Assembly: GCF_023055435.1 (NCBI RefSeq)
Contig: NW_025963924.1
Coordinates: 8,680,001 to 8,744,000 of the forward strand
Reading direction: 5' to 3'
Source: Haliotis rufescens
Lineage: Eukaryota
Length of the DNA stretch: 64,000 nt
Shown: piece after piece, positions 1 through 64,000 of the stretch
Layout: each line of letters opens with the position of its first letter
Position numbering within the stretch: position 1 is the stretch's first letter
Made by a program: the position numbers and the translations under genes
The notes under the pieces: generated by a model
Seen by the model: the letters and a program-made list of their open reading frames with translations, nothing else
The model's database searches: none
Told to the model about the DNA's origin: nothing

Positions 1-1496
1 ATTTGAATATTTAACCATCACTCATTCCTGCAACAGTTTGTAAAAAGTAATCCGGCGTTGGGTAGCTTTGTGTAAATATAACTTGGTTCAATAGAGACTG
101 GGGTAAGAAATGACTTAATAATCACACGCCCCCCACCATGTTTAAAATGTTGTATATTTGTGCAAATATAAAAGCAGACTTATTGGTTTTAAAAGATATG
201 GTGTCTAAGGTACCCATCAGCAATTCTGTAATATACGGATGTTGTTGTTTTTAATTTAAAAGTTTAAATTAAATCAATTTTTAAAAATATAACCATGTAG
301 ACATATTCTTTGAGTGCTGACTAAGCGCAAGTAGAGTTCATTTCTTCGGTATAATATAACTAATTTGTTTTGCTCCTCATTTTATTTATTTGCATATTTT
401 TCCCTTTTTATAATTGCTTTTTAAAAAAATGAGTTGAAGCGCGGTGAGGTGGAATGGGGCTTATCGCGGCGTTTAAGATTATTTCACATTAAAATGACGT
501 GCTTGCGCGTGTGTGTGTCCGGATTCATGCCAGCCTTACAGTGCTAGCCCAAGGAAATACCCCTTTCCAGGCATCGTTTGCCATTAAACTCCTTTTTCAG
601 CTCTACTTGTATGTCTTGGGGGAGGGGTTGGGGGTGGGGGGATTTTGTATCAAGATAAGATATTTTTCCAGTTTTACCTGCAAAACCAGATACTTTTTTC
701 TTTAAACTGTGAGCCTGATTTTGTGTGACAGGCAATTTTTTTTTTAAAAGGTCTGAAGCATAATTATCTTTCAAAATGATAAGAAATATCTGCTGAACGC
801 AAAGTCCATTGCACAATTCCGACCGTATTATAATTATGTGTTTATGAATCACTACAAAACAGGGATGATACCAAGTTCCTGCCCAACCTGTACCGCCCAT
901 CACAAACACTTGCAAAGGTAAGTCAAAATGGGTAAATCGCATTGTACATCATTTTGGCCACTGATGCGTCTAATTTGGAAATGTTTCCCCGCATGTCTTC
1001 CATAAAACACGAGGGCAGGGAGCACGAAGGTACAAAGGCGGAGCATGAACCGATATTTGGCAGTAACATCTTATTAATATTAAATATTTTTCAGGTCAGT
1101 TTTGCAAATATCCTTGTGTTTAGGTGTAAGGTACAGCATGCTGTGAGAGAAAGAAATCCAATTATATTTCTGAACATACTCAGTTATATATCTCACACTC
1201 TACAAACACATCCATACATATTACACAACAATGTTACAGTTTTTCATTTATACCAGGAAATATCAGCGCTACCTGCCCGGGAACATTTAACTTTCTTTAA
1301 AAACACTCATGTTGTTGATGGGAGATTTGACAGCAGTCACCTGCAGTCAATCACAACGCTTGCTTGCGACATTTCTGTTTAAAACTACAAGGGTTAAATA
1401 GGTTGAGATCGGACTACGCCGTGCGAGCGACAAGGATGTTAAATTTGATTCAAATAATCAAGGAACCTCAGTTGCATGGTTTGGGCGTCATTTGTG

Positions 1497-2811
1497 GTAA
1501 GTACAAATTAGTCTCTCATACAATCCTGAAACAAGAAATATTAGAAAACTCACAAGCAAGGAGGGAAATCATAAAACGACATAACGAACATTTTTCTTCA
1601 GTAAAACATTGTAGCTTGGCTGTCGGACAAAATGCATGGAAAACATTATCCACGATTTACCAGGATCATTCCCGGTCGTAGATAAGCTGATTACATGCGC
1701 AAAAGAAACAAAAGTATCATTGTATTATACATTGAGTAATTAATACTTATAATTAGTGAAATGTAACGATTGTACCATTTTCATGCATGAATGCCAATAC
1801 TGTAAGAAGACTTTTATTTTAACACAATTGTAACCCATGGGGTTCCAGGTTAGACTAGCGCCCTAAGCAGGCACCGTGTGTAGTATTAAGCTACTCAATT
1901 GGTCGGCTGGTCAGTCTCCGTACCCCGACGGTATATATTGTTGCTCATGATACCAATTACTGAATTGTCTGGTCCAGATTCGATAATTTACAGTCCACCG
2001 TCATATTACTGGAATATTGCTTCGTTCCACGATAAACAACAAACAAATGAGCAAAATTGTTACCAAAGTTATTTGGGTACTCAATGCCTTGATTAAGTGT
2101 ATGTTTATTTTTTAGATTTCAAGTATGTCGATCCATGATTGAGTTCAACTTAATTCAAATGATTTTAAAAACAGATCAGAACTACTTATTTATACAAACT
2201 TCATTTTGTGCACCAACAAGGTCTTTTAAAGTTAACCTTTCATAAGTACCTGGGGGAAAATGAAAGGAGCGTGCTAAATGCTTCATCTCCATTAAAATTA
2301 TCCAATGGAAAACATACATAGAACTGTATTAATGACATTATAAATTTCACAATCATATGGGTTAAGCAAGGGAGTATTCTATTCCATGTATTCAATTGAG
2401 ATATATAATATTTCCGTCTCAAAAATCTATTTTAGGCTAAGCTTATCGGAACATGATATATTTCATATATTATGTTTGACCTTGCGGACCCTTCACGTAA
2501 GGCGATGTAATTTACCTTCCTTAACTTGGCTAGGATCCGCTTATATTTGGACCAAATACCAGATCAGCCACAATTTTGAATCTTTGGGCTGTCACAACCT
2601 TATCAAAGTGTTTTGAAAACAACTACAACAAAGGGACGTTAAATCCATTCACTCACTCACTCATTCCTCAAGTACTCATTGGTAAATGACCATTGTAGTG
2701 AGGGATATTCAGCTGTACGTTTAAATAGCAATTATGTGTTTCTGTATTCTTACAGGAACCACAGGAACACTTTAACAGGGGTTAAAACATTCAATCATAA
2801 TATCTTTTCAG
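1497..2811 (+). other. Putative 5' UTR intron of TLR copy 1 (paralogs 9895-11084, 21172-22348, 31694-32661, 43661-44862)
   Basis: Donor TGTG|GTAAGT and acceptor tatcttttcag| are conserved in all five units, including the otherwise diverged unit 1; the acceptor lies 70-90 nt before the ATG. Confidence 0.6.
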
Positions 2812-2883
2812 AAAATATAAAACATCAACGCCAGAGAATAACTAGTCTCGATTATCTGCGAAAGCAAATCTACAGTGTCAACA

Positions 2884-5367
2884 ATGGCAAGTCTACAACC
2901 GTCACGGCTCATATTCAAATGTGTATGCTACATCCTACTGATAGCAATGGTTTATGGTCAGGGTTGTCCCCCTTGCAATTGTACCTACGACCATCATCAA
3001 GTATATGTGAACTGCTCCAACCAGAATCTTACAAGCGTTCCCAAGGGTTTACCAACATCAACCACAATGCTTTTTCTCAATGGAAACAACATAAAGACAA
3101 TAGGACCAAAAACATTTTCAACAATGAGAAATCTTCAATATCTATATATTGAGAGAAACTCTCTTGTTAGCCTACATGAACTGGCCTTTCATGGTCTTGA
3201 CAACCTTGTCAATCTGAGCTTAAAACTCAACGATCTAAAACTAAATTCAAAAACCTACAAAACCAATCTCTTCAAGCCACTACATAAACTTCAGGTTCTT
3301 AACATACAGTTCAATCAGATGACAACATGGCCTGGAGATGACAGTCAACGTATAGCCTACCCTGATGTTTCGTTTCAACATCTGTCTCGACTTACTCACC
3401 TTTACATCGATGGTCGTCCAACAGACTTTGGACCAGGATTTGCCAAACTTTTCAAACTGTCTCTTCTCGCCTTCACGCCATACACTAACTATTGCAAACT
3501 GACTTTACAAAACTCAACCTTTATAAACGTACCCCATGTGGAATATCTCTACATGACCTACTGCCAAATCAGAGATGCAGAACAATTAACATTTTCTCCC
3601 TTTTATCGTATCCATACACTTGACGTGTCACAAAATTGGGAATTGGGATTTCCTGAATTTGCTAAAGCAACGTATGGGCTCCGTGATTCCACCATACAAA
3701 TCCTGAAAATGAACCATATTTCTCCATTATCTGGATCTTGTTATCAACTGCGGAGAAACGATTTTGTTCATTTAAAGAATACCTCACTGCGGGAACTTCA
3801 CCTTTCTGGAAATGGATTCATTGACTTCGAAAAAGGAACCATTTTAAATTTTCCTGAAACTCTCAAGGTGTTGGTGGCCAGATGGAACCGGTTTTACGAA
3901 GGTCCATACATAGAGGAACTGACTCAGGTAAAGTCACTCCAATATCTGGATGTCTCACACCTAAAACTATTAAGACCGACATTTAGCTTTCATAGATATG
4001 ATCCTGTAAGTCATGTGTCGAACGGTGGATTTCCCTTTCCACCAAACCTTCAAGTCTTGAAACTTTCATTCTGTTGCATGGGTTTATACTTCCCCAACAC
4101 TGAAAAGGTGTTGAAAAACGATTTGAGAAGCATCTCTATAAATGGAAACTTGATATCTTTTGTTGGGGGTCCTGTTCGTGGTTTTGAAAAGGTCGAACAT
4201 TTTGATTTCTCTGACAATAAAATGGAGAGGCTCGATTCAAGTTTCTTTACTTTTAGCAATCGTGTGAAATATCTCAACCTTTCAAACAACTTTCTTGGAA
4301 ATATGATAGATAAAGATGACAAGGGTGATACTTTCAGTCAGCTGATTAAATTGACAGATTTGGATATGTCTCGAAACAGAATCAAATACTTACCAAAAGC
4401 TGTTTTTAAAAATCTTACAAATATACATTATCTCAGAATAAATAGCAACAGTATAAGAACAATTGATGCTCAAATCAAACACTTGTCGCATCTTAAATTA
4501 TTCGATGTAAGCCATAACAGCCTCCTCAAAATACCTGTAAACATTCTTCAAGAACTGGACACATTATCACATGTTTCTGTCCGTCTGAGAGGAAACCCAC
4601 TTACTTGCATATGCTCTTCCCTCGAATCCCTTCACTGGATGAACAGACTTGCCGATAACATTGAAGACATGGAATCAATTACGTGTCTTATGAAAAATGG
4701 GAAGATCAATTTTAGAAACCTAGATTCCATAATTACAAGTTTGGAAAAAGAATGCCATTCAAGTGTTCTTACCACTGTCATGACAATGTCTATTACCTTG
4801 ATAATAATGGTCGGAATAGGACTAGGAGCAGGATATCGGCATAGGTGGAAATTGAAATATCTGTACTATGTCGGGAGAAGAAAGTATCGGGAACTGGAGA
4901 ATACTGACCAAGATGACCAGGAGTACCAATATGATGCCTTTGTGTCATATGCAGACACAGACAGATGCTTAGTTATAGAGGGAATGATATCGGAACTGGA
5001 AGACAAAGCAGGACTTCGATTGTGCATTCATCATCGGGACTTTCTTCCAGGGGAGGTTATTGCTTCAAACATTGTCAACGCAATACAGAACAGCCGCAAG
5101 ACCTTGATTGTTTTATCTCCAGCTTTCCTGAAGAGTCACTGGTGTGATTTTGAGTACAACATGGCGCGGATGGAGGGCGTCTCCAGGAGACAGAACATCG
5201 TGCTGGTGGTGCTGTATGAGCCTGTCGACATGAAGGATCTACCTAAGGACATGGCAGTCATGTTGTCCACCAACTGTTACTTGGAGTACAACACAGATGT
5301 CTATGGCAGTGTTGTATTCTGGAACAGTTTACGTGAATCTATTACCACTGTAAATAAAATCGACTGA
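2884..5367 (+). CDS. Toll-like receptor, copy 1 (single cysteine cluster type, uninterrupted CDS)
   Basis: ATG at 2884 matches the paralog starts (the track's 2875 start is a GTG). Signal peptide, LRRNT CPPCNC..VNCS, many LxxLxLxxN repeats, LRRCT NPLTCIC..C..C, TM (VMTMSITLIIMVGIGLGAGY), TIR motifs YDAFVSY, LCIHHRDFLPG, WCDFE and FW. Confidence 0.96.
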   Translation: MASLQPSRLIFKCVCYILLIAMVYGQGCPPCNCTYDHHQVYVNCSNQNLTSVPKGLPTSTTMLFLNGNNIKTIGPKTFSTMRNLQYLYIERNSLVSLHELAFHGLDNLVNLSLKLNDLKLNSKTYKTNLFKPLHKLQVLNIQFNQMTTWPGDDSQRIAYPDVSFQHLSRLTHLYIDGRPTDFGPGFAKLFKLSLLAFTPYTNYCKLTLQNSTFINVPHVEYLYMTYCQIRDAEQLTFSPFYRIHTLDVSQNWELGFPEFAKATYGLRDSTIQILKMNHISPLSGSCYQLRRNDFVHLKNTSLRELHLSGNGFIDFEKGTILNFPETLKVLVARWNRFYEGPYIEELTQVKSLQYLDVSHLKLLRPTFSFHRYDPVSHVSNGGFPFPPNLQVLKLSFCCMGLYFPNTEKVLKNDLRSISINGNLISFVGGPVRGFEKVEHFDFSDNKMERLDSSFFTFSNRVKYLNLSNNFLGNMIDKDDKGDTFSQLIKLTDLDMSRNRIKYLPKAVFKNLTNIHYLRINSNSIRTIDAQIKHLSHLKLFDVSHNSLLKIPVNILQELDTLSHVSVRLRGNPLTCICSSLESLHWMNRLADNIEDMESITCLMKNGKINFRNLDSIITSLEKECHSSVLTTVMTMSITLIIMVGIGLGAGYRHRWKLKYLYYVGRRKYRELENTDQDDQEYQYDAFVSYADTDRCLVIEGMISELEDKAGLRLCIHHRDFLPGEVIASNIVNAIQNSRKTLIVLSPAFLKSHWCDFEYNMARMEGVSRRQNIVLVVLYEPVDMKDLPKDMAVMLSTNCYLEYNTDVYGSVVFWNSLRESITTVNKID

Positions 5368-6379
5368 AACACAGCAGATATCACTCCTTGATTGAATATA
5401 GAATTAGCCATATATTTATGGTGTGCCAAGGCAGTTTATATAGTGTTCAAATACATCACGATCTATACTGTGACACCTTCTTAAATTAACGAGCTTTTTT
5501 ACCACAGCTGACAGTGTTGTCGATCCCTGTCTATGTATTAACTTGCAGCTTCGAATTCGGTGCATGTGTTTCCTTGTAGATTTGGTCCGCCACTATGCTT
5601 TTAGTGTTCGATACTGCACCCAAATGTAATACAGGTTACTTGCAATGTGAAAACACAGCTAATTATACTTTTTTTTATTATTATATGAGTTATGTTATGC
5701 ATATTTGTGATATGATAACTATGAGTCTTAATACTGTTTTAAATAAACTATGTGTACAACAATTATTAAACAGATATTATTCTTCCATACAATGTATGCT
5801 GAGTTTTTTTATTTGGCCCTGGCGAAGGATGCAAAACAACCATTGTAGTTCACACACATTGCAGATGATATCGTTTATTGTTGTTAGAAAATAAATTGTA
5901 ATTCTTCATGGCAGCGGCTCTCATCCATTCAACACAAAAGAACCATTCACTGCAACCTATAGCTACGCCTTTGTGTGCGTTCGAGTTATTCTGTAAACAT
6001 AACACAATAGTTCAAAAACTAACCTGGAACTTTTGTACTAAACAGAAGTATTTCTGTGTGTGCTTCAATACATACACCCATTTTCACTGAAAGAAAGAAC
6101 TAAACAATTATATTTTTTTACATTCTTTTGTAAAATCCGAGGCATAACTAATTTGTTTTAATTAAAATGAACCTTGACACACCCTTGTACAATGTACCTT
6201 GGAGGTGTAGTTAAAGGTCAAAGGTCAAAGAGCAGCATATGCTTCCGAATGTGAAATCGGTTTGTCGCTTGGATTTTGATGAAAGGATCTGGAGTTCTCT
6301 TATTGCATAAATAATTCTCAAAGTCTGTGACTCATACAAGTGTACTATTACGGTAGATTCGCAGGACTACATCCTGGTC

Positions 6380-6830
6380 TAGAAACTGCGAGATAGATTT
6401 TCAAAATATAAGAATAAGTATTTTAACCCGTTTGATGCTTCCTGCGATATGTTGTGGAGGGTGTCAACTAACATTCCGAAAACATTCGCCATCATGCTTC
6501 GAATATGAGGCAATATATGAAAAAACAATTCTGGTTTGTGGAAGGATATAACATTTATTAAAACGTTTTCAAAATCACACAAAAATAAGATCTCTTCTTG
6601 TGGAAATCCACGTGAAAATGATATACACGTCTTTCTTGAATGTCCCAAATACACTCATCCCAGAAATATCATGTTCACTAACATTATAACAGCTGGAAGT
6701 ACATGTACAATGCAAAATATTCTCTATGGTAAAGAATCTCTAGCTGAAAGTCACAATTATCACATTTTCAACAACATTCAAAAATATATACTGTCGACTA
6801 AAAGATTGATCATAAATATATGATATTGCT
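6380..6830 (+). mobile_element. LINE ORF2 3' fragment with zinc-knuckle-like motif (copies at about 17060-17390 and 36250-36710)
   Basis: SCGNPxENxIHVFLECPKY..PR motif, broken by stops. Confidence 0.6.
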
Positions 6831-7845
6831 CTGCGACCACTTACTATTAGTTACGACATAAGTGTAAAAACCTTATCTCTAAAAGTATTAATGACAGTGT
6901 ATATTACGTTATATGGGCCGAGTGCAGGGGCTCCGGTACTCCAAGTATCCAATGCACGATGTTGATTACCGCCTCATGACGTCATTGTGGTCTGACGGAT
7001 CTTGCCCTGACCTGTGTTCTGTCAGTCTATGACGTTCAAACAGTCTGGCGATGGTTGCACGTGTACAGTTGAAGTTCTTGCAATCTGTAGTAGTTTGGTG
7101 AATGGTATCTGGCGCATTATAAATGGACTTATTACTTACATACCCATGTCACAACGATTGGATGTTTTAAGAAACTGTAAAACTTTGACGTACAAGTCAA
7201 GCCTTGCAGTGTTTGTGGAGCAGTGTTAAGACATGGCTTATATCGATAACAACAAGGCTGATTGAATATGTAATGGTGACATATATTAAATTCGGCTTAC
7301 AACACAAATTCTTCTTCAGATTAACATTCAGTATTATGTCATAACTCAATATGCAATGACGTCACTCCTGTATGCAATAAGGTAAACAGGCAATAACGAT
7401 GACATATAAACTTTCTTTATAGCCCCAAGAAACAGTCCATGTTGGTGAAATTAAGATACACTCTACAACAGAAATTTCAAAATTAGCCATAAGGTTAGAG
7501 ACAATTGTAAACTAACTAGCCGACAATTGTATTTGTGCATTATTCTAAATAATGATTCGTCAGTTACAGCGATATATCAACACAAAATACGATATGACGT
7601 CATCGGCAACAATAAAATGACTGTCGATTCTTAACTAATGGGTGGCAGTTTCTATTAATACAACATCAAATACTACTTCGTAAATGCCGAATTGTCGGCT
7701 GAACTTAAGTGGATTCTCAACCAATAGGTGCTGTTGAATGATATGCTTTAGAAATTAAAAAATACACGCATAAACCGATGTACCTGTCTCACATAACAGA
7801 AAGCGGTTTCACAGATACTACAGAAAAGACGAGACGGGAAGTTGG

Positions 7846-7929
7846 TCACCGCCTGCACATTGTTACAGGAACGTGAACATGGTGCAAGATGAAGTCGCTG
7901 ACACTGCCGAGAAACGTCCTCCGTATCTT
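7846..7929 (-). pseudogene. Duplicated fragment of the USP last exon (with downstream flank from about 7140)
   Basis: Reads KIRRTFLGSVSDFILHHVHVPVTMCRR* and aligns to 55576-55659; the flank aligns to about 54130-55575. Confidence 0.85.
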
Positions 7930-8362
7930 ATGGAATACTAGAACGAGCATTGTCGCATCGTTGCCCTTACCAAAAACAAGCAAACAGTGTCAAAATTAAC
8001 CAAAGCCCCGACATTGTGACAATGCGACATTTTGGCCATTTGCCGCAATGTGGCGCTATAAATAATCGTTTATACTTTACGAAAGTGAAAACTTGTAATA
8101 ATTACTGCATATTTTAACAAAGAAATATTTTCATCAAAATGACGCGTTGTCGCATTGTCCCATTGTCGAGCTTCTAGTAGTTACTGCTTATTTTGAATAT
8201 TTAAACAAAACATGATCTATATGGTTACAGATGAATGCACCCAGTGAACCAACTCAGTCCCAACAATTACAAATGTGCATACATACGTCCATGAAGGAGC
8301 TATGTATGTGAGTTAAAGGTCGTCGGTAAACTGAATTTTAAAGTATTAAGTCCAATTAAGTG

Positions 8363-8527
8363 TACAGTAAACTTCGGATATAACGAACTCAAAGGGTTCA
8401 TTAGTTTTAGTTAGTTATAAGCATATACACAGCATAACTAAAGCAAATATTCGGAACAAAAAAGTAAGTTCGTTATATCCGTCACTTCGTTATAAAAGCG
8501 TGTTCGTTTTAAACGTAGTTTACTGTA
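8363..8527. mobile_element. Short Tc1/mariner-pogo-like MITE (copies at about 18911-19066, 30269-30395 truncated, 37932-38082)
   Basis: TA-CAGTAAAC...GTTTACTG-TA termini with subterminal ataacgaac/gttcgttat repeats. Confidence 0.7.
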
Positions 8528-10215
8528 TATGATTCAAATATAGACATCGCAAAAACAGTTTTGTAAAATTCCAGAGTATTGTTTAACGCCCCCCTTTACA
8601 GTATTTCAGTTATGGTATGTCAGCTAGATAAGGGAGGAAAGTCGAAAGTCATGTTGGTCCTTTACACAAAAAACATAATCAGGATAAATTGGGAATTCGA
8701 ACACACGCTCATAGGGTTCTGGCACGTCGAATTTGAGAGAGTGGGTGAGTTTATTTATAATAAAAATAATAATAATCCATTTGTGTGTTACTTTCTCCAT
8801 CCTGAATATCATGCTCAAAGCACATTATTACCCCGGCTATTCTCATCTCCAAGGGAAGTATATATACGACCTAAGTTGCCTGTGATGTGCTGAAAGGTTA
8901 ACGGCCACATTGTCATATTAGAGGCTACCCTTTCACTGCTGGCTGAACATAGGCATATTTCAAACAAAGTCATTTGCCCAAAGTCACACACCACATGCCC
9001 ATGTGTTACGTGTGCTTCGGTGTTGGGCAGGACCGAGGCCCTTGAAAAACTCAGGAGCCAGGCAACCGAACACGGTCACCTATCCACTTTACGATTCCGA
9101 CTTTATTATAAACATGTGTTTATGATGTACTATAAAATAGTGATGATGTCGTATCCTCGCGAAAAGGTGAGTCTATCCTGCCCCTTCACAAGCACACGCA
9201 ACAGTAAGTCAATTGTTCACCTGAACAAACGCTGGAACATGTCACAAGTCAACAAACGTCAATTCCATCGGACATCATTTTGGCCACTGATGCGTCAAAC
9301 TTGGAAATATCTCCCACATGTCTGCCATAAAACATGAGGGCAGAGGGCACGAAGTCCGCACAAGAGCCGATATTTGGCAGTTATATCTTAATTATCTCAA
9401 ATATATTTCAAGTCAGTTTTCAGTTCAGTTTTGCAAATGTCCTTGTGTTTAGGTGTAAGGTACAGTATACAATGAGAGTCAAAAATCAAACTATACTTCT
9501 GAACATACTCAGTGATATATCTCACACTCTACAGACATATGTATAAAAATTACACAACAATGTCAGTGTGAACTGATGGCTGTAACAACACACTGAACGT
9601 TAACCCATCGGGGCTCAACACAAATTTCTCATTCATATCAGGAATTATCAGCGCTACCTGGGAACATTTAACTATCTTAAAGAAAAACACAAATCCCATC
9701 TTGTTGGTGGGAGATTTGACAATAGTCCCCTGCAGGCAACCACAGCTGTTGCTACATGGAAGCGATTTTAATTTTTGCTTCAAACTACAAGGGTTAAGTA
9801 GTTCGAGATCGGACTACACTGCCAGCAACAAGGATGTGTAATTTGTTTCCAATAGTCAAGTGAACGCGTCTGCATCTTTTGGACGTCATTTGTGGTAAGT
9901 ACAAATTAGTCTCTCATACAAACGCTAAAACAAGAAATATCCCAAAACACACAAGCAAACAATACTTTAGAAATCATAAAACGACACCCCAAACATTATT
10001 CTTCAGTAAAACATGTTTATGTGTAATCGTAGCTAAGTTGCCAGACAAATTATCAGTGATTTAGCAGGATCATTCCTGTTTGTAAATAAGTTGATTATGT
10101 ACGCAATAGCAAAAGGCTTATCATTGTATTACCAGCTCATTAATTTATAATTATTGTTACTGTAATATTAAGGTTTTACCATTTTCATTTGTGAATGCCA
10201 ATACTGTAAGAAGAC

Positions 10216-10420
10216 GAGGGGTACGAGGTTAGAATAGATCCCCAAGCAGCTTATGTCAGTCAGATGATACTCAGATGAATCGGCCGGTTAGTCTCCATAC
10301 CCCGACCGTATATATTGTTGCTCATGATATCAATTACTGACTTATCTGGTCCAGTTTCGATTATTTACAGTCCACCGTCATATAGCTGGAATATTGCTGA
10401 GTGCGGCGTTAAACAAAACA
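10216..10420 (+). mobile_element. Old family B SINE inside the putative TLR 5' UTR intron (paralogs at about 1833-2050, 21487-21700, 32016-32155, 43982-44192)
   Basis: Degenerate match to the family B body and tail; present in all five units, so it predates the array expansion. Confidence 0.7.
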
Positions 10421-11170
10421 TTGTTACTAAACTTATTTGTATAGTAAATTGTGGTAAACAGGATACTCCATGCCTTGATTGAGTCTTTTATATGATTTCA
10501 AATATGCCATCCATAATAGAGATGAACCTGTTAGTTTGTGTTATAAACAGGTCAGATCTATTTATTTATGCTAAGTTCATTATGTGCACCAACCACGTTG
10601 TCTTTTAAAGTCTACGTTTGTTTACTCTTGCAAAAGTACCCGGGAAAATCTGTAACTGATCACGCTAAATGCTCCAGTTTTATCATGCAAAATGCTCCAA
10701 CTCTATTTAGAAAGGCCAATGGAAACAAATTCATATAACTTTATTAATGACAGAATATATTTCCCAGTTATATGGTTCAAGCACAGGGGTATTGTATCTA
10801 TACTCCACGTACTCAAAACTACAAACTTCTCTTTAAAGGACTTCTGTTCTGACAAACTTTATCTGGGCATTTTCTTTAATCCAAGTTTATGCAAACATGA
10901 TGTATTTCATTCCTTATGTTGGACCATTGGGACCCATCAATGTAATTCGATGTAATTAACCTTCCTTAACTTGGCCATAATCCACAAGTAGATATTACCA
11001 GATAAGCAACGATTATAAATCTAGTTCAACAAACTGACAGTGGTTACATCTGAATTAAAACATACAATCAACATATCTTTTCAGAACATATAAAACATCA
11101 ACGTTAGAGAACGAACAGTCTCCAATTTCTGCCGAATCAGATTCCATAGGGCGCCAAAGCTACTACAACA

Positions 11171-13654
11171 ATGGCAAGTCTACAACCGTCACGGCTCATA
11201 TTCAAATTTGTATGCTACATCCTACTGATTGAAATGGTTTATGGTCAGGGTTGTCCCCCTTGTGATTGTACCTACGACCTTCATCAAGTATATGTGAACT
11301 GCTCCAACCGGAATCTTACAAGCGTTCCCAAGGGTTTACCAACATCAACCACAATGCTTTTTCTCAATGAAAACAACTTAAAGACAATAGGACCAAAAGC
11401 ATTTTCAACAATGAGAAATCTTCAATATCTATATCTTGAGAGAAACTCTCTTGTTAGCCTACATGAACTGGCCTTTCATGGTCTTGACAACCTCGTCAAT
11501 CTGAGCTTAAAACTCAACGATCTAAAACTAAATTCAAAAACCTACAAAACCAATCTCTTCAAGCCACTACATAAACTTCAGGTTCTTAACATACAGTTCA
11601 ATCAGATGACAACATGGCCTGGAGATGACAGTCAACGTATAGCCTACCCTGATGTTTCGTTTCAACATCTGTCTCAACTTACTCACCTTTACATCGATGG
11701 TCGTCCAACAGACTTTGGACCAGGATTTGCCAAACTTATCAAACTTTCTCTTCTCGCCTTCACGCCATACACTAACTATTGCAAATTGACTTTACAAAAC
11801 TCAACCTTTATAAACGTACCCCATGTGGAATATCTCTACATGACCGCCTGCCAAATCCGTGAGGTGGAATCCTTAACATTTTCTTCTTTTTATCGTATCC
11901 ATACAATTGACGTGTCACAAAATTGGGAATTGGGATTTCATGAATTTGGCAAGGCAACGTATGGACTCCGTGATTCCTCCATACAAATTCTGAAAATGAA
12001 CCATATTTCTCCATTATCTGGATCATGTTATCAACTGCGGAGAAACGATTTTGTTCATTTAAAGAATACCTCACTGCGGGAACTTCACATTTCTGACAAT
12101 GGACTCATTGACTTCGAAAAAGGAACCATGCTGAACTTACCTGAAACTCTAGAGATGCTGGTGGCCAGAAGGAATAGGTTTTACCTTGGTCCATACTTGT
12201 TAGAAATGTCTCAAGCAAAGTCACTCCGAATTCTGGATATCTCACACATGGAAATATTGGAGAGTACAGACGTCAGACAAGATAACCCTTCCAGTCGTGT
12301 GTCAGCACCCAGTAATTACCCTTTTCCACCAAACCTTCAAGTCTTGAAATTATCATTCTGTTGCCTGAAATATAGAATCTTTGGCGGTGATGTGATGAAA
12401 AACGATTTGAGAAGCATTTCCCTGAACGGTAATTTGTTTACTTCTGTAAGGGGACAGGTCTATGGTTTTGAAAACGTTGAACATTTTGATTTCTCTGACA
12501 ATATCTTGGAGTGGCTCGATTCAAGTTTCTTTGCTATTGACAATCGTGTGAAACATCTCAACCTTTCAAACAACTTTCTTGGAAATATGATAGATGAAGA
12601 TGACAAGGGTGATACTTTTAGTCAACTGGTTAACTTGACAGATTTGGATATATCTCAAAACAGAATCAATTACTTACCAAAGGCTGTTTTTAGAAATCTT
12701 ACAAATATACAATATCTCAGAATTAATAACAACAGTATAAGAACAATTGATGCTCAAATCAAACACTTGTCGCATCTTAAATTATTTGACGTAAGCCATA
12801 ATGGCCTCCTCAAAATGCCTGTAAACATTCTTCAAGAACTGGACACATTATCACATGTTTCTGTCCGCCTGAGAGGAAACCCACTTACCTGCATATGCTC
12901 TTCCCTCGAATCCCTTCGCTGGATGAACAGACTTGCTGATAACATCGAAGACATGGAATCAATGACGTGTCTTATGAAAAATGGGAAGATGAACAATTTG
13001 AGAAACCTAGATTCCATAATTATCAATTTGGATAAAGAATGCCGTTCAAGTGGTCTTACTACTGTCATGACAATGTCTATTCTCTTGATAATAATGGTCG
13101 GAATAGGATTAGGTGCAGGATATCGTCATAGGTGGAAATTGAAATATCTGTACTATGTCGGGAGAAGAAAGTATCGGGAACTGGAGAATACTGACCAAGA
13201 TGACCAGGAGTACCAATATGATGCCTTTGTGTCATATGCAGACACAGACAGATGCTTGGTTATAGAGGGAATGATATCGGAACTGGAAGACAAAGCTGGA
13301 CTTCGATTGTGCATTCATCATCGGGACTTTCTTCCAGGGGAGGTTATTGCTTCAAACATTGTCAACGCAATACAGAACAGCCGCAAGACCTTGATTGTTC
13401 TGTCTCCAGCTTTCCTGAAGAGTCACTGGTGTGATTTTGAGTACAACATGGCGCGGATGGAGGGCGTCTCCAGGAGACAGAACATCGTGCTGGTGGTGCT
13501 GTATGAGCCTGTTGACATGAAGGATCTACCTAAGGACATGGCAGTCATGTTGTCCACCAACTGTTACTTGGAGTACAACACAGATGTCTATGGCAGTGTT
13601 GTATTCTGGAACAGTTTACGTGAATCTATTACCACTGTTAACAAAGTCGACTAA
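11171..13654 (+). CDS. Toll-like receptor, copy 2
   Basis: 827 aa ORF with the same LRR-TM-TIR architecture; TIR essentially identical to copy 1. Confidence 0.96.
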   Translation: MASLQPSRLIFKFVCYILLIEMVYGQGCPPCDCTYDLHQVYVNCSNRNLTSVPKGLPTSTTMLFLNENNLKTIGPKAFSTMRNLQYLYLERNSLVSLHELAFHGLDNLVNLSLKLNDLKLNSKTYKTNLFKPLHKLQVLNIQFNQMTTWPGDDSQRIAYPDVSFQHLSQLTHLYIDGRPTDFGPGFAKLIKLSLLAFTPYTNYCKLTLQNSTFINVPHVEYLYMTACQIREVESLTFSSFYRIHTIDVSQNWELGFHEFGKATYGLRDSSIQILKMNHISPLSGSCYQLRRNDFVHLKNTSLRELHISDNGLIDFEKGTMLNLPETLEMLVARRNRFYLGPYLLEMSQAKSLRILDISHMEILESTDVRQDNPSSRVSAPSNYPFPPNLQVLKLSFCCLKYRIFGGDVMKNDLRSISLNGNLFTSVRGQVYGFENVEHFDFSDNILEWLDSSFFAIDNRVKHLNLSNNFLGNMIDEDDKGDTFSQLVNLTDLDISQNRINYLPKAVFRNLTNIQYLRINNNSIRTIDAQIKHLSHLKLFDVSHNGLLKMPVNILQELDTLSHVSVRLRGNPLTCICSSLESLRWMNRLADNIEDMESMTCLMKNGKMNNLRNLDSIIINLDKECRSSGLTTVMTMSILLIIMVGIGLGAGYRHRWKLKYLYYVGRRKYRELENTDQDDQEYQYDAFVSYADTDRCLVIEGMISELEDKAGLRLCIHHRDFLPGEVIASNIVNAIQNSRKTLIVLSPAFLKSHWCDFEYNMARMEGVSRRQNIVLVVLYEPVDMKDLPKDMAVMLSTNCYLEYNTDVYGSVVFWNSLRESITTVNKVD

Positions 13655-14592
13655 AACACAGCAGATGTCACTCCTTGATTGAATATAGATTTAGCCATAT
13701 ATTTATGGTGTGCCAAGGCAGTTTATATAGTGTTCAAATACATCACGATCTATACTGTGACACCTTCTTAAATTAAAAAGCTTTTTTACCACAGCCGACA
13801 GTGTTGTCGATCCCTGTCTATGTATTAACTTGCAGCTTCGAATTCGGTGCATGTGTTTCCTTGTAGATTTGGTCCGCCACTATGCTTTTAGTGTTCGATA
13901 CTGCACCCAACTGTAATACAGGTTACTTGCATCGAGAAAACACAGCTAACTATACCTTTTTTTATTATTTTTATGAATTATGTTATGCATATTTGTGATA
14001 TGATACCTATGAGTCTTAATACTGTTTTATATAAACTATGTGTACAACAATTATTAAACAGATATTATTCTTTCATACAATGTATGCTGATTTTTTTATT
14101 TGGCCCTGGCGAAGCATGCAAAACAATCATTGTAGTTCACACACATTGGAGATGATATCGTTTATTGTTGTTAGAAAATAAATACAAACAAAATCTATAG
14201 TTCTTCATGGCAGCAGCTCTCATCCATTCAACACCATTAACTGCAATCTACGCCTTTGTTTACAGTTATTCTGTAAACATAATACAACAGTTCAAAAACT
14301 AACTTTAGAATCTTAAGAACTGACCTTGAGGAAACCAGGAACTTTTGTACTAAACAGAAGCATTTCTGTCTGTGCTTCAATACATACACCCATTTTCACT
14401 GAAAGAAAGAACTAAACAATTATATTTTTCTGACAATCTTTTGTCAAATCCGAGGCATAAGTAATTTGTTTCAATTGAAATGAACCATGACACAGCCTTG
14501 TACCTTGGAGGTGTAGTTAAAGGTCAAAGGTCAAAGAGCAGCACCTGCTTCCGAGTGTGAAATCGGTTCCTCCGGAAGGTTTTCTTAAATCA

Positions 14593-14601
14593 CCATCATC
14601 C

Positions 14602-14643
<42 letters not shown>
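14593..14643. repeat. (TCA)n microsatellite, variable between units (25830-25897, 48336-48357, 50608-50633)
   Basis: Direct reading of the sequence. Confidence 0.9.
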
Positions 14644-15183
14644 ACAATACCTGCATTGGAAGATAGCAGTGTCCTTTATGTGTGTCGTAGTAAATTACTA
14701 CAGGTTTCCTTCATTGTCTTTTGGCCAATTTCTAACAACATTTCCTTGAACACGTTTCCCATTATTTATCCAAGCTGCACTTTCTTAAAGTTTAACTCAT
14801 TTGTTTAATAGACCAATGTTAAATGTAAATACATCAGGAAACTGACCTTACATTAACTATCATTTTCTATTGAATATAGGATTATTTGCATAAACTTTGC
14901 ATTATTCTTTTTTTTAACAATCAATACAAAGTTGCAGGTAGACGAGTGAACTGTAAGGGTAATTCAGTTCGTTGTTCTATGAAATGTTTAACTGCTTAAT
15001 TGCTTCTCTCAATAGTATTTTATTATATGTAGTACTACCACATTCTTAGTTATACAAGTTCCTGTGTTCCGAAATCTGTCGAAACTATGCATTTGTGCTA
15101 TCAGCTTTTCACTTGACTTTAAAACCCAAATACATGTTCATTCCTCTTTTGTACTGTCCGCAGAGAGAGGGTCAAGCAAATGT

Positions 15184-15448
15184 TTGTTTGTTTGTTGTTT
15201 AACGCCGAACTCAGCAATGTTCCAGGTATATGACGGCGGTCTGTAAATAATCGAGTCTGGACCAAAATATCCAGTGATTGATATCAGGAGCATCGATCTA
15301 CGCAGTTTGCAAATGATGACATGCAACAACTAAGTCAGCCAGCCTGACCACCCGACCCCGTGAGTCGCCTCTTACGACAAGCATAGTCGACTCTTACGGC
15401 ACGCAATGGGTTGGTGAAGACCTATTCTTCCCCGGATCTTCACAGATC
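15184..15448 (-). mobile_element. SINE-like element, family B (paralogs at about 26434-26670 and 48861-49120)
   Basis: TSD caagcaaatgt at 15173-15183 and 15449-15459; (AAAC)n tail; empty site at about 51250. Confidence 0.85.
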
Positions 15449-15459
15449 CAAGCAAATGT

Positions 15460-16700
15460 ACTTCCAAATCCCTGTTACAAAGATGAACTATATTCCTCGA
15501 TATAATTAAAGAAGGACTATATCGTTATATTCACATAACGTGTTTGAGACAAGTGGAATTAATACCGTGTGGATTCTCAAAAACCTCATTCCGAGATTGA
15601 TAAGAATTATGTGAAATGTGGGGATTGGATGTATAGGCATCCCCATGGGCACCAATTGTGCTCCCCTCCCTGATCTGTTTCTTTATGCGTGTGAATCGGA
15701 ATTTCTGCTCGGATTAGCATACTCCAAACAAGGGAATTTGGCCAAGGTGTTTAACTTAACCTCCAGATATATACTAGTACATGATCTGATAAGCAGAAGT
15801 GACAAAACCCTTTACATATTCACAATAAATCTCTGCTAAAAGTTGAGTCGATTATGCGATTCCGACTTTACAATGAGCATGTGTTTATGAATCACTATCA
15901 TATAGTGATGATACCACGTGTTTGTGAAAAGGTGTTCTTTCAGTAATGGTCAAATAGCCAATTACCTTCCACTAATTTAGCCACCGGAACTAAACATAAA
16001 AGAGACGAGTGAAACTGTCTCCTCTGTTTCCTAATTAGATTAATGCATTGAGATTCGAACAGCCAAAAATATCCACAGGACTGTATGACAAGAGGGATAA
16101 TTTCCACTTTCCACCTGTCAACTTTCCCTTTATGTCGAGCAATATTCCAGTATCTCCAGCCTTTGGTGTCTACATTTCACATTCTACGGTGCAATCGAGC
16201 ATGCTCTTTCTACCAAGATTTTAAAGATTGTCACACGACTCTTGCTCAAAAGTTCTTTGATCAGGGTACAACATTCAAAGCTTTCAAAATTCAAAAGGTT
16301 TTACGTTAGACACGCGGAGTACATTTAAAAAATTGATGCAGTAGTGACCTAGTGATTGCTTTTGCATGTCTTTGTGATGGGTGCCACAGGTGGGGAAGGA
16401 ACAAGTGAGGTCACGTGAGATTGCGCGTGAGGAATTGGCTCAGTCTTTAAAGAGTTTACTCATACGACTCTTGTTCAAAACTTGTTTGGTCAGGGTTACA
16501 ACATTCAAGGCCTCAGTAAAGCTTTCACAATTCAAAAAGGTTTACGGTATGACAAAATGATTGCTTTTGCATGTCTTTGTGATGGGTGCCACCGGTGGGG
16601 CAGGATACGCTCACCATTTCGCGAACGCATGGTATCATCACTATTTAATAGTAATTCATAAACACATGCTTATGATATCGTCGGAAACGTACAATTGTCT
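15460..16700 (+). mobile_element. Degenerate Penelope-like retroelement RT fragment (copies at about 26680-27930, 49130-49395, 51260-52020; 3'-like remnant at about 830-930 on the minus strand)
   Basis: GIPMGTNCAPL.DLFLY..E..F..LA..FNLTSRY, plus frameshifted YDKRD.F.FP..NFPF..SNIP and RACSFYQDF motifs. Confidence 0.7.
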
Positions 16701-16711
16701 CTTTCTTATGA

Positions 16712-16946
16712 GGGGCGGTCGGGTAGCTCAGTGGTTAAAGCGTTCGCTCGTCCCGACCCGAGTTCGATTCCCGACATGGGTACAATGTGTGAAGCCCATT
16801 TCTGGTGAAACCCACCGTGATATTGCTGGAATATTGTTAAAAGCGGCGTTAAAGGATACTCACTCACTCACTCACTCACTCACTCACTCACTCACTCACT
16901 CACTCACTCACTCACTCACCCACTCACCCACTCACTCACTCACTCA
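16712..16946 (+). mobile_element. tRNA-derived SINE, family A, with expanded (ACTC)n tail
   Basis: A box gtagctcagtgg, B box gttcgattcc; TSD ctctttcttatga at 16699-16711 and 16947-16959; truncated paralog at about 27935-27985. Confidence 0.85.
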
Positions 16947-17559
16947 CTCTTTCTTATGAATATGGTTTTGTCGCTTATATTTTGATGAAAGGACCAGTAG
17001 TTCTCTTATTGCATAAATAATAGTCAGAGTCTGTGACTCATGCATGTGTACTGTTACGGCATGACTACATCCTGGTCTAGAAACTGCGAGATTTGGTTTG
17101 TGGAAAGGATATGACATTTATTAAAACGCCTTCAAAATCACACACAAATATTACCTTCTCTTGTGGAAATCCATGTGAAAACAATATACACGTCTTTCTT
17201 GAATGTCCCAAACACACTAGTCCCAGAAATGTCATGTTCACTAACATTATAACAGCTGGAAGTACATGTACAATGCAAAATATTCTCTATGGTGATGAAT
17301 CTCTAGCTGATAGTCACAATAATCACATTTTCAACAGCATTCACAAATATGTACTGTTGACTTATAGACTTTTCGTAAATATATAATATCGCTCTGCCAC
17401 CACTTACTACGTTGTTCGTGCATATTTTGCTTCACTTTTAACAGTTAAAAAACTAGGTACAGGCAATATGATTAATAACGAGATGACATACTCAGCGTCA
17501 TTATTGAAGAGTCACCTAGGTATATCGTGTGTCAAACATGAACATATGCCAACAAGAGT

Positions 17560-17995
17560 TGGTCTGAGTATGGTGACAATGTGATATACAATTGAAAAAC
17601 ATGTTGTTTATGCCTATGACACACGGATAAAACACAACTGCACTCATTGTTACTGGAACTTCAAAATGGACACCAATGACTCCTTCTCTGATGTCGCTGC
17701 ATTGGGTGCCTCTCAAAGCTAGAATTTATTTTAAACTACTGAATGAATCAGCCCCACTGTATCTGATGGAACTTTTGCCTATATAATAAGCCATTTAGAT
17801 CTCTCCGTTCTGAAAGTGAACACCTGCTGCAAGTTCAAGAATCCCACTTGAAAGCTTTGGGTCATAGATCATTCGAATACTGTGCTTCAACACTTAGGAA
17901 CAATCTACCAACAGTGCCAAAGCTCTCACCATCACTCCTATCATTCAAGGCACATCTAAAGACCTATATTTTCAAGCAGTATTATTCAGTCTAAA
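17560..17995 (+). mobile_element. L2-like LINE 3' fragment
   Basis: Degenerate LHWVPLKARIYFK, GHRSFEYCASTL.NNLP and FKAHLKTYIF motifs. Confidence 0.65.
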
Positions 17996-18297
17996 TGCAT
18001 TTGTGCATTATTCTAAAGAATGATTGGTCAATTAAAGCGATATATCAACACAAAATACGATATGACGTCATCGGCAACAATGAAATGACTGTCGATTCTT
18101 AACTAATGGGTGGAGGTTTCTGTTAATACAACATCAAATACTACTTCGTAAATGCCGAATTGTCGGCTGAACTTAAGTGGATTCTAATGAATACTGTGCT
18201 TTCTCTTTGTATTCATAAGATTAAGAGCCAGTTCACATTCAGCCAATCAAATTAAATCACACATTCGGTACAAAAGAGCACTAGCTTCGTTTTGGAA

Positions 18298-18760
18298 AAG
18301 CACGACAATGCGACAACGTGACAGTGCGACAACATTTCATCAAAATGTCGCGCCTGTAATGATTACTGCATATTTAAATATTTTAACAAAGCGCGACAAC
18401 GCGACAATGCGACAATACGACAATTCATCACATGCGTTGTTGCATTGTCGCGCCTGTAATGATTACTGTATATTTTCACAAAGCACGACAACGCGACAAT
18501 GCGCCATTTCATTAAAATATGCGTTGTCGCATTGTCGCACTTGTAACAATTACTGCATATTTTAACAAAGCACGACATGCGACAATGCACCATTTCATCA
18601 AAATATATGTTGTCACAGTGTCGCACTTGTAATAATTACTGCATATTCTAACAAAGAACGCCAATGAGACAATGTGCCATTTCATCAAAATGACGCGTTG
18701 TCGCATTGTCCCATTGTCGAGCTTCTAGTAGTTACTGCTTATTTTGTATATTTAAACAAA
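18298..18760. repeat. Tandem array of ~75-100-bp internally palindromic units (copies at about 8010-8210, 28850-28955, 29765-30115, 37710-37780)
   Basis: Recurrent cgacaatgcg...cgttgtcgcattgtcgc...attactgcatattttaacaaag. Confidence 0.8.
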
Positions 18761-19289
18761 AAATTATCTATGGTTAACGATGAATGCACCCAGTGAACCA
18801 ACTTAGTCACAACAATTACAAATGTGCATACATACCTCCATGAAGGAGCAATGTCTGTGAGTTAAAGGTCGTCGGTAAACTGATTTTTAAAGTATTAAGT
18901 CCAATTAAGTGTACAGTTAACGAACTCAAAGGGTTCATTAGTTTTCGTTCGTCATAAGCATATACACAGTATAACTAAAACAAATAGTCGGAAGAAAAAA
19001 GTAAGTTCGTTATATCCGTCAGTTCGTTATAAGCGTGTTCGTTATAAACGTACTAGTTTACTGTATATGATATGAGCGAGTTTATTTATAATAATAATAA
19101 TCCATTTGTATGTCACTTTCTCCATCCTGAATATCATGCCCAAAGCACATTGGAACGGGTTGGGGGTGGGGAAAACGTGGTTGTCAGGATGTTTTCAGTC
19201 CCATCCCAACCGTCAGTTTCAAAGAGATATTGTTAAAACGGATGTAAAAGAAAACTATAAAAAATAATAAAAGTCAACTGAAATCTTTA

Positions 19290-19290
19290 C

Positions 19291-19331
<41 letters not shown>

Positions 19332-19335
19332 ATTG
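19290..19335. repeat. (TTG)n microsatellite
   Basis: Direct reading of the sequence. Confidence 0.9.
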
Positions 19336-22300
19336 ATAATGACAGTTACAATTTCAATATGTACATGAACTAACTGCAAGTCGTGCTCTATTTTTAACGC
19401 TTGTCAGTTTTGACAGTTAGATTCTAGATAATTAATTTCTACAAATTTTATTTAATCTTCTCGAAAAAGAATAATTACTATGCGCAAAGGCAGAGCCAAT
19501 AATGCTGCACGGTAATTGTTATTAAAAAACTGTAAAATAGTCTATGGAATCATTATAAAATTTCTAAAAACTCGCTGGGCCAAAAACTACAACTTACGTT
19601 GAGTCTGTTATTTCTGCAACTGATTTGGAACGAGATTATATTTGTTATGACGTCACTTCCGGAAATGCATGTAGCAGAAGACGCCAAAAGTTAGAGCGAG
19701 AAGAATGCGATTAAACACTAAATATACGACGTGACATTAACTAGGATGGATGTAATCTACCCAATAACATGTCAAGGAAAGTATTTTGGAATAAATATAT
19801 TTACTTTAGTATATTTAGAGCATGAAACAATTTCGGAATGAACTACCCAACTTTTGATGACGTAAGCACCAGTAGATCGCGGGACTATTTGAGACGATCA
19901 CTGGAGCTAACTATAACTGTTAAATATTACTATGAAACATTTAATTGATCTTATACGTACAATAAACATAGTTTTTACATACAAGACGTGTATGTAATAA
20001 TAAAAAATCATATATTTAATAACTATTAAAACTTCAAACGATCTCGGGAACGTGGACGAAAACCGAAGGTCTTTGTCGTTTTCGACCAAGCCTGACTATT
20101 AAACACATTATTACCCCGGCCATTCTCATCTCCAAGGGAAGTATATATACGACCTAAGTTGCCTGTGATGTGCTGAAAGGTTAACGGCCACATTGTCATA
20201 TTAGAGGCTACCCTTTCACTGCTGGCTGAACAGTGGCATATTTCAAACAAAGTCATTTGCCCAAAGTCACACACCACATGTGTTACGTGTTTCGGTGTTG
20301 GGCAGGACCGAGGCTCTTGAAAAACTCAGGAACGAAGCAGCCGATCACGGTCACCCATCCACTTTACGATTCCGACTTTATTATAAGCATGTGTTTATGA
20401 TGTACTATAAAATAGTGATGATGTCGTATCCTCGCGAAAAGGTGAGTCTATCCTGCCCCTTCACAAGCACACGCAACAGTAAGTCAATTGTTCACCTGAA
20501 CAAACGCTGGAACATGTCACAAGTCAACAAACGTCAATTCCATCGGACATCATTTTGGCCACTGATGCGTCAAACTTGGAAATATCTCCCACATGTCTGC
20601 CATAAAACATGAGGGCAGAGGGCACGAAGTCGGCACAAGAGCCGATATTTGGCAGTTATATCTTAATTATCTCAAATATATTTCAAGTCAGTTTTCAGTT
20701 CAGTTTTGCAAATGTCCTTGTGTTTAGGTGTAAGGTACATCATACTACGAGAGTCAAAAATCAAACTATACTTCTGAACATACTCAGTGATATATCTCAC
20801 ACTCTACAGACATATGTATAAAAATTACACAACAATGTCAGTGTGAACTGATGGCTGTAACAACACACTGAACGTTAACCCATCGGGGCTCAACACAACT
20901 TTCTCATTCATATCAGGAATTATCAGCGCTACCTGGGAACATTTAACTATCTTAAAGAAAAACACAAATCCCATCTTGTTGGTGGGAGATTTGACAATAG
21001 TCCCCTGCAGGCAACCACAGCTGTTGCCAATTGGAAGCGATTTTCTTATTTTTGCTTCAAACTACAAGGGTTAAGTAGTTCGAGATCGGACTACACTGCC
21101 AGCAACAAGGATGTTTAATTTGATTCCAATAGTCAAGTGAACGCGTCTGCATCATTTGGACGTCATTTGTGGTAAGTACAAATTAGTCTCTCATACAAAC
21201 GCTGAAACAAGAAATATCCCAAAGCAAACACTACTTTAGAAATCATAAAATGACACCCCAAACATTATTCTTCAGTAAAACATGTTTATGTGTAATCGTA
21301 GATGAGTTGCCAGACAAATTATCAGTGATATAGCAGGATCATTCCTGTTTGTAAATAAGTTGATTATGTACGCAATAGCAAAAGGCTTTATCATTGTATT
21401 ACCAGCTAATTATTTTATTATTATTGTTACTGTAATATTAAGGATGTACCATTTTCATTTGTGAATGCCAATACTGTAAGAAGACGAAGGGTACGAGGTT
21501 AGAATAGATCCCCAAGCAGCTTTTATGTCAGTCGTAAGATGATACTCAGATGAATCGGCTGGTCAGTCTCCATACCCCGACCGTATATATTGTTGCTCAT
21601 GATATCAATTACTGAATTGTCTGGTCCAGTTTCAATTATTTACAGTCCACCGTCATAAAGCTAGAATATTACTGAGTGCGGCGTTAAACAAAACAAACGA
21701 GCACAATTGTTACTAAACTTATTTGTATACTTAATTGTGGTAAACATGATGCTCCATGCCTTGATTGAGTCTTTTATATGATTTCAAATATGCCGATCCA
21801 TAATAGAGTTGAACCTGTTAGTTTTTGTTATAAACATGTCAGATCTATTTATTTAAGCTAAGTTTATTATGTACACCAACCACGTTGTCTTTTAAAGTCT
21901 ACGTGTGTTTACTCTTGCAAAAGTACCCGGGAAAATCTGTAACTGATCATGCAAAATGCTCCAACTCTATTGAGAAAGGCCAATGGAAACATATTCATTT
22001 AACTTTATTAATGACAGAATATATTTCCCAGTTATATGGTTCAAGCACAGGGGTGTTGTATCTATATTCCACGTACTCAAAATTACAAACTTCTCTTCAA
22101 AGGACTTCTGTTCTGACATACTATATCTGGGCATTTTCTTTAATCCAAGTTTATGCAAACACGATGTTTTTCATTCCTTATGTTGGACCATGGCGACCCA
22201 TCAATGTAATTCGATGTAATTCACCTTCCTTAACTTGGCCATAATCCACAAGTAGATATTACCAGATAAGCAACGATTATGAATCTAGTTCAACAAACTG

Positions 22301-22434
22301 ACAGTGGTTACATCTGAATTAAAACATACAATCAACATATCTTTTCAGAACATATAAAACATCAACGTTAGAGAACGAACAGTCTCCAATTTCTGCCAAA
22401 TCAGATTCCATAGGGCGTCAAAGCTACTACAACA

Positions 22435-24888
22435 ATGGCAAGTCTACAACCGTCACGGCTCATATTCAAATGTGTATGCTACATCCTACTGATAGCAATG
22501 GTTTATGGTCAGGGTTGTCCCCCTTGCAATTGTACCTACGACCATCATCAAGTATATGTGAACTGCTCCAACCAGAATCTTACAAGCGTTCCCAAGGGTT
22601 TACCAACATCAACCACAATGCTTTTTCTCAATGGAAACAACATAAAGACAATAGGACCAAAAGCATTTTCAACAATGAGAAATCTTCAATATCTATATAT
22701 TGAGAGAAACTCTCTTGTTAGCCTACATGAACTGGCCTTTCATGGTCTTGACAACCTCGTCAATCTGAGCTTAAAACTCAACGATCTAAAACTAAATTCA
22801 AAAACCTACAAAACCAATCTCTTCAAGCCACTACATAAACTTCAGGTTCTTAACATACAGTTCAATCAGATGACAACATGGCCTGGAGATGACAGTCAAC
22901 GTATAGCCTACCCTGATGTTTCGTTTCAATATCTGTCTCAACTTACTCACCTTTACATCGATGGTCATCCAACAGACTTTGGACCAGGATTTGCCAAACT
23001 TATCAAACTTTCTCTTCTCGCCTTCACGCCATACACTAACTATTGCAAACTGACTTTACAAAACTCAACCTTTATAAACGTACCGAATGTGGAATATCTC
23101 TACATGACCTTCTGCCAAATCCGTGAGGTGGAATCCTTAACATTTTCTTCTTTTTATCGTATCCATACAATTGACGTGTCACAAAATTGGGAATTGGGAT
23201 TTCATGAATTTGGCAAGGCAACGTATGGACTCCGTGATTCCTCCATACAAATCCTGAAAATGAACCATATTTCTCCATTATCTGGATCATGTTATCAACT
23301 GCGGAGAAACGATTTTGTTCACTTAAAGAATACCTCACTGCGGGAACTTCACATTTCTGACAATGGACTCATTGACTTCGAAAAAGGAACCATGCTGAAC
23401 TTACCTGAAACTCTAGAGATGCTGGTGGCCAGAAGGAATAGGTTTTACCTTGGTCCATACTTGTCAGAAATGTCTCAAGCAAAGTCACTCCGAATTCTGG
23501 ATATCTCACACATGGAAATATTGGAGAACCCTTCCAGTCGTGTGACAGGGCCGAGTAAATACTTTTTTCCACCAAACCCTCAAGTCTTGAAATTATCATT
23601 CTGTTGCCTGAAATATAGAATCTTTGGCGGTGATGTGATGAAAAACGATTTGAGAAGCATTTCCCTGAACGGTAATTTGTTTACTTCTGTAAGGGGACAG
23701 GTCCATGGTTTTGAAAACGTTGAACATTTTGATTTCTCTGACAATATCTTGGAGTGGCTCGATTCAAGTTTCTTTGCTTTTGTGAAACATCTCAACCTTT
23801 CCAGAAACTTTCTTGGAAATATGATAGATGAAGATGACAAGGGTGATACTTTTAGTCAACTGGTTAACTTGACAGATTTGGATATATCTCAAAACAGAAT
23901 CAAATACTTACCAAAGGCTGTTTTTAGAAATCTTACAAATATACAGTATCTCAGAATAAATAGCAACAGTATAAGAACAATTGATGCTCAAATCAAACAC
24001 TTGTCGCATCTTAAATTATTTGACGTAAGCCATAATGGCCTCCTCAAAATGCCTGTAAACATTCTTCAAGAACTGGACACATTATCACATGTTTCTGTCC
24101 GTCTGAGAGGAAACCCACTTACCTGCATATGCTCTTCCCTCGAATCCCTTCTCTGGATGAACAGACTTGCTGATAACATCGAAGACATGGAATCAATGAC
24201 GTGTCTTATGAAAAATGGGGAGATGAACAATTTGAGAAACCTAGATTCCATAATTATCAATTTGGATAAAGAATGCCGTTCAAGTGGTCTTACTACTGTC
24301 ATGACAATGTCTATTCTCTTGACAATAATGGTCGGAATAGGATTAGGTGCAGGGTATCGACATAGGTGGAAACTGAAATACCTGTACTATGTCGGGAGAA
24401 GAAAGTATCGGGAACTGGAGAATACTGACCAAGATGACCAGGAGTACCAATATGATGCCTTTGTGTCATATGCAGACACAGACAGATGCTTAGTTATAGA
24501 GGGAATGATATCGGAACTGGAAGACAAAGCTGGACTTCGATTGTGCATTCATCATCGGGACTTTCTTCCAGGGGAGGTTATTGCTTCAAACATTGTCAAC
24601 GCAATACAGAACAGCCGCAAGACCTTGATTGTTCTGTCTCCAGCTTTCCTGAAGAGTCACTGGTGTGATTTTGAGTACAACATGGCGCGGATGGAGGGCG
24701 TCTCCAGGAGACAGAACATCGTGCTGGTGGTGCTGTATGAGCCTGTTGACATGAAGGATCTACCCAAGGACATGGCAGTCATGTTGTCCACCAACTGTTA
24801 CTTGGAGTACAACACAGATGTGTATGGCAGTGTTGTATTCTGGAACAGTTTACGTGAATCTATTACCACTGTTAACAAAGTCGACTGA
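22435..24888 (+). CDS. Toll-like receptor, copy 3 (two in-frame ectodomain deletions)
   Basis: 817 aa ORF, closest to copy 2 but lacking 7 aa (STDVRQD) and 3 aa near FAIDNRVK. Confidence 0.94.
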   Translation: MASLQPSRLIFKCVCYILLIAMVYGQGCPPCNCTYDHHQVYVNCSNQNLTSVPKGLPTSTTMLFLNGNNIKTIGPKAFSTMRNLQYLYIERNSLVSLHELAFHGLDNLVNLSLKLNDLKLNSKTYKTNLFKPLHKLQVLNIQFNQMTTWPGDDSQRIAYPDVSFQYLSQLTHLYIDGHPTDFGPGFAKLIKLSLLAFTPYTNYCKLTLQNSTFINVPNVEYLYMTFCQIREVESLTFSSFYRIHTIDVSQNWELGFHEFGKATYGLRDSSIQILKMNHISPLSGSCYQLRRNDFVHLKNTSLRELHISDNGLIDFEKGTMLNLPETLEMLVARRNRFYLGPYLSEMSQAKSLRILDISHMEILENPSSRVTGPSKYFFPPNPQVLKLSFCCLKYRIFGGDVMKNDLRSISLNGNLFTSVRGQVHGFENVEHFDFSDNILEWLDSSFFAFVKHLNLSRNFLGNMIDEDDKGDTFSQLVNLTDLDISQNRIKYLPKAVFRNLTNIQYLRINSNSIRTIDAQIKHLSHLKLFDVSHNGLLKMPVNILQELDTLSHVSVRLRGNPLTCICSSLESLLWMNRLADNIEDMESMTCLMKNGEMNNLRNLDSIIINLDKECRSSGLTTVMTMSILLTIMVGIGLGAGYRHRWKLKYLYYVGRRKYRELENTDQDDQEYQYDAFVSYADTDRCLVIEGMISELEDKAGLRLCIHHRDFLPGEVIASNIVNAIQNSRKTLIVLSPAFLKSHWCDFEYNMARMEGVSRRQNIVLVVLYEPVDMKDLPKDMAVMLSTNCYLEYNTDVYGSVVFWNSLRESITTVNKVD

Positions 24889-27800
24889 GACACAGCAGAT
24901 GTCACTCCTTGATTGAATATAGATTTAGCCATATATTTATGGTGTGCCAAGGCAGTTTATATAGTGTTTAAATACATCACGATCCATACTGTGACACCTT
25001 CTTAAATTAAAGAGCTTTTTTACCACAGCCGACAGTGTTGTCGATCCCTGTCTAAAATTTAACTTGCAGCTTCGAATTTGGTGCATGTGTTTCCTTGTAG
25101 ATTTGGTCCGCCACTATGCTTTTAGATTTCGATACTGCACCCAACTGTAATACAGGTTACTTGCAATGAGAAAATACAGCTAATTATACTCTCTTTTTTA
25201 TTATATGAATTATGTTATGCATATTTGTGATATGATAATTATGAGTCTTAATACTGTTTCAAATAAACTATGTGTACAACAATTATTAAACAGATATTAT
25301 TCTTTCATACAATGTGTGCTGAGTTTTTTATTTGGCCCTGGCGAAGCATGCAAAACAATCATTGTAGTTCACACACATTGCAGATGATATCGTTTATCGT
25401 TGTTAGAAAATAAATACAAACAAAATCTGTAATTCTTCATGGCAGCAGCATTCATCCATTCAACACCATTAACTGTAATCTACGCCTTTGTTTACGATCG
25501 AGTTATTCTGTAAACATAACACAACAGTTCAAAAACTAACTTTAGAATCTTAAGAACTGACCTTGAGGAAACCAGGAACTTTTGTACTAAACAGAAGCAT
25601 TTCTGTCTGTGCTTCAATACATACACCCATTTTCACTGAAAGAAAGAACTAAACAATTATATTTTTCGGACATTCTTTTGTCAAATCCGAGGAATATCTA
25701 ATTTGTTTTAATTTAATTGAACCTTGACACAGCCTTGTACCTTGGAGGTGTAGTTAAAGGTCAAAGGTCAAAGAGCAGCACCTGCTTCCGAGTGTGAAAT
25801 CGGTTCCTCCGGAAGGTTTAATTAAATCTCCATCATCCTCATCCTCATCCTCATCCTCATCTTCATTCTCATCATCATCATCATCATCATCATCATCAAC
25901 ACCTGCATTGGAAGATAGCAGTGTCCTTTGTGTTTGTCTTAGTAAATTACTACAAGTTTCCTTCATTGTCTTTTGGCCAATTTCTGACAGATTTTCCTCG
26001 AACACGTTTCCCATTATTTATCCAAGCTGCACTTTCTTAAAGTTTAACTCATTGTTTCAATAGACCAATGTTAAATGTAAATACATCAGGAAACTGACCT
26101 TACATTAACTATCATTTTCTACTGAATATAGAATTATTTGCATAAACTTTGCATTATTCTTTTTTTAACAATCAATACAAAGTTGCAGGTAGACGAGTGA
26201 ACAGTAAGGGTAATTCAGTTCGTTGTTCTGTGAAATGTTTAACTGCTTAATTGCTTCTCTCAAGAGTATCTTATCATATGTAGTACTACCACATTCTTAG
26301 TTATACAAGTTCCTGTGTTCCGATATCTGTCGAAACTACGCATTTGTGCTATCAGCGTTTCACTTGACTTTAAAACCCAAATACATGTTCATTCCTCTTT
26401 TGTACTGCCCGCAGAAAGAGAGTCAAGCAAATGTTTGTTTGTTGTTTAACGCCGAACTCAGCAATGTTCCAGGTATATGACGGCGGTCTGTAAATAATCG
26501 AGTCTTGACCAGATAATCCACTGACTGATATCAGGAGCATCGATCTACGCGGTTGGGATACGATGACATGCATCAACCAAGTCAGCCAGTCTTACCACCC
26601 GATCCCGTGAGTCACCTCTTACGGACATGCATAGTTGACTCTTACGGCACGCAATGGGTTGGTGAAGATCCCAGCAAATGTACTTCCAAATCCCTGTTAC
26701 AAAGATGAACTATATTCCTCGATATAATTAAGGAAGGGCTATCGTTATATTCACATAACGTATTTGAGACAAGCGGAATTAATACCGTGTGGGTTCTCAA
26801 AAACCTCATTATTCCGAGATTAATAAGAATTATGTGAAATGTGGGGATTGGATGTATAGGCATCCCCATGGGCACCAATTGTGCTCCCCTCCCTGATCTG
26901 TTTCTTTATGCGTGTGAATCGGAATTAGTGCTCGGATTAGCATACTCCAAACAAGGGAATTTGGCCAAGGTGTTTAACTTAACCTCCAGATATATACTAG
27001 TACATGATCTGATAAGCAGAAGTGACAAAACCCTATCCATATTCACAATAAATCTCTGCTAAAAGTTGAGTCGATTATGCGATTCCGACTATACAATGAG
27101 CATGTGTTTATGAATCACTATCATATAGTGATGATACCACGTGTTTGTGAAAAGGTGTTCCTTCAGTAATGGTCAAATAGCCAATTACCTTCCACTAATT
27201 TAGCCACCGGAACTAAACATAAAAGAGACGAGTGAAACCGTCTCCTCTGTTTCCTAATTAGATTAATGCATTGAGGTTCGAACAGACAAAAATATCCACA
27301 GGACTGTATGACAAAAAGGATAATTTCCACTTTCCACCTGTCAACTTTCCCTTTATGTCGAGCAATATTCCAGTATCTCCAGCCTTTGGTGTCTACATTT
27401 CACATTCTACGGTGCAATCGAGCATGCTCTTTCTACCAAGATTTTAAAGATTGTCACACGACTCTTGCTCAAAAGTTCTTTGATCAGGGTACAACATTCA
27501 AAGCTTTCAAAATTCGAAAGGTTTTACGTTAGACACGCGGAGTACATTTAAAAAAATGATGCAGTAGTGACCTAATGATTGCTTTTGCATGTCTTTGTGA
27601 TGGGTGCCACAGGTGGGGAAGGAACAAGTGAGGTCAAGTGAGATTGCGCGTGAGGAATTGGCTCAGTCTTTAAAGAGTTTACTCATACGACTCTTGTTCA
27701 AAACTTGTTTGGTCAGGGTTACAACATTCAAGGCCTCAGTAAAGCTTTCACAATTCAAAAAGGTTTACGGTATGACAAAATGATTGCTTTTGCATGTCTT

Positions 27801-28716
27801 TGTGATGGGTGCCACCGGTGGGGCAGGATACGCTCACCATTTCGCGAACGCTTGGTATCATCACTATTTGATAGTCATTCATAAACACATGCTTATGATA
27901 TCGTCGGAAACGTACACTGGTCTCTTTCTTATGAGGGGCGGTCGGGTAGCTCAGTGGTTAAAGCGTTCGCTCGTCCCGACCCGACATTTGAAGAACATGT
28001 TGCTTATGCCCATGTCACAACGATTGGTTGTTTTATGAAACTGTAAAACGTTCCCATACAGGTCGAGCTTTGCAGTGTTTGTGGAGCAGTGTTAAGACAT
28101 GGCTTAAATCGATAACAACAAGGCTGATTGAATATGTAATGGTGACATTTATTAAATAAGGCTTACAACACAAACTCTTCTTCAGGTTAACATTTCAGTA
28201 TTATGTCATAACTCAATATGCAATGACGTCACTCCTGTATGCAATAAGGTAAACAGGCAATAATAACGACATATAAACTTTCTTTATAGCCCCAAGAAAC
28301 AGTCCATGTTGGTGAAATTAAGAGACACTCTACAACAGAAACTTCAAAATTAGCCATTAAGTTAGAGACAATTGTAAACTATCTAGCCGACAATTGCATT
28401 TGTGCATTATTCTAAAGAATGATTGGTCAATTAAAGCGATATATCAACACAAAATACGATATGACGTCATCGGCAACAATTAAAATTACTGTCGATTCTT
28501 AACTAATTGGTGGTAGTTTCTATTAATACAACATCAAATACTACTTCGTAAATGCCGAATTGTCGGCTGAACTTAAGTGGATTCTCAACCAATGGGTGCT
28601 ATTTAATGATATGCTTTAGAAATAAAAAAACAAAACGCGCATAAACCGATGTACCTGTCTCACATAACAGAAAGCGGTTTCACAGATACTACAGAAATGA
28701 CGAGACAGGAAGTTGG

Positions 28717-28800
28717 TCACCGCCTGCACATTGTTACAGGAACGTGAACATGGTGCAAGATGAAGTCGCTGACACTGCCGAGAAACGTCCTCCGTATCTT
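28717..28800 (-). pseudogene. Second duplicated fragment of the USP last exon (flank from about 28005)
   Basis: Near-identical to 7846-7929, with the same truncation point. Confidence 0.85.
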
Positions 28801-29342
28801 ATGGAATACCAGAATGGGCATTGTCGCCCTTACCAAAAACAAGCAAACCCCGACATTGTGACAATGCGACATTTTGGCCATTTGCCGCAATGTCGCGCTA
28901 TAAATAATCGTTTATACTTTACGAAAGCGTGACAATGCGCGTTGCATTGTCGCCTCATCAAACAATTCAAATATTCAAATACCAGTGGTCTTTTGTTAGT
29001 TCCAATGGATTCTAAAACCATGAATCCCATGTTGTGAGTGGCGACCCTGTGCGTATCATGCGTAACGGTATGTAAAGTATGGTTTGGTGACAAGAACGTA
29101 TCAGAATTGTCGTATTCATCTTCAAAACTGCATGTTTTACAGGCAGGACATGCTTACACCTGATTTTCAGTGATCTATTCCCATAGGTTCCATAGCTATT
29201 TTGCAACTTAGGCACAATGTCTTGTCGGATAATCGAGACTGGGTTTTCTCTAGCGTTGACATTTTTATTTACATTATCTATGTATGATAGATAAACAAGT
29301 AGGGATCAAAAAATTCGTCAGAAAAAAAGATGAGCTTTGGAA

Positions 29343-29485
29343 NNNNNNNNNNNNNNNNNNNNNNNNNNNNNNNNNNNNNNNNNNNNNNNNNNNNNNNNNN
29401 NNNNNNNNNNNNNNNNNNNNNNNNNNNNNNNNNNNNNNNNNNNNNNNNNNNNNNNNNNNNNNNNNNNNNNNNNNNNNNNNNNNNN
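29343..29485. other. Assembly gap
   Basis: Run of N. Confidence 1.
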
Positions 29486-32400
29486 AAACTTTTTAATCAA
29501 AACTTTTTAACCCTAAGGTCAATTTCATATTGTCTATTTCAGGGTTTAAAACCATTTCAAAATATAACCAATCAAAAGACAGTTGACCTAATTACTACGC
29601 ATCCTTATTCAAATACTACGGAATACACTTACATATTAAAAATAATAATGGCCAAATTTGGTCTAATTCCGTTTCTATTCATAAGATTAAGAGCCAGTTC
29701 ACATTCAGCCAATCAAATTATATCATACATTCGATACAAAAGAGCCCTTGCTTCCTTTTTCGAAAAGCACGACAATGCGACAACGTGACAATGCGACTGT
29801 AATGATTACTGCATCTTTAAATATTTTAACGAAGCGCGACAACGCGACAATGCGACAATACGTTTCATCACAATGTGCATTGTTGCATTGTCGCGCCTGT
29901 AATGATTACTGCATATTTTAACAAAGCACGACAACGCGACAATGCGCCATTTCATCAAAAATGCGTTGTCACAGTGTCGCACTTGTAATAATTACTGCAT
30001 ATTTTAACAAAGAACGCCAATGCGACAATGCACCATTTCATCAAAATGACGCGTTGTCGCATTGTACCATTGTCGAGCTTCTAGTAGTTACTGCTTATTT
30101 TGAATATTTAAACAAAACATGATCTATGGTTAAAGATGAATGCACCCAGTGAACCAACTCAGTCCCAACAATTACAAATGCGCATACATACGTCCATGAA
30201 GGAGCTATGTCTGTGAGTTAAAGGTCGTCGGTAAACTGATTTTTTAAAGTATTAAGTCCAATTAAGTGTACAGTAAACGAACTCAAAGGGTTCATTAGTT
30301 TTAGTTCGTTATAAGCATATACACAGCATAACTAAAGCAAATAGTCGGAACAAAAAGTAAGTTCGTTATATCCGTCATTTCGTTAAAAGCGTATACTCTT
30401 AACAGTATTTCAGTTATGGCATGTCAGCTAGATGAGGGAGGAAAGTCGAAAGTCATGTTGGTCCTAAACAAAAAACATAATCAGGACGAATCGGGAATTC
30501 GAACACACGCTCATAGGGTTCTGGCACGTCGAATTCATCGATTTGAGAGAGTGAGCGAGTTTATTTATAATAAAAATAATCCATTTCTATGTCACTTTCT
30601 CCATCCTGAATATCATGCTCGAAGCACATTATTACCCCGGCCATTCTCATCTCCAAGGGAAGTATATATACGACCAAAGCTGCCTGTGATGTGCTGAAAG
30701 GTTAACAGCCACATTGTCATATTAGAGGCTACCCTTTCACTGCTGGCTGAACAGTGGCATATTTCAAACAAAGTCACTTGCCCAAAGTCACACACCACAT
30801 GCCCATGTGTTACGTGTGCTTCGCTGTTGGACAGGACCGAGGCCCTTGAAAAACTCAGGAACGAAGCAGCCGAACACGGTCACCCATCCACTTTACGATT
30901 CCGACTTTATTATAAACATGTGTTTATGATGTACTATAAAATAGTGATGATGTCGTATCCTCGCGAAAAGGTGAGTCTATCCTGCCCCTTCACAAGCACA
31001 CGCAACAGTAAGTCAATTGTTCACCTGAACAAACGCTGGAACATGTCACAAGTCAACAAACGTCAATTCCATCGGACATAATCTTGGCCACTGATGCGTC
31101 AAACTTGGAAATATCTCCCACATGTCTGCCATAAAACATGAGGGCAGAGGGCACGAAGTCGGCACAAGAGCCGATATTTGGCAGTTATATCTTAATTATC
31201 TCAAATATATTTCAAGTCAGTTTTCAGTTCAGTTTTGCAAATGTCCTTGTGTTAAGGTGTAAGGTACAGTATACAATGAGAGTCAAAAATCAAACTATAC
31301 TTCTGAACATACTCAGTGATATATCTCACACTCTACAGACATATGTATGAAAATAACACCACAATGTCAGTGTGAACTGATGGCTGTAACAACACACTGA
31401 ACGTTAACCCATCGGGGCTCAACACAACTTTCTCATTCATATCAGGAATTATCAGCGCTACCTGGGAAAATTTAACTATCTTATAATAAAACACAAAACC
31501 CATCTTGTTGGTGGCAGATTTGACAATAGTCCCCTGCAGGCAACCACAGCTGTTGCTACATGGAAGCGATTTTTTTACTTTAGCTACAAGGGTTAAGTAG
31601 TTCGAGATCGGACTACACTGCCAGCAACAAGGATGTTTAATTTGATTCCAATAGTCAAGTGAACGCGTCTGCATCATTTGGACGTCATTTGTGGTAAGTA
31701 CAAATTAGTCTCTCATACAAACGCTGAAACAAGAAATATCCCAAATCACACAAGCAAACAATACTTTAGAAATCATAAAACGACACCCCAAACATTATTC
31801 TTCAGTAAAACATGTTTATGTGTAATCGTAGCTAAGTCGCCAGACAAATTATCAGTGATTTAGCGGGATCATTCCTGTTTGTAAATAAGTTGATTATGTA
31901 CGCAATAGCAAAAGGCTTTATCATTGTATTACCAGCTCATTAATTTATAATTATAGTTACTGTAATATTAAGGTTGTACCATTTTCATTTGTGAATGCCA
32001 ATACTGTAAGAAGACGAGGGGTGCAAGGTTAGAATGGATCCCCAAGCAGCTTATGTCTGTCGTTAGATGATACTCAGATGAATCGGCTGGTCAGTCTCCG
32101 TACCACGACAGTATATATTGTTATGCTGAGTGCGGCGTAAAACAAAACAAACGAGCACAATAGTTCATTATGTGCACCAACCACGTTGTCTACGTTTGTT
32201 TACTCTTGCATAAGTACCCGATAAAATCTGTAACTGATCACGCTAAATGCTCCAGTTTTGTCATGCAAAATGCTCCAACTCTATTGAGAAAGGCCAATGA
32301 AAAAAATTCATATAACTTTATTAATGACAGAATATATTTCCCAGTTATATGGTTCAAGCACAGGGGTATTGTATCTATATTCCACGTACTCAAAACTACA

Positions 32401-32747
32401 AACTTCTCTTTAAAGGACTTCTGTTCCGACATACTATATCTGGGCATTTTCTTTAATCCAAGTTTATGCAAACATGATGTATTTCATTCCTTATGTTGGA
32501 CCATGGCGACCCATCAATGTAATTCGATGTAATTCACCTCCCTTAACTTGGCCATAATCCACAAGCAGATATTACCAGATAAGCAACGATTATGAATCTA
32601 GTTCAACAAACTGACAGTGGTTACATCTGAATTAAAACATCCCATCAACATATCTTTTCAGAACATATAAAACATCAACGTTAGAGAATGAACAGTTTCG
32701 AATTTCTGCCAAATCAGATTCCATAGGGCGTCACAGCTACTACAACA

Positions 32748-35231
32748 ATGGCAAGTCTACAACCGTCACGGCTCATATTCAAATGTGTATGCTACATCCT
32801 ACTGATAGCAATGGTTTATGGTCAGGGTTGTCCCCCTTGCAATTGTACCTACGACCATCATCAAGTATATGTGAACTGCTCCAACCAGAATCTTACAAGC
32901 GTTCCCAAGGGTTTACCAACATCAACCACAATGCTATTTCTCAATGGAAACAACATAAAGACAATAGGACCAAAAGCATTTTCAACAATGAAAAATCTTC
33001 AATATCTATATATTGAGAGAAACTCTCTTGTTAGCCTACATGAACTGGCCTTTCATGGTCTTAACAACCTCGTCAATCTGAGCTTAAAACTCAACGACCT
33101 CAAACTAAATTCAAAAACCTACAAAACCAATCTCTTCAAGCCACTACATAAACTTCAGGTTCTTAACATACAGTTCAATCAGATGACAACATGGCCTGGA
33201 GATGACAGTCAACGTATAGCCTACCCTGATGCCTCGTTTCAACATCTGTCTCGACTTACTCACCTTTACATCGATGGTCGTCCAACAGACTTTGGACCAG
33301 GATTTGCCAAACTTTTCAAGCTTTCTCTTCTCGCCTTCACGCCATACACTAACTATTGCAAACTGACTTTACAAAACTCAACCTTTATAAACGTACCCAA
33401 TGTGGAATATCTCTACATGACCTACTGCCAAATCAGAGAAGCAGAACCATTAACATTTTCTCCTTTTTATCGTATCCATACACTTGACGTGTCACAAAAT
33501 TGGGAATTGGGATTTCCTGAATTTGCTAAAGCAACGTATGGGCTCCGTGATTCCTCCATACAAATCCTGAAAATGAACGGTATTTCTCCATTATCTGGAT
33601 CTTGTTATCAACTGCGGACAAACGATTTTGTTCACTTAAAGGATACCTCACTGCGAGAACTTCACATTTCTGGCAATGGACTCATTGACTTCGAAAAAGG
33701 AACCATTTTGAACTTACCTGAAACTCTAGAGATGCTGGTGGCCAGATGGAATAGGTTTTACCTTGGTCAATACTTGTTGGAAATGTCTCAAACAAAGTCA
33801 CTCCGAATTCTGGATATCTCACACATGAAAGCATTGAGGAGTACAGACGTCAGACAATATAACCCTTCCACTCATGTGTCAGTACCCAGTATTTTCCCTT
33901 TTCCACCAAACCTTCAAGTCTTGAAATTATCATTCTGTTGCCTGAAATTAAGCTTCATTGGTGGTGATCTGATGAAAAACGATTTGAGAAGCATTTCTCT
34001 GAATGGTAATTTGATTACTTCTGTAAGGGGACAGTCCCATGGTTTTGAAAACGTTGAATATTTTGATTTCTCGAACAATATCTTGGAGTGGCTCGATTCA
34101 AATTTCTATGGTATTGACAATCGTGTGAAATATCTCAACCTTTCCAAAAACTTTCTTGGAAATATGATAGATGAGGATGACAAGGGTAATTCTTTCAGTC
34201 AACTGGTTAACTTGACAGATTTGGATATATCTCAAAACAGAATCAAATACTTACCAAAGGCTATTTTTAGAAATCTTACAAATATACAATATCTCAGAAT
34301 TAATAACAACAGTATAAGAACTATTGATGCTCAAATCAAACACTTGTCGCATCTTAAATTATTTGACGTAAGCCATAATGGCCTCCTCAAAATGCCTGTA
34401 AACATTCTTCAAGAACTGGACACATTATCACAGGTTTCTGTCCGTCTGAGGGGAAACCCACTTACCTGCATATGCTCTTCCCTCGAATCCCTTCGCTGGA
34501 TGAACAGACTTGCTGATAACATCGAAGATATGGAATCAATTACGTGTCTTATGAAAAATGGGAAGATGAACAATTTGAGAAACCTAGATTCCATTATTAT
34601 CAATTTGGATAAAGGATGCCGTTCAAGTGGTCTTACTACTGTCATGACAATGTCTATTCTCTTGATAATAATGGTCGGAATAGGATTAGGAGCAGGGTAT
34701 CGTCATAGGTGGAAACTGAAATACCTGTACTATGTCGGGAGAAGAAAGTATCGGGAACTGGAGAATACTGACCAAGATGACCAGGAGTACCAATATGATG
34801 CCTTTGTGTCATATGCAGACACAGACAGATGCTTGGTTATAGAGGGAATGATATCGGAACTGGAAGACAAAGCTGGACTTCGATTGTGCATTCATCATCG
34901 GGACTTTCTTCCAGGGGAGGTTATTGCTTCAAACATTGTCAACGCAATACAGAACAGCCGCAAGACCTTGATTGTTCTGTCTCCAGCTTTCCTGAAGAGT
35001 CACTGGTGTGATTTTGAGTACAACATGGCGCGGATGGAGGGCGTCTCCAGGAGACAGAACATTGTGCTGGTGGTGCTGTATGAGCCTGTTGACATGAAGG
35101 ATCTACCCAAGGACATGGCAGTCATGTTGTCCACCAACTGTTACTTGGAGTACAACACAGATGTGTATGGCAGTGTTGTATTCTGGGACAGTTTATGTGA
35201 ATCTATTACCACTGTTAATAAAATCGACTGA
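32748..35231 (+). CDS. Toll-like receptor, copy 4
   Basis: 827 aa ORF, LRR-TM-TIR; C-terminus reads FWDSLCE instead of FWNSLRE. Confidence 0.96.
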   Translation: MASLQPSRLIFKCVCYILLIAMVYGQGCPPCNCTYDHHQVYVNCSNQNLTSVPKGLPTSTTMLFLNGNNIKTIGPKAFSTMKNLQYLYIERNSLVSLHELAFHGLNNLVNLSLKLNDLKLNSKTYKTNLFKPLHKLQVLNIQFNQMTTWPGDDSQRIAYPDASFQHLSRLTHLYIDGRPTDFGPGFAKLFKLSLLAFTPYTNYCKLTLQNSTFINVPNVEYLYMTYCQIREAEPLTFSPFYRIHTLDVSQNWELGFPEFAKATYGLRDSSIQILKMNGISPLSGSCYQLRTNDFVHLKDTSLRELHISGNGLIDFEKGTILNLPETLEMLVARWNRFYLGQYLLEMSQTKSLRILDISHMKALRSTDVRQYNPSTHVSVPSIFPFPPNLQVLKLSFCCLKLSFIGGDLMKNDLRSISLNGNLITSVRGQSHGFENVEYFDFSNNILEWLDSNFYGIDNRVKYLNLSKNFLGNMIDEDDKGNSFSQLVNLTDLDISQNRIKYLPKAIFRNLTNIQYLRINNNSIRTIDAQIKHLSHLKLFDVSHNGLLKMPVNILQELDTLSQVSVRLRGNPLTCICSSLESLRWMNRLADNIEDMESITCLMKNGKMNNLRNLDSIIINLDKGCRSSGLTTVMTMSILLIIMVGIGLGAGYRHRWKLKYLYYVGRRKYRELENTDQDDQEYQYDAFVSYADTDRCLVIEGMISELEDKAGLRLCIHHRDFLPGEVIASNIVNAIQNSRKTLIVLSPAFLKSHWCDFEYNMARMEGVSRRQNIVLVVLYEPVDMKDLPKDMAVMLSTNCYLEYNTDVYGSVVFWDSLCESITTVNKID

Positions 35232-36977
35232 AACACAGCAGATATAACTCCTTGATTGAATATAGATATAGCCATATATTTATGGTGTGCCAAGGCAGTT
35301 TATATAGTGTTCAAATACATCACGATCTATACTGTGACACCTTCTTAAAATAAAGAGCTTTTTTACCACAGATGAAAGTGTTGTCGATCCCTGTCTATGT
35401 ATTAACTTGCAGCTTCTAATTCGGTGCATGTGTTTCCTTGTAGATTTGGTCCGCCACTATGCTTTTAGTGTTCGATACTGCACCAAACTGTAATACAGGT
35501 TACTTGCAATGAGAAAACACAGCTATTTATATATTATTTTTTTTATGAATTATGTTATGCATATTTGCGATATTATAACTATGAGTATTAATAATGTTTT
35601 AAATAAACTTTGTGTACAACTATTATTAAACAGATATTATTCTTCCATACAATGTATGCTGAGTTTATTATTTGTCCCTGGCGAAGGATGCAAAACAATC
35701 ATTGTAGTTCACACACATTGCAGATGATATCGTTCATTGTTGTTAGAAAATAAATACAAACAAAATCTGTAATTCTTCATGACAGCGGCTCTCATCCATT
35801 CAACACAAAAGAACCATTCACTGCATCCTACGCCTTTGTGTACGATCGAGTTATTCTGTAAACATAACACAACAGTTCAAAAACTAACTTTAAAATCTTA
35901 AGAACTGACCTTGAGGGAACCTGGAACTTTTGTACTAAACAGAAGTATTTCTGTGTGTGCTTCAATACATACACCCATTTTCACTGAAAGAAAGAACTAA
36001 ACAATTATATTTTTTGTCATTCTTTTGTAAAATCCGAGGCATAACTAATTTGTTTTAATTGAAATGAACTTTGACACACCCTTGTACCTTGGAGGTGTAG
36101 TTAAAGGTCAAAGGTCAAAGAGCAGCACCTGCTTCCGAGTGTGAAATCGGTTTGTCGCTTGGATTTTGATGAAAGAACCTGGAGTTCTCTTATTGCATAA
36201 ATAATAGTCAAAGTCTGTGACTCATACAAGTGTATTTTACGGTAGTTTCGCATGACTACATCCTGATCTAGAAACTGCGAAATAGATTTACAAAATATAA
36301 GAATAAGTATTTTAACCCGTTTGATGCTTCCTGCGACATGTTGTGGAGGGTGTCAACTAACATTCCCAAAACATTCGCCATCATGCTTCGAATATGAGGC
36401 AATATCCAAAAAAAATTCTGATTTGTGGAAAGGATATAACATTTATTAAAACGTTTTCAAAATCACACAAAAATAAGATCTCTTCTTGTGGAAATCCATG
36501 TGAAAATAATATACACGTCTTTCTTGAATGTCCCAAATACACTCGTCCCAGAAATATCATGTTCACTAACATTATAACAGCTGGAAGTACATGTACAATG
36601 CAAAATATTCTCTATGGTAATGAATCTCTAGCTGATAGTCACAATAATCACATTTTCAACAACATTCAAAAATATATACTGTCGACTTAAAGAATTATCA
36701 TAAATATATGATATTGCTCTGCGACCACTTACTATTTGTTACGACATAAGTGTAAAAACCTTATCTCTAAAAGTATTAATGACAGTGTATATTACGTTAT
36801 GTGGGCCGAGTGCAGGGGCTCCGGTACTCCAAGTATCCAATGCACGATGTTGATTACCGCCTGATGACGTCATTGTAGTCTGCCGGATCTTGCCCTGACC
36901 TGTGTTCTGTCAGCCTATGACGTTCAAACAGTCTGGCGATGGTTGCACGTGTACAGTTGAAGTTCTTGCAATCTGGG

Positions 36978-37125
36978 NNNNNNNNNNNNNNNNNNNNNNN
37001 NNNNNNNNNNNNNNNNNNNNNNNNNNNNNNNNNNNNNNNNNNNNNNNNNNNNNNNNNNNNNNNNNNNNNNNNNNNNNNNNNNNNNNNNNNNNNNNNNNNN
37101 NNNNNNNNNNNNNNNNNNNNNNNNN
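36978..37125. other. Assembly gap
   Basis: Run of N. Confidence 1.
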
Positions 37126-37582
37126 GTCTGTAGCGCCATGAGCATTAACTTGGTGAATGGTATCTGGCGCATTATAAATTGACTTATTATTACATGCACA
37201 TGTCACAACGATTGGATGTTTTATGAAACTGTAAAACTTTGACGTACAAGTCAAGCCTTGCAGTGTTTGTGGAGCAGTGTTAAGACATGTCTTAAATCGA
37301 TAACAACAAGGCTGATTGAATATGTAATGGTGACATACACTTTTCGTGAACACCTGATTTTCAGTGATCCATTCCCATAAGTTCCATAGCTATTTTGCAA
37401 CTTAGGCCCAATGTTTCGTCGGATAATCGAGACAGGTTTTTCTCTAGCGTTAACATTTGTATTTACATTATCTATGTGTGATAGATAAACAAGTAGGGAT
37501 CAGAAAATTCGTCAGAAAAAAAGATGAGCTCTGGAAATGATTGCAAGGGATAGAACACAGACACACACAGACACACGCAAAA

Positions 37583-37617
<35 letters not shown>

Positions 37618-38701
37618 TTTTCAGGGTTTAAAACCATTTCAAAGTATAACCAATCAAATGACAGTTAACCTAATTACTGCGCATCTTTATGCAAATACTA
37701 CGGAACACAATGACGCGTTGTCGCATTGTACCATTGTCGAGCTTCTAGTAGTTACTGCTTATTTTGAATATTTAAACAAAACATGATCTATGGTTAAAGA
37801 TGAATGCATCCAGTGAACCAACTTAGTCACAACAATTGCAAATGTGCATACATACGTCCATGAAGGAGCTATTTTTGTGAGTTAAAGGTCGTCGGTAAAC
37901 TGATTTTTAAAGTATTAAGTCCAATTAAGTGTACAGTAAACGAACTCTAAGGATTCATTAGTTTTAGTTTGTTATAAGCATATACACAGCATAACTAAAG
38001 CAAATAGTCGGAACAAAAAAGTAAGTTCGTTATATCCGTCAGTTCGTTATAAGCGTCTTCGTTATAAACGTAGTTTACTGTATATGATTCAAATATAGAC
38101 ATCGCAACAGTTTTGTAAAACTCCAGAGTGAGTATGGTTTAACGCTCCTCTTAACAGTATTTCAGTTATGGCATGTCAGCTAGATGAGGGAGGAAAGTCG
38201 AAAGTCATGTTGGTCCTAAACAAAAAACATAATCAGGACGAATCGGGAACACACGCTCATAGGGTTCTGGCATGTCGAATTCATCGATTTGAGAGAATGA
38301 GCGAGTTATAATTATTTATAATAATAATAATCCGTTTGTATGTTACTTTCTCCATCCTGAATATCATGCTCGAAGCACATTATTACCCCGGCCATTCTCA
38401 TCTCCAAGGGAAGTATATATACGACCAAAGCTGCCTGTGATGTGCTGAAAGGTAATCAGCCACATTGTCATATTAGAGGCTACCCGTTTACTGCTGGCTG
38501 AACAGTGGCATATTTCAAACAAAGTCACTTGCCCAAAGCCACACACCACATGCCCATGTGTTACGTGTGCTTCGGTTTTGGACAGGACCGAGGCCCTTGA
38601 CAGACAGACAGACAGACAGTTTATTCAGTAAGAAGGCCATAGGCCCATAATACAGACAATGTTTGATTGCATGAACTACGCATGCCAAGGAAGTAGTCGA
38701 T

Positions 38702-41700
38702 TTAAGTTTCTCTTAGCCGTTGGACTTTATATAGATATAAACATGTGTTATATACAACATCAAAGTTTTCTGATGAAATAATTTCAGTAAAAGATGTTAC
38801 AGTTTGAAACTTGATATACTGTTTAAGATACATATTTCTTAGGGCTGAATAACGCTCACATACAAGTAAAACATGAAATTCATCTTCAATAAAAGGTATA
38901 CCATTGTCTATACAATATTTACATAAGCGTTCAGTGTATGGGACATTTGTGTATCTCCCCAAGTCAATTGCAAGTTTAAACTTGCTACATCTGAAACGAG
39001 TCATACATATTCTCAGATGTACTGGTATGGGGAGTGTAAGATATTTTTCTACATTCAACAGGGATTTAAAATGTTTATAATAAAAAGTATCAGATATACT
39101 ATTGATAGAACTACACCATGATTGTTGAAGGTTATCAAATAATCTTTGCTTAAAAAGATGAATAAATACCTTCACATTGCCAACATCTTGTGTTAACCAT
39201 ACATATCCAAAACCTAATTTAAACAAAATATTCTTAATGTGAGTAGCCCATGTGGTGCGACCAGAATGGTCCAGTGATTTGAGCATTAAATAACATTGGC
39301 GAGGCAGTCTGCGCTCGTCCAAACGCAGTAGCCTGCACCAATACTTGATGGCCCTTGTGGTATACACAAGTTGGAGAGGGGCTCTTCCGCACTCTCCTAA
39401 AACCATTGCATTGTTTGTTGTTTTACCTGTATTTAGAAACCATTTACACATTTTGTTCTGTACATCTTCAATAATTTTACAATATGAGATGCCCCATATT
39501 TCTGCGCCGTAACAGACAATAGGCACAATCATAGCATCAAATATCTTAAATAAATCTTGACAGGGTATATTACCAACTTTCTTTTGATATCTATATAATG
39601 TCATAATGGCCTTGTTACTCTGTGCAGCAAGAGTATTTAGTGCCTTAGTCCAAACAAGTTTGGGCGTGAACACAATACCCAAATATCTATAAAACGACAC
39701 GGTTTCAATATATACACTATTAAATTTCCATTTTTCATAATGTCTAAGGGGTCCACCATTTCTGAATACCATAACTTTGGTTTTCTTCAAGTTTACCTTC
39801 ATGCCTGTGGTATTGCAAAAATGTTCCAAGGCATTGATCTTCTTTTGTAAATTTAATGGTTCATCAGCAATAGATGACACGTCATCAGCAAACATAAGTG
39901 CATATATTGCTGGGCAGTCTTTAGTAATAAAGACAGTTTGTCCTCCATAATTTTCCATAAAATTTACAAGTTTATTTATGAATATTAAAAACATCTGAGG
40001 GCTGAGGATGCATCCTTGACGGGTACCTATATTACACTTAAAGTATTTGGATAACCCAGTAGGTGTTCTAACACAGGCACACAGTTTATTGTACATTGAT
40101 GTAATAATAGACAGAAACTTTCCGCAGACACCAATATCAGCCAAACTCTGTAACAACATATTGTGATCAACATTATCAAAAGCTTTTGAGAAATCTACAA
40201 ATAAGCAGTAGAACCTTCCTTTCTTTTTACATGCATACTTTTGGATAATGGCCTGTAGTGAAAATATATGATCTGTCGTGGAATAGTTGGGTCTAAATCC
40301 AGCTTGAGATTCGTCAATGATATTGTTATCATCACACCACCTCTGTAGTCTAGCATTAAGAATAGATGTAAATACTTTGCATATGGTATCAATGAGTGAT
40401 ATACCTCTATAATTGTTGGCATCATTCATATCACCAGACTTGAACAGAGGACAGATGATACTTTTCCCCCACACATCTGGAAAGTTACCACTCTCAAAGA
40501 TTTTGTTAAATGTAACAACTAAAATTGGTGTAATTTGTTTCTCTGAAGACTTTAAAAATTCAGCAGCAATACCATCAGGCCCAGGGGATTTATTATTCCC
40601 AAGCTGTTTTATTTGACTTGATATTTCTTCTGCTAGAATAGGAATGTTAATTGTTAGATCATTATTGTCAGGGATATGGTACATACTGCTATCAAGTGCA
40701 AGATCCTGTCTAAAAAGAAGAGACATAAAATGGTTAGTCCATTGCTCAGTATTAATTGATTGAGTGACTGCATTAAATGGTTTACTATCCTTGAGCAGTT
40801 TCCAGAACAACTTTGGGTTGTCTCTTGCAGCTATCAGTTTTTCTCTCTGTGCTTCAAGAAATGAGTTTTTCTTTCTACTAAAAGCATTTTTAAACACTGA
40901 TCTTAAGTGTCTAAAAAGTGAAAAATCTTCCCCATGATCTCTGTGAGCTCTCAGGGCTTTGTATTTGTCATGTTTAATTAATTCAAGTTCATCATCCCAC
41001 CAGGGAGGCTGCTGATTTCTCCTGAAGTTAGAATTTAAACCATATACTTTTTTGGTGTGTTCTGCAGCTTCTTGATAATAACTGACTAAACAAGATACTG
41101 CTGTATTACAATTATTATTAGCTAGTTGTAAAATATAATCATAATGCTCTACTAATATACCCTCAAGCTTGTGCAAGAAGGTTTCTTTAGCACCTTCATT
41201 CCACACATATTTCTCCCAACTGCCTCCACCTTCCTTTTCCAGATTACAGTTGGAGTTACTCCTTGTATTACCTGGGGCTGGGGGTTGACTATATTTACCA
41301 GATGAGGTACCCTGAATATTGAGTGAGCAATATAAGGGGAAGTGATTGGAGTGATCCTGTGTACCAACCCCAAAGTTAGAGAAATATGGAAAGAGAGAAG
41401 AGGAGGCAATCATGTAATCCACAGCACTTGATCCATTATGAGTGAAACATGTGAATTCACCATTTGTATCATTAAACAATCTCCCATTCAATGTGTGAAT
41501 ACCAAAGGTCCTACACAATTCAACAAGTCTTTTGCCAAAATTATTATGTGTCACTGAGTCTCTGTTTTTTCTTGGCATATCAAATGTATCAGAGGGATAA
41601 TCATCAACATCTCTCTGAATAAAGTCAATATTGTCATCCGGGATATAGTCAAGGAAGTCCTTTGTCCTTGCATTAAGATCACCAGCAAGAAATATATGCT

Positions 41701-42172
41701 TGTGTGGGTGTTCCCCAACAATAATGTTCAAGTAGTTTTCAAGATGAGTAAATCCATCACTATCTATATTCTCATTAACTGGTGAATTTTCGGGTGAGAT
41801 ATAAGTAAATATCAAAACACAGTCAGAGTCCCATGATAAACTTGATGTTTTGAATAAAAGTACAACAGTATTTTCAAAATTATCATAAAGCCTACATAAC
41901 AGTCCACTATCTAGCCAATGAGAGCGTATCAAAACAGTGATACCACCACTATATAGCCCGAACGTGTGTGTCTTGGGACGGACACAGTTTAGCGCACGAA
42001 AACCTGACAAGAAGTCCGAGAATTCATCGGACCGTCTCACAAATGACTCACAAAACGCGATCAAGTCAAAATGTTCACAAAGACTTTTTACCTGAGATGT
42101 CGAGTTTTCATATTTTCGCAGTCCTTCTATATTCCACGAGAGAATATCAAATGTTGGGCCGTGGCCGTCACA
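38702..42172 (-). CDS. LINE ORF2: APE endonuclease, reverse transcriptase and C-terminal zinc-binding motif
   Basis: The frame stays open up to 42172 (CDGHGPTFDILSWNIEGL...). EN motifs SWNIEGL, GDLNAR, VDY, DHSNH. RT motifs KSPGPDGI, YRGISL, QAGFR, FVDFSKAFD, GTRQGCILSP, FADD, YLG. C-terminal CKYC..EDEFH..C. Confidence 0.93.
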   Translation of the reverse strand, partial: CDGHGPTFDILSWNIEGLRKYENSTSQVKSLCEHFDLIAFCESFVRRSDEFSDFLSGFRALNCVRPKTHTFGLYSGGITVLIRSHWLDSGLLCRLYDNFENTVVLLFKTSSLSWDSDCVLIFTYISPENSPVNENIDSDGFTHLENYLNIIVGEHPHKHIFLAGDLNARTKDFLDYIPDDNIDFIQRDVDDYPSDTFDMPRKNRDSVTHNNFGKRLVELCRTFGIHTLNGRLFNDTNGEFTCFTHNGSSAVDYMIASSSLFPYFSNFGVGTQDHSNHFPLYCSLNIQGTSSGKYSQPPAPGNTRSNSNCNLEKEGGGSWEKYVWNEGAKETFLHKLEGILVEHYDYILQLANNNCNTAVSCLVSYYQEAAEHTKKVYGLNSNFRRNQQPPWWDDELELIKHDKYKALRAHRDHGEDFSLFRHLRSVFKNAFSRKKNSFLEAQREKLIAARDNPKLFWKLLKDSKPFNAVTQSINTEQWTNHFMSLLFRQDLALDSSMYHIPDNNDLTINIPILAEEISSQIKQLGNNKSPGPDGIAAEFLKSSEKQITPILVVTFNKIFESGNFPDVWGKSIICPLFKSGDMNDANNYRGISLIDTICKVFTSILNARLQRWCDDNNIIDESQAGFRPNYSTTDHIFSLQAIIQKYACKKKGRFYCLFVDFSKAFDNVDHNMLLQSLADIGVCGKFLSIITSMYNKLCACVRTPTGLSKYFKCNIGTRQGCILSPQMFLIFINKLVNFMENYGGQTVFITKDCPAIYALMFADDVSSIADEPLNLQKKINALEHFCNTTGMKVNLKKTKVMVFRNGGPLRHYEKWKFNSVYIETVSFYRYLGIVFTPKLVWTKALNTLAAQSNKAIMTLYRYQKKVGNIPCQDLFKIFDAMIVPIVCYGAEIWGISYCKIIEDVQNKMCKWFLNTGKTTNNAMVLGECGRAPLQLVYTTRAIKYWCRLLRLDERRLPRQCYLMLKSLDHSGRTTWATHIKNILFKLGFGYVWLTQDVGNVKVFIHLFKQRLFDNLQQSWCSSINSISDTFYYKHFKSLLNVEKYLTLPIPVHLRICMTRFRCSKFKLAIDLGRYTNVPYTERLCKYCIDNGIPFIEDEFHVLLVCERYSALRNMYLKQYIKFQTVTSFTEIISSENFDVVYNTCLYLYKVQRLRET

Positions 42173-42813
42173 TCACTTACCAAAATTGTCAACATTGGGA
42201 GTTAACTCCCCTGAAGGAGGTGTGTCTCGGTTTGTGTTGCTTCCGGGTCCAAACAAATCACTCCATGAACGATCGCGAAAAGAGGGCCTTGCATCACGAT
42301 GCGTACCCCCACCTGTAGACACCTTCTTCACACACTTGTCTTGTCGGTCGTACATATATACCTGCCCTTCCACAATAAGCTTGTTAACACGTATCTTAGG
42401 TCGTTTCCCGCTGTCTCTGGCTTCTTGAAAGTAGGTAGACAGTGCGCGTCTATCCTCTCGTATTTTCTGTGGGAAATCCTCTGTTACACGTGATCGGTGA
42501 TTTCTATCTTGTTGTTCCCGTCCTCTCTTGAAAATATCACTCTTGTCTTTTGTCAGTAGGAATTTAGCTATGATAGGAGAATCACTTTTGCCAGGGTTGA
42601 GGCGGTGAGCACGAATAATAACAATATCATTTGCCTTCTCCATGTGTAACTCGTCGCGCAGAAACTCTCTCACGTTTGACTCGGACTGATCCCATGTTTC
42701 GCCCCTCTCTCCAGATATTCCATGGAATATTAAGTTGTTTCGCCGCTCACGACACTCTTGATCCTCGAGTTTTTCTTCCAAACTAGACAGAGAAAGTCTC
42801 AGTTGTGTATTTT
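42173..42813 (-). CDS. LINE ORF1, C-terminal part (coiled coil plus L1-ORF1/Tnp22-like region), 5'-truncated
   Basis: Motifs LEEKLEDQECRERRNNLIFHGI, IIRAHRL, PIIAKFL, VTEDFP..RE.RR.L. The track's first ~13 codons come from host flank. Confidence 0.85.
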
Positions 42814-44948
42814 CCTTGAAACTCTCAGGAACGAAGCAGCCGAACACAGTCACCCATCCACTTTACGATTCCGACTTTATTATAAACATGTGTTTATGAT
42901 GTACTATAAAATAGTGATGATGTCGTATCCTGATAGGTGAGTCTATCCTGCCCCTTCACAAGCACACGCAACAGTAAGTCAATTGTTCACCTGAACAAAC
43001 GCTGGAACATGTCACAAGTCAAAAAACGTCAATTCCAGCGGACATCTTGGCCACTGATGCGTCAAACTTGGAAATATCTCCCACATGTCTGCCATAAAAC
43101 ATGAGGGCAGAAGGCACGAAGTCGGCACAAGAGCCGATATTTGGCAGTTATATCTAATTATCTCAAATATATTTCAAGTCAGTTTTCAGTTCAGTTTTGC
43201 AAATGTCCTTGTGTTAAGGTGTAAGGTACAGTATACAATGAGAGTCAAAAATCAAACTATACTTCTGAACATACTCAGTGATATATCTCACACTCTACAG
43301 ACATATGTATGAAAATAACACCACAATGTCAGTGTGAACTGATGGCTGTAACAACACACTGAACGTTAACCCATCAGGGCTCAACACAACTTTCTCATTC
43401 ATATCAGGAATTATAAGCGCTACCTGGTAACATTTAACTATCTTAAAGAAAAACGCAAAACCCATCTTGTTGGTGGGAGATTTGACAATAGTCCCCTGCA
43501 GGCAACCACAGCTGTTGCCAATTGGAAGCGATTTTTATTTTTGCTTCAAACTACAAGGGTTAAGTAGTTCGAGATCGGACTACACTGACAGAAACAAGGA
43601 TGTTTAATTTGATTCCAATAGTCAAGTGAACGCGTCTGCATCATTTGGACGTCATTTGTGGTAAGTACAAATTAGTCTCTCATACAAACGCTGAAACAAG
43701 AAATATCCCAAAACACACAAGCAAACAATACTTTAGAAATCATAAATCGACACCCCAAACATTATTCTTCAGTAAAACATGTTTATGTGTAATCGTAGCT
43801 AAGTCGCCAGACAAATTATCAGTGATTTAGCGGGATCATTCCTGTTTGTAAATAAGTTGATTATGTACGCAATAGCAAAAGGCTTATCATTGTATTACCA
43901 GCTCATTAATTTATAATTATTGTTACTGTAATATTAAGGTTTTACCATTTTCATTTGTGAATGCCAATACTGTAAGGAAACGAGGGGTACGAGGTTAGAA
44001 TAGATCCCCAAGCAGCTTTTATGTCAGTCAGATGATACTCAGATGAATCGGCCGGTTAGTCACCGTACCCCGACCGTATATATTGTTGCTCATGATATCA
44101 ATTACTGACTTATCTGGTCCAGTTTCGATTATTTACAGTCCACCGTCATATAGCTGGAATATTGCTGAATGCGGCGTTAAACAAAACAAACGAGCACAAT
44201 TGTTACTAAACTTATTTGTATAGTAAATTGTGGTAAGCAGGATGCTCCATGCCTTGATTGAGTCTTTATATGATTTCAAATATGCCATCCATAATAGAGT
44301 TGAACCAGTTAGTTTGTGTTATAAACAGGTCAGATCTATTTATTTATGCTAAGTTCATTATGTGCACCAACCACGTTGTCTTTTAAAGTCTATGTTTGTT
44401 TACTCTTGCAAAAGTACCCGGGAAAATCTGTAACTGATCACGCTAAATGCTCCAGTTTTATCATGCAAAATGCTCCAACTCTATTGAGAAAGGCCAATGG
44501 AAACAACTTCATATAACTTTATTAATGACAGAATATATTTCCCAGTTATATGGTTCAAGCACAGGGGTATTGTATCTACATTCCACGTACTCAAAACTAC
44601 AAACTTCTCTTTAAAGGACTTCTGTTCCGACATACTATATCTGGGCATTTTCTTTAATCCAAGTTTATGCAAACATGATGTATTTCATTCCTTATGTTGG
44701 ACCATGGCGACCCATCAATGTAATTCGATGTAATTCACCTTCCTTAACTTGGCCATAATCCACAAGTAGATATTACCAGATAAGCAACGATTATGAATCT
44801 AGCTCAACAAACTGACAGTGGTTACATCTGAATTAAAACATCCCATCAACATATCTTTTCAGAACATATAAAACATCAACGTTAGAGAATGAACAGTTTC
44901 GAATTTCTGCCGAATCAGATTCCATAGGGCATCACAGCTACTACAACA

Positions 44949-47432
44949 ATGGCAAGTCTACAACCGTCACGGCTCATATTCAAATGTGTATGCTACATCC
45001 TACTGATAGCAATCGTTTATGGTCAGGGTTGTCCCCCTTGCAATTGTACCTACGACCATCATCAAGTATATGTGAACTGCTCCAACCGGAATCTTACAAG
45101 CGTTCCCAAGGGTTTACCAACATCAACCACAATGCTATTTCTCAATGGAAACAACATAAAGACAATAGGACCAAAAGCATTTTCAACAATGAGAAATCTT
45201 CAATATCTATATATTGAGAGAAACTCTCTTGTTAGCCTACATGAATTGGCCTTTCATGGTCTTGACAACCTCGTCAATCTGAGCTTAAAACTCAACGACC
45301 TCAAACTAAATTCAAAAACCTACAAAACCAATCTCTTCAAGCCACTACATAAACTTCAGGTTCTTAACATACAGTTCAATCAGATGACAACATGGCCTGG
45401 AGATGACAGTCAACGTATAGCCTACCCTGATGCCTCGTTTCAACATCTGTCTCGACTTACTCACCTTTACATCGATGGTCGTCCAACAGACTTTGGACCA
45501 GGATTTGCCAAACTTTTCAAGCTTTCTCTTCTCGCCTTCACGCCATACACTAACTATTGCAAACTGACTTTACAAAACTCAACCTTTATAAACGTACCCA
45601 ATGTGGAATATCTCTACATGACCTACTGCCAAATCAGAGAAGCAGAACCATTAACATTTTCTCCTTTTTATCGTATCCATACACTTGACGTGTCACAAAA
45701 TTGGGAATTGGGATTTCCTGAATTTGCTAAAGCAACGTATGGGCTCCGTGATTCCTCCATACAAATCCTGAAAATGAACGGTATTTCTCCATTATCTGGA
45801 TCTTGTTATCAACTGCGGAGAAACGATTTTGTTCACTTAAAGAATACCTCACTGCGGGAACTTCACATTTCTGGCAATGGACTCATTGACTTCGAAAAAG
45901 GAACCATTTTGAACTTACCTGAAACTCTACAGATGCTGGTGGCCAGATGGAATAGGTTTTACCTTGGTCAATACTTGTTGGAAATGTCTCAAGGAAAGTC
46001 ACTCCGAATTCTGGATATCTCACACATGAAAGGATTGGCGAGTAGAGACGTCAGACAAGATAACCCTTCCACTCATGTGTCAGTACCCAGTATGTTCCCT
46101 TTTCCACCAAACCTTCAAGTCTTAAAATTATCATTCTGTAGCCTGAAATTAAGCCTCACTGGTGATTATCTGATGAAAAACGATTTGAGAAGCATTACTC
46201 TGAATGGTAATTTGATTGATTGTGTTATGGGACAGACTCATGGTTTTGAAAACGTTGAACATTTTGATTTCTCAAACAATATCTTGGAGTGGCACGATTC
46301 AAGTTTCTATGGTATTGACAATCGTGTGAAATATCTCAACCTTTCCAGAAACTTTCTTGGAAATATGATAGATGAAGATGACAAGGGTAATACTTTCAGT
46401 CAACTGGTTAACTTGACAGATTTGGATATATCTCAAAACAGAATCAAATACTTACCAAAGGCTATTTTTAGAAATCTTACAAATATACAATATCTCAGAA
46501 TTAATAACAACAGTATAAGAACAATTGATGCTCAAATCAAACACTTGTCGCATCTTAAATTATTTGACGTAAGCCATAATGGCCTCCTCAAAATGCCTGT
46601 AAACATTCTTCAAGAACTGGACACATTATCACATGTTTCTGTCCGTCTGAGAGGAAACCCACTTACCTGCATATGCTCTTCCCTCGAATCCCTTCGCTGG
46701 ATGAACAGACTTGCTGATAACATCGAAGACATGGAATCAATTACGTGTATAATGAAAAATGGGAAGATCAACAATTTGAAAAACCTAGATTCCATAATTA
46801 TCAATTTGGATAAAGAATGCCGTTCAAGTGGTCTTACTACTGTCATGACAATGTCTATTCTCTTGATAATAATGGTCGGAATAGGATTAGGAGCAGGGTA
46901 TCGTCATAGGTGGAAACTGAAATACCTGTACTATGTCGGGAGAAGAAAGTATCGGGAACTGGAGAATACTGACCAAGATGACCAGGAGTACCAATATGAT
47001 GCCTTTGTGTCATATGCAGACACAGACAGATGCTTGGTTATAGAGGGAATGATATCGGAACTGGAAGACAAAGCTGGACTTCGATTGTGCATTCATCATC
47101 GGGACTTTCTTCCAGGGGAGGTTATTGCTTCAAACATTGTCAACGCAATACAGAACAGCCGCAAAACCTTGATTGTTTTGTCTCCCGCTTTCCTGAAGAG
47201 TCACTGGTGTGATTTTGAGTACAACATGGCGCGGATGGAGGGTGTCTCCAGGAGACAGAACATCGTGCTGGTGGTGCTGTATGAGCCTGTTGACATGAAG
47301 GATCTACCCAAGGACATGGCAGTCATGTTGTCCACCAACTGTTACTTGGAGTACAACACAGATGTGTATGGCAGTGTTGTATTCTGGAACAGTTTACGTG
47401 AATCTATTACCACTGTTAATAAAATCGACTGA
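44949..47432 (+). CDS. Toll-like receptor, copy 5
   Basis: 827 aa ORF, LRR-TM-TIR; closest to copy 4. Confidence 0.96.
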   Translation: MASLQPSRLIFKCVCYILLIAIVYGQGCPPCNCTYDHHQVYVNCSNRNLTSVPKGLPTSTTMLFLNGNNIKTIGPKAFSTMRNLQYLYIERNSLVSLHELAFHGLDNLVNLSLKLNDLKLNSKTYKTNLFKPLHKLQVLNIQFNQMTTWPGDDSQRIAYPDASFQHLSRLTHLYIDGRPTDFGPGFAKLFKLSLLAFTPYTNYCKLTLQNSTFINVPNVEYLYMTYCQIREAEPLTFSPFYRIHTLDVSQNWELGFPEFAKATYGLRDSSIQILKMNGISPLSGSCYQLRRNDFVHLKNTSLRELHISGNGLIDFEKGTILNLPETLQMLVARWNRFYLGQYLLEMSQGKSLRILDISHMKGLASRDVRQDNPSTHVSVPSMFPFPPNLQVLKLSFCSLKLSLTGDYLMKNDLRSITLNGNLIDCVMGQTHGFENVEHFDFSNNILEWHDSSFYGIDNRVKYLNLSRNFLGNMIDEDDKGNTFSQLVNLTDLDISQNRIKYLPKAIFRNLTNIQYLRINNNSIRTIDAQIKHLSHLKLFDVSHNGLLKMPVNILQELDTLSHVSVRLRGNPLTCICSSLESLRWMNRLADNIEDMESITCIMKNGKINNLKNLDSIIINLDKECRSSGLTTVMTMSILLIIMVGIGLGAGYRHRWKLKYLYYVGRRKYRELENTDQDDQEYQYDAFVSYADTDRCLVIEGMISELEDKAGLRLCIHHRDFLPGEVIASNIVNAIQNSRKTLIVLSPAFLKSHWCDFEYNMARMEGVSRRQNIVLVVLYEPVDMKDLPKDMAVMLSTNCYLEYNTDVYGSVVFWNSLRESITTVNKID

Positions 47433-49581
47433 AACACAGCAGATATAACTCCTTGATTGAATATAGATTTAGCCATATATTTATGGTGTGCCAAGGCAGT
47501 TTATATAGTGTTCAAATACATCACGATCTATACTGTGACACCTTCTTAAATTAAAGAGCTTTTTTTACCACAACCGACAGTGTTGTCGATCCCTGTCTAT
47601 GTATTAACTTGCAGCTTCTAATTCGGTGCATGTGTTTCCTTGTAGATTTGGTCCGCCACTATGCTTTTAGATTTCGATACTGCACCCAACTGTAATACAG
47701 GTTACTTGCAATGAGGAAATACAGCTAACAATACTTTTTTATTATTTTTATGAATTATGTTATGCATATTTGTGATATGATAACTATGAGTATTAATACT
47801 GTTTTAAATAAACTGTGTGCACACAATTATTAAACAGATATTATTCTTGAGATGCTGAGTTTGTTATTTGGCCCTGGCGAAGGATGCAAAACAATCATTG
47901 TAGTCCACACACATTGCAGATGTTTTGTTCATTGTTGTTAGAAAATAAATACAAACAAAATCTGTAATTCTTCATGGCAGCGGCTCACATCCATTCAACA
48001 CAAAAGAACCATTAACTGCAATCTACGCCTTTGTGTACGATCGAGTTATTCTGTAAACATAACAACCTTGAGGGAACCTGGAACTTTTGTACTAAATAGA
48101 AGTATATCTGCCTGTACTTCAATACATACACCCATTTTCACTGAAGGAAAGAACTAAACAATTATATTTTTTGTCATTCTTTTGTAAAATCCGAGGCATA
48201 ACTAATTTGTTTTAATTGAAATGAAGCTCGACACACCCTTGTACCTTGGAGGTGTAGTTAAAGGTCAAAGGTCAAAGAGCAGCACCTGCTTCCGAGTGTG
48301 AAATCGGTTCCTCCGGAACGTTTCGTTAAATCTCCATCATCATCATCATCATCATCAACACCTGCGTTGGGAGATAGCAGTGCCCTTTGTGTGTGTCTTA
48401 GTAAATTACTACTGGTTTCCTTCATTGTCTTTTGGCCCATTATTCATCCAAGCTGCAGTTTCTTTAAGTTTAACTCATTGATTCAATAGACCCATGTTAA
48501 ATGTAAATACATCGGGAAACTGACTTTACATTAACTATCATTTTCTACTGAAAATAGGATTATTTGCATAATCTTTGTGTTATTCATATTTTAACAATCA
48601 ATTCAAAGTTGCAGGTAGACGAGTGAACAGTAAGGGTAATTCAGTTCGTTGTTCTGTGAAATGTTTAACTGCTTAATTGCTTCTCTCAAGAGTATTTTAT
48701 TATATGTAGTACTACCACATTCTTAGTTATACAAGTTCCTCTGTACCGAAATCTGTCGAAACCACGCATTTGTGCTATCAGCTTTTCACTTGACTTTAAA
48801 ACCCGAATACATGTTCATTCCTCTTTTGTACTGTCCGCAGAAAGAGGGTCAAGCAAATGTTTGATTGTTGTTTAACGCCGAACTTAGCAACGTTCCAGTT
48901 ATATGACGGCGGTCTGTAAAAAATCGAGCCTTGACCAGACAATCCAATGATTGATATCAGGAGCATCGATATACGCAGTTTGCAAATGATGACATGCAAC
49001 AACTAAGTCAGCCAGCCTGACCACCCGACCCCGTGAGTCGCCTCTTACGACAAGCATAGTCGACTCTTACGGCACGCATGGGTTGTTGAAGACCTATTCT
49101 TCCCCGGATCTTCACAGATCCCAGCAAATGTACTTCAAAATCCCTGTTACAAAGATGAACTATATTCCTCGATATAATTAAAGAAGGACTATCGTTATAT
49201 TCACATAACGTCTTTGAGACAAGTGGAATTAATACCGTGTGGGTTCTCAAAAACCTCATTCCGAGATTGATAAGATTTATGTGAAATGTGGGGATTGGAT
49301 GTATAGGCATCCCCATGGGCACCAATTGTGCTCCCCTTCCTGATCTGTTTCTTTATGCGTGTGAATCAGAATTTCTGCTCGGATTAGCATACTCTTAAGA
49401 CAATTTCTATAGACACACCTGTGTTTAAATACATCACGATCTAAACAGTCACACCTTCCTATTTTAAAGTGCTTCTTTTTACCACAGCCGACAGTGTGTG
49501 TCTATGTATTAACTTGCATCTTCGACATCTGTTCATAATTTACTTGTAGATTTGTTCCGCCACTATGCTTTTAGTGTTTGA

Positions 49582-49750
49582 GTGAGTGAGTGAGTGAGTA
49601 TGGTTTTACGCCGCTTTTAGCAATATTCCAGCAATATCACGGCGGGGGACACCAGAAATGGGCTTCACACATTGTACCCATGTCGGGATTCGAACCCGGG
49701 TCTTCGGCGTGACGAGCGAACGCTTTAACCACTAGGCTACCCGACCGCCC
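49582..49750 (-). mobile_element. tRNA-derived SINE, family A
   Basis: A and B boxes, (ACTC)n tail; TSD cttttagtgtttga at 49568-49581 and 49751-49764. Confidence 0.88.
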
Positions 49751-49767
49751 CTTTTAGTGTTTGAAAC

Positions 49768-50140
49768 TACAAAAGCCTAATGATGCCACTTTGGTGGCAT
49801 TAAGATATATTTTTTAATCAAACGTTTCAATGATTTTCTCGTTACTTCGATTATTTTCTCGTTTTTTCAGGTTTTTTTCTCGAAATAACGAGTTTTGTCT
49901 CATTACTTCCAATATTTTCTCGTTATTTCAAGTTTATGTCCAAAACTCGAAATTTCGATTTTTTTTCTCGATTATGTTTTTCTTATTAAGATTATTTTCT
50001 CATTATTTCAATTATTAACTCGTTGCTTCGAGTTTTCTCTCGAAATTACGAGTTGTTTTTCGTTGCTTCTATCAATTTCTCGTTATTTCAGGTTCATTTT
50101 TATAACTCGAAATTTCGAGTTTATTCATTAGGCTTTCGTA
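49768..50140. mobile_element. MITE with TA-bounded TIRs and internal AT-rich tandem repeats
   Basis: tacaaaagcctaatga and tcattaggctttcgta (1 mismatch); absent from the paralogous TLR 3' flanks; internal ttttctcgttatt and aactcgaaatttcga repeats. Confidence 0.75.
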
Positions 50141-50720
50141 CGATACTGCACCCAACTGTAACACAGATTACTTGCAATGAGCAAATATAGCTTATTACTC
50201 ATTTTATTTTTTTATGAATAATGTTTTATGCACATTTGTGATATGATCACTATGAATCTTAATAGTGTTCTAAATAAACTCTGTATACAACAACACAAAA
50301 GAACCATGAGCTACAATCTTTAGAATCTAATTAAGAACTGACAATTAGGGATCCTGGGACATTTGTAATAAACAGAAATATTTCTTGTGCTTCAAAACAT
50401 ACACTGATTTTAACTGAAAGTGGGAACCAAACGATTTTATTTTTTCACATTCTTTTGTAAATCCGTGGCATAACTATTTTGTTTTAAATGAAACACATCC
50501 TTGAACCACGGACGCGCAGTTAAAGGTCAAATATCAAATGTTAAATAGGTCAATGCCTGTTTCCGAGTATGAAATCTGTTCCTCCGGAGGGTTTCATAAA
50601 ACATAAGTCATCATCATCATCATCATCATCATCCATACCTGCGCTGGAAAATAGTGTCCTTTGTGTGTGTCTGAGAATATTACTTCAGGTTTCTTTCATT
50701 GTCTTTTGTCAGTTTCAGGA

Positions 50721-50876
50721 GTGAGTGAGTGAGTATGGTTTTTACCCTTATTCCAGCAATATCACGGCGGGGGACACCAGAAATGGGCTTTACACATTGT
50801 ACCCATGTCGGGAATCGAACCCTGATCTTCGGCGTGACGAGCAAACGCTTTTACGTCTAGGCTACCCGACCGCCCT
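50721..50876 (-). mobile_element. tRNA-derived SINE, family A (partial copy also at about 63143-63248)
   Basis: Same consensus as the other family A copies; TSD cagtttcagga on both sides. Confidence 0.82.
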
Positions 50877-52020
50877 GCCAGTTTCAGGAAACTGACCTTA
50901 CATTAACTATCATATTCTACTGATTATAGGATGTAATTGCATACACGTTGCGTTATTTTTTTTATTAACAATCAATTCAAAGTTGCAGGTGCACGAGTAA
51001 ACAGTCGTTTGTGAGGGTAATTCAACTGGTTGTAGTGTGAAATGTTTAACTGCTTAATTGCTTCTCTGAAGATTGTTTTATTACATGCAGTACCACCGCA
51101 TTCTTAGTCATACAAGTTCCTGTGTACCGAAATCTGCCAAAACTACGCATTTGTGCTATCAGCTTTTCACTTGACTTTAAAACCCGAATACATGTTCATT
51201 CCTCTTTCTTACTGGATTCCAAAGTTCCATAAAAATCCGTAGAAAGAGGGTCCAGCAAGTGTACTTCCAAATCCCGGTCACAAAGATGAACCATGATCCT
51301 AAATACATGCAAGGAAGGACTATCTTTATATTCACATAACGTATTTGAGACAAGTGGAATTAATACCGTGTGGATTCTCAAAAACTTCATTCCCAGATTG
51401 ATAACTTTGGAATGTGATAATTTAGGGATTGGATATTGAGGCATCCCAATGGGCACCAATTGTGCTCCTCTTCTTGGTCTGTTTTTTTTTTTATATACAT
51501 ATGAATCGGAATTTCTTCTCGGATTAGCATAATCAAAATTGGGGAATTTGGCCAAAGAGTTTAACTTAAGCTTCAGGTATATTCATGATCTGATTAATAG
51601 AAGCAACAAATCTATGCTGAAAGTACGATTCCAACTGTCCGATGAGCATATGTTTATGAATCACTATCATATAGTGATGATACCACGTGTTTGTGAAAAG
51701 GTGTTCCTTCAGTAATGATCAAATAGCCAATTACCTTCCACTAATTTAGCCACCGGAACTAAACATAAAAGAGACGAGTGAAACCGTCTCCTCTGTTTCC
51801 TATTTAGATTAATGCATCGAGATTCAGAGAGACATAAATATCCATAGGACTGTATGACAAGAGGGATGATTTCAACTTTCCAATAGCCAACTTTCCCTTT
51901 ATGTCGAGCAGTATTCCAGTAGCTCCAACCTTTGGTGTCTACATTTCACATTCTGAGGTGCAATCGAGCATGCACTTTCTACCAAGATTTTAAAGATTGT
52001 CATACGACTCTTGCTCAAAA

Positions 52021-53760
52021 CTCACCAAAGGGTGCTGTGCCACTGGTAATCCTGATGGAGATGAAGCACAGAAGATAAAGCACTACGTTCTGTGTTAATA
52101 GCATTGTATCCACCTCCAAATTCATATAACTGTCACAGGAAATCAAGCATAACACTCTCATCTGGTCAAAATGGATCTATGTTCAGGTCTTGGCAATAAT
52201 GCATGTGCTTAACTTAGTAAGACTTGTATTTTTGCTGAGTACAACCTCTCCAAGGTTCATGATAATGTTAATCGTGTCATGAGAAAAACCCTGTCTTTCC
52301 AAACAACACCTGATAAATGCAACACCATCAGATGCATTTTCTTGTGTAGAGGATGAAGAGCCTCCGCTATGTAGGGCATCTGTAGTGATCTCTGTCCTTT
52401 CAGAATCAGACGAGGTGGCGATATCAACATTCGCAACACTATTGGATACCAGGTATGTGTGGAATACCTCGGCAATACCATCAGACCTTCAGCTGTCTTC
52501 ACGTATTTTTGGATACACTCGCTCCAATGAGCTGAAAGGAGGAAAGGCATAAACGCTTCAGAGCGATCTTAGCACTAAGACTATCATAAGTCTATGTTAA
52601 AGAATGGGACTTCGTCTGCAGGAAATGTGTCAGTTATTGCTTTAAGGGGTTTGTGAAGCATCCATTCTGTTGCATCATTAAAATATTTGTTTACCCGATC
52701 AGCTTCAAAATTGAGAACCCCTGGTAAATGAACCGCTAACATCCATATTTTGTTTTCCTTTGCTAACAAACAAATCTGGTTAGATATCTGACTACAAATT
52801 GAGATTTTTTTCCACCCATGTGGTTAATGTAAGCTACTGTAGTATCATTGTCAATTCAAAGTCTTAAATGTCGACATGGCAACACATTCAGGAAACATTT
52901 GATGCCAAAGAAGACTGCCTGAAGTTTAAGATATGTAATGTTGCTCCGAAACTCAATATCGCTGAGTTACCATCTGCCATCTTTTTTCGGATTGTTCACT
53001 GCACCCTAATCTAGTCCTGAAGCATCAGTGGTGAGTGTTATTGAAGGCAAAGGTCTGGATATTGGAGCACCACAACACTTACTGTTGTCTTCCCACCAAC
53101 CTAGGTGACGTATACCTGCGTTCATCTTCCCGAGGCAAGTGAGTTAACTGAGTATAAAAGTCCAGTTTCCACCCTTGCCGAACTAGGCTGGTATTATGGA
53201 GTTAGATTTTGGCTGGACTAACGAGTCTATGCGTAGTCCAATCAAAATCGCGCACAGAAATCGAAATCCGGTTCGTAGAGTGTCATGCAGATTTCGGTCG
53301 ACTGCAGGATTTGCAAAGCATGTGCACCGCTAACTCGTTGTCAGCAGATATTTTCTAAATCTTTTCATGTTTTCAATGAAGGGGCTCACGTGATTTGATG
53401 CACTTCGCAATGTAAGATTCGTTTTATCACAATATAGATCTTGATTATCGATCAGATCGTCTTGACTGGGCGCCACCGTTTTGTTTGAAACAAATGCAAG
53501 TGATACGAGAGGTTGAATCTGATTGGTCAATAGGAGAGGCATAGAAAGGACATAACTTTTAAAAGCCACTGGTGGCGCTACGATCGAGCCAAGGAATTAC
53601 AGCCTAGTTCGGCAAGGGTGGAAAATGGACTTTCAAAGTCAGTTAACGCCCTTGTCTCGGGAAGATGACCTGCGTTGGGAATAGTCATAGAAACACTAAA
53701 ATCCCCTCTTACTGCTTTCGTCGACATATTTTGCAAGTGTCTGAAACATGGGTCGCTAGT
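52021..53760 (-). mobile_element. Degenerate DIRS-type (tyrosine recombinase) retrotransposon fragment
   Basis: RNase H motifs WW..PSITLTTDASG, DNDTTVAYINHMGG and IWMLAVHLPGVLNFEAD; methyltransferase-like YAFPPF and GLMVLPRYSTHTWYP; recombinase N-terminal GYNAINTERSALS. Stops and frameshifts throughout. Confidence 0.8.
53123..53667. mobile_element. MITE with ~70-bp imperfect TIRs and a 9-bp TSD (Mutator-like), nested in the DIRS fragment
   Basis: TIRs catcttcccgag...ccacccttgccgaactaggctg and cagcctagttcggcaagggtgg...ctcgggaagatg; TSD acctgcgtt at 53114-53122 and 53668-53676. Confidence 0.88.
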
Positions 53761-55575
53761 TTAAAACTAGTGCCGTAAAGCTCGAGATAGCTGCTTTCTG
53801 ACTGACAAATGTCGACTTCTTGTCATGCATTTCATTAGTCGGTCAAAGTTCGAATTTAATGAGATTGCAGTCAATGTGAGCATACGATCGTTCATTCCAG
53901 ATGCAACTGAACTGCACTCTTGGAAGTTGAAAATGTAAAGTTTTATCTGTTAATATCTGCGTGAGCCCTCAGGAATGAGGCCGTTTACTTACAAACAAAC
54001 ACACAGTACCAGCGCTATTCCCTATGTTGTCAATGGTAGGAGAAGAAATTAACAGCATGGTTTGCACGTGCGAAATATGATTTTCATGTTCAGTTGACAT
54101 GAAAGATGTCTTCTATTTTTTCGTTCAGGTACAGGTCGAGCTTTGCGGTGTTTGTAGACCAGTGTTTAGGCGTGGCTTAAAGATAACAAGAAGGCTGATT
54201 GGATATGTAATTGTGACATTTATTAAATTCGGCTTCCAACACAAAATCTTCCTCAGATTAACATTACAATAACATGTCATAACTCTTTTATGCAATGACG
54301 TCACTCCTGTGTGCAATGACGTAAACAGACAATAACGACACATAAGATGTACTGTGTAGCCCCAAGAAACAATACTCTACAACTGAACTTTCAATATTAG
54401 CCATAAGGTTGGAAAAAATTGTAAGATGTAATTGTAACTGCATTAGAGCATTATTCTTGATGATCGGTCAGTTGTAACGATATATAAAAAAACAATACGT
54501 TATGACGTCATCGGTTGTTCATGACGTCATAAAATTAAGTTTCAATGAAGATTGGTAGGTCATGTTCTTCGCACGCACACGCACACACGCACACCACTCC
54601 GACAGAGACACATACATACACGCCAGACATCATACACACCCAAAATAAAATTATTTATTCACTTGGGTATTAACCTCACACCCGTGCTCGTGGGTTCACC
54701 AAAGTGAAAAATGTCTGAGACCCCCATCACTTCGAACTGTCCTCTCACATTAAGCTGACATGCCTTGATATAACTTGAATACTGTTAAAAGCGGCGGTAA
54801 ACCCAACACCCTCACTCACTCACTCTCATTTACTTGGGACAAATACTTCGTAATTCCTCAAAGCTCTTTGGTTATTTGAAAGTAAGGACCGTGTCTTACC
54901 ACCTACTACACTACTGCACAGGTGAATAACAAACTTCGTATATGCCGAAATCGGCAATAACTCATTCGATTCTTAACCAATTGATGGTAGTTACTGCTAC
55001 CACAATAATAGCAAACTTCGTATATACCGAATTGTCGGCAAACATGAAGTCGATTCTCAGTCTATGTGTGGTACTGACATCTATTTCTATTAAAATAACT
55101 TTGTATATAACAAATTGCATTCGACCCGTGAAGATCCGGGTTATAATAGGTCTTCAGCAACCCATGCTTGCTGTAAAAGACGTCTATGCTTTTCATAAGA
55201 GGCGACTAGTGGGATCGGGTGGTCAGCATCGCTGATTTGGTTGATGCATGTCATCGTATCCCAATTGAATGTATTGATGCTGATGATATCAATCACTGGA
55301 TTGTCTGATCCAGATTTGATTAATTACAGATATCCGTCATATAGCTGTAATATTGCTGTGTGCGGCGTTAAACAACATTTTAACAAAAACAAATTGAATT
55401 CAGGAGTTGACAGAATATTGATGGCATATATTCCTGTTTATTTATCACGGGCAATTCTAACATACATCAACTAAAATCTAAACATCCTGCAGGGATGTAA
55501 TTTCATCCTGTGTCTCCCATAACAACAAGCGGTCTCACATAGTTATACTTCAGTAATGACGAGACAGGAAGTACG

Positions 55576-55767
55576 TCACCGCCTGCACACTGTAACAGGA
55601 ACGTGAGAATGGTGCACGATGTAGTCGCTGACACTGCCGAGAAGCGTCCTCCGTATCTTCCCCACCCCACGCGCTCCAGTGACGATCAGGCTGGCGTTTT
55701 CTTCATCGGCAATACGCACGATTACCTCCCCTGGACTGCCGATCACGCTCTTCACCTTGCCTGTCAT
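55576..55767 (-). CDS. Universal stress protein (UspA-domain) gene, last exon
   Basis: PGEVIVRIADEENASLIVTGARGVGKIRRTLLGSVSDYIVHHSHVPVTVCRR* contains the USP G-x2-G-x9-GS motif; phase-0 acceptor tttcag ends at 55768. Confidence 0.92.
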   Translation of the reverse strand: MTGKVKSVIGSPGEVIVRIADEENASLIVTGARGVGKIRRTLLGSVSDYIVHHSHVPVTVCRR

Positions 55768-55782
55768 CTGAAAATAAACAGA

Positions 55783-56055
55783 GTGAGCGAGTTGGGTTTA
55801 ACGCCGCTTTTAACAGTATTCCAGTCATAGCACGGCGTGTCAGCTTAATGTGGGAGGAAAGGCCGAAGTGATGCAGGTCTCAAACGTTTACCACTTCGGT
55901 GAAACCCAAGAGCACGGGTTGGTGCTGACAAACCTAGAAACATAATCGAGGCGAACCGGGATTCGAACCTACGATCATAGGTTTCTGGCTTTCCCAAGGG
56001 ACGCAACTCTGCACAGCGAATCGCGGCGCCTCAGACGACTGGGTCAACGTGCCCC
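55783..56055 (-). mobile_element. tRNA-derived SINE, family C (degenerate copies at about 8574-8740, 30395-30545, 38127-38290, and 54670-54830 +)
   Basis: Aligns along its length with 58567-58847; TSD gaaaa(t/c)aaacaga at 55770-55782 and 56056-56068. Confidence 0.85.
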
Positions 56056-58058
56056 GAAAACAAACAGAACCATAGGTCAAGCATGTGCTAATCAACTGTG
56101 GGATTTCAACCAAACGCTCATAAACAAAAGCAGCGGTGATATACGTTTTACTAATATACTGTGACAAACAAACAAACACACAAACTGACGTCCTTAAAGA
56201 GGCTGTATCTTTATCTCATTTATCTCTGTTTGATATCTCATATAAGAAATACACGAACTCTTGGTCGTTGTTTGTCGTATAATAAAACACTGCAGGGAGA
56301 AAAAACATTCTGGGTTGCTCCCCACATGGTTTATTCTCCCTGCAGCGTTTTATTGTACGATAAACAACTCCCAATCGTCGTTCTTCAGAACAACCCTTTA
56401 CTGTTATGTCTGTATCATATTTTGCTGTCCATCCCACCCCCATTTTATGTAACAGTGCGTAATGTACCCCGCCCCCACCCGTAAAAGGTTACATGTAAGA
56501 GTTTATCATTACACTCCTACCCATAATAAACTAAACAATCCCAAAATAATGTTTGTTTGTTTGTTTGTTTGTTTATTGGTCGCACTCAGCAATATTACAG
56601 CTATATGACGGCGGTCTGTAATATAATCGAGTCTGGACCAGAAATCCAGTGAGTGACATCATGAGCATCGATCCACGCAATTGGGATCGATGACATGTAT
56701 CAACCAGATCCCGTTAGTCGCCTTTTACGACCAGCATATTCGCCTTCGTCGGCAAGTATGGGTTGCTGAAGACCTATTCTACCCCGGAATCTTCACAATG
56801 TACATTTGTGATCATTTTTGGAAACGATTCAACTAAAACTAAAACTAAAAATTTATTTTGAATGAAAATTATTTGGATTTTGGGGTTGAATATAAATATC
56901 ATCTTCCTGATTGAAACCACATGTCTCAACAACTCTCTCTGATACATATTGGCAATCTTGGACCACGGATATTTCAAATTCTTCACATGTCGAGTCCACA
57001 TGTTTTAAAAGTTGACCATAAACTTGAAACATAATTAATAAACATTCTACTCCCGTTATCCTCTAAATTATTATTCTTTGGGGCCCCTTGTCACCGCCGG
57101 CCAATAGAAACTTGAAGACGGAATGGAACTCCCTTGAATCAACGTTTATGCAAATTGTGTGATAGTTATGACATTGGAGACGAATTCCACTGTATTCTTA
57201 GATGTAAATATTTCAATGAACAAAGGGCAATGTACGTATACATTCCAAAACACTATTCCAAAAGACCAAATATGTAACAACAACAGCAATTATTTAACTG
57301 CCATAATATATCTGTCCTAAAGAAGCTATGTAAATGTGTTAACATTTTAATGAAAATTGTAAAAACTCCAGGTAAACGTCTGTCTGACGCCATGCATAAA
57401 ACTGTTTGTACCTCATCAGGTGATGCACTCGAAATAGAGTGCTATTCTATTCTGACATCTCGTTGTCATTTTTCCCCCCACTTCCCCCAACAATACTTTC
57501 AAGAATCTACAGTTTTCAAGAACATGTATGCCAGCAAGATAGATTTTACGTCCGTTTCCTAAGGTTGATGCAAAAACATGGAATTGTTGAAAATGTTTCG
57601 GTAAATCTGATTTTTCTTTCCGCTTATAAGACAGGTAAAACACACTGTTCCCCGGATTTGTCCCTCATAAAACTTTAAACTCTTACGGTTGGTGTTCAAG
57701 GGTGTTCAGTCTTGCATGGAGGACGTGGTCTCGCTCTCGCCCCTGCCATCGAATTTGTTTTAAACCTCTACAATTGTTTCACTTGAAGGTACTACCCCAT
57801 TGTATTTTATTCTTAATGGTATTTCTTACATTTAGACAGCTTACAAGCTGGATAAAACACTCTTCCTCGGGCATGGTTGAGAACGTAGACACTTTGGACT
57901 GGGGAAATCGTTTGGGCTTTCGGCTCGCGAGATTTCCCCTCACTATCGTGATTACAATCTCAATCAAGCCCTTGGAATCGTGTTTTTATCCGGTACATAA
58001 AAGTTAAATTGACCGCTCCTGGAATGCACGTGTATAAACCCCTTCCCTTCCAAAACAC

Positions 58059-58322
58059 GACCCTTGAAGATCCGGGGAGAGACAAGGTCTTGAGCAATCC
58101 ATGCTTGCCGTAAAAGGCGACTATGCTTGTAGCAAGAGGCGAATAACAGGATCGGGTGGTCAGGCTCGCTGACTTGGTTGATGAATGTCATCAATCCCAA
58201 TTGCGTAGATCGATGCTCATGGTGTCAATCACTGGATTGTCTGGTCCAGACTCGACTATTTTACAGACCGCCGTCATATAGCTGGAATATTGCTGAGTGC
58301 GGCGTTAAACAACAACCAAACA
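58059..58322 (+). mobile_element. SINE-like element, family B (other copies: 55122-55377 +, 56550-56797 -, 58891-59108 +, 59757-60024 -, 62697-62966 -)
   Basis: Shared ~270-bp consensus from gacccgtgaagatccggg to gctggaatattgctgagtgcggcgttaaacaac. Confidence 0.85.
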
Positions 58323-58360
58323 TTCCAATACATAAACTGACCGATTCCCGGACAACCACA

Positions 58361-58429
58361 AACACACACGCACACACACACACATACGCACACGCACACG
58401 CACACGCACACGCACACGCACACGCACAC
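58361..58429. repeat. (CA)n/(CACGCA)n microsatellite next to the USP donor site (another CA-rich tract at 37556-37617)
   Basis: Direct reading of the sequence. Confidence 0.9.
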
Positions 58430-58433
58430 TTAC

Positions 58434-58540
58434 CCCGGCGTCAGTGAGCAGGGCGCTGAATCCCTCCAGCAGCTTGTTCTTCTTCTTTTGTTCCTGCTCC
58501 ATCTGTTCCACCACCTGCTTGATGTCCGGACGGGCATGGC
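58434..58540 (-). CDS. USP gene, penultimate exon
   Basis: Acceptor tgttgcag| and donor |gtaagt; 107 nt, phase 1 in and phase 0 out; (G)HARPDIKQVVEQMEQEQKKKNKLLEGFSALLTDAG joins the last exon in frame. Confidence 0.8.
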
Positions 58541-58566
58541 CTGCAACAGCAGCCACAACACTGCAG

Positions 58567-58847
58567 TGAGTGATGTGAGTGAGTTGGGTTTAACGCCGCT
58601 TTTAACAGTATTCCAGTTATATCACGGCGTGTCAGCTAAATGTGGGAGGAAAGCCCGAAGTAATGCCGATCTAAGACGTTTACCACTTCGGTGAAACCCA
58701 TGCACGGGTTTTGTGCTGACAAACCAAGAAACATAATCGGGGCGAACCGGGATTCGAACCCATAATCGTAGGTGTCTGGCGTGCCCAAGGGACGCAACTC
58801 TGCAATGCGAATTGCGGCGCCTTAGACGACTGGGCCACCCGTGCTCT
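58567..58847 (-). mobile_element. tRNA-derived SINE, family C
   Basis: Head ggtggcccagtcgtctaaggcg...ggttcgaatcccgg; (ACTC)n tail; perfect 14-bp TSD ccacaacactgcag at 58553-58566 and 58848-58861. Confidence 0.88.
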
Positions 58848-59117
58848 CCACAACACTGCAGATATTTCACAGCATTAATTGAGAAACACAACCCGTGAAG
58901 TCTGGGTTTAGAATTGGGCAACCCATGCTTGTCATAAGACGCGACTAACGGGTTCGGGTGGTCAGGTTCAGTGACTTGTTTGAATGCACGTTATCATACC
59001 CTGACAGCGTGGGCTTTGCTCATAATATCAACCACTGGTTTGTCTGGCCATCATTTACAGGCAGCCGGGACATAGCTGGAAGATTGCTAAGTGCGGTGTA
59101 AAACAACACACAAGGTG

Positions 59118-59450
59118 TGGTGAAATGGGTTTTTTAACGTCGCGTTGAAGGTTATTGCACTTATGTTGTGACGTGCATGCACGTGTGTGTGTGTAGCTGC
59201 TTGTACTAGTCCGGACTGATGCTGATTTATGGTGCTAGCACACTGAGACACCATGCAACAGTTTAACATGAATACCCCACTCAGATACAGTATACTGACT
59301 CCGAGCCGACCGGTCCTTGTTATTGCCCCTTAATGCCGAGCGCCAGACAGGGCAACAACAAGTACCATCTTTTTGGTATGGCGCGGCCGGGGATAGAACC
59401 CCGGACCTTCCGCTCTCCGGGCGGACGCTCTACCCCTAGGCCACGGAGCC
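59118..59450 (-). mobile_element. tRNA-derived SINE, family D (body reminiscent of molluscan RUDI-type SINEs)
   Basis: Head ggctccgtggcctaggggtagagcg...ggttctatccccgg; tail related to families A-C. Family assignment is from recall and unverified. Confidence 0.7.
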
Positions 59451-59499
59451 TATGCACCCCTCGCCTGGCGACGTCAGTTGACCACATATAGTCTCCTAC

Positions 59500-59580
59500 C
59501 TGAGCTGAGACAGTGTTGATACTCAGGGGAGTGTACAGCGATCACGAAGTCGTCCGCCCTGTGAACGTTCTCTTTATACC
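59500..59580 (-). CDS. USP gene, internal exon (first coding exon not located)
   Basis: Acceptor tgtttcag| and donor |gtagga; 81 nt; (W)YKENVHRADDFVIAVHSPEYQHCLSS resembles metazoan USPs and its phase fits the next exon. Confidence 0.8.
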
Positions 59581-60873
59581 CTGAAACAAGTGTAAGTGAG
59601 TGAGTGAGTTGGGTTTAACGACGATTTCACAAATATTTCTCTTACATCATTTTCACAGAATACTTGTGCCGTCAAGGAACACCAGAAACAATGCACAAGC
59701 CCCTATTTGTGTAAGACACCTTTCTCACTAAAAGACACAAGTCGCACTGAAAAGTCTTTGTTTGTTTGTTTGTTGTTTAACGCCGCACTTAGCAATATTC
59801 CAGCTTTATGACGGCGGTCTGTAAATAATCGTGTATGGACCAGACAATCCAGTGAGTGACATCATGAGCATCGATCCACGCAATTGGGACACGATGACAT
59901 GCTTCAACCAATCAGCAAGCCTGACCACCCGATCCCGTGAGTCGCCTCTTACGACAAGCATAGTCACCTTTACGGCAAGAATGGGTTGCTGAAGACCTAG
60001 TCTAACCCGGGTCTTCACGGGTCTGCACTATAAAGAGATAAGTAAGGTTTTTTGAAAAAAGGGGCCGAAAATAATATTGTCTCAGGTTTTACAAAAAACA
60101 ATTTTCGCTGATCCTGAAAAAAAAAGTGTTGTCACACTCACTTATTAAATATGTATAAAAAAAAATTCCAAAAAAGTCGAAATCTTTCCTGACATCGCTT
60201 AGATTATTATTTTGGTTATGATTTATATAAGCATAATCAAGTACCAATACTTATAGGTACAGAGTGTAGAATAGACCGCACCCTGTCAGTTCACATTCTC
60301 AGTCTACCATATATTTCCTCACAAAGAGCCATTCACAGTTTTATTATCATCAAATATTGAATTACGGTCAGATGAAACGTTCTTGGCTGCTACCCGGCAA
60401 GCAAAATATGACCCTATTATTTACTTGTTATCGCCACACGCTGTACAAACAGGCCACAGTAACCAGGCGTTCTGCAGCCGCTCATCAAAAGGGATGAGTC
60501 AGTGAGTGAGCGAGGGAACGGTGTTTACGTATGGAGAAACCATTACACCGCAGGAATGGTATGTCCAACTTATAAACCGCTATCCATTAATCTATGTCAT
60601 TTTTGGAGCTTATATTTACGCGGTATACGGGTCGCAAATAAGCGCGGTATAACAGTTGTTATCGCGGCCCGCTGCGCGGACTGCACGTGCAGAAGAGGGC
60701 TGTACGTGCAGATAGAACCGCGTGCGTCGTACCACATGGCATTGTGTCGTTGACTGTTCACAAGAGAGGATGTCTGACGATGACGATATTTTCCTTACTC
60801 AAAGTAAGTTAATTGATGAAAATTCAGCAGAAAAGGATGAGGATGACTTTTGTTTCCGTTTTGGTGACCTTTG

Positions 60874-60964
60874 TCAGGTTTTACAATTGCTCCCCAGGTT
60901 TTACAATTGCAATTGTAAAACCTGGGGAGCAATTGTAAAACCTGAGGAGCAATTGTAAAACCTG
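60874..60964. repeat. Perfect 72-bp palindrome built from 20-bp units
   Basis: 60874-60945 is self-complementary, with one further 20-bp unit running to 60964. Confidence 0.92.
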
Positions 60965-61140
60965 CTGAGAGGTCTTACTACAAAAGAAAGGTCGTCTGGG
61001 AGATGGTTACAACACCATGATAGGTTTACAAGTCATTGTAAACACTCCAGCTGTATCTCGGCGGCCTAGGTCTCCGTCAACAACATTACCTTGGCAACTC
61101 CCATACGTTAAGAGATACTTACCATCGTCGCTGCACTAAA

Positions 61141-61377
61141 CGCTTTGAACGAGGCCGTGGCGCTGTTGAACAAAGCGATCTTAGCGCTAAGGTGATCGTA
61201 ACTCCCATACTTTCTCATACTTAACGATAGTCGCTGCACTAAGCTCTTTGAAGGAGGCTTGGGTGCCGTTTAATAGAGCGCTGTGACTGTCGTAAACCAG
61301 TGTTAAAGTAGTGGAGTTACGATCATTTTAGCGCTAAGATTGCTTTGTTGAACCGCGCCACGGCCTCGTTCGAAGCG
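61141..61377. repeat. Foldback element with 65-bp inverted arms
   Basis: 61141-61205 versus 61313-61377, with few mismatches. Confidence 0.8.
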
Positions 61378-64000
61378 ATATGTACTTAACCGTGCCGTAC
61401 TGAGCGCATGGGGACTCGTTTCTCAAAGTGAGTGAGTGGGTATGGTTTTACGCCGCTTTTAGCTAAAAGCGGCGTAAAACCATACTCACTCACTCACACA
61501 TATAGCTGGAATATTGTTGAGAACGGCGTTCAACAAGAAAAAAAAACATTCTTCCTTCAAACGAGTGAGTGCGGTTCAGAGTCGCTTTTCGCCTTCTTAC
61601 ATCCCAGAGTAGATAGGACTGGCTAAGAAAGGAACTAAAATTGACACATTATCCATGTTGGGAATTGAACCTGTGTCTCCGTCTGGCGAGCGAAGTGCGT
61701 GCAGTTCAACACGGAACATTTTCTTATCAATCCTGATAAGGTGCAGGGTTTTCCAAAATGAAGCTGTGGTCAATAAGGATTACGTAATTTATGAATATTA
61801 CTCCGGATAGCAGCGCTATAAGGAGGTCAGTTGACCTGGCTGGTATGACCCCTCTGCGCTTAGAGTCAGGTGGTCAGTTGATTAGAGAGCTTCCACAAGA
61901 TACTGTTGATAAGTTATTTGCAGTGTCTTTTCTGTACATTAAACTCACAAAAACTTAACAGTGTAAGGGCATAATAAACTAATTATATGATAATCATCCA
62001 GACTTATCATCCAAAAACAGTGCAGTTCACCTTGACATGAAGTTAACAGCTTACAACACCAGCAAATACAGAAACATAGAAAAGGACTGAAAACCAACAC
62101 TAAAAATTTAATAATTTGAACAAAATACCATACCATCATAACGCGAAACATACATACCAAAGTTCAGCTCCCTCAGTTTGGTAATTTCAATAGAGAAGAA
62201 ATTGACAGAGCCAAATTTTGAGAAGAGCATGGTCAAAAGAAAGAAAAAAATGAAAATACTGCCCAAACCGGAATATGCATGTTGATTCCCAACACGAACG
62301 ATCCACAAATAGCGAGTGAATGTTATCGTACAAACAGGGAACGTGAAAATCATTGCGAGGGATCGCAATAATGTATTTTCTTACCATAAGTACGTAGATA
62401 TGTACATAAAATATTGAAGTATATATAAAACTGCTGATAGATACGTTCAACACTGATTACTGTCATACACTGGTTTCTTCTCATATATAGCTAGGGGCAT
62501 GATAGTGTATTCATTACACCGTATCGATTATATATCAGTTTGCGAAAAACAGAATGATTGAACTGAGCTGATTAATACTGTGAGTAGGTCACTTTATATC
62601 GAACCGATGAAACGAACTGGTTAGAATATTTCCGACGACGCCATAGCTGATCGTATATGACTTGGCACGGATCGTTCTTCGTTTGTTCAGTCAAGGATTT
62701 GTTTGTTTGTTGTGTTTAACGCCGCACTCAGCCATATTCCAGCTATATGACGGCGGTCTGTAAAATAATCGAGTCTGGACCAGACAATCCAGTGATTGAC
62801 ATCACGAGCATCGATCCACGCAATTGGGATACGATGACATGCTTCAACCAAGTCAGCGAGTCTGACTACCCGATCCCGTTAGTCGCCTCTTACGACAAGC
62901 ATATTCACCTTTTACGGCAAGCATGGGTTGCTGAAGACCTATTCTACCCCGGATATTAACGGGTCGTTCAGTCTATGAAGTGCCCGGTCCACACTCGATG
63001 ACGTACAGCGGCCGAATAATGCTGGACTTTGCGGCGTAAAGCTCCATTCACTCATCAATCTGTAGCTCTCATCAATCCGCGTCTGTCTGGCGTGCGGAAG
63101 ATTGGTGCTTCGATCAACGCCCACGTCATACCAACATTGAATGATTGAGTACGGTTTTACGCCGCTTTTAGGAATATTCCAGCAATATCAAGCGAGGTAC
63201 ACCAGAAATGGGCTTCACACATTGTACCCATGTCGGGAATCGAACCCAATTATACAGGATGATGTTCATTTCAATTTCTCACTGGAGCGACGGGATGTTA
63301 GTTTGAGCTCAGCATTATCTGTTTTAATGTTTAGGATCTCAATTATTTCATCCACAACGGACAGGTTCACATCATTTTATTTTTTCCGTGGAACATGATA
63401 AGCTTTATATTTATTGTAGAAACAATACACACACCCTCCAAAAAGAAAAATCAATTGAAAAATTGTTTAGACAAAGAATGTGATTTTTTAATGACGTCAT
63501 AGCTGAAATGGATTGATAACAAGTCTCCGTCGCCACACGTGCAGCTATTGCACGCCATGGGAATTCCGTGCAAAAAAAGCTCTGGGGTGTTCAGCACTGC
63601 CGCAGAAGACGTTTGTTGATAGAACCCATTATCAGATCGCTGGAAGATGGTTGTTCTAGGCAAGGCACAGCAAACGCCAGACTCGGGAAGAATGCCAGAA
63701 AACCAGTCGAGGAAATGAAACGTAATTGGCTGAGAGTAGAGGCCATTCTGTCGTAATGTGATTACATAGAGAAATCAATATTGTGCTGAATGTGTTGACA
63801 GCCGTGATTGGGACTAGAATACCTGTTAAGCATGTCGAGTTGGGAACGGAGAATTGGAGGTATGGCTTCCTCGATCATCCAGTGTATTATAAACCCATTG
63901 TTTCAGGAAAGATTACACAATTAAGGATTCACTGTATATTTTTTTCGGTTTATTGAGGTATGAATCGAAAAACCGATGTGCAAACCGTATGAATCCGCGA

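What the first reader, a model, noticed from the sequence alone, without database searches (positions are those of the whole stretch)
3060..4450. Substitutions recur at position 8 of LxxLxLxxN in nine different LRRs
Seen, copies 1/2/3/4/5: LFLN[G/E/G/G/G]N, LYMT[Y/A/F/Y/Y]C, LKMN[H/H/H/G/G]I, LHxS[G/D/D/G/G]N, LVAR[W/R/R/W/W]N, FDFS[D/D/D/N/N]N, LNLS[N/N/R/K/R]N, LDxS[R/Q/Q/Q/Q]N, LRIN[S/N/S/N/N]N. Several are radical or multi-nucleotide codon changes (TAC/GCC/TTC, CAT/GGT). Known: this residue follows the concave beta strand, is solvent exposed and stacks between adjacent repeats. Inference: one continuous stripe on the solenoid acts as a specificity code for ligand or dimer contacts.
Basis: partly seen in the sequence, partly recalled or inferred. 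Interest (0 to 1): 0.8.

Follow-up and report, generated by a model that had tools for sequence, protein, structure and literature searches.

The report
Fast-changing edge residue in abalone TLRs
Five neighbouring abalone Toll-like receptor genes differ unusually often at one fixed spot (position 8) of their leucine-rich repeats. The excess is real and recurs in other receptor groups of the genome, but it fits a weakly constrained site as well as a "specificity code", so this is an ordinary example of a known kind of immune-gene diversification.

Summary
The window holds five tandem intronless TLR genes (c1-c5, 817-827 aa) of an abalone (Haliotis). All nine listed position-8 differences and the multi-nucleotide codon changes are present.

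- **Discovery set:** position 8 of LxxLxLxxN varies in 9 of 20 LRRs, against 8 of 80 for positions 2, 3, 5 and 7 (Fisher P=0.0008). Because position 8 was chosen after looking, the family-wise P is only 0.07-0.14.
- **Replication:** in 11 other recent TLR paralogue groups of the same genome (159 LRRs), position 8 varies 33 times against 20 expected (P=0.0017).
- **Selection:** omega at position 8 is 1.4-2.8 here, not significantly above 1 (LRT P=0.15). It is far above the other exposed conserved-segment positions (0.2) and the TIR domain (0.08). In the other groups it is 0.75 against 0.42.
- **Other tests:** replacements at position 8 are no more radical than elsewhere, and there is no excess among proteins of other Haliotis species.
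- **Geometry:** the variable residues form two short runs (LRR9-11, LRR15-18) plus two singletons, not one continuous stripe.

The enrichment is real, but a "specificity code" is unproven. Near-neutral drift at the least constrained conserved-segment residue explains it equally well. This is a new member of a known kind, of modest interest.

The parts
2884..5367 (+). TLR gene c1 (827 aa): signal peptide, LRRNT, 20 LRRs, LRRCT, TM, TIR. It has a divergent central block.
   Evidence: ORF. Pfam LRR_8, LRRNT and TIR. AF2 model. Foldseek to TLR5/8/13/3/4.
11171..13654 (+). TLR gene c2 (827 aa)
   Evidence: 88% aa identity to c1.
22435..24888 (+). TLR gene c3 (817 aa; two in-frame deletions, in the LRR12 loop and the LRR15 variable segment)
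32748..35231 (+). TLR gene c4 (827 aa)
44949..47432 (+). TLR gene c5 (827 aa)
3061..4596 (+). c1 LRR1-LRR20. The conserved segments start at nt 3061, 3133, 3205, 3289, 3391, 3457, 3538, 3610, 3694, 3787, 3862, 3937, 4048, 4123, 4192, 4264, 4351, 4423, 4492 and 4570.
   Evidence: Register; coordinates; strands at positions 3-5.
3082..3084 (+). LRR1 position 8: G/E/G/G/G (GGA/GAA). Codon starts in c2-c5: 11369, 22633, 32946, 45147.
   Evidence: E is private to c2.
3559..3561 (+). LRR7 position 8: Y/A/F/Y/Y (TAC/GCC/TTC). c2-c5: 11846, 23110, 33423, 45624.
   Evidence: A and F are not seen in other Haliotis species.
3715..3717 (+). LRR9 position 8: H/H/H/G/G (CAT/GGT). c2-c5: 12002, 23266, 33579, 45780.
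   Evidence: G is also in H. cracherodii P0002.
3808..3810 (+). LRR10 position 8: G/D/D/G/G (GGA/GAC/GGC). c2-c5: 12095, 23359, 33672, 45873.
3883..3885 (+). LRR11 position 8: W/R/R/W/W (TGG/AGG). c2-c5: 12170, 23434, 33747, 45948.
4213..4215 (+). LRR15 position 8: D/D/D/N/N (GAC/AAC). c2-c5: 12497, 23740, 34074, 46275.
4285..4287 (+). LRR16 position 8: N/N/R/K/R (AAC/AGA/AAA). c2-c5: 12569, 23803, 34146, 46347.
4372..4374 (+). LRR17 position 8: R/Q/Q/Q/Q (CGA/CAA). c2-c5: 12656, 23890, 34233, 46434.
4444..4446 (+). LRR18 position 8: S/N/S/N/N (AGC/AAC). With N it reads N-N-S, a possible N-glycosylation sequon. c2-c5: 12728, 23962, 34305, 46506.
   Evidence: The sequon is read directly from the sequence.
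4930..5349 (+). c1 TIR domain. It is nearly identical in protein among the five copies, but synonymous differences remain.
   Evidence: Pfam TIR at residues 683-782. TM+TIR dS 0.04-0.14 with dN/dS 0.02-0.22. ML omega 0.076.

Best explanation
The window carries five tandemly duplicated, intact, single-exon Toll-like receptor genes of an abalone. Each has a single cysteine cluster: LRRNT, 20 LRRs, LRRCT, TM and TIR. After duplication, and with patchy gene conversion between copies, selection differed sharply along the protein. The TIR domain stayed under strong purifying selection. The beta-sheet face of the LRR solenoid (conserved-segment positions 2, 3, 5 and 7) was also kept. Amino-acid replacements accumulated in the convex and loop segments and, within the conserved segment, almost only at position 8.

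Position 8 is the outward-pointing residue at the start of the ascending loop, just before the asparagine-ladder residue. It evolves at about the neutral rate or somewhat faster, because it has no packing role in about 14 of the 20 repeats. The result is a genuine position-specific excess that lies along the concave/ascending edge of the solenoid, and it recurs in most other TLR paralogue groups of this genome.

Shown: the genes, the register, the excess, its replication and the omega contrast. Inferred: solvent exposure, and that weak constraint rather than adaptation is the main cause. These residues may contribute to ligand or partner specificity, but that is not demonstrated.
For: - **Gene structure and family:**
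- **Excess:** 9/20 against 8/80, P=0.0008; stratified P=0.008.
- **Replication:** 159 independent LRRs of 11 other groups give 33 against 20.1 expected, P=0.0017, and P=0.007 against positions 2, 3, 5 and 7.
- **Pairwise (Nei-Gojobori) rates:** pN at position 8 is 0.144 against a whole-LRR pS of 0.103. pN at positions 2, 3, 5 and 7 is 0.019. The pN ratio is 7.7 (CI 3.9-25).
- **ML omega:** position 8 = 2.78, positions 2, 3, 5, 7 = 0.21, core = 0.44, variable segment = 0.77, TM+TIR = 0.076. At position 8, omega=0.2 is rejected (2dlnL=19) and omega=0.5 is rejected (2dlnL=6.9), but omega=1 is not (2dlnL=2.1).
- **No local mutation hotspot:** pS at position-8 codons is 0.078, which is not elevated.
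- **Other groups:** omega at position 8 is 0.75 (0.50-1.03) against 0.42. Position 8 there is as variable as the convex-side x positions (P=0.21).
- **Replacement type:** not more radical than elsewhere.
- **Fixed position-8 residues:** six repeats keep F, G, P, G, H, G in all ten Haliotis proteins.
Against: - The point estimates of omega at position 8 in this family (1.4-2.8) exceed 1.
- Five of the 11 other groups also have pN at position 8 above pS, which hints at some positive selection.
- Eight of the 81 residue states private to this species sit at position 8, which makes up 3.9% of the columns. That looks like a burst after duplication.
- Pure neutrality at position 8 would also predict a visible excess between species, and none is seen (8 against 6.9 expected). 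Saturation and the fixed subset of repeats may explain this.
Confidence: 0.58

Rival explanations
1. Adaptive specificity stripe. Position-8 residues along the concave/ascending edge contact ligand or a dimer partner. After each duplication, positive selection changed them to give the paralogues different specificities, while the beta-sheet face kept a common function.
For: - Omega point estimates are above 1 (1.39; 2.78), and significantly above the other conserved-segment positions and above 0.5.
- There are multi-nucleotide and three-state codons.
- There are derived charge changes in c2/c3 (G>E, G>D, W>R) that are private to this species.
- The excess recurs in several other groups, with pN at position 8 above pS in L006, L043, L050 and L054.
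- In solved vertebrate TLRs the ascending lateral surface, not the descending one, makes the ligand and protein contacts (PMC4598782).
- In sea-urchin TLRs positively selected sites cluster on and just beyond the beta-strands (PMC3367398).
Against: - Omega>1 is not significant (LRT P~0.15; bootstrap P(omega<=1)=0.16).
- The pooled other groups give omega 0.75.
- Replacements are not more radical than elsewhere.
- There is no excess among orthologues of other species.
- Only 9 of 20 repeats vary, in two runs plus singletons.
- The number of double hits is about what the neutral rate predicts (my estimate from pS).
- No ligand, binding or expression data exist.
Confidence: 0.3
2. Chance or post-hoc selection. 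With about 22 LRR positions to choose from and only five related, mosaic sequences, some position will look enriched.
For: The family-wise P is 0.14 over 22 positions and 0.07 over 9 positions in the discovery set. Many patterns are shared splits (c2c3 against c1c4c5, or c4c5 against the rest) inherited in blocks.
Against: The a-priori replication in 11 independent groups gives P=0.0017, with FWER 0.03. The likelihood contrast against the other conserved-segment positions is 2dlnL=19.
Confidence: 0.07
3. Mutational or gene-conversion artefact. On this reading a local mutation bias raises change at these codons, or short conversion tracts from other TLR genes do so.
For: Five of the nine differences are G<->A at the second codon base. 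The copies are clearly mosaic.
Against: Synonymous divergence at position-8 codons is not raised (pS 0.078 against 0.103). The nearest other TLR genes in the genome are only 43% identical, so no donor is available. Conversion would move whole tracts, not single codons 72 nt apart.
Confidence: 0.05

Closest known systems
Sea-urchin TLR multigene subfamilies (Buckley & Rast 2012, PMC3367398)
   Same: Both are tandem, intronless TLR paralogues with a single cysteine cluster. In both, the ectodomain is far more diverse than the TIR. Variable or selected sites are spatially clustered in the first ~10 residues of the LRRs, in two groups of repeats (e.g. LRR1-11 and LRR14-21).
   Different: In subfamily Ia most selected sites are in the beta-strands, and only 'a few' lie just beyond. 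Here the strand positions are conserved (omega 0.2) and the excess sits at the single residue beyond the strand. Only five genes are available here, and omega>1 is not significant.
Mollusc (bivalve) lineage-specific TLR expansions (Saco et al. 2023, PMC10279657)
   Same: Both show species-specific tandem duplications within one subfamily. Both show stronger negative selection on TIR and higher variability with episodic positive selection on the extracellular LRR region.
   Different: That work reports no LRR-position-resolved pattern in the passages found by term search. This case is a gastropod (Haliotis) cluster, with a position-8 focus and gene-conversion mosaicism.
Ascending lateral surface of vertebrate TLR ectodomains (Enkhbayar/Matsushima 2015, PMC4598782)
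   Same: Conserved-segment positions 3-5 form the strand, and the ascending loop starts right after it. That side mediates ligand and protein contacts in TLR1/2, TLR3, TLR8 and TLR9. Position 8 lies on the concave/ascending edge.
   Different: No complex, ligand or dimer is known for the abalone proteins. Sequence identity to solved TLRs is about 18%.
Hypervariable solvent-exposed xxLxLxx residues of plant R proteins/RLPs and of lamprey VLRs (my own knowledge, not checked here)
   Same: Diversity is concentrated on non-framework residues of the LRR conserved segment in recently duplicated or assembled immune receptors.
   Different: There several x positions on the sheet (2, 3, 5, 7, 8) are hypervariable with clear omega>1. 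Here only position 8 varies, and positive selection is unproven.

Membership tests
Toll-like receptor (single cysteine cluster / V-type) | Extracellular tandem LRRs capped by LRRNT and a single LRRCT | tested here: met
   Pfam LRR_8 (4.6e-33), LRR_4 and LRRNT. 20 conserved LRR segments were annotated. An NPxxCxC cap follows LRR20. The AF2 solenoid has strands at positions 3-5.
Toll-like receptor (single cysteine cluster / V-type) | Single transmembrane helix followed by a cytoplasmic TIR domain | tested here: met
   Pfam TIR 2.1e-17 and TIR_2 3.7e-15. The model has a long helix at 610-652 and an alpha/beta TIR fold at 683-821.
Toll-like receptor (single cysteine cluster / V-type) | Overall fold like solved TLR ectodomains | tested here: met
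   The Foldseek top hits are all TLRs (TLR5, TLR8, TLR13, TLR3, TLR4, TLR1/2), with E 1e-15 to 1e-21.
Toll-like receptor (single cysteine cluster / V-type) | Signals through TIR adaptors on ligand-induced dimerisation | not testable with these tools
   Only indirect evidence is available: TIR omega is 0.076, which implies a maintained function.
Diversifying-selection LRR immune receptors (plant R / VLR / sea-urchin TLR type) | Replacement changes concentrated on exposed non-framework residues of the LRR conserved segment | tested here: inconclusive
   Met for position 8 only (9/20). Positions 2, 3, 5 and 7 are conserved (8/80).
Diversifying-selection LRR immune receptors (plant R / VLR / sea-urchin TLR type) | dN/dS significantly above 1 at those residues | tested here: inconclusive
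   Omega is 1.39 (0.66-2.29) by Nei-Gojobori counting with bootstrap. ML gives 2.78, with LRT against 1 at 2dlnL=2.1. Other groups give 0.75.
Diversifying-selection LRR immune receptors (plant R / VLR / sea-urchin TLR type) | Variable residues form a contiguous exposed surface in 3D | not testable with these tools
   Model coordinates are not exported. From the register, the variable residues form runs at LRR9-11 and LRR15-18 plus LRR1 and LRR7, interrupted by invariant residues.

The most novel reading that the evidence does not exclude
In abalone TLR subfamilies, functional diversification after tandem duplication is channelled onto a one-residue-wide line at the concave/ascending edge (position 8), while the beta-sheet face is held constant. 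Different subfamilies of the same genome use different surfaces. Position 8 dominates in most groups, and sheet positions 5/7 or 2/5 dominate in the C1 and C35 groups. On this reading a handful of edge residues would set ligand or heterodimer specificity and could be swapped to reprogramme a receptor.
Probability: 0.25. Interest if true: 0.55.

Novelty: new member of a known kind. Interest (0 to 1): 0.3.

Why it matters
If the position-8 residues do set specificity, nine codons would give a compact, testable handle on how expanded invertebrate TLR families partition ligands. No ligand is known for almost any of these receptors. As it stands, the result is a quantified example of where constraint is weakest in the LRR conserved segment of recently duplicated TLRs. 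It also shows that a striking positional pattern can arise without demonstrable positive selection.

Tried and rejected
I stopped typing sequence and used numeric column coordinates found with a generic motif pattern instead.
No DNA of the H. cracherodii, H. rubra or H. asinina relatives could be fetched, so only protein-level comparison across species was possible.
3. Reads. Contigs of four runs were laid on c1 (3001 letters). They gave 32 'other letters', and 31 of these equal the base of another paralogue. They therefore reflect cross-mapping or assembly mixing of paralogues. No clean allele or expression evidence follows. Two small runs guessed to be RNA cover parts of the ORF from nt 2891 and nothing upstream, which is only a weak hint of transcription.
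4. Radical against conservative replacement at position 8 showed no difference.
5. Two further whole-genome searches with divergent TLR queries returned essentially the same ~55-60 genes. One earlier call had wrong coordinates.
6. The ML test of omega>1 was not significant.
7. Solvent accessibility and 3D contiguity could not be computed, because the predicted model is not available as coordinates.
8. The two N runs (29343-29485 and 36978-37125) were left untouched.
Full report
**What is there.** The window holds five long ORFs on the + strand: c1 2884-5367, c2 11171-13654, c3 22435-24888, c4 32748-35231 and c5 44949-47432. A non-LTR retrotransposon ORF lies between c4 and c5 on the - strand and carries endonuclease and RT domains. 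Each TLR ORF encodes an N-terminal hydrophobic helix, LRRNT, LRRs, an NPxxCxC cap, one transmembrane helix and a TIR domain. Pfam gives LRR_8 at 4.6e-33, LRRNT, and TIR at 2e-17. The AlphaFold2 model has mean pLDDT 83, and its Foldseek neighbours are all TLRs.

The genome is 1.33 Gb and contains some 55-60 full-length relatives. Only these five genes form this subfamily, because the next relative is 43% identical. Named relatives are 'toll-like receptor 4' of Haliotis cracherodii (87-94%), H. rubra (76-77%) and H. asinina (75-76%). The organism is therefore an abalone. Other notes of this scan call it red abalone, which I did not verify.

**Observation.** I aligned the five proteins and fixed the LRR register with a generic motif scan. 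This gives 20 conserved segments (LxxLxLxxN). A separate scoring and dynamic-programming annotator returns the same 20 starts. The modelled beta-strands fall on positions 3-5 of each repeat, as expected for LRRs (PMC4598782). The quoted codons (TAC/GCC/TTC, CAT/GGT) are correct. The coordinates 3060-4450 are exactly LRR1 to LRR18 of c1.

**Is it more than chance?**
- Variable repeats per conserved-segment position 1 to 9 are 2, 3, 4, 1, 1, 5, 0, 9 and 2.
- Position 8 varies in 9/20 repeats, against 127/571 ectodomain columns overall.
- The binomial P is 0.019. A permutation that keeps the number of variable sites within each repeat gives P=0.008. Fisher against positions 2, 3, 5 and 7 (8/80) gives P=0.0008.
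- Because the position was picked after looking, the family-wise P is 0.07 over 9 positions and 0.14 over 22 positions.

I therefore treated position 8 as an a-priori hypothesis and tested it on independent data. I took 11 other groups of recent TLR paralogues (73-99% identical) from the same genome, using only confidently scored conserved segments (159 LRRs). Position 8 is variable 33 times against 20.1 expected (P=0.0017, family-wise 0.03). Against positions 2, 3, 5 and 7 it is 33/159 against 80/636 (P=0.007). There it is the most variable conserved-segment position, and about as variable as the convex-side x positions (P=0.21).

The excess is not universal. Two groups show more change on the strand positions instead: L018-20 on contig C1 and L027 and others on C35.

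**Selection.**
- *Whole domains.* TM+TIR has dS of 0.04-0.14, so it is not simply homogenised, with dN/dS of 0.02-0.22. The ectodomain has dN/dS of 0.5-0.77.
- *By class in this family, Nei-Gojobori counts.* pN at position 8 is 0.144, and pN at positions 2, 3, 5 and 7 is 0.019. Whole-LRR pS is 0.103, and pS at position-8 codons is 0.078, so there is no mutation hotspot. This gives omega at position 8 of 1.39 (bootstrap CI 0.66-2.29) against 0.18, and a pN ratio of 7.7 (3.9-25).
- *ML, GY94 with fixed topology.* Omega is 2.78 at position 8, 0.21 at positions 2, 3, 5 and 7, 0.44 for the core, 0.77 for the variable segment and 0.076 for TM+TIR. For position 8, omega=0.2 and omega=0.5 are rejected (2dlnL 19.1 and 6.9), but omega=1 is not (2dlnL 2.1).
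- *Other groups.* In the 11 other groups omega at position 8 is 0.75 (0.50-1.03) against 0.42.
- *Replacement type.* Position-8 replacements are no more radical than other LRR replacements.

**Other species.** Ten Haliotis proteins align without register shifts. c1 has a 94%-identical counterpart in H. cracherodii (P0025), and c2-c5 cluster with another (P0002). Two receptor types therefore predate that split, and the c2-c5 type multiplied here, or is collapsed or unannotated there.
- Seven of the nine variable position-8 sites carry states not seen in the other species (E, A/F, D, R, N, R, R). Position 8 holds 8 of 81 such private states, against 3.9% of columns.
- Among the five proteins of the other species, position 8 is not enriched (8 against 6.9 expected, P=0.38).
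- With all ten proteins it varies in 14/20 repeats (P=0.004).
- Six repeats keep F, G, P, G, H, G throughout.

**Geometry.** Position 8 follows the strand by three residues and precedes the ladder asparagine, so it starts the ascending loop (PMC4598782). The nine variable residues form two runs (LRR9-11 and LRR15-18) and two singletons. They are separated by invariant, partly hydrophobic residues, and by the irregular LRR12 with a low-confidence loop. That equal positions line up is a property of any solenoid. Exposure and distances could not be measured, because coordinates are not exported.

**History of the copies.** Divergence is strongly mosaic. c1 differs from all the others by about 30% of nucleotides across residues 310-430. 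It is almost identical to c3/c4/c5 in the first 200 residues, and to c4/c5 again at residues 200-275. All copies are nearly identical over the TIR at protein level. This agrees with the scan's own notes on chimeric copies and on gene-conversion patches in other abalone TLR loci. Stratifying by repeat protects the position test from this heterogeneity. In the most divergent block (LRR12-14), position 8 is invariant.

**Reads.** Contigs of four public runs were laid on c1. Their differences are almost all (31/32) the bases of other paralogues, so they carry no clean allelic or expression information.

**Comparison with what is known.**
- Tandem, lineage-specific TLR expansions with diverse ectodomains and conserved TIRs are established for sea urchins (PMC3367398) and molluscs (PMC10279657).
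- In sea-urchin subfamily Ia the selected sites lie mainly in the strands, with a few just beyond (PMC3367398). Here the emphasis is reversed.
- In solved vertebrate TLRs the ascending lateral surface is the interaction side (PMC4598782). A functional role for position 8 is therefore plausible but untested.

**Verdict.** The 'specificity code' is possible, but it is not required by the data. Position 8 behaves as the least constrained residue of the conserved segment, evolving at or somewhat above the neutral rate. It sits next to a conserved sheet face and a strongly conserved TIR. This is a new, quantified member of a known kind.

**Limitations.** The discovery set is only five mosaic sequences. 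No model coordinates were available.

Noticed in passing
window 38702-42064 (-), with 42173-42853 (-): An intact 1120-aa non-LTR retrotransposon ORF (endonuclease plus reverse transcriptase, Pfam RVT_1 8.9e-34) lies between TLR copies c4 and c5. A 226-aa ORF lies just upstream of it on the same strand.
   Followed up: partly
window c1 3810-4170 against c2-c5 (protein residues ~310-430): c1 differs from all other copies by about 30% of nucleotides in LRR10-14 but by 0-5 per 150 nt in the N-terminal 200 residues and the TIR. An H. cracherodii protein (P0025) shares c1's divergent block. Two old receptor types therefore seem to be homogenised at both ends by gene conversion.
   Followed up: partly
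window 22435-24888 (c3): c3 carries two in-frame deletions relative to the others: 8 residues in the LRR12 loop and 3 residues in the LRR15 variable segment. It also has L>P in the PPNLQ motif before LRR13. The ORF is still intact.
   Followed up: no
L018, L019, L020 (G000:C1:16.17-16.26 Mb): The longest ORFs of these TLR genes (921-1090 aa) start with a long low-complexity N-terminal run rich in repeated R-D-A-S-like units ahead of the LRRs. This group also shows the opposite variability pattern, with strand positions 5 and 7 most variable.
   Followed up: no
window 3260-3842 (run X16 contig): One assembled contig from a run guessed to be RNA is c4-like throughout, but it carries the c2/c3 codon (GAC, Asp) at LRR10 position 8. 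It is either an unsampled mosaic allele or an assembly chimera of paralogues.
   Followed up: partly
window 4444-4452 and homologous places in c2-c5: The S/N difference at LRR18 position 8 creates (N-N-S) or removes a potential N-glycosylation sequon.
   Followed up: no
window 29343-29485 and 36978-37125: Two runs of N (143 and 148 bases) lie in the intergenic spacers.
   Followed up: no

What the first reader, a model, noticed from the sequence alone, without database searches (positions are those of the whole stretch)
2884..47432. Five-gene TLR array with constant-variable-constant architecture
Seen: five intact paralogs. The TIR is identical at protein level apart from the penultimate I/V and two residues in copy 4. 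The first ~220 aa are nearly identical, but aa ~225-470 diverge strongly. Known: the TIR BB-loop Pro (RDFLPG) fits MyD88-type signalling, and lineage-specific TLR expansions occur in molluscs. Inference: this is a diversifying receptor family in which one homogenised signalling module is coupled to variable recognition surfaces.
Basis: partly seen in the sequence, partly recalled or inferred. Interest (0 to 1): 0.8.

Follow-up and report, generated by a model that had tools for sequence, protein, structure and literature searches.

The report
Abalone Toll-like receptor array, mosaic evolution
Five neighbouring Toll-like receptor genes of an abalone keep both ends alike, by copying DNA between copies at the front and by strict selection on the signalling end, while a central stretch around a floppy loop differs strongly; this is an ordinary kind of immune-gene evolution, apparently not yet described for mollusc TLRs.

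Summary
The window carries five intact single-exon-CDS TLR genes (T1-T5) in tandem, and both N gaps are intergenic.

The constant-variable-constant profile is real but has three causes:
- **N-terminal ~230 codons:** homogenised by gene conversion. dS is 0.007-0.06, against 0.27 divergence in T1's upstream flank. T1 is 97-98% identical to T3-T5 here but 93% to its H. cracherodii orthologue.
- **TIR:** held by purifying selection (omega about 0.05, silent differences present). T1's 3' half was also homogenised in the past.
- **Centre (columns 331-470):** partly ancient. T1 groups with its H. cracherodii orthologue and dS is 0.55-0.62. Among T2-T5 it is partly fast-evolving (omega 1.0-1.9).

A home-made M1a/M2a test is significant only when a disordered, indel-rich loop (columns 357-392) is included. 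Variation is not enriched on the concave LRR face.

RNA-like contigs cover only the transcribed unit, show a conserved 5'UTR intron, and carry marker letters of at least three copy types.

Other TLR clusters in this genome show mosaic dS too, and the scan noted gene conversion in another TLR cluster of this genome (s1-811095).

Verdict: a new member of a known kind (compare TLR1/TLR6 conversion and bivalve TLR expansions). Interest is moderate.

The parts
2884..5367 (+). T1 coding sequence (827 aa), A-lineage copy; the whole CDS lies in exon 2
   Evidence: groups with H. cracherodii P0126 in the centre
11171..13654 (+). T2 coding sequence (827 aa), B lineage
22435..24888 (+). T3 coding sequence (817 aa), B lineage, with two in-frame deletions (8 aa in the loop, 3 aa further on)
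32748..35231 (+). T4 coding sequence (827 aa); sits on a 7.5-kb island between the two N gaps
44949..47432 (+). T5 coding sequence (827 aa)
2782..3573 (+). Homogenised 5' tract of T1. It starts about 30 nt before the exon-2 acceptor and runs to about codon 230; it is 0.7-4.7% diverged from the other copies, against 22-23% uncorrected (JC 0.27-0.28) in T1's upstream flank. Homologous tracts: 11171-11860, 22435-23124, 32748-33437, 44949-45638.
3874..4290 (+). Variable core of T1 (alignment columns 331-470, LRR11-16). Homologous cores: 12161-12574, 23425-23808, 33738-34151, 45939-46352.
3952..4056 (+). Indel-rich, low-confidence insertion loop between two LRR strands in T1 (columns 357-392). Homologues: 12239-12343, 23503-23586, 33816-33920, 46017-46121. 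It carries most of the omega>1 signal.
4930..5364 (+). TIR-coding part of T1. Homologues: 13217-13651, 24451-24885, 34794-35228, 46995-47429. Contains the RDFLPG BB-loop motif.
31694..32661 (+). 5'UTR intron of T4 (GTAAGT...TTTTCAG, 968 nt), seen as a joint in a contig of run X3. Donor and acceptor are conserved in all five copies (T1 about 1497 / 2811; T2 about 9895 / 11084; T3 about 21172 / 22348; T5 about 43661 / 44862).
35232..35614 (+). 3'UTR of T4 as far as RNA-like contigs reach
   Evidence: tables 2 and 8
29343..29485 (.). Assembly gap in the T3-T4 spacer (intergenic)
36978..37125 (.). Assembly gap in the T4-T5 spacer (intergenic, 1.7 kb past the T4 stop)
38702..42064 (-). Non-LTR retrotransposon ORF (endonuclease + reverse transcriptase, 1120 aa) inserted in the T4-T5 spacer. 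It is not part of the receptor genes but explains the longer spacer.

Best explanation
This is a tandem array of five expressed, single-cysteine-cluster Toll-like receptor genes of an abalone. It evolves as a mosaic.

Shown: an old duplication gave an A lineage (T1) and a B lineage (T2-T5). Both are also present in Haliotis cracherodii. The B unit (about 10-12 kb) was then duplicated to four copies. Non-reciprocal exchange (gene conversion) between copies has recently homogenised the start of exon 2 (about the first 690 nt, LRRNT to LRR6) across all five genes. Earlier it also homogenised T1's 3' half, including the TIR and about 900 nt of 3' flank. The TIR is in addition under strong purifying selection. 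The central LRR11-16 segment has escaped homogenisation and keeps lineage-specific sequence.

Inferred: among the young B copies this centre, above all a disordered insertion loop, accumulates amino-acid changes at or above the neutral rate. I read this as diversification of a ligand- or partner-contacting part (about 50% likely) rather than mere relaxation. The outcome is a set of receptors with one signalling output and one N-terminal frame but different central modules.
For: **Gene family.** Pfam LRR and TIR domains. The AF2 model has pLDDT 83.3 with 20 LRR strands, a transmembrane helix and a TIR. Foldseek hits TLR5/8/13/4/2 at E down to 7e-22. The nearest named proteins are Haliotis 'toll-like receptor 4'.

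**Conversion of the N-terminal tract.**
- dS is 0.007-0.063 in codons 1-220, against 0.27-0.34 (T1 against the others) in 221-470 and 0.55-0.62 in the core. Fisher p=1.4e-9.
- T1's upstream non-coding DNA is JC 0.27-0.28 diverged, but CDS nt 88-690 is only 0.7-4.7% diverged.
- Over 1-220, T1 is 97.3-97.7% identical to T3-T5 (95.0% to T2) but 93.2% to its orthologue HcraA. HcraA and HcraB are 92.3% identical to each other.
- AU tests: the centre rejects monophyly of the window's copies (p=6e-65). The N-terminus rejects a (T1,HcraA) clade (p=0.04) and accepts a T1-T5 clade (p=0.50).
- In the run-length test, 4 of 10 pairs have p<0.01.

**Old A/B lineages.** (T1,HcraA) has support 100/99 in the central tree. 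At 22 of the 44 T1-versus-rest residues, HcraA shares T1's state and HcraB shares the other state.

**TIR.** N:S is 4:11, omega about 0.1. M0 omega is 0.053.

**Centre.**
- Omega is 1.02-1.86 in 6 of 6 B-copy pairs.
- Young-branch N:S is 29:5 in the centre against 44:33 elsewhere (p=0.0045).
- M2a against M1a gives LRT 21.3 (0 of 19 null simulations reach it), and 16.0 with T1 dropped.

**Expression.** Three RNA-like runs cover only exon 2 plus UTRs. One contig carries a GT..AG joint. Marker letters of T1-, T2/T3- and T5-type are present.

**Generality.** There is a similar dS mosaic in cluster C2 (0.06 | 0.41-0.49 | 0.02), and other mosaics in C24 and C35.
Against: - 'Paralogues closer than orthologues' therefore rests on proteins only.
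- The N-terminal tree is an unresolved star and the AU rejection is marginal (p=0.04). The direction of conversion is unknown.
- The positive-selection signal falls to LRT 5.6 (p=0.06) and 5.1 (p=0.08) once the loop is removed. 2 of 19 null replicates reach 5.6, and one reached 10.3, so the test is somewhat liberal.
- The site test uses five sequences, a single tree in a recombining family, and my own code, not codeml.
- Simple counts do not show omega>1: 29:5 gives p=0.26 one-sided.
- On the old T1 branch the centre is under purifying selection (41:21, omega 0.51, p=0.018).
- Concave-face positions are not enriched for change.
- The runs are only guessed to be RNA, are contigs from other individuals, and give no expression levels.
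- T4-private letters were seen in none of the 4 runs at 13 of 13 listed places.
- T4 lies between two gaps.
Confidence: 0.75

Rival explanations
1. Conversion plus neutral drift. The ends are homogenised and constrained as described, but the centre is variable only because it is weakly constrained (a floppy loop and convex or lateral residues). Once it had diverged it no longer served as a substrate for conversion. No adaptive diversification of recognition is involved.
For: M0 omega is 0.92 in codons 301-470 and is not different from 1 (p=0.70). Without the loop, M2a is not significant. The loop is predicted disordered (pLDDT <50 at 363-381). The concave face is not enriched. N:S of 29:5 is not above neutral (p=0.26).
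Against: M2a against M1a is significant with the loop (LRT 21.3) and in the B lineage alone (16.0). Within the B lineage the loop aligns without gaps except for T3's deletion. Sites carry 3-4 different residues among four young copies while silent change is near zero (loop N:S is 11:0 for T2-T4 and 6:0 for T4-T5). All five ORFs are intact. The old branch shows constraint (omega 0.51), so the centre is functional.
Confidence: 0.35
2. Selection only. The three-part profile reflects different strengths of purifying and positive selection on duplicates of one age, with no sequence exchange between copies.
For: The TIR profile alone (dN near 0, dS above 0) would fit this.
Against: Silent-site and non-coding divergence differ 10- to 30-fold along the same gene pair. 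For T1 against the others, dS is 0.02-0.06 in the N-terminus, 0.55-0.62 in the core and 0.27 in the upstream flank. N-terminal protein divergence between species (6-9%) is as high as in the centre of orthologues (9-12%), so the N-terminus is not specially constrained. The segment trees are incongruent.
Confidence: 0.04
3. Assembly artefact. Some of the five copies (especially T4, which lies between two gaps) are alternative haplotypes or mis-joined pieces, and the mosaics are assembly chimeras.
For: Two gaps flank T4. T4-private letters are absent from all four runs laid. T2-T5 flanks differ by only 3-4%.
Against: - The units have different spacers and a LINE insertion. T4's 3' flank is T1-like while T5's is T2/T3-like.
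- A- and B-type proteins both exist in H. cracherodii.
- Marker letters of T1-, T2/T3- and T5-type occur together in single runs.
- The dS mosaic also occurs in gap-free copies (T1, T2) and in other clusters.
Confidence: 0.08

Closest known systems
Gene conversion between tandem mammalian TLR1 and TLR6 (Kruithof et al. 2007, PMC2077338; abstract read)
   Same: These are tandem TLR paralogues in which one block is more alike between paralogues than between orthologues because of repeated conversion, while another part stays divergent. The converted block there includes the TIR.
   Different: There the converted block is C-terminal (LRR16-19 to TIR) and the N-terminus is orthologue-like. Here the most recent conversion tract is N-terminal (first ~230 codons), the C-terminal half shows older homogenisation, and the refractory part is central. 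There are five copies rather than two, and the animal is a mollusc.
Lineage-specific tandem TLR expansions of bivalves (Saco et al. 2023, PMC10279657; passages read)
   Same: Tandem duplicates of one subfamily, stronger negative selection on the TIR, and episodic positive selection and higher variability in the ectodomain.
   Different: That paper does not use the term 'gene conversion' (0 occurrences). Here much of the profile comes from sequence exchange and from retained old lineages, and the animal is a gastropod. Its supplements were not seen and may list Haliotis genes.
Gene-conversion patches in another TLR cluster of this same genome (scan note s1-811095)
   Same: Same genome, same process: blocks kept nearly identical among otherwise diverged TLR paralogues.
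   Different: A different chromosome piece and different genes, and one partner there is said to lack a TIR. I did not re-examine that locus. I tested clusters C2, C24, C35, C588, C13, C583 and C1 myself.
Plant NLR/LRR resistance-gene clusters and lamprey VLRs (recalled, no call)
   Same: LRR receptors in which exchange between copies and diversification act on part of the repeat array.
   Different: In those systems variation concentrates on the concave beta-face x positions. Here it does not (17 of 100 against 96 of 403). There is also no evidence of somatic assembly.
Vertebrate TLR4 (the name NCBI gives the Haliotis relatives)
   Same: LRR ectodomain, transmembrane helix, and a TIR with a BB-loop proline.
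   Different: There is no sign of orthology. The best vertebrate sequence hits are named TLR13, TLR2, TLR1 and TLR3 at 23-27% identity, and the fold hits are spread over TLR5/8/13/4/2. The name is only a label.

Membership tests
Toll-like receptor (single-cysteine-cluster type) | LRR ectodomain forming a horseshoe solenoid | tested here: met
   Pfam LRR_8 113 bits and LRR_4 79 bits. The AF2 model has 20 LRR strands. Foldseek hits TLR ectodomains at E down to 6.7e-22.
Toll-like receptor (single-cysteine-cluster type) | N-terminal and C-terminal cysteine caps, with no internal cap pair | tested here: inconclusive
   LRRNT scores 23.7 bits, just under the cutoff of 25.8. No LRRCT model matched, although conserved Cys at 575, 577, 601 and 624 are invariant or nearly so. 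No internal cap was found by Pfam.
Toll-like receptor (single-cysteine-cluster type) | Single transmembrane helix between ectodomain and TIR | tested here: met
   The model has a long helix at 610-652 that includes the hydrophobic stretch. No dedicated TM predictor was run.
Toll-like receptor (single-cysteine-cluster type) | Cytoplasmic TIR domain with a BB-loop RDxxPG | tested here: met
   PF01582 scores 63.9 bits against a cutoff of 21.3. RDFLPG is present in all five copies.
Toll-like receptor (single-cysteine-cluster type) | Signals through a MyD88-type adaptor | not tested
   No search for MyD88 was run in this genome. A review passage cites 12 MyD88-like genes in H. rufescens (PMC12521104).
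Vertebrate TLR4 orthologue | Closest vertebrate relatives are TLR4 | tested here: not met
   The best vertebrate hits are named TLR13, TLR2, TLR1 and TLR3. The fold hits are not TLR4-specific.
Concerted evolution by gene conversion | Paralogues within a species are more alike than orthologues in the tract, and the reverse holds outside it | tested here: met
   N-terminus: T1 against T3-T5 is 97.3-97.7% (T2 95.0%), against 93.2% to HcraA. Centre: T1-HcraA is 87.9%, against 59-63% to T2-T5. Proteins only.
Concerted evolution by gene conversion | Silent-site divergence in the tract is far below that of flanking neutral DNA | tested here: met
   dS is 0.02-0.06 against an upstream JC of 0.27 and a core dS of 0.55-0.62 for T1 against the others. 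Fisher p=1.4e-9.
Concerted evolution by gene conversion | Significant phylogenetic incongruence between segments | tested here: met
   AU: the centre rejects a T1-T5 clade (p=6e-65); the N-terminus rejects (T1,HcraA) at p=0.04, which is marginal.
Concerted evolution by gene conversion | Runs of shared sites longer than chance (Sawyer-type test) | tested here: met
   4 of 10 pairs have p<0.01. 2 of 10 survive a Bonferroni threshold of 0.005 (T1-T3 0.0005, T2-T3 0.0015).
Diversifying (positive) selection on a recognition surface | A class of sites with omega significantly above 1 | tested here: inconclusive
   Own-code M2a against M1a: LRT 21.3 for codons 301-470 and 16.0 with T1 dropped, but 5.6 and 5.1 without the loop. 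In the null simulation 0 of 19 replicates reach 21.3 and 2 of 19 reach 5.6. codeml and MEME were not available.
Diversifying (positive) selection on a recognition surface | Changes concentrated on solvent-exposed concave LRR positions (x of xxLxLxx) | tested here: not met
   17 of 100 concave positions vary, against 96 of 403 in the rest of the ectodomain (Fisher p=0.18). pN/pS is 0.3-0.5. Only motif position 8 stands out (9 of 20 LRRs).
Diversifying (positive) selection on a recognition surface | Variable part contacts ligand or co-receptor | not testable with these tools
   No ligand is known. Binding or domain-swap experiments are needed.

The most novel reading that the evidence does not exclude
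Abalone TLR arrays evolve as 'constant frame plus protected cassette'. Array-wide gene conversion keeps the N-terminal frame and the signalling half uniform. A central LRR11-16 cassette, centred on a disordered, indel-prone insertion loop, is shielded from conversion and maintained as long-lived specificity lineages (A, B, and a T4/T5 type) that are shared across species and positively selected. A similar constant-variable-constant dS profile in a second, unrelated cluster (C2) would make this a general design principle of mollusc TLR diversification, with the loop rather than the concave face as the specificity determinant.
Probability: 0.2. Interest if true: 0.6.

Novelty: new member of a known kind. 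Interest (0 to 1): 0.4.

Why it matters
Mollusc TLR families are greatly expanded, and their variability is usually read as positive selection on duplicated ectodomains. This array shows that much of the domain-wise profile can come from gene conversion and from old lineages that escaped it.

This matters for any dN/dS-based claim on such families, because recombination inflates site tests. It also matters for orthology assignment in abalone immunogenetics, for example in marker work for disease resistance in aquaculture.

The array also points to one concrete, testable candidate for a specificity determinant: a 35-residue loop between two LRRs.

Tried and rejected
- **Genomic context in other Haliotis.** I fell back on five proteins from three named species.
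- **Classical R-gene signature.** Enrichment of change on the concave x positions was tested and rejected.
- **Pairwise and branch-count tests for omega>1 in the centre.** None was significant.
- **Retrocopy origin of T1's sharp homology boundary.** Rejected. The 5'UTR intron and its splice sites are conserved in T1, and T1's upstream region is an old homologue (76% identity) of the others'.
- **T4 as an allele of T5 or of T1.** Rejected as a simple reading. T4's 5' flank is B-type and its 3' flank is T1-type.
- **The first-stage note that T4/T5 are chimeras of copy 1 and copies 2/3.** Only partly borne out. At 7 of the 18 T1T4T5-versus-T2T3 residues both H. cracherodii proteins share the T1/T4/T5 state (T2/T3-derived changes). 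At 4 of 18 they share the T2/T3 state.
- **TLR4 orthology.** Rejected.
- **Literature.** Searches (listings only), plus term look-ups in PMC10279657, PMC10903818 and PMC12521104, found no report of gene conversion in mollusc TLR genes. In PMC10903818 the term refers to FREP3. The 2023 abalone TLR survey cited by the review (its reference 29) was not seen, and no supplements were seen. They may already list these five genes.
- **Not run.** MyD88 search, a TM predictor, and codeml/MEME/GARD/GENECONV (not installed).
Full report
**What is there.** The window holds five open reading frames on the + strand (T1 2884-5367, T2 11171-13654, T3 22435-24888, T4 32748-35231, T5 44949-47432). tblastn with T1 finds these five places and no fragments. 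In the whole 1.33-Gb assembly they are the only places at 88-100% identity, and the next relatives (contigs C24, C2) are at 39-44%. T1 has LRR_8, LRR_4 and TIR domains above Pfam's cutoffs, and an LRRNT just below its cutoff. An AlphaFold2 model (mean pLDDT 83.3, pTM 0.65) shows 20 LRR strands, a long membrane helix and a TIR fold. Foldseek matches TLR5, TLR8, TLR13, TLR4 and TLR2 structures.

The nearest named proteins are 'toll-like receptor 4' of Haliotis cracherodii (87% to T1 for the cluster representative), H. rubra (76%) and H. asinina (75%). The genome is therefore an abalone; no call gave the species. The TLR4 label is nominal, because the best vertebrate hits are named TLR13, TLR2, TLR1 and TLR3.

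**Gaps.** Both N runs (29343-29485, 36978-37125) are intergenic, so no frame crosses them. On either side the spacer is colinear with the gap-free T1-T2 spacer. T4 sits on a 7.5-kb island between the two gaps, so its position and the copy number depend on the scaffold.

**Gene structure and expression.** I laid 5,901 letters around T4 on four coded runs. Three runs guessed to be RNA (X1 and X3 of organism A, X5 of organism B; two studies) have contigs only from about 32661 to about 35614. They have zero depth in bins 31197-32575, except 0.98 in X3 at the exon-1 bin, and zero depth in bins 35728-36318. The DNA-like run X15 covers 30 of 30 bins.

One X3 contig joins 31692/3 to 32661/2 across 968 nt with GT..AG ends. 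This is an intron in the 5'UTR. Its donor (GTAAGT) and acceptor (TTTTCAG) are conserved in all five copies, T1 included.

All 34 'other letters' listed inside the CDS equal the letter of at least one other window paralogue (40 rows were shown, 6 outside the CDS were dropped, and 340 were not shown):
- T5-private letters at 5 places: X1 has all 5 and X5 has 3.
- T2/T3-type letters at 4 places, plus one T2-only place.
- T1-private letters at 3 places.

So at least three sequence types are present in transcript-like contigs. T4's private letters were read in none of the four runs at 13 of 13 listed places. These are contigs of other individuals, so this shows neither absence nor expression level.

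**The profile.** Protein identity among the five copies is as follows:

| Residues | Identity |
|---|---|
| 1-220 | 93.6-98.2% |
| 221-330 | 85-99% |
| 331-470 | 59-63% (T1 against the rest); 73-93% (among T2-T5) |
| 471-640 | 86-97% |
| 641-827 (TM and TIR) | 98.4-100% |

**Why the N-terminus is constant.**
- Silent divergence is very low there (dS 0.007-0.063).
- T1's upstream non-coding DNA differs from the other units by JC 0.27-0.28, and its exon-2 5'UTR by 0.35-0.39.
- The nucleotide divergence of T1 from the others drops to 0.7-4.7% over CDS nt 88-690, from 12.5-16% in the window spanning the start codon and 14-33% further upstream. It rises to 25-33% at nt 990-1290.
- Silent differences for T1-T2 are 5 of 149 sites in the N-terminus against 44 of 159 in 221-470 (Fisher p=1.4e-9).
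- Between species the N-terminus is not especially conserved. T1-HcraA is 93.2%, T2-HcraB 90.9% and HcraA-HcraB 92.3%, yet T1 is 97.3-97.7% identical to T3-T5.
- AU tests reject a (T1,HcraA) clade for the N-terminus (p=0.040, marginal) and do not reject a clade of the five window copies (p=0.50). For 331-470 a clade of the five copies is rejected (p=6e-65), and T1 pairs with HcraA at 100/99 support.
- A run-length permutation test gives p<0.01 for 4 of 10 pairs.

This is concerted evolution by gene conversion. Its 5' boundary lies near the start of exon 2 (homology from 2782; acceptor at 2811).

**Why the TIR is constant.** Silent differences are present (dS 0.04-0.14) while dN is 0-0.009. Branch counts are 4 N to 11 S (omega about 0.1, p=2e-5). 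M0 omega is 0.053 and is rejected against 1 at p=7e-12. Across species the TIR is 98-99% identical to H. cracherodii and 88-91% to H. rubra and H. asinina.

Purifying selection therefore suffices for T2-T5, whose TIR dS equals that of their flanks (0.03-0.09). For T1 against the rest, TIR dS (0.09-0.14) and 3'-flank divergence (0.03-0.065) are far below the core (0.55-0.62) and the 5' flank (0.27). The 3' half was thus homogenised too, but earlier (Fisher TIR against middle p=3e-5).

**Why the centre is variable.** There are two layers.

First, old lineages. At 22 of the 44 residues where T1 differs from the other four, HcraA shares T1's state and HcraB shares the other state. 10 of the 44 are T1-private. 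On this old branch N:S is 41:21 (omega 0.51, p=0.018), which is constraint.

Second, fast change among the young copies.
- In core columns 331-440, dS among T2-T5 is 0.03-0.16, close to their flanks, but omega is 1.02-1.86 in 6 of 6 (non-independent) pairs.
- Young-branch N:S is 29:5 in 331-470 against 44:33 in the rest of the gene (Fisher p=0.0045). 29:5 is not itself above neutrality (p=0.26).

My own implementation of GY94 site models on the tree (T1,(T2,T3),(T4,T5)) gives the following:

| Data set | LRT, M2a against M1a | chi-square p |
|---|---|---|
| Codons 301-470 | 21.3 (10.5% of sites at omega 6.8) | 2.4e-5 |
| Codons 301-470, T1 dropped | 16.0 | 3e-4 |
| Codons 301-470, loop columns 357-392 removed | 5.6 | 0.06 |
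| Same, T1 dropped and loop removed | 5.1 | 0.08 |
| Codons 1-220 | 0.35 | 0.84 |
| Codons 471-640 | 0 | 1 |
| Codons 641-829 | 0 | 1 |

In 19 data sets simulated under the fitted M1a, none reached 21.3, two reached 5.6 and one reached 10.3. The chi-square p is therefore somewhat liberal. Recombination, five sequences and multi-nucleotide changes can all inflate such tests.

**Where the changes lie.**
- The loop (T1 residues 357-390) varies at 23 of 34 positions. It holds the indels (T3 lacks 8 residues) and is modelled with pLDDT below 50 at 363-381.
- Concave-face x positions vary at 17 of 100, framework positions at 10 of 80, and the rest of the ectodomain at 96 of 403 (Fisher p=0.18). pN/pS at concave positions is 0.3-0.5.
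- Only motif position 8 stands out (9 of 20 LRRs). This was also noted by the first stage (s1-805584). It is a post hoc observation.

**History.** H. cracherodii has one protein of each type in the 90% clusters (P0126 with T1; P0002 with T2-T5), H. rubra has two close copies and H. asinina has one. The A/B split therefore predates the split from H. cracherodii. In the centre, T2/T3 pair with HcraB (82/88) and T4/T5 form their own clade (96/95). A T2-T5 clade is not rejected (p=0.19). T2-T5 units share about 2.1 kb of upstream DNA at 94-96%. A non-LTR retrotransposon with an intact 1120-aa ORF sits in the T4-T5 spacer.

**Generality.** In other TLR clusters of the same assembly, dS is also mosaic:
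- C2 pair: 0.06 | 0.41-0.49 | 0.02-0.14. This is a similar constant-variable-constant profile (bin 6 of 8 is intermediate, 0.34), with unalignable flanks.
- C24: 0.11-0.21 in the first quarter against more than 1.2 in the last five of eight bins.
- C35: 1.2 at the N-terminus against 0.01-0.1 in the last five of eight bins.
- C13 and C583 clusters: uniformly young.

A follow-up note of this scan on another piece of the genome reports conversion patches in TLR genes (s1-811095). I did not re-examine that locus.

**Comparison with what is known.** Conversion that limits divergence of a block of tandem TLR paralogues is established for mammalian TLR1/TLR6 (PMC2077338, abstract). Tandem TLR expansion in bivalves, with negative selection on the TIR and episodic positive selection on the ectodomain, is in print (PMC10279657, passages). 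That paper and a 2025 review (PMC12521104, passages) do not mention gene conversion. The review cites 29, 33 and 16 TLR genes for three abalones from a 2023 survey that I did not see. My four searches (listings only) found no report of conversion in mollusc TLRs.

**Verdict.** The genes are ordinary members of an expanded mollusc TLR subfamily. The added value is the mechanism behind the profile and a defined candidate specificity loop. Interest 0.4; new member of a known kind.

Noticed in passing
window 38702-42064 (- strand): An intact 1120-aa ORF of a non-LTR retrotransposon (Exo_endo_phos plus RVT_1) is inserted in the T4-T5 spacer. It accounts for the longest spacer in the array.
   Followed up: partly
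window 29486-36977: T4 lies on a 7.5-kb island between two assembly gaps. At 13 of 13 listed places where T4 alone differs from the other four copies, none of the 4 runs laid (3 RNA-like, 1 DNA-like, from other individuals) reads T4's letter. This could be copy-number variation, a private haplotype, or a limitation of contigs.
   Followed up: partly
T1 residues 67, 226, 278, 309, 334, 444, 468, 497, 521: Position 8 of the LxxLxLxxN motif varies in 9 of 20 LRRs, against 0-5 of 20 for every other motif position. These sites are spread over the constant and variable parts alike.
   Followed up: partly
window 31694-32661 and homologues in T1, T2, T3, T5: A 5'UTR intron with a conserved donor and acceptor. 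The genes therefore have a non-coding exon 1 about 1 kb (1.3 kb in T1) upstream of the coding exon.
   Followed up: yes
G000 contigs C2 (L008, L011), C24 (L006, L007, L032), C35 (L025-L028), C588 (L013-L015): Other tandem TLR clusters of the same genome also show block-wise dS mosaics. C2 repeats a similar constant-variable-constant profile, with a TIR dS of 0.02 and unalignable flanks.
   Followed up: partly
window 35020-35130: A joint skipping 109 nt (CA..TG) is seen in X1, X3 and the DNA-like X15, with loose ends at 34962 and 35170 in X3. It most likely comes from contigs of another TIR-containing paralogue and is not a splice.
   Followed up: no
window 31000-31196 and 36484-36712: Very high summed contig depth in all runs (3136 and 312 in X15), with many loose ends. 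These are dispersed repeats in the spacers.
   Followed up: no
alignment columns 32, 299, 490, 522: N-x-S/T sequons differ between copies (8 to 10 per ectodomain), so glycan positions differ slightly among the paralogues.
   Followed up: no

What the first reader, a model, noticed from the sequence alone, without database searches (positions are those of the whole stretch)
33230..34200. TLR copies 4 and 5 look like chimeras of copy-1 and copy-2/3 ectodomains
Seen: over aa ~165-335 copies 4/5 share copy-1 states (SRLTH, AKLFK, TYCQIR.AE.LTFSPF, LDV, FPEFAK, SGNG, GTIL, ARWN). From about RFYLG onward they share copy-2/3 states (LLEMSQ.KSLRILDISHM, DVRQ.NPS, NILEW, LVNLTDLDISQN). States are interleaved around aa 305-335. 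Inference: gene conversion or unequal crossover shuffles LRR blocks between neighbours, generating combinatorial diversity.
Basis: partly seen in the sequence, partly recalled or inferred. Interest (0 to 1): 0.7.

Follow-up and report, generated by a model that had tools for sequence, protein, structure and literature searches.

The report
Abalone TLR array guards central LRRs
Five tandem abalone immune-receptor (TLR) genes are nearly identical at both ends but stay distinct in the middle repeats, likely because gene conversion keeps overwriting the ends while the predicted ligand-sensing middle is spared, as described for bird TLR2A/TLR2B; copies 4 and 5 are likely not chimeras.

Summary
The chimera reading is not the best one. 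The same unrooted tree ((c2,c3),c1,(c4,c5)) is the ML tree on both sides of the claimed junction. Only copy 1's branch changes, from 0.9% to 15.7% of sites. Copies 4/5 carry 0 of 4 copy-1-class derived residues in aa 162-335, most shared residues are ancestral, and their promoters are copy-2/3-type. With H. cracherodii homologues, LRR10-16 groups by paralog class (by-species tree AU p=4e-39). The TIR side rejects the by-class trees (AU 0.008-0.018) and the N-terminus leans the same way. The best reading is an old A/B duplication homogenised at both ends by gene conversion, with a spared central island, plus later B duplications. Short patches do cross between classes, in an unresolved direction. 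This matches avian TLR2A/B (PMC3125219). My searches found no mollusc report. Earlier scan notes describe conversion at other loci of this genome, not at TLRs.

The parts
2884..5367 (+). TLR copy 1 (class A), 827 aa, single exon
   Evidence: groups with H. cracherodii P0012 in aa 307-470 (100% bootstrap)
3802..4290 (+). Divergence island of copy 1, codons ~307-470 (LRR10-16 by sequence register), inferred to be spared from conversion
   Evidence: pS 0.31-0.35 to copies 2-5 vs 0.01-0.11 in codons 1-306 and the TIR side; c1-only sites 71/453; LRR register
11171..13654 (+). TLR copy 2 (class B, c2/3 subclass)
11858..11965 (+). Cluster of c2/3-specific states, codons 230-265; H257 and G260 are shared with the H. 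cracherodii class-A protein
22435..24888 (+). TLR copy 3 (class B, c2/3 subclass), 817 aa, two in-frame deletions; codons 13-70 identical to copy 1 over 11 polymorphic sites
   Evidence: Bonferroni P=0.004
32748..35231 (+). TLR copy 4 (class B, c4/5 subclass)
33483..33542 (+). Short tract, codons 246-265, where c1=c4=c5 at 6 of 6 polymorphic sites including derived L246; candidate small conversion patch, direction unresolved
   Evidence: run not significant, P=0.18 for c1-c5
33666..34151 (+).
   Evidence: 33589-33948 found intact in run X1
35232..36975 (+). Copy 4 3' flank, colinear with copy 1's 3' flank (5368-7087, 92%); copies 2, 3 and 5 share another flank type
44949..47432 (+). TLR copy 5 (class B, c4/5 subclass)

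Best explanation
The five genes are a tandem array of single-exon TLRs from one old duplication (class A = copy 1, class B = copies 2-5), whose N-terminal LRRs and TIR side have likely been homogenised by repeated gene conversion while the central LRR10-16 block was spared, probably because it sets ligand specificity. Step 1 (shown): copy 1 differs from copies 2-5 by 21-22% in the 5' flank and by pS 0.31-0.35 in codons 307-470, but by pS 0.01-0.11 in codons 1-306 and the TIR side. Step 2 (shown by trees): the central block groups by class across species, and the TIR side rejects grouping by class. Step 3 (inferred): non-allelic conversion produces this pattern. Step 4 (inferred): later unequal crossovers in the homogenised 3' part multiplied class B into c2/3 and c4/5 subclasses and gave copy 4 a copy-1-type 3' flank. 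Step 5 (inferred, untested): selection keeps the central block distinct, so the copies would share one signalling output but sense different ligands. Short patches around LRR4-9 also move between classes.
For: One topology is ML on both sides of the junction; c1's tip goes from 0.040 to 0.359 while the c2/3 stem stays 0.052/0.044. Synonymous differences vary among 5 segments for all 4 c1 pairs (chi2 P 2e-8 to 5e-7) and for none of the 4 B-B pairs tested (P 0.35-0.61), so regional mutation rate is not the cause. Protein trees with H. cracherodii, H. rubra and H. asinina: aa 307-470 and 471-660 reject the by-species tree (AU 4e-39, 0.0002); aa 661-827 reject the 3 by-class trees (AU 0.008-0.018); aa 1-161 weakly (AU 0.036, KH not significant). 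The H. cracherodii pair shows the same profile: 9%, 5.5%, 28%, 10%, 0.6% amino-acid distance along the gene. Among c2-c5 the island holds 52 replacement vs 12 silent variable sites, against 42 vs 33 in the rest of codons 28-660 (P=0.002). Organism-B contigs hold c1-, c2/3- and c5-type central sequences, and an organism-C contig a c4/5-type one (loose ends read by eye). A simulation changing only c1's tip gives MaxChi mean 34.7, close to the 33.3 seen with c3 as parent. Another TLR cluster (contig C2, L006 vs L008) shows the same central peak.
Against: Segment 162-306 is poorly resolved: a within-species tree joining c1 with c4/5 is not rejected (AU 0.59). c1 is closer to c4/5 there (pS 0.05-0.06) than to c2/3 (0.11). 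The c1-tip-only simulation reached the observed 60 in just 13 of 1000 runs, so patchiness on the c2 and c2/3 branches also contributes. R169 and L246, and perhaps I320, are derived states shared by c1/c4/c5. dN/dS in codons 336-470 is 0.58-0.68 for A vs B and 1.1-1.5 among B copies, never significantly above 1. The same block is also the most variable against H. rubra, so relaxed constraint is possible. PHI tests are weak (P 0.007-0.095 over 4 window sizes). Outgroups are proteins only. No ligand or expression data.
Confidence: 0.75

Rival explanations
1. One reading: the c4/5 ancestor received a block of about aa 165-335 from copy 1 and is a true A/B chimera.
For: Triplet switch P=0.0005. c1=c4=c5 at 6 of 6 polymorphic sites in codons 246-265. 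Derived R169 and L246 are shared. The within-species tree (c1,(c4,c5)) is not rejected in aa 162-306.
Against: c4/5 carry 0 of 4 class-A derived residues in aa 162-335, and carry G278 (shared with the H. cracherodii B protein) and S270 (shared with c2/3). The tree placing c4/5 with both class-A proteins gets AU 0.013 (KH 0.14). 5' flanks are B-type. The same sharing pattern continues 3' of the junction. A 749-nt organism-C contig joins G278, G309 and a non-Met 320 to B-type 3' sequence (partly inferred from change counts because 55 rows were hidden).
Confidence: 0.12
2. Conversion as in the best explanation, but the island persists neutrally: indels in the LRR12-13 loops and accumulated mismatch block pairing, with no selection on ligand specificity. 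This competes with step 5 only.
For: Indels between c1 and B copies sit at alignment codons 367, 381 and 407. A-vs-B dN/dS is below 1. Most island changes are in variable LRR segments (46/110) rather than repeat cores (8/35). PMC3924837 (passages) notes that indels and substitutions end conversion.
Against: The island also peaks among B copies without those indels (c4 vs c5: 22 of 187 residues in LRR10-16 vs 4 of 242 in LRR1-9) and in the independent H. rubra pair (7.6% vs 0.7-4.3%). It is enriched in replacement changes (P=0.002).
Confidence: 0.3
3. No conversion: the ends are similar only because of purifying selection.
For: The TIR side is strongly constrained (dN/dS 0.00-0.05 for c1 pairs).
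Against: Silent sites are homogenised too, as is the non-coding 3' flank (c1 4-6% from the others vs 21-22% in the 5' flank). Distances to H. rubra and H. asinina stay 10-29% in those segments.
Confidence: 0.03
4. Copies 4/5 are assembly chimeras.
For: Near-identical tandem copies are hard to assemble. No long reads were available here.
Against: c4/5 have 18 shared private sites. Run X1 has a 360-nt contig identical to 33589-33948, of whose 330 31-mers 291 are absent from c1-c3. 33400-33513 is identical in X1, X5 and X8 (three studies). X5 has the c5 version of the junction. One run may be the source sample.
Confidence: 0.02

Closest known systems
Avian TLR2A/TLR2B (Huang et al. 2011, PMC3125219; passages read)
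   Same: Tandem TLR paralogs converted from the N-terminus to LRR8 and from LRR15 to the TIR, with a central block that groups by ortholog. Here the spared block is LRR10-16 of about 19-20.
   Different: Mollusc, separate TLR lineage, five copies in three subclasses rather than two, ligand unknown. Homogenisation here extends at least 800 nt into the 3' flank, and partial class signal runs on to the transmembrane region.
Mammalian TLR1/TLR6 and avian TLR1A/B (as summarised in PMC3125219; Kruithof et al. not read)
   Same: Conversion homogenises the late LRRs, transmembrane region and TIR of tandem paralogs.
   Different: Those have only a C-terminal tract; this array also has an N-terminal one.
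'Peak of divergence' under conversion, e.g. red/green opsins (Fawcett and Innan 2011, PMC3924837; passages read)
   Same: A local divergence peak in otherwise homogenised duplicates, read as a target of selection.
   Different: No functional residues are known here, and the peak is about 500 nt wide with indels.
Molluscan single-cysteine-cluster TLR expansions (PMC10279657; passages read)
   Same: LRRNT-LRRs-LRRCT-TM-TIR layout, lineage-specific duplication, more variable ectodomain.
   Different: That paper's main text has 0 hits for 'conversion' or 'recombination'.

Membership tests
Single-cysteine-cluster TLR | LRRNT, LRR array and TIR domain in one chain | tested here: met
   Pfam LRRNT (E 3.5e-5, below its curated cut-off), LRR_8 and TIR in c1 and c4; Foldseek top hits are TLR8, TLR7, TLR4, TLR3, from a low-confidence model
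Single-cysteine-cluster TLR | One LRRCT next to the membrane, none inside the LRR array | tested here: inconclusive
   NPLTCIC...C motif at aa ~570-625 read by eye; no Pfam LRRCT hit; other cysteines lie in LRR6, 7, 9 and 13
TLR2A/B-type regional concerted evolution | Central block groups by ortholog across species | tested here: met
   aa 307-470: 100% support, by-species AU 4e-39
TLR2A/B-type regional concerted evolution | C-terminal region groups by species | tested here: met
   aa 661-827: by-class trees AU 0.008-0.018 on few sites; silent sites homogenised
TLR2A/B-type regional concerted evolution | N-terminal region groups by species | tested here: inconclusive
   aa 1-161 by-class AU 0.036, KH 0.26; aa 162-306 unresolved; species-type residues E155, R218, L219 shared by both H. 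cracherodii proteins; silent sites homogenised
TLR2A/B-type regional concerted evolution | Spared block determines ligand specificity | not testable with these tools
   No ligand known; only replacement enrichment, P=0.002
Chimeric gene (A 5' / B 3') for copies 4/5 | Tree topology changes across the junction | tested here: not met
   Same ML topology in codons 162-335 and 336-470
Chimeric gene (A 5' / B 3') for copies 4/5 | Recipient carries donor-lineage derived states in the tract | tested here: not met
   0 of 4 class-A markers; 2 shared-derived residues of unknown direction
Chimeric gene (A 5' / B 3') for copies 4/5 | 5' flank of donor type, if made by one unequal crossover | tested here: not met
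   21.7-22.2% from c1, 2.7-4.4% from c2/c3

The most novel reading that the evidence does not exclude
Abalones independently evolved the avian TLR2A/B design. Three LRR10-16 specificity cassettes (A, c2/3, c4/5) are held by selection across species on a shared, conversion-homogenised scaffold, while short LRR7-9 and LRR16-17 patches (H257/G260, K488, Q341) are traded between classes and yield new ectodomain combinations in each species. The divergence peak would then map the ligand site of an orphan invertebrate TLR.
Probability: 0.3. Interest if true: 0.55.

Novelty: new member of a known kind. Interest (0 to 1): 0.36.

Why it matters
Ligands of most mollusc TLRs are unknown (own knowledge). 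A conversion-resistant divergence peak points to LRR10-16 as the block to swap or mutate when looking for specificity. It also warns that TIR-based or whole-gene trees misdate mollusc TLR duplications and misassign orthologs. The case shows how triplet-style chimera calls can name the wrong recombinant when there is no outgroup. The mechanism itself is established in vertebrate TLRs.

Tried and rejected
Search for shorter homologous proteins: 0 of 731 candidates passed E<=1e-30. AlphaFold2 model of copy 4: mean pLDDT 49.7, used only for strand positions, no surface claims. PHI test: P 0.095, 0.091, 0.007, 0.022 for k=2, 3, 5, 8, weak. Pairwise dN>dS: significant in none of 54 pair-segments. 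The first LRR register had off-by-one starts and was redone. Expression: no RNA holder listed; runs guessed to be RNA were used only as sequence. X11's contig mixing c1 and c4/5 states was set aside as a possible graph mosaic at low depth. Of 87 protein matches in the genome, 20 loci in 6 clusters were examined; 4 had short ORFs and gave partial rows. Literature: searches gave no paper on gene conversion in abalone or mollusc TLRs (listings and abstracts only, except passages). Zou et al. 2023 (Fish Shellfish Immunol 137:108728, abalone TLR survey) was seen only as a citation in PMC12521104 and may cover this cluster. No supplements were read.

Full report
Anatomy. The window holds five intact single-exon TLR ORFs on the + strand, of 827, 827, 817, 827 and 827 aa. 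A DNA search and a protein search of the own genome found no other close copy: the five best protein matches are 73-100% identical and the next is 33%. The nearest named proteins are Haliotis 'toll-like receptor 4' entries: two from H. cracherodii (P0001, P0012), two from H. rubra and one from H. asinina. Sequence register gives about 19-20 LRRs. The AlphaFold model is weak (pLDDT 49.7) and its fold hits are vertebrate TLR ectodomains.

Observation. The quoted residues are there. As a triplet, c4 looks like c1 up to codon 321 and like c2 after it (33:9 vs 23:120, MaxChi 60.1, P=0.0005). One tree with regional rates never produced this in 1000 simulations. Something non-treelike has happened. 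It is not assembly noise: c4/5 share 18 private sites, run X1 has a contig identical to 33589-33948 across the junction, three studies have 33400-33513 unchanged, and X5 has the c5 form. 291 of the 330 31-mers in that X1 stretch are absent from c1-c3. These are short-read contigs, and one run may be the source sample.

Which copy is the mosaic? Among five sequences, 'c1=c4=c5 vs c2=c3' is simply the c2/3 stem, and 'c1 vs the rest' is c1's tip. Both fit ((c2,c3),c1,(c4,c5)). That tree is ML in codons 162-335 and 336-470 and is not rejected in any of five segments. The c2/3 stem is as long left of the junction as right (16/435 vs 15/453). The c4/5 stem does not change significantly (5/435 vs 8/453). 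c1's tip rises from 4/435 to 71/453 (P=2e-17). Silent differences are uneven along the gene for all four c1 pairs and for none of four B-B pairs tested. c1's 5' flank is 21-22% from every other copy, whereas c2-c5 are 2.7-4.4% apart. So c1 is the old duplicate, its coding ends have been made similar to the others, and c4/5 have B-type promoters.

Outgroups. In aa 307-470, c1 pairs with H. cracherodii P0012 (100%) and c2-c5 with P0001 (91%), and grouping by species is rejected (AU 4e-39). On the TIR side grouping by class is rejected (AU 0.008-0.018). In aa 1-161 the lean is the same but weak, and aa 162-306 is unresolved. Of ten sites with c1=c4=c5 vs c2=c3 in aa 162-335, six (190, 232, 239, 257, 309, 334) are c2/3-derived, two (169, 246) are shared-derived and two (260, 320) are ambiguous. 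Contigs of organisms B and C also carry the c2/3 base at codon 190, and organism C at codon 334, so those two polarities are soft. c4/5 carry none of four class-A derived residues in the tract and carry G278 with the H. cracherodii B protein. The 'c2/3' motif LVNLTDLDISQN is ancestral: the H. cracherodii A protein, H. rubra and H. asinina have VN...ISQ. Loose ends show c1-, c2/3- and c5-type central sequences in organism B and a c4/5 type in organism C (read by eye), so the subclasses predate those splits.

Patches do cross classes. H257/G260 is in class B (c2/3) here but in class A in H. cracherodii. K488 is in class A here but in class B there. Q341 joins c4/5 with the H. cracherodii A protein. 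c3 equals c1 over codons 13-70 (Bonferroni P=0.004). c1=c4=c5 over codons 246-265, where c1's own counterpart has the other state, so c1 may be the recipient; direction is unresolved. At the level of the duplication unit, c4 is B-type 5' with a c1-type 3' flank. That is the opposite orientation to the one proposed, and is what a crossover in the homogenised 3' part would give (inference). A simulation altering only c1's tip gave MaxChi 20-53 (5-95%) and reached 60 in 13 of 1000 runs, so it explains most but not all of the c4/c1/c2 signal.

Mechanism. An old A/B duplication, placed by the trees after the split from the H. rubra/H. asinina lineage, is followed by recurrent conversion of LRR1-9 and the TIR side, partial conversion of LRR17 to the membrane, and exclusion of LRR10-16 (inferred). 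Selection on ligand specificity is the likely reason. Variation among c2-c5 peaks in the same block and is enriched in replacements (52:12 vs 42:33, P=0.002), and the separate H. rubra pair peaks there too. Against this, no pairwise dN/dS is significantly above 1, indels in the island could block pairing neutrally, and no ligand is known.

Generality. Six other TLR clusters (20 of 87 matched loci) were sampled. C2 shows the same central peak (L006/L008: 1% at aa 161-230, 28% at 307-380, 0% at 661-745). C13 L016/L019 differ 33-44% outside the TIR and 9% within it. C24 L009 and C35 L021 are block mosaics with one sharp step. Regional homogenisation therefore appears in 4 of the 6 clusters sampled; C588 shows no sharp step and C583 gave only partial rows.

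Comparison and verdict. Huang et al. 2011 (PMC3125219, passages) report conversion from the N-terminus to LRR8 and from LRR15 to the TIR in avian TLR2A/B, with a spared centre. Fawcett and Innan 2011 (PMC3924837, passages) describe such peaks as marks of selection. Five searches and term checks in two mollusc TLR papers found no report for molluscs; an abalone TLR survey (Zou et al. 2023) could not be read. Verdict: real conversion, wrong recombinant named, new member of a known kind, interest 0.36.

Noticed in passing
window 38601-42813 (-): LINE-type insertion in the c4-c5 spacer with an uninterrupted 1156-codon endonuclease/RT frame (38705-42172), a tetranucleotide-repeat tail, an apparent ~6-bp target duplication and a 5' end inside an upstream ORF; absent from the other three spacers.
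   Followed up: partly
window 49421-52020: An older copy (71-87% identity) of the TLR 3' flank begins just after copy 5's own 3' flank, with no coding sequence: possible remnant of a deleted sixth copy or of the original B flank.
   Followed up: partly
L009 (G000:C24:31831300-31835400) vs L010/L011: An inverted TLR 40-60 kb from its neighbours is 4-9% different from them over the first ~230 aa-equivalents and 31-43% different over the rest, TIR included: a clearer block chimera than the one flagged.
   Followed up: partly
L021 (G000:C35:1899900-1903900) vs L020/L022/L023: A TLR whose first ~160 aa-equivalents differ 32-36% from its neighbours while the rest differs 1-8%: N-terminal block swapped or spared.
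   Followed up: partly
window 22435-24888 (copy 3): Two in-frame deletions, in the LRR12 loop and near the end of LRR15; Y166 and H178, private among the five copies, recur in contigs of organisms B and C, so they are old states.
   Followed up: partly
window 33725 (run X12, organism B): A contig with c2/3-like bases lacks 8 nt here, a possible frameshifted allele or pseudogene.
   Followed up: no
window 15181-15444, 26421-26668, 48848-49115, 55115-55393, 56552-56797, 58057-58324, 59757-60023, 62690-62967: A ~260-bp dispersed repeat in at least 8 copies on both strands.
   Followed up: no
window 18402-18717 and 29845-30046: 86-87-bp tandem repeats in the c2-c3 and c3-c4 spacers only.
   Followed up: no
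G000:C13:11926199-11947329: Three TLR matches about 10 kb apart with equal frame length (885 aa) and near-equal scores: a very young array.
   Followed up: no

What the first reader, a model, noticed from the sequence alone, without database searches (positions are those of the whole stretch)
55768..59620. All three USP splice acceptors have a sense-oriented SINE (ACTC)n tail at branch-point distance
Seen: the tail cgttaaacccaactc(a/g)ctcac lies just upstream of each acceptor on the gene strand. CTCAC adenines are at -17 (55784), at -27/-36/-40 (58567, 58576, 58580) and at -17/-21/-25 (59597, 59601, 59605). Two are full family C SINEs with different TSDs, so they are independent insertions; the third is a tail remnant. 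Known: CTCAC fits the yUnAy branch consensus, and insertions this close to acceptors are usually deleterious. Inference: the SINE tail supplies a replacement branch point and makes acceptor-proximal insertion tolerable, or the element targets such sites. On the other strand the same tail reads GTGAGT, a donor consensus.
Basis: partly seen in the sequence, partly recalled or inferred. Interest (0 to 1): 0.75.

Follow-up and report, generated by a model that had tools for sequence, protein, structure and literature searches.

The report
SINE tails sit at three branch sites
Three separate copies of one short mobile element landed just upstream of all three splice acceptors of an expressed stress-protein gene, the gene is still spliced correctly, and so the element's own 3' end probably now serves as the branch point.

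Summary
The only three exact CGTTAAACCCAACTC tails in the 64-kb window lie on the gene strand, with CTCAC adenines at -17, -27/-36/-40 and -17/-21/-25 from the three acceptors of a four-exon USP gene. Two are full 273-281-nt SINEs with their own target-site duplications, 5-6% diverged and sharing no derived changes. The third is a 3' fragment.

RNA-like contigs from four runs join the exons exactly at these acceptors.

In two introns the SINE pushes the old branch region about 280 nt away, so the branch point must now lie in the SINE's 3' end. Whether it is the tail CTCAC or the neighbouring TTAAAC/CCAAC was not mapped.

Genome-wide (24,365 such tails), acceptor-like words are modestly enriched just after tails: TTNCAG 1.18-fold and TTNCAGG 1.41-fold against two control words. 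That is about 216 extra sites, 46% with G at +1. Real exons (CUB, OATP, CoA-transferase, RING) follow 3-4 of 25 sampled cases.

Flanks show no targeting of pyrimidine tracts. None of 31 paralogous acceptors carries such a tail, so three of three in one gene remains unexplained.

Other first-stage notes report the same pattern elsewhere in this genome; they are unchecked. It is a new variant of a known theme.

The parts
59500..59580 (-). USP exon A (second coding exon, 81 nt, phase 1 at both ends)
   Evidence: Read. The frame gives YKENVHRADDFVIAVHSPEYQHCLSS. Homologous exons with the same boundary occur in 10 paralogs. The RNA-like contig of X2 covers 59499-59580 and leaves the genome at 59580.
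59596..59620 (-). Site A: terminal 25 nt of the SINE (3' core plus tail), CTCAC adenines at -25, -21, -17. A decayed continuation may reach about 59650.
   Evidence: These 25 nt are 25/25 identical to the family consensus. The 29 nt upstream are 19/29 identical. Anchored identity of the 45 nt upstream is 20/45, against 12.4 +/- 2.9 in shuffles (33 of 5000 shuffles reach it).
58541..59499 (-). Intron 2 (959 nt, GT..AG)
   Evidence: The joint 58539/59499 (cut +1), ends CT..AC on the plus strand, appears in one contig in each of 4 runs.
58567..58847 (-). Site B: full-length SINE (281 nt), tail at 58567-58595, CTCAC adenines at -40, -36, -27
   Evidence: It shows 17 mismatches in 280 aligned positions (6.1%) against the consensus of 67 genomic copies.
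58848..58861 (-). Site B upstream target-site duplication
   Evidence: Identical 14-mer at 58553-58566.
58553..58566 (-). Site B downstream target-site duplication. It holds an AG at -22/-21 and is followed by 12 nt and the acceptor AG.
58434..58540 (-). USP exon B (107 nt)
   Evidence: Contig pieces cover 58440-58539 in 4 runs; the last 5-6 letters lie in a stretch the read tool skipped as repeat.
55768..58433 (-). Intron 3 (2666 nt, GT..AG)
   Evidence: The same contigs run from 58440-58539 to 55300-55768 with 5 record letters between. These fit 58439-58435, with a 1-nt ambiguity at the junction.
55783..56055 (-). Site C: full-length SINE (273 nt), tail at 55783-55803, CTCAC adenine at -17
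   Evidence: It shows 14 mismatches in 271 positions (5.2%). Contigs of X1 (56014-56453) and X8 (56023-56173) bridge its 5' junction, so the copy is present in organisms A and D too.
56056..56068 (-). Site C upstream target-site duplication
   Evidence: 13-mer repeated at 55770-55782 with one G/A difference.
55770..55782 (-). Site C downstream target-site duplication. This is the present pyrimidine tract and is followed directly by the acceptor AG (55769-55768).
55579..55767 (-). USP exon C, coding part (62 codons plus stop); the transcript runs on to at least 55300
   Evidence: Pfam Usp, E 3.3e-19, profile positions 83-141 of 141. Contigs cover 55300-55768.

Best explanation
An (ACTC)n-tailed SINE of about 280 nt, apparently tRNA-related by eye, inserted three separate times in the gene's orientation. 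Each insertion fell into the last 13-25 nt of one of the three introns of an expressed universal-stress-protein gene.

The insertions look like ordinary LINE-type target-primed reverse transcription. They have 13-14-nt target-site duplications starting with TC, which is microhomology to the tail. Because the duplication recreates the pyrimidine tract and leaves the AG untouched, the acceptor survives.

The original branch region is now about 280 nt upstream in introns 2 and 3. The spliceosome must therefore use an adenine inside the SINE's 3' end. The tail CTCAC (yUnAy) lies at -17 to -27, and the core TTAAAC/CCAAC just upstream is an alternative.

A sense copy of this SINE therefore brings its own branch site. 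That makes an otherwise damaging position tolerable, and across the genome such copies persist, or keep an intact end, slightly more often than expected.

Shown: positions, independence of the copies, and correct splicing. Inferred: which adenine is used, and why three such events share one gene.
For: Copies B and C are 6.1% and 5.2% from the consensus and share 0 derived positions.

One spliced contig in each of 4 runs (3 organism labels) joins 59500/58540 and 58434/55767. The X2 contig has 0 differences and ends on 59580, with 87 further letters; exon 1 has 85 coding nt. Contig word depth is 127-347 for the spliced exon contigs against 2-6 for the single contigs laid on unique intron stretches.

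Intron positions are old: the same boundaries occur in paralogs without the SINE.

Genome counts after the 19-nt tail anchor:
- TTNCAG: 1388 at gap 0-30 against 1479 at gap 100-130.
- TTNCAGG: 336, 321 (gap 31-61), 300.
- Controls: TTNGCA 744/951 and TTNGAC 696/866.
- Ratio of ratios: 1.18 (z 3.3) and 1.41 (z 4.0).
- Excess: 216 +/- 63 sites, of which 46% have G at +1 against 20% background.

Of the first 25 near motifs on contig 1, Pfam supports exons right after the AG in L126 (CUB, 28.4 bits), L132 (OATP, 111.6 bits) and L121 (CoA_transf_3, 18.6 bits, below cut-off). L138 has a RING exon 48 nt after the AG. The last CTCAC adenine is at -17, -22 and -19 in L126, L132 and L138.

At site A the terminal 25 nt are perfect while the 29 nt before them are 19/29 identical.
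Against: - No branch point was mapped.
- CTCAC is not among the yTnAy candidates in the -15 to -44 window of the 32 paralog acceptor rows, where TTGAC, TTTAT and TTAAT dominate.
- In L121 there are AG dinucleotides between the tail and the acceptor, so the tail is unlikely to be the branch site there.
- The sample comparison alone is not significant: 3-4 real exons in 25 near motifs against 1-2 in 41 control motifs, binomial p 0.04-0.28 depending on the number of tails scanned.
- The genome test uses acceptor-like words, not annotated acceptors, and only exact tails. Purifying selection on used tails and insertion bias therefore cannot be separated.
- None of 31 distinct paralogous acceptors has such a tail within 40 nt, so tolerance alone does not explain three in one gene. 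The conditional chance is 2.6e-4 for the two full copies and 6e-7 for all three.
Confidence: 0.6

Rival explanations
1. The insertions are tolerated and neutral, and the tail itself is irrelevant. The branch point is supplied by other SINE-derived or target-derived adenines: TTAAAC or CCAAC of the 3' core, or the A at -22 inside the site B duplication. The three-fold coincidence is a rare accident, picked out because a reader was looking for oddities.
For: Several yUnAy-like or near-consensus motifs lie at -22 to -32. Paralogs use TTGAC/TTAAT-type motifs and never CTCAC. The sample-based enrichment is not significant by itself. (ACTC)n-type tails of several SINE families are common locally: roughly 7-9 clusters on the minus strand of the window.
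Against: The chance of three of three is 1.3e-11 per gene for this tail. Even given one sense copy in each of the three introns it is 6e-7. The genome-wide excess has the +1 G signature of real acceptors. At site A the terminal 25 nt are intact next to decayed sequence.
Confidence: 0.2
2. The SINE or its LINE partner integrates preferentially at 3' splice regions, through DNA sequence, structure or transcription-coupled nicking. The pattern then reflects insertion bias rather than tolerance or selection.
For: There is a modest excess of acceptor-like words right after tails. Human Alu insertions cluster in hot spots and hit 3' splice sites in NF1, where 4 of 14 Alu insertions fell in the AG or the pyrimidine tract (PMC3219598, passages read). 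Other first-stage notes in this genome report the same pattern (unchecked).
Against: Flanks of 100 random copies show only 37-47% T at +1 to +4 (background 30%) and about 50% pyrimidines beyond that. 56 of 67 full copies have ordinary 8-16-nt duplications, mostly starting TC[A/T]. None of 31 paralogous acceptors with similar sequence context is occupied.
Confidence: 0.13
3. The exon model is wrong or the locus is a dead copy, so the acceptors are not real.
For: None found. Exons A and B alone give no Usp hit in Pfam.
Against: Spliced contigs appear in 4 runs with exact junctions and GT..AG ends. Exon C has a Usp hit with E 3.3e-19. The frames are open, and intron positions are conserved in paralogs.
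Confidence: 0.02

Closest known systems
Disease-causing SINE insertions just upstream of acceptors in dogs: FAM161A c.1758-15_-16ins238; HCRTR2, 35 bp upstream; PMEL/SILV, 9 bp upstream (PMC3976383, discussion passages read; Lin 1999 and Clark 2006 seen only as citations there)
   Same: A SINE of a few hundred nt lands 9-35 nt upstream of an acceptor and moves the branch sequence hundreds of nt away.
   Different: Those insertions cause exon skipping and disease. Here all three acceptors are used correctly, and at least copy C is shared by three organism labels.
Branch points inside exonized inverted Alu elements (Mercer et al. 2015, PMC4315302, passages read; its Supplemental Fig. 8 not seen)
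   Same: A motif carried by a SINE serves as the branch site; 154 mapped branch points are associated with exonized Alus.
   Different: There the Alu is antisense, the motif is internal (CUAAU next to the poly-T) and a new exon is created. Here the SINE is in sense, the candidate motif is the microsatellite tail or 3' core, and a pre-existing constitutive exon is served.
Transposed elements that introduce or remove branch-point competitors (OGDH study, PMC7969005, passages read)
   Same: The idea that SINEs carry many branch-like URA motifs and 'may supply new BPs' is tested there with MIR inserts in reporters.
   Different: That is a reporter-based mammalian case of distant branch points. It does not show natural replacement of the branch site at several acceptors of one gene.
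L1-endonuclease insertion hot spots in human NF1 (PMC3219598, passages read)
   Same: Retroelement insertions cluster within one gene, and 4 of 14 Alu insertions hit the AG or pyrimidine tract of 3' splice sites.
   Different: Those are new pathogenic alleles explained by the T-rich L1 target. Here the copies are old and tolerated, and the element's target preference is only TC[A/T].

Membership tests
LINE-mobilised SINE (non-autonomous non-LTR retroposon) | Flanking target-site duplications of variable sequence | tested here: met
   Sites B and C. 56 of 67 full-length genomic copies have a duplication of 8 or more matching nt.
LINE-mobilised SINE (non-autonomous non-LTR retroposon) | High copy number with a short-repeat 3' tail and 5' truncated copies | tested here: met
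   24,365 exact 21-mer tails. Tail length is 10-37 nt. 67 of 100 sampled copies start within 5 nt of the reference 5' end and 75 of 100 within 25 nt; the rest are 5' truncated.
LINE-mobilised SINE (non-autonomous non-LTR retroposon) | Head derived from tRNA with Pol III boxes | tested here: inconclusive
   ARAGORN and Rfam call no tRNA in the heads at sites B and C. They call only a different SINE head at 59379-59450. The box-like motifs are seen by eye only.
LINE-mobilised SINE (non-autonomous non-LTR retroposon) | 3' end shared with a partner LINE | not tested
   Several SINE families in the window share the 3' module. No LINE 3' end was compared.
Transposon-derived branch point | Element lies between the former branch region and the AG that is used | tested here: met
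   Sites B and C: the SINE occupies -14 to -288 and -27 to -307. The acceptors are used.
Transposon-derived branch point | Branch adenine mapped inside the element | not testable with these tools
   Only assembled contigs were available and the one read-laying run is spent. No lariat reads.
Universal stress protein (Pfam PF00582) | Match to the family profile above the curated cut-off | tested here: met
   Exon C scores 70.3 bits against a cut-off of 24. The exons were searched apart; the joined protein was not searched.
Introner-like element (transposon that creates the intron) | Intron ends coincide with element ends and the intron is absent from relatives | tested here: not met
   The same intron positions occur in 10 (exon A) and 19 (exon C) paralogs that lack the SINE. 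The donors are not SINE-derived.

The most novel reading that the evidence does not exclude
This SINE family is a portable branch-site module. Its (ACUC)n end is preferentially integrated or retained in the branch-point-to-AG interval, and it has replaced the native branch sites of a few hundred acceptors in this genome. In this stress gene all three acceptors now depend on the same SINE-derived sequence. That could place the whole gene's splicing under one common control, for example a factor that binds CU/CA-rich tails, or stress-dependent intron retention.
Probability: 0.15. Interest if true: 0.8.

Novelty: new variant of a known kind. Interest (0 to 1): 0.58.

Why it matters
Insertions between the branch point and the AG are textbook splice-killing mutations. 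A common SINE that carries its own branch site in its tail would explain how mobile elements can occupy the most constrained part of introns without harm. It would also add a class of lineage-specific, repeat-derived branch points in a mollusc-like genome. This locus is a natural test case, with three acceptors of one small expressed gene. It makes the question directly testable by lariat mapping or minigenes.

Tried and rejected
- Exon 1 was sought in the window above 59620 and not found. It lies in L101.
- Targeting of pyrimidine tracts by the integration machinery is rejected: flank composition is near background.
- Copy B being a copy of copy C, or local hopping, is rejected: 0 shared derived positions.
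- An introner-type origin of the introns is rejected.
- A family-wide property of USP acceptors is rejected: 0 of 31 distinct paralog acceptors has the tail within 40 nt. One (L119) has it ending about 65 nt upstream. CAAA-tailed SINEs end at -52 to -80 in L108, L109 and L112.
- Acceptors picked by eye among the 100 random tails did not hold up. L045 is followed by a transposase-like frame by eye, with no Pfam hit. L014 has stops in all frames.
- The first hexamer comparison (near 1388 against far 1479) looked like no enrichment. It turned into a modest one only after correcting for the part of the near window filled by the tail itself, using two control words.
- The sample-based rate comparison stayed non-significant, and the sample could not be enlarged.
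- Pfam found nothing for L081, L076, L088, L135 and L045.
- ARAGORN and Rfam did not recognise the head of this SINE.
- Literature searches found no paper describing sense SINE tails as branch sites in molluscs. That holds for the searched library only, and supplements were not seen.
- The joined (spliced) protein was deliberately not built or searched. Exons were handled one by one.
Full report
OBSERVATION. On the minus strand the window holds three coding exons: A 59580..59500, B 58540..58434 and C 55767..55579. Exon C matches Pfam Usp with E 3.3e-19. Exons A and B alone give no Usp hit.

The 15-mer CGTTAAACCCAACTC occurs exactly three times in the window, all on the minus strand, at 59606-59620, 58581-58595 and 55789-55803. 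With up to two mismatches there are 5 matches, against 0.07 expected. The other two, at 38130 (minus) and 54795 (plus), are decayed copies away from exons.

Counting back from each acceptor, the CTCAC adenines are at:
- -17 (55784);
- -27/-36/-40 (58567, 58576, 58580);
- -17/-21/-25 (59597, 59601, 59605).

No further USP exon lies in the window above 59620. The first coding exon is in the adjacent DNA, at L101 about 6329-6413 on the minus strand. It has 85 coding nt ending T|GTAAGT. The coding region thus has three acceptors, and each has a tail.

THE GENE IS SPLICED THERE. The runs found were all assembled contigs whose RNA nature is a guess. Laid on 55300-60300, each of the four chosen runs (X1, X2, X6, X8; organism labels A, B, D) has one contig that covers 55300/55354-55768 and then 58440-58539. 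In X2 it also covers 59499-59580.

- The joint 58539/59499 (cut +1; skipped ends CT..AC on the plus strand, that is GT..AG) is listed in all four runs.
- Across intron 3 the records have 5 letters between the two pieces. These fit 58439-58435, which the tool skipped as repeat, with a one-letter ambiguity at the junction.
- The X2 contig has no differences from the window. It stops on the genome at 59580 with 87 letters left, which fits exon 1.
- Contig word depth is 127-347 for these spliced contigs and 2-6 for the single contigs laid on unique intron stretches.

A processed DNA copy cannot be strictly excluded from contigs alone, but the depth contrast speaks for RNA.

THE ELEMENT. 100 genomic copies with an exact 25-mer tail were fetched.
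- 67 are full length (start within 5 nt of the reference 5' end), and 56 of these have a target-site duplication of 8 or more matching nt, mostly starting TC[A/T].
- Their majority consensus is 282 nt, and the median divergence of the 67 is 3.2%.
- Site B (58847..58567) is 6.1% diverged and site C (56055..55783) 5.2%. They share no derived position.
- Their duplications differ: 58861-58848 / 58566-58553 and 56068-56056 / 55782-55770.
- Contigs of X1 and X8 bridge the 5' junction of copy C, so that insertion is shared by organisms A and D.

Site A keeps only the 3' end. Its last 25 nt are 25/25 identical to the consensus. The 29 nt before them are 19/29 identical, and the 45 nt before are 20/45, against 12.4 +/- 2.9 in shuffles (33 of 5000 reach it). 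This may be an old copy whose end stayed intact, or a short truncated copy. I cannot tell which.

ARAGORN and Rfam do not call a tRNA in this SINE's head. Several SINE families in the window share its 3' module.

WHAT THIS IMPLIES. This paragraph is inference. At site C the duplication is the pyrimidine tract itself and ends 2 nt before the exon. At site B it ends 12 nt before the AG. Whatever branch site these introns used before now lies about 280 nt further upstream, behind a SINE that is full of AG dinucleotides. Since the acceptors are used, a branch adenine within the last 15-45 nt is required, and that stretch is SINE sequence. At site B it could also be the A at -22 inside the duplication.

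The tail CTCAC fits yUnAy. TTAAAC and CCAAC of the core lie at -25 to -32 at site C. At site B an AG sits at -22/-21. It would be skipped if the branch is at -27, but would compete if the branch were at -36 or -40.

In 32 paralog acceptor rows (one gene seen twice), 22 have a yTnAy motif with A at -15 to -44. TTGAC, TTTAT and TTAAT lead, and CTCAC does not occur.

CHANCE.
- The 21-mer tail occurs 24,365 times in 1.334 Gb, giving 1.17 expected per window.
- A sense tail falls in a 26-nt branch window of a given acceptor with probability 2.4e-4, so three of three has probability 1.3e-11.
- Given one sense copy somewhere in each intron, the probability is 2.6e-4 for introns 2 and 3 and 6e-7 with intron 1.
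- (ACTC)n tails of all families are denser locally, which softens these figures but does not remove them.

GENOME-WIDE TESTS.
(a) Flanks after 100 random tails are 37-47% T at +1 to +4 (background 30%) and otherwise near 50% pyrimidine. There is no pyrimidine-tract targeting.

(b) Counts with the 19-nt anchor, a gap and a word:
- TTNCAG: 1388 (gap 0-30) and 1479 (gap 100-130).
- TTNCAGG: 336, 321 (gap 31-61) and 300.
- Controls: TTNGCA 744 and 951; TTNGAC 696 and 866.

The controls give near/far ratios of 0.78 and 0.80. This matches the share of the near window not filled by the tail itself. Against them TTNCAG is enriched 1.18-fold (z 3.3) and TTNCAGG 1.41-fold (z 4.0). The excess is 216 +/- 63 and 98 sites, so 46% of the excess has G at +1 against 20% in the far window. 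That is the signature expected of real acceptors.

(c) Of the first 24 near anchors on contig 1 (25 motifs), Pfam supports an exon beginning at the AG in three loci:
- L126: CUB, E 2.2e-6.
- L132: OATP, E 4e-32.
- L121: CoA_transf_3, E 1.1e-3, below the cut-off.

L138 has a RING exon whose frame opens 48 nt after the AG. Of 41 control motifs lying 60-330 nt after the 100 random tails, L020 has an Aldedh fragment (E 8e-5, below the cut-off) and L081 has a long frame without a Pfam hit. The rate ratio is 2.5-9 depending on assumptions and is not significant alone. Scaled up, 3-4 of 25 gives 167-222 sites, close to the excess in (b).

In L126, L132 and L138 the last CTCAC adenine is at -17, -22 and -19 with no AG in between. 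In L121 AGs intervene, so its branch site is probably not the tail.

PARALOGS. 26 matches to exon C exist in the genome, and 19 loci were fetched. The intron positions before exons A and C are conserved. None of 31 distinct paralog acceptors has this tail within 40 nt. The pattern is therefore specific to this copy, and I have no tested explanation for the clustering.

COMPARISON.
- Branch sites supplied by SINEs are known for exonized antisense Alus (PMC4315302) and were proposed and tested for MIRs in reporters (PMC7969005).
- SINE insertions 9-35 nt upstream of acceptors are classic splice-disrupting mutations in dogs (PMC3976383).
- Alu insertions cluster and hit 3' splice sites in NF1 (PMC3219598).
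- Mollusc SINE papers that I searched for the words (PMC4758252, PMC11481361; passages only) do not discuss splice signals.

For all these papers I read search listings and found passages, not whole texts or supplements.

LIMITS.
- No annotation and no lariat data were available.
- Only exact tails were counted.
- Acceptor-like words are a proxy for real acceptors.
- Earlier first-stage notes on other pieces of this genome describe the same pattern. They are unchecked leads, and they prompted the genome-wide test.

Noticed in passing
window 56258-56377: A 120-nt hairpin-forming inverted repeat in intron 3 matches the miRNA-precursor model MIR1509 on both strands, far below its gathering score (40 and 35 bits against 87). 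It is probably a small foldback or MITE-like repeat.
   Followed up: no
window 58349-58430: A GT/GC-rich microsatellite (GTGTGCGT-like units) starts about 5 nt after the donor of exon B. The read tool skipped it as repeat.
   Followed up: no
window 61427-61500: Two SINE 3' ends of a related family (GCGGCGTAAAACCATAC plus ACTC tail) lie head to head and form a near-perfect palindrome.
   Followed up: no
window 59379-59450: A tRNA-Ser(GGA)-like sequence is called by ARAGORN and Rfam (36.8 bits). It is the head of a different SINE lying in sense inside intron 2.
   Followed up: partly
window 16858-16947: A 90-nt (ACTC)n array lies on the plus strand at the end of a SINE 3' module. It shows that these tails can expand like microsatellites.
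   Followed up: no
window 7849-7932 and 28720-28803: Two short minus-strand matches to the last 28 residues of USP exon C (79% identity) lie far from the gene. They are possibly exon fragments carried along with the duplicated TLR region.
   Followed up: no
L108, L109 (exon A) and L112 (exon C) paralog loci: Sense SINEs with (CAAA)n tails end 52-80 nt upstream of paralog acceptors and never closer. This would fit a tail that cannot serve as a branch site, but the numbers are tiny.
   Followed up: no
L124 and L125 (G000 contig 1, about 14.41 Mb): A duplicated locus where the tail is followed within about 45 nt by what reads, on the other strand, as an exon end with a CAG|GTAAGT donor. The tail there would be antisense next to a donor. 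Seen by eye only.
   Followed up: no
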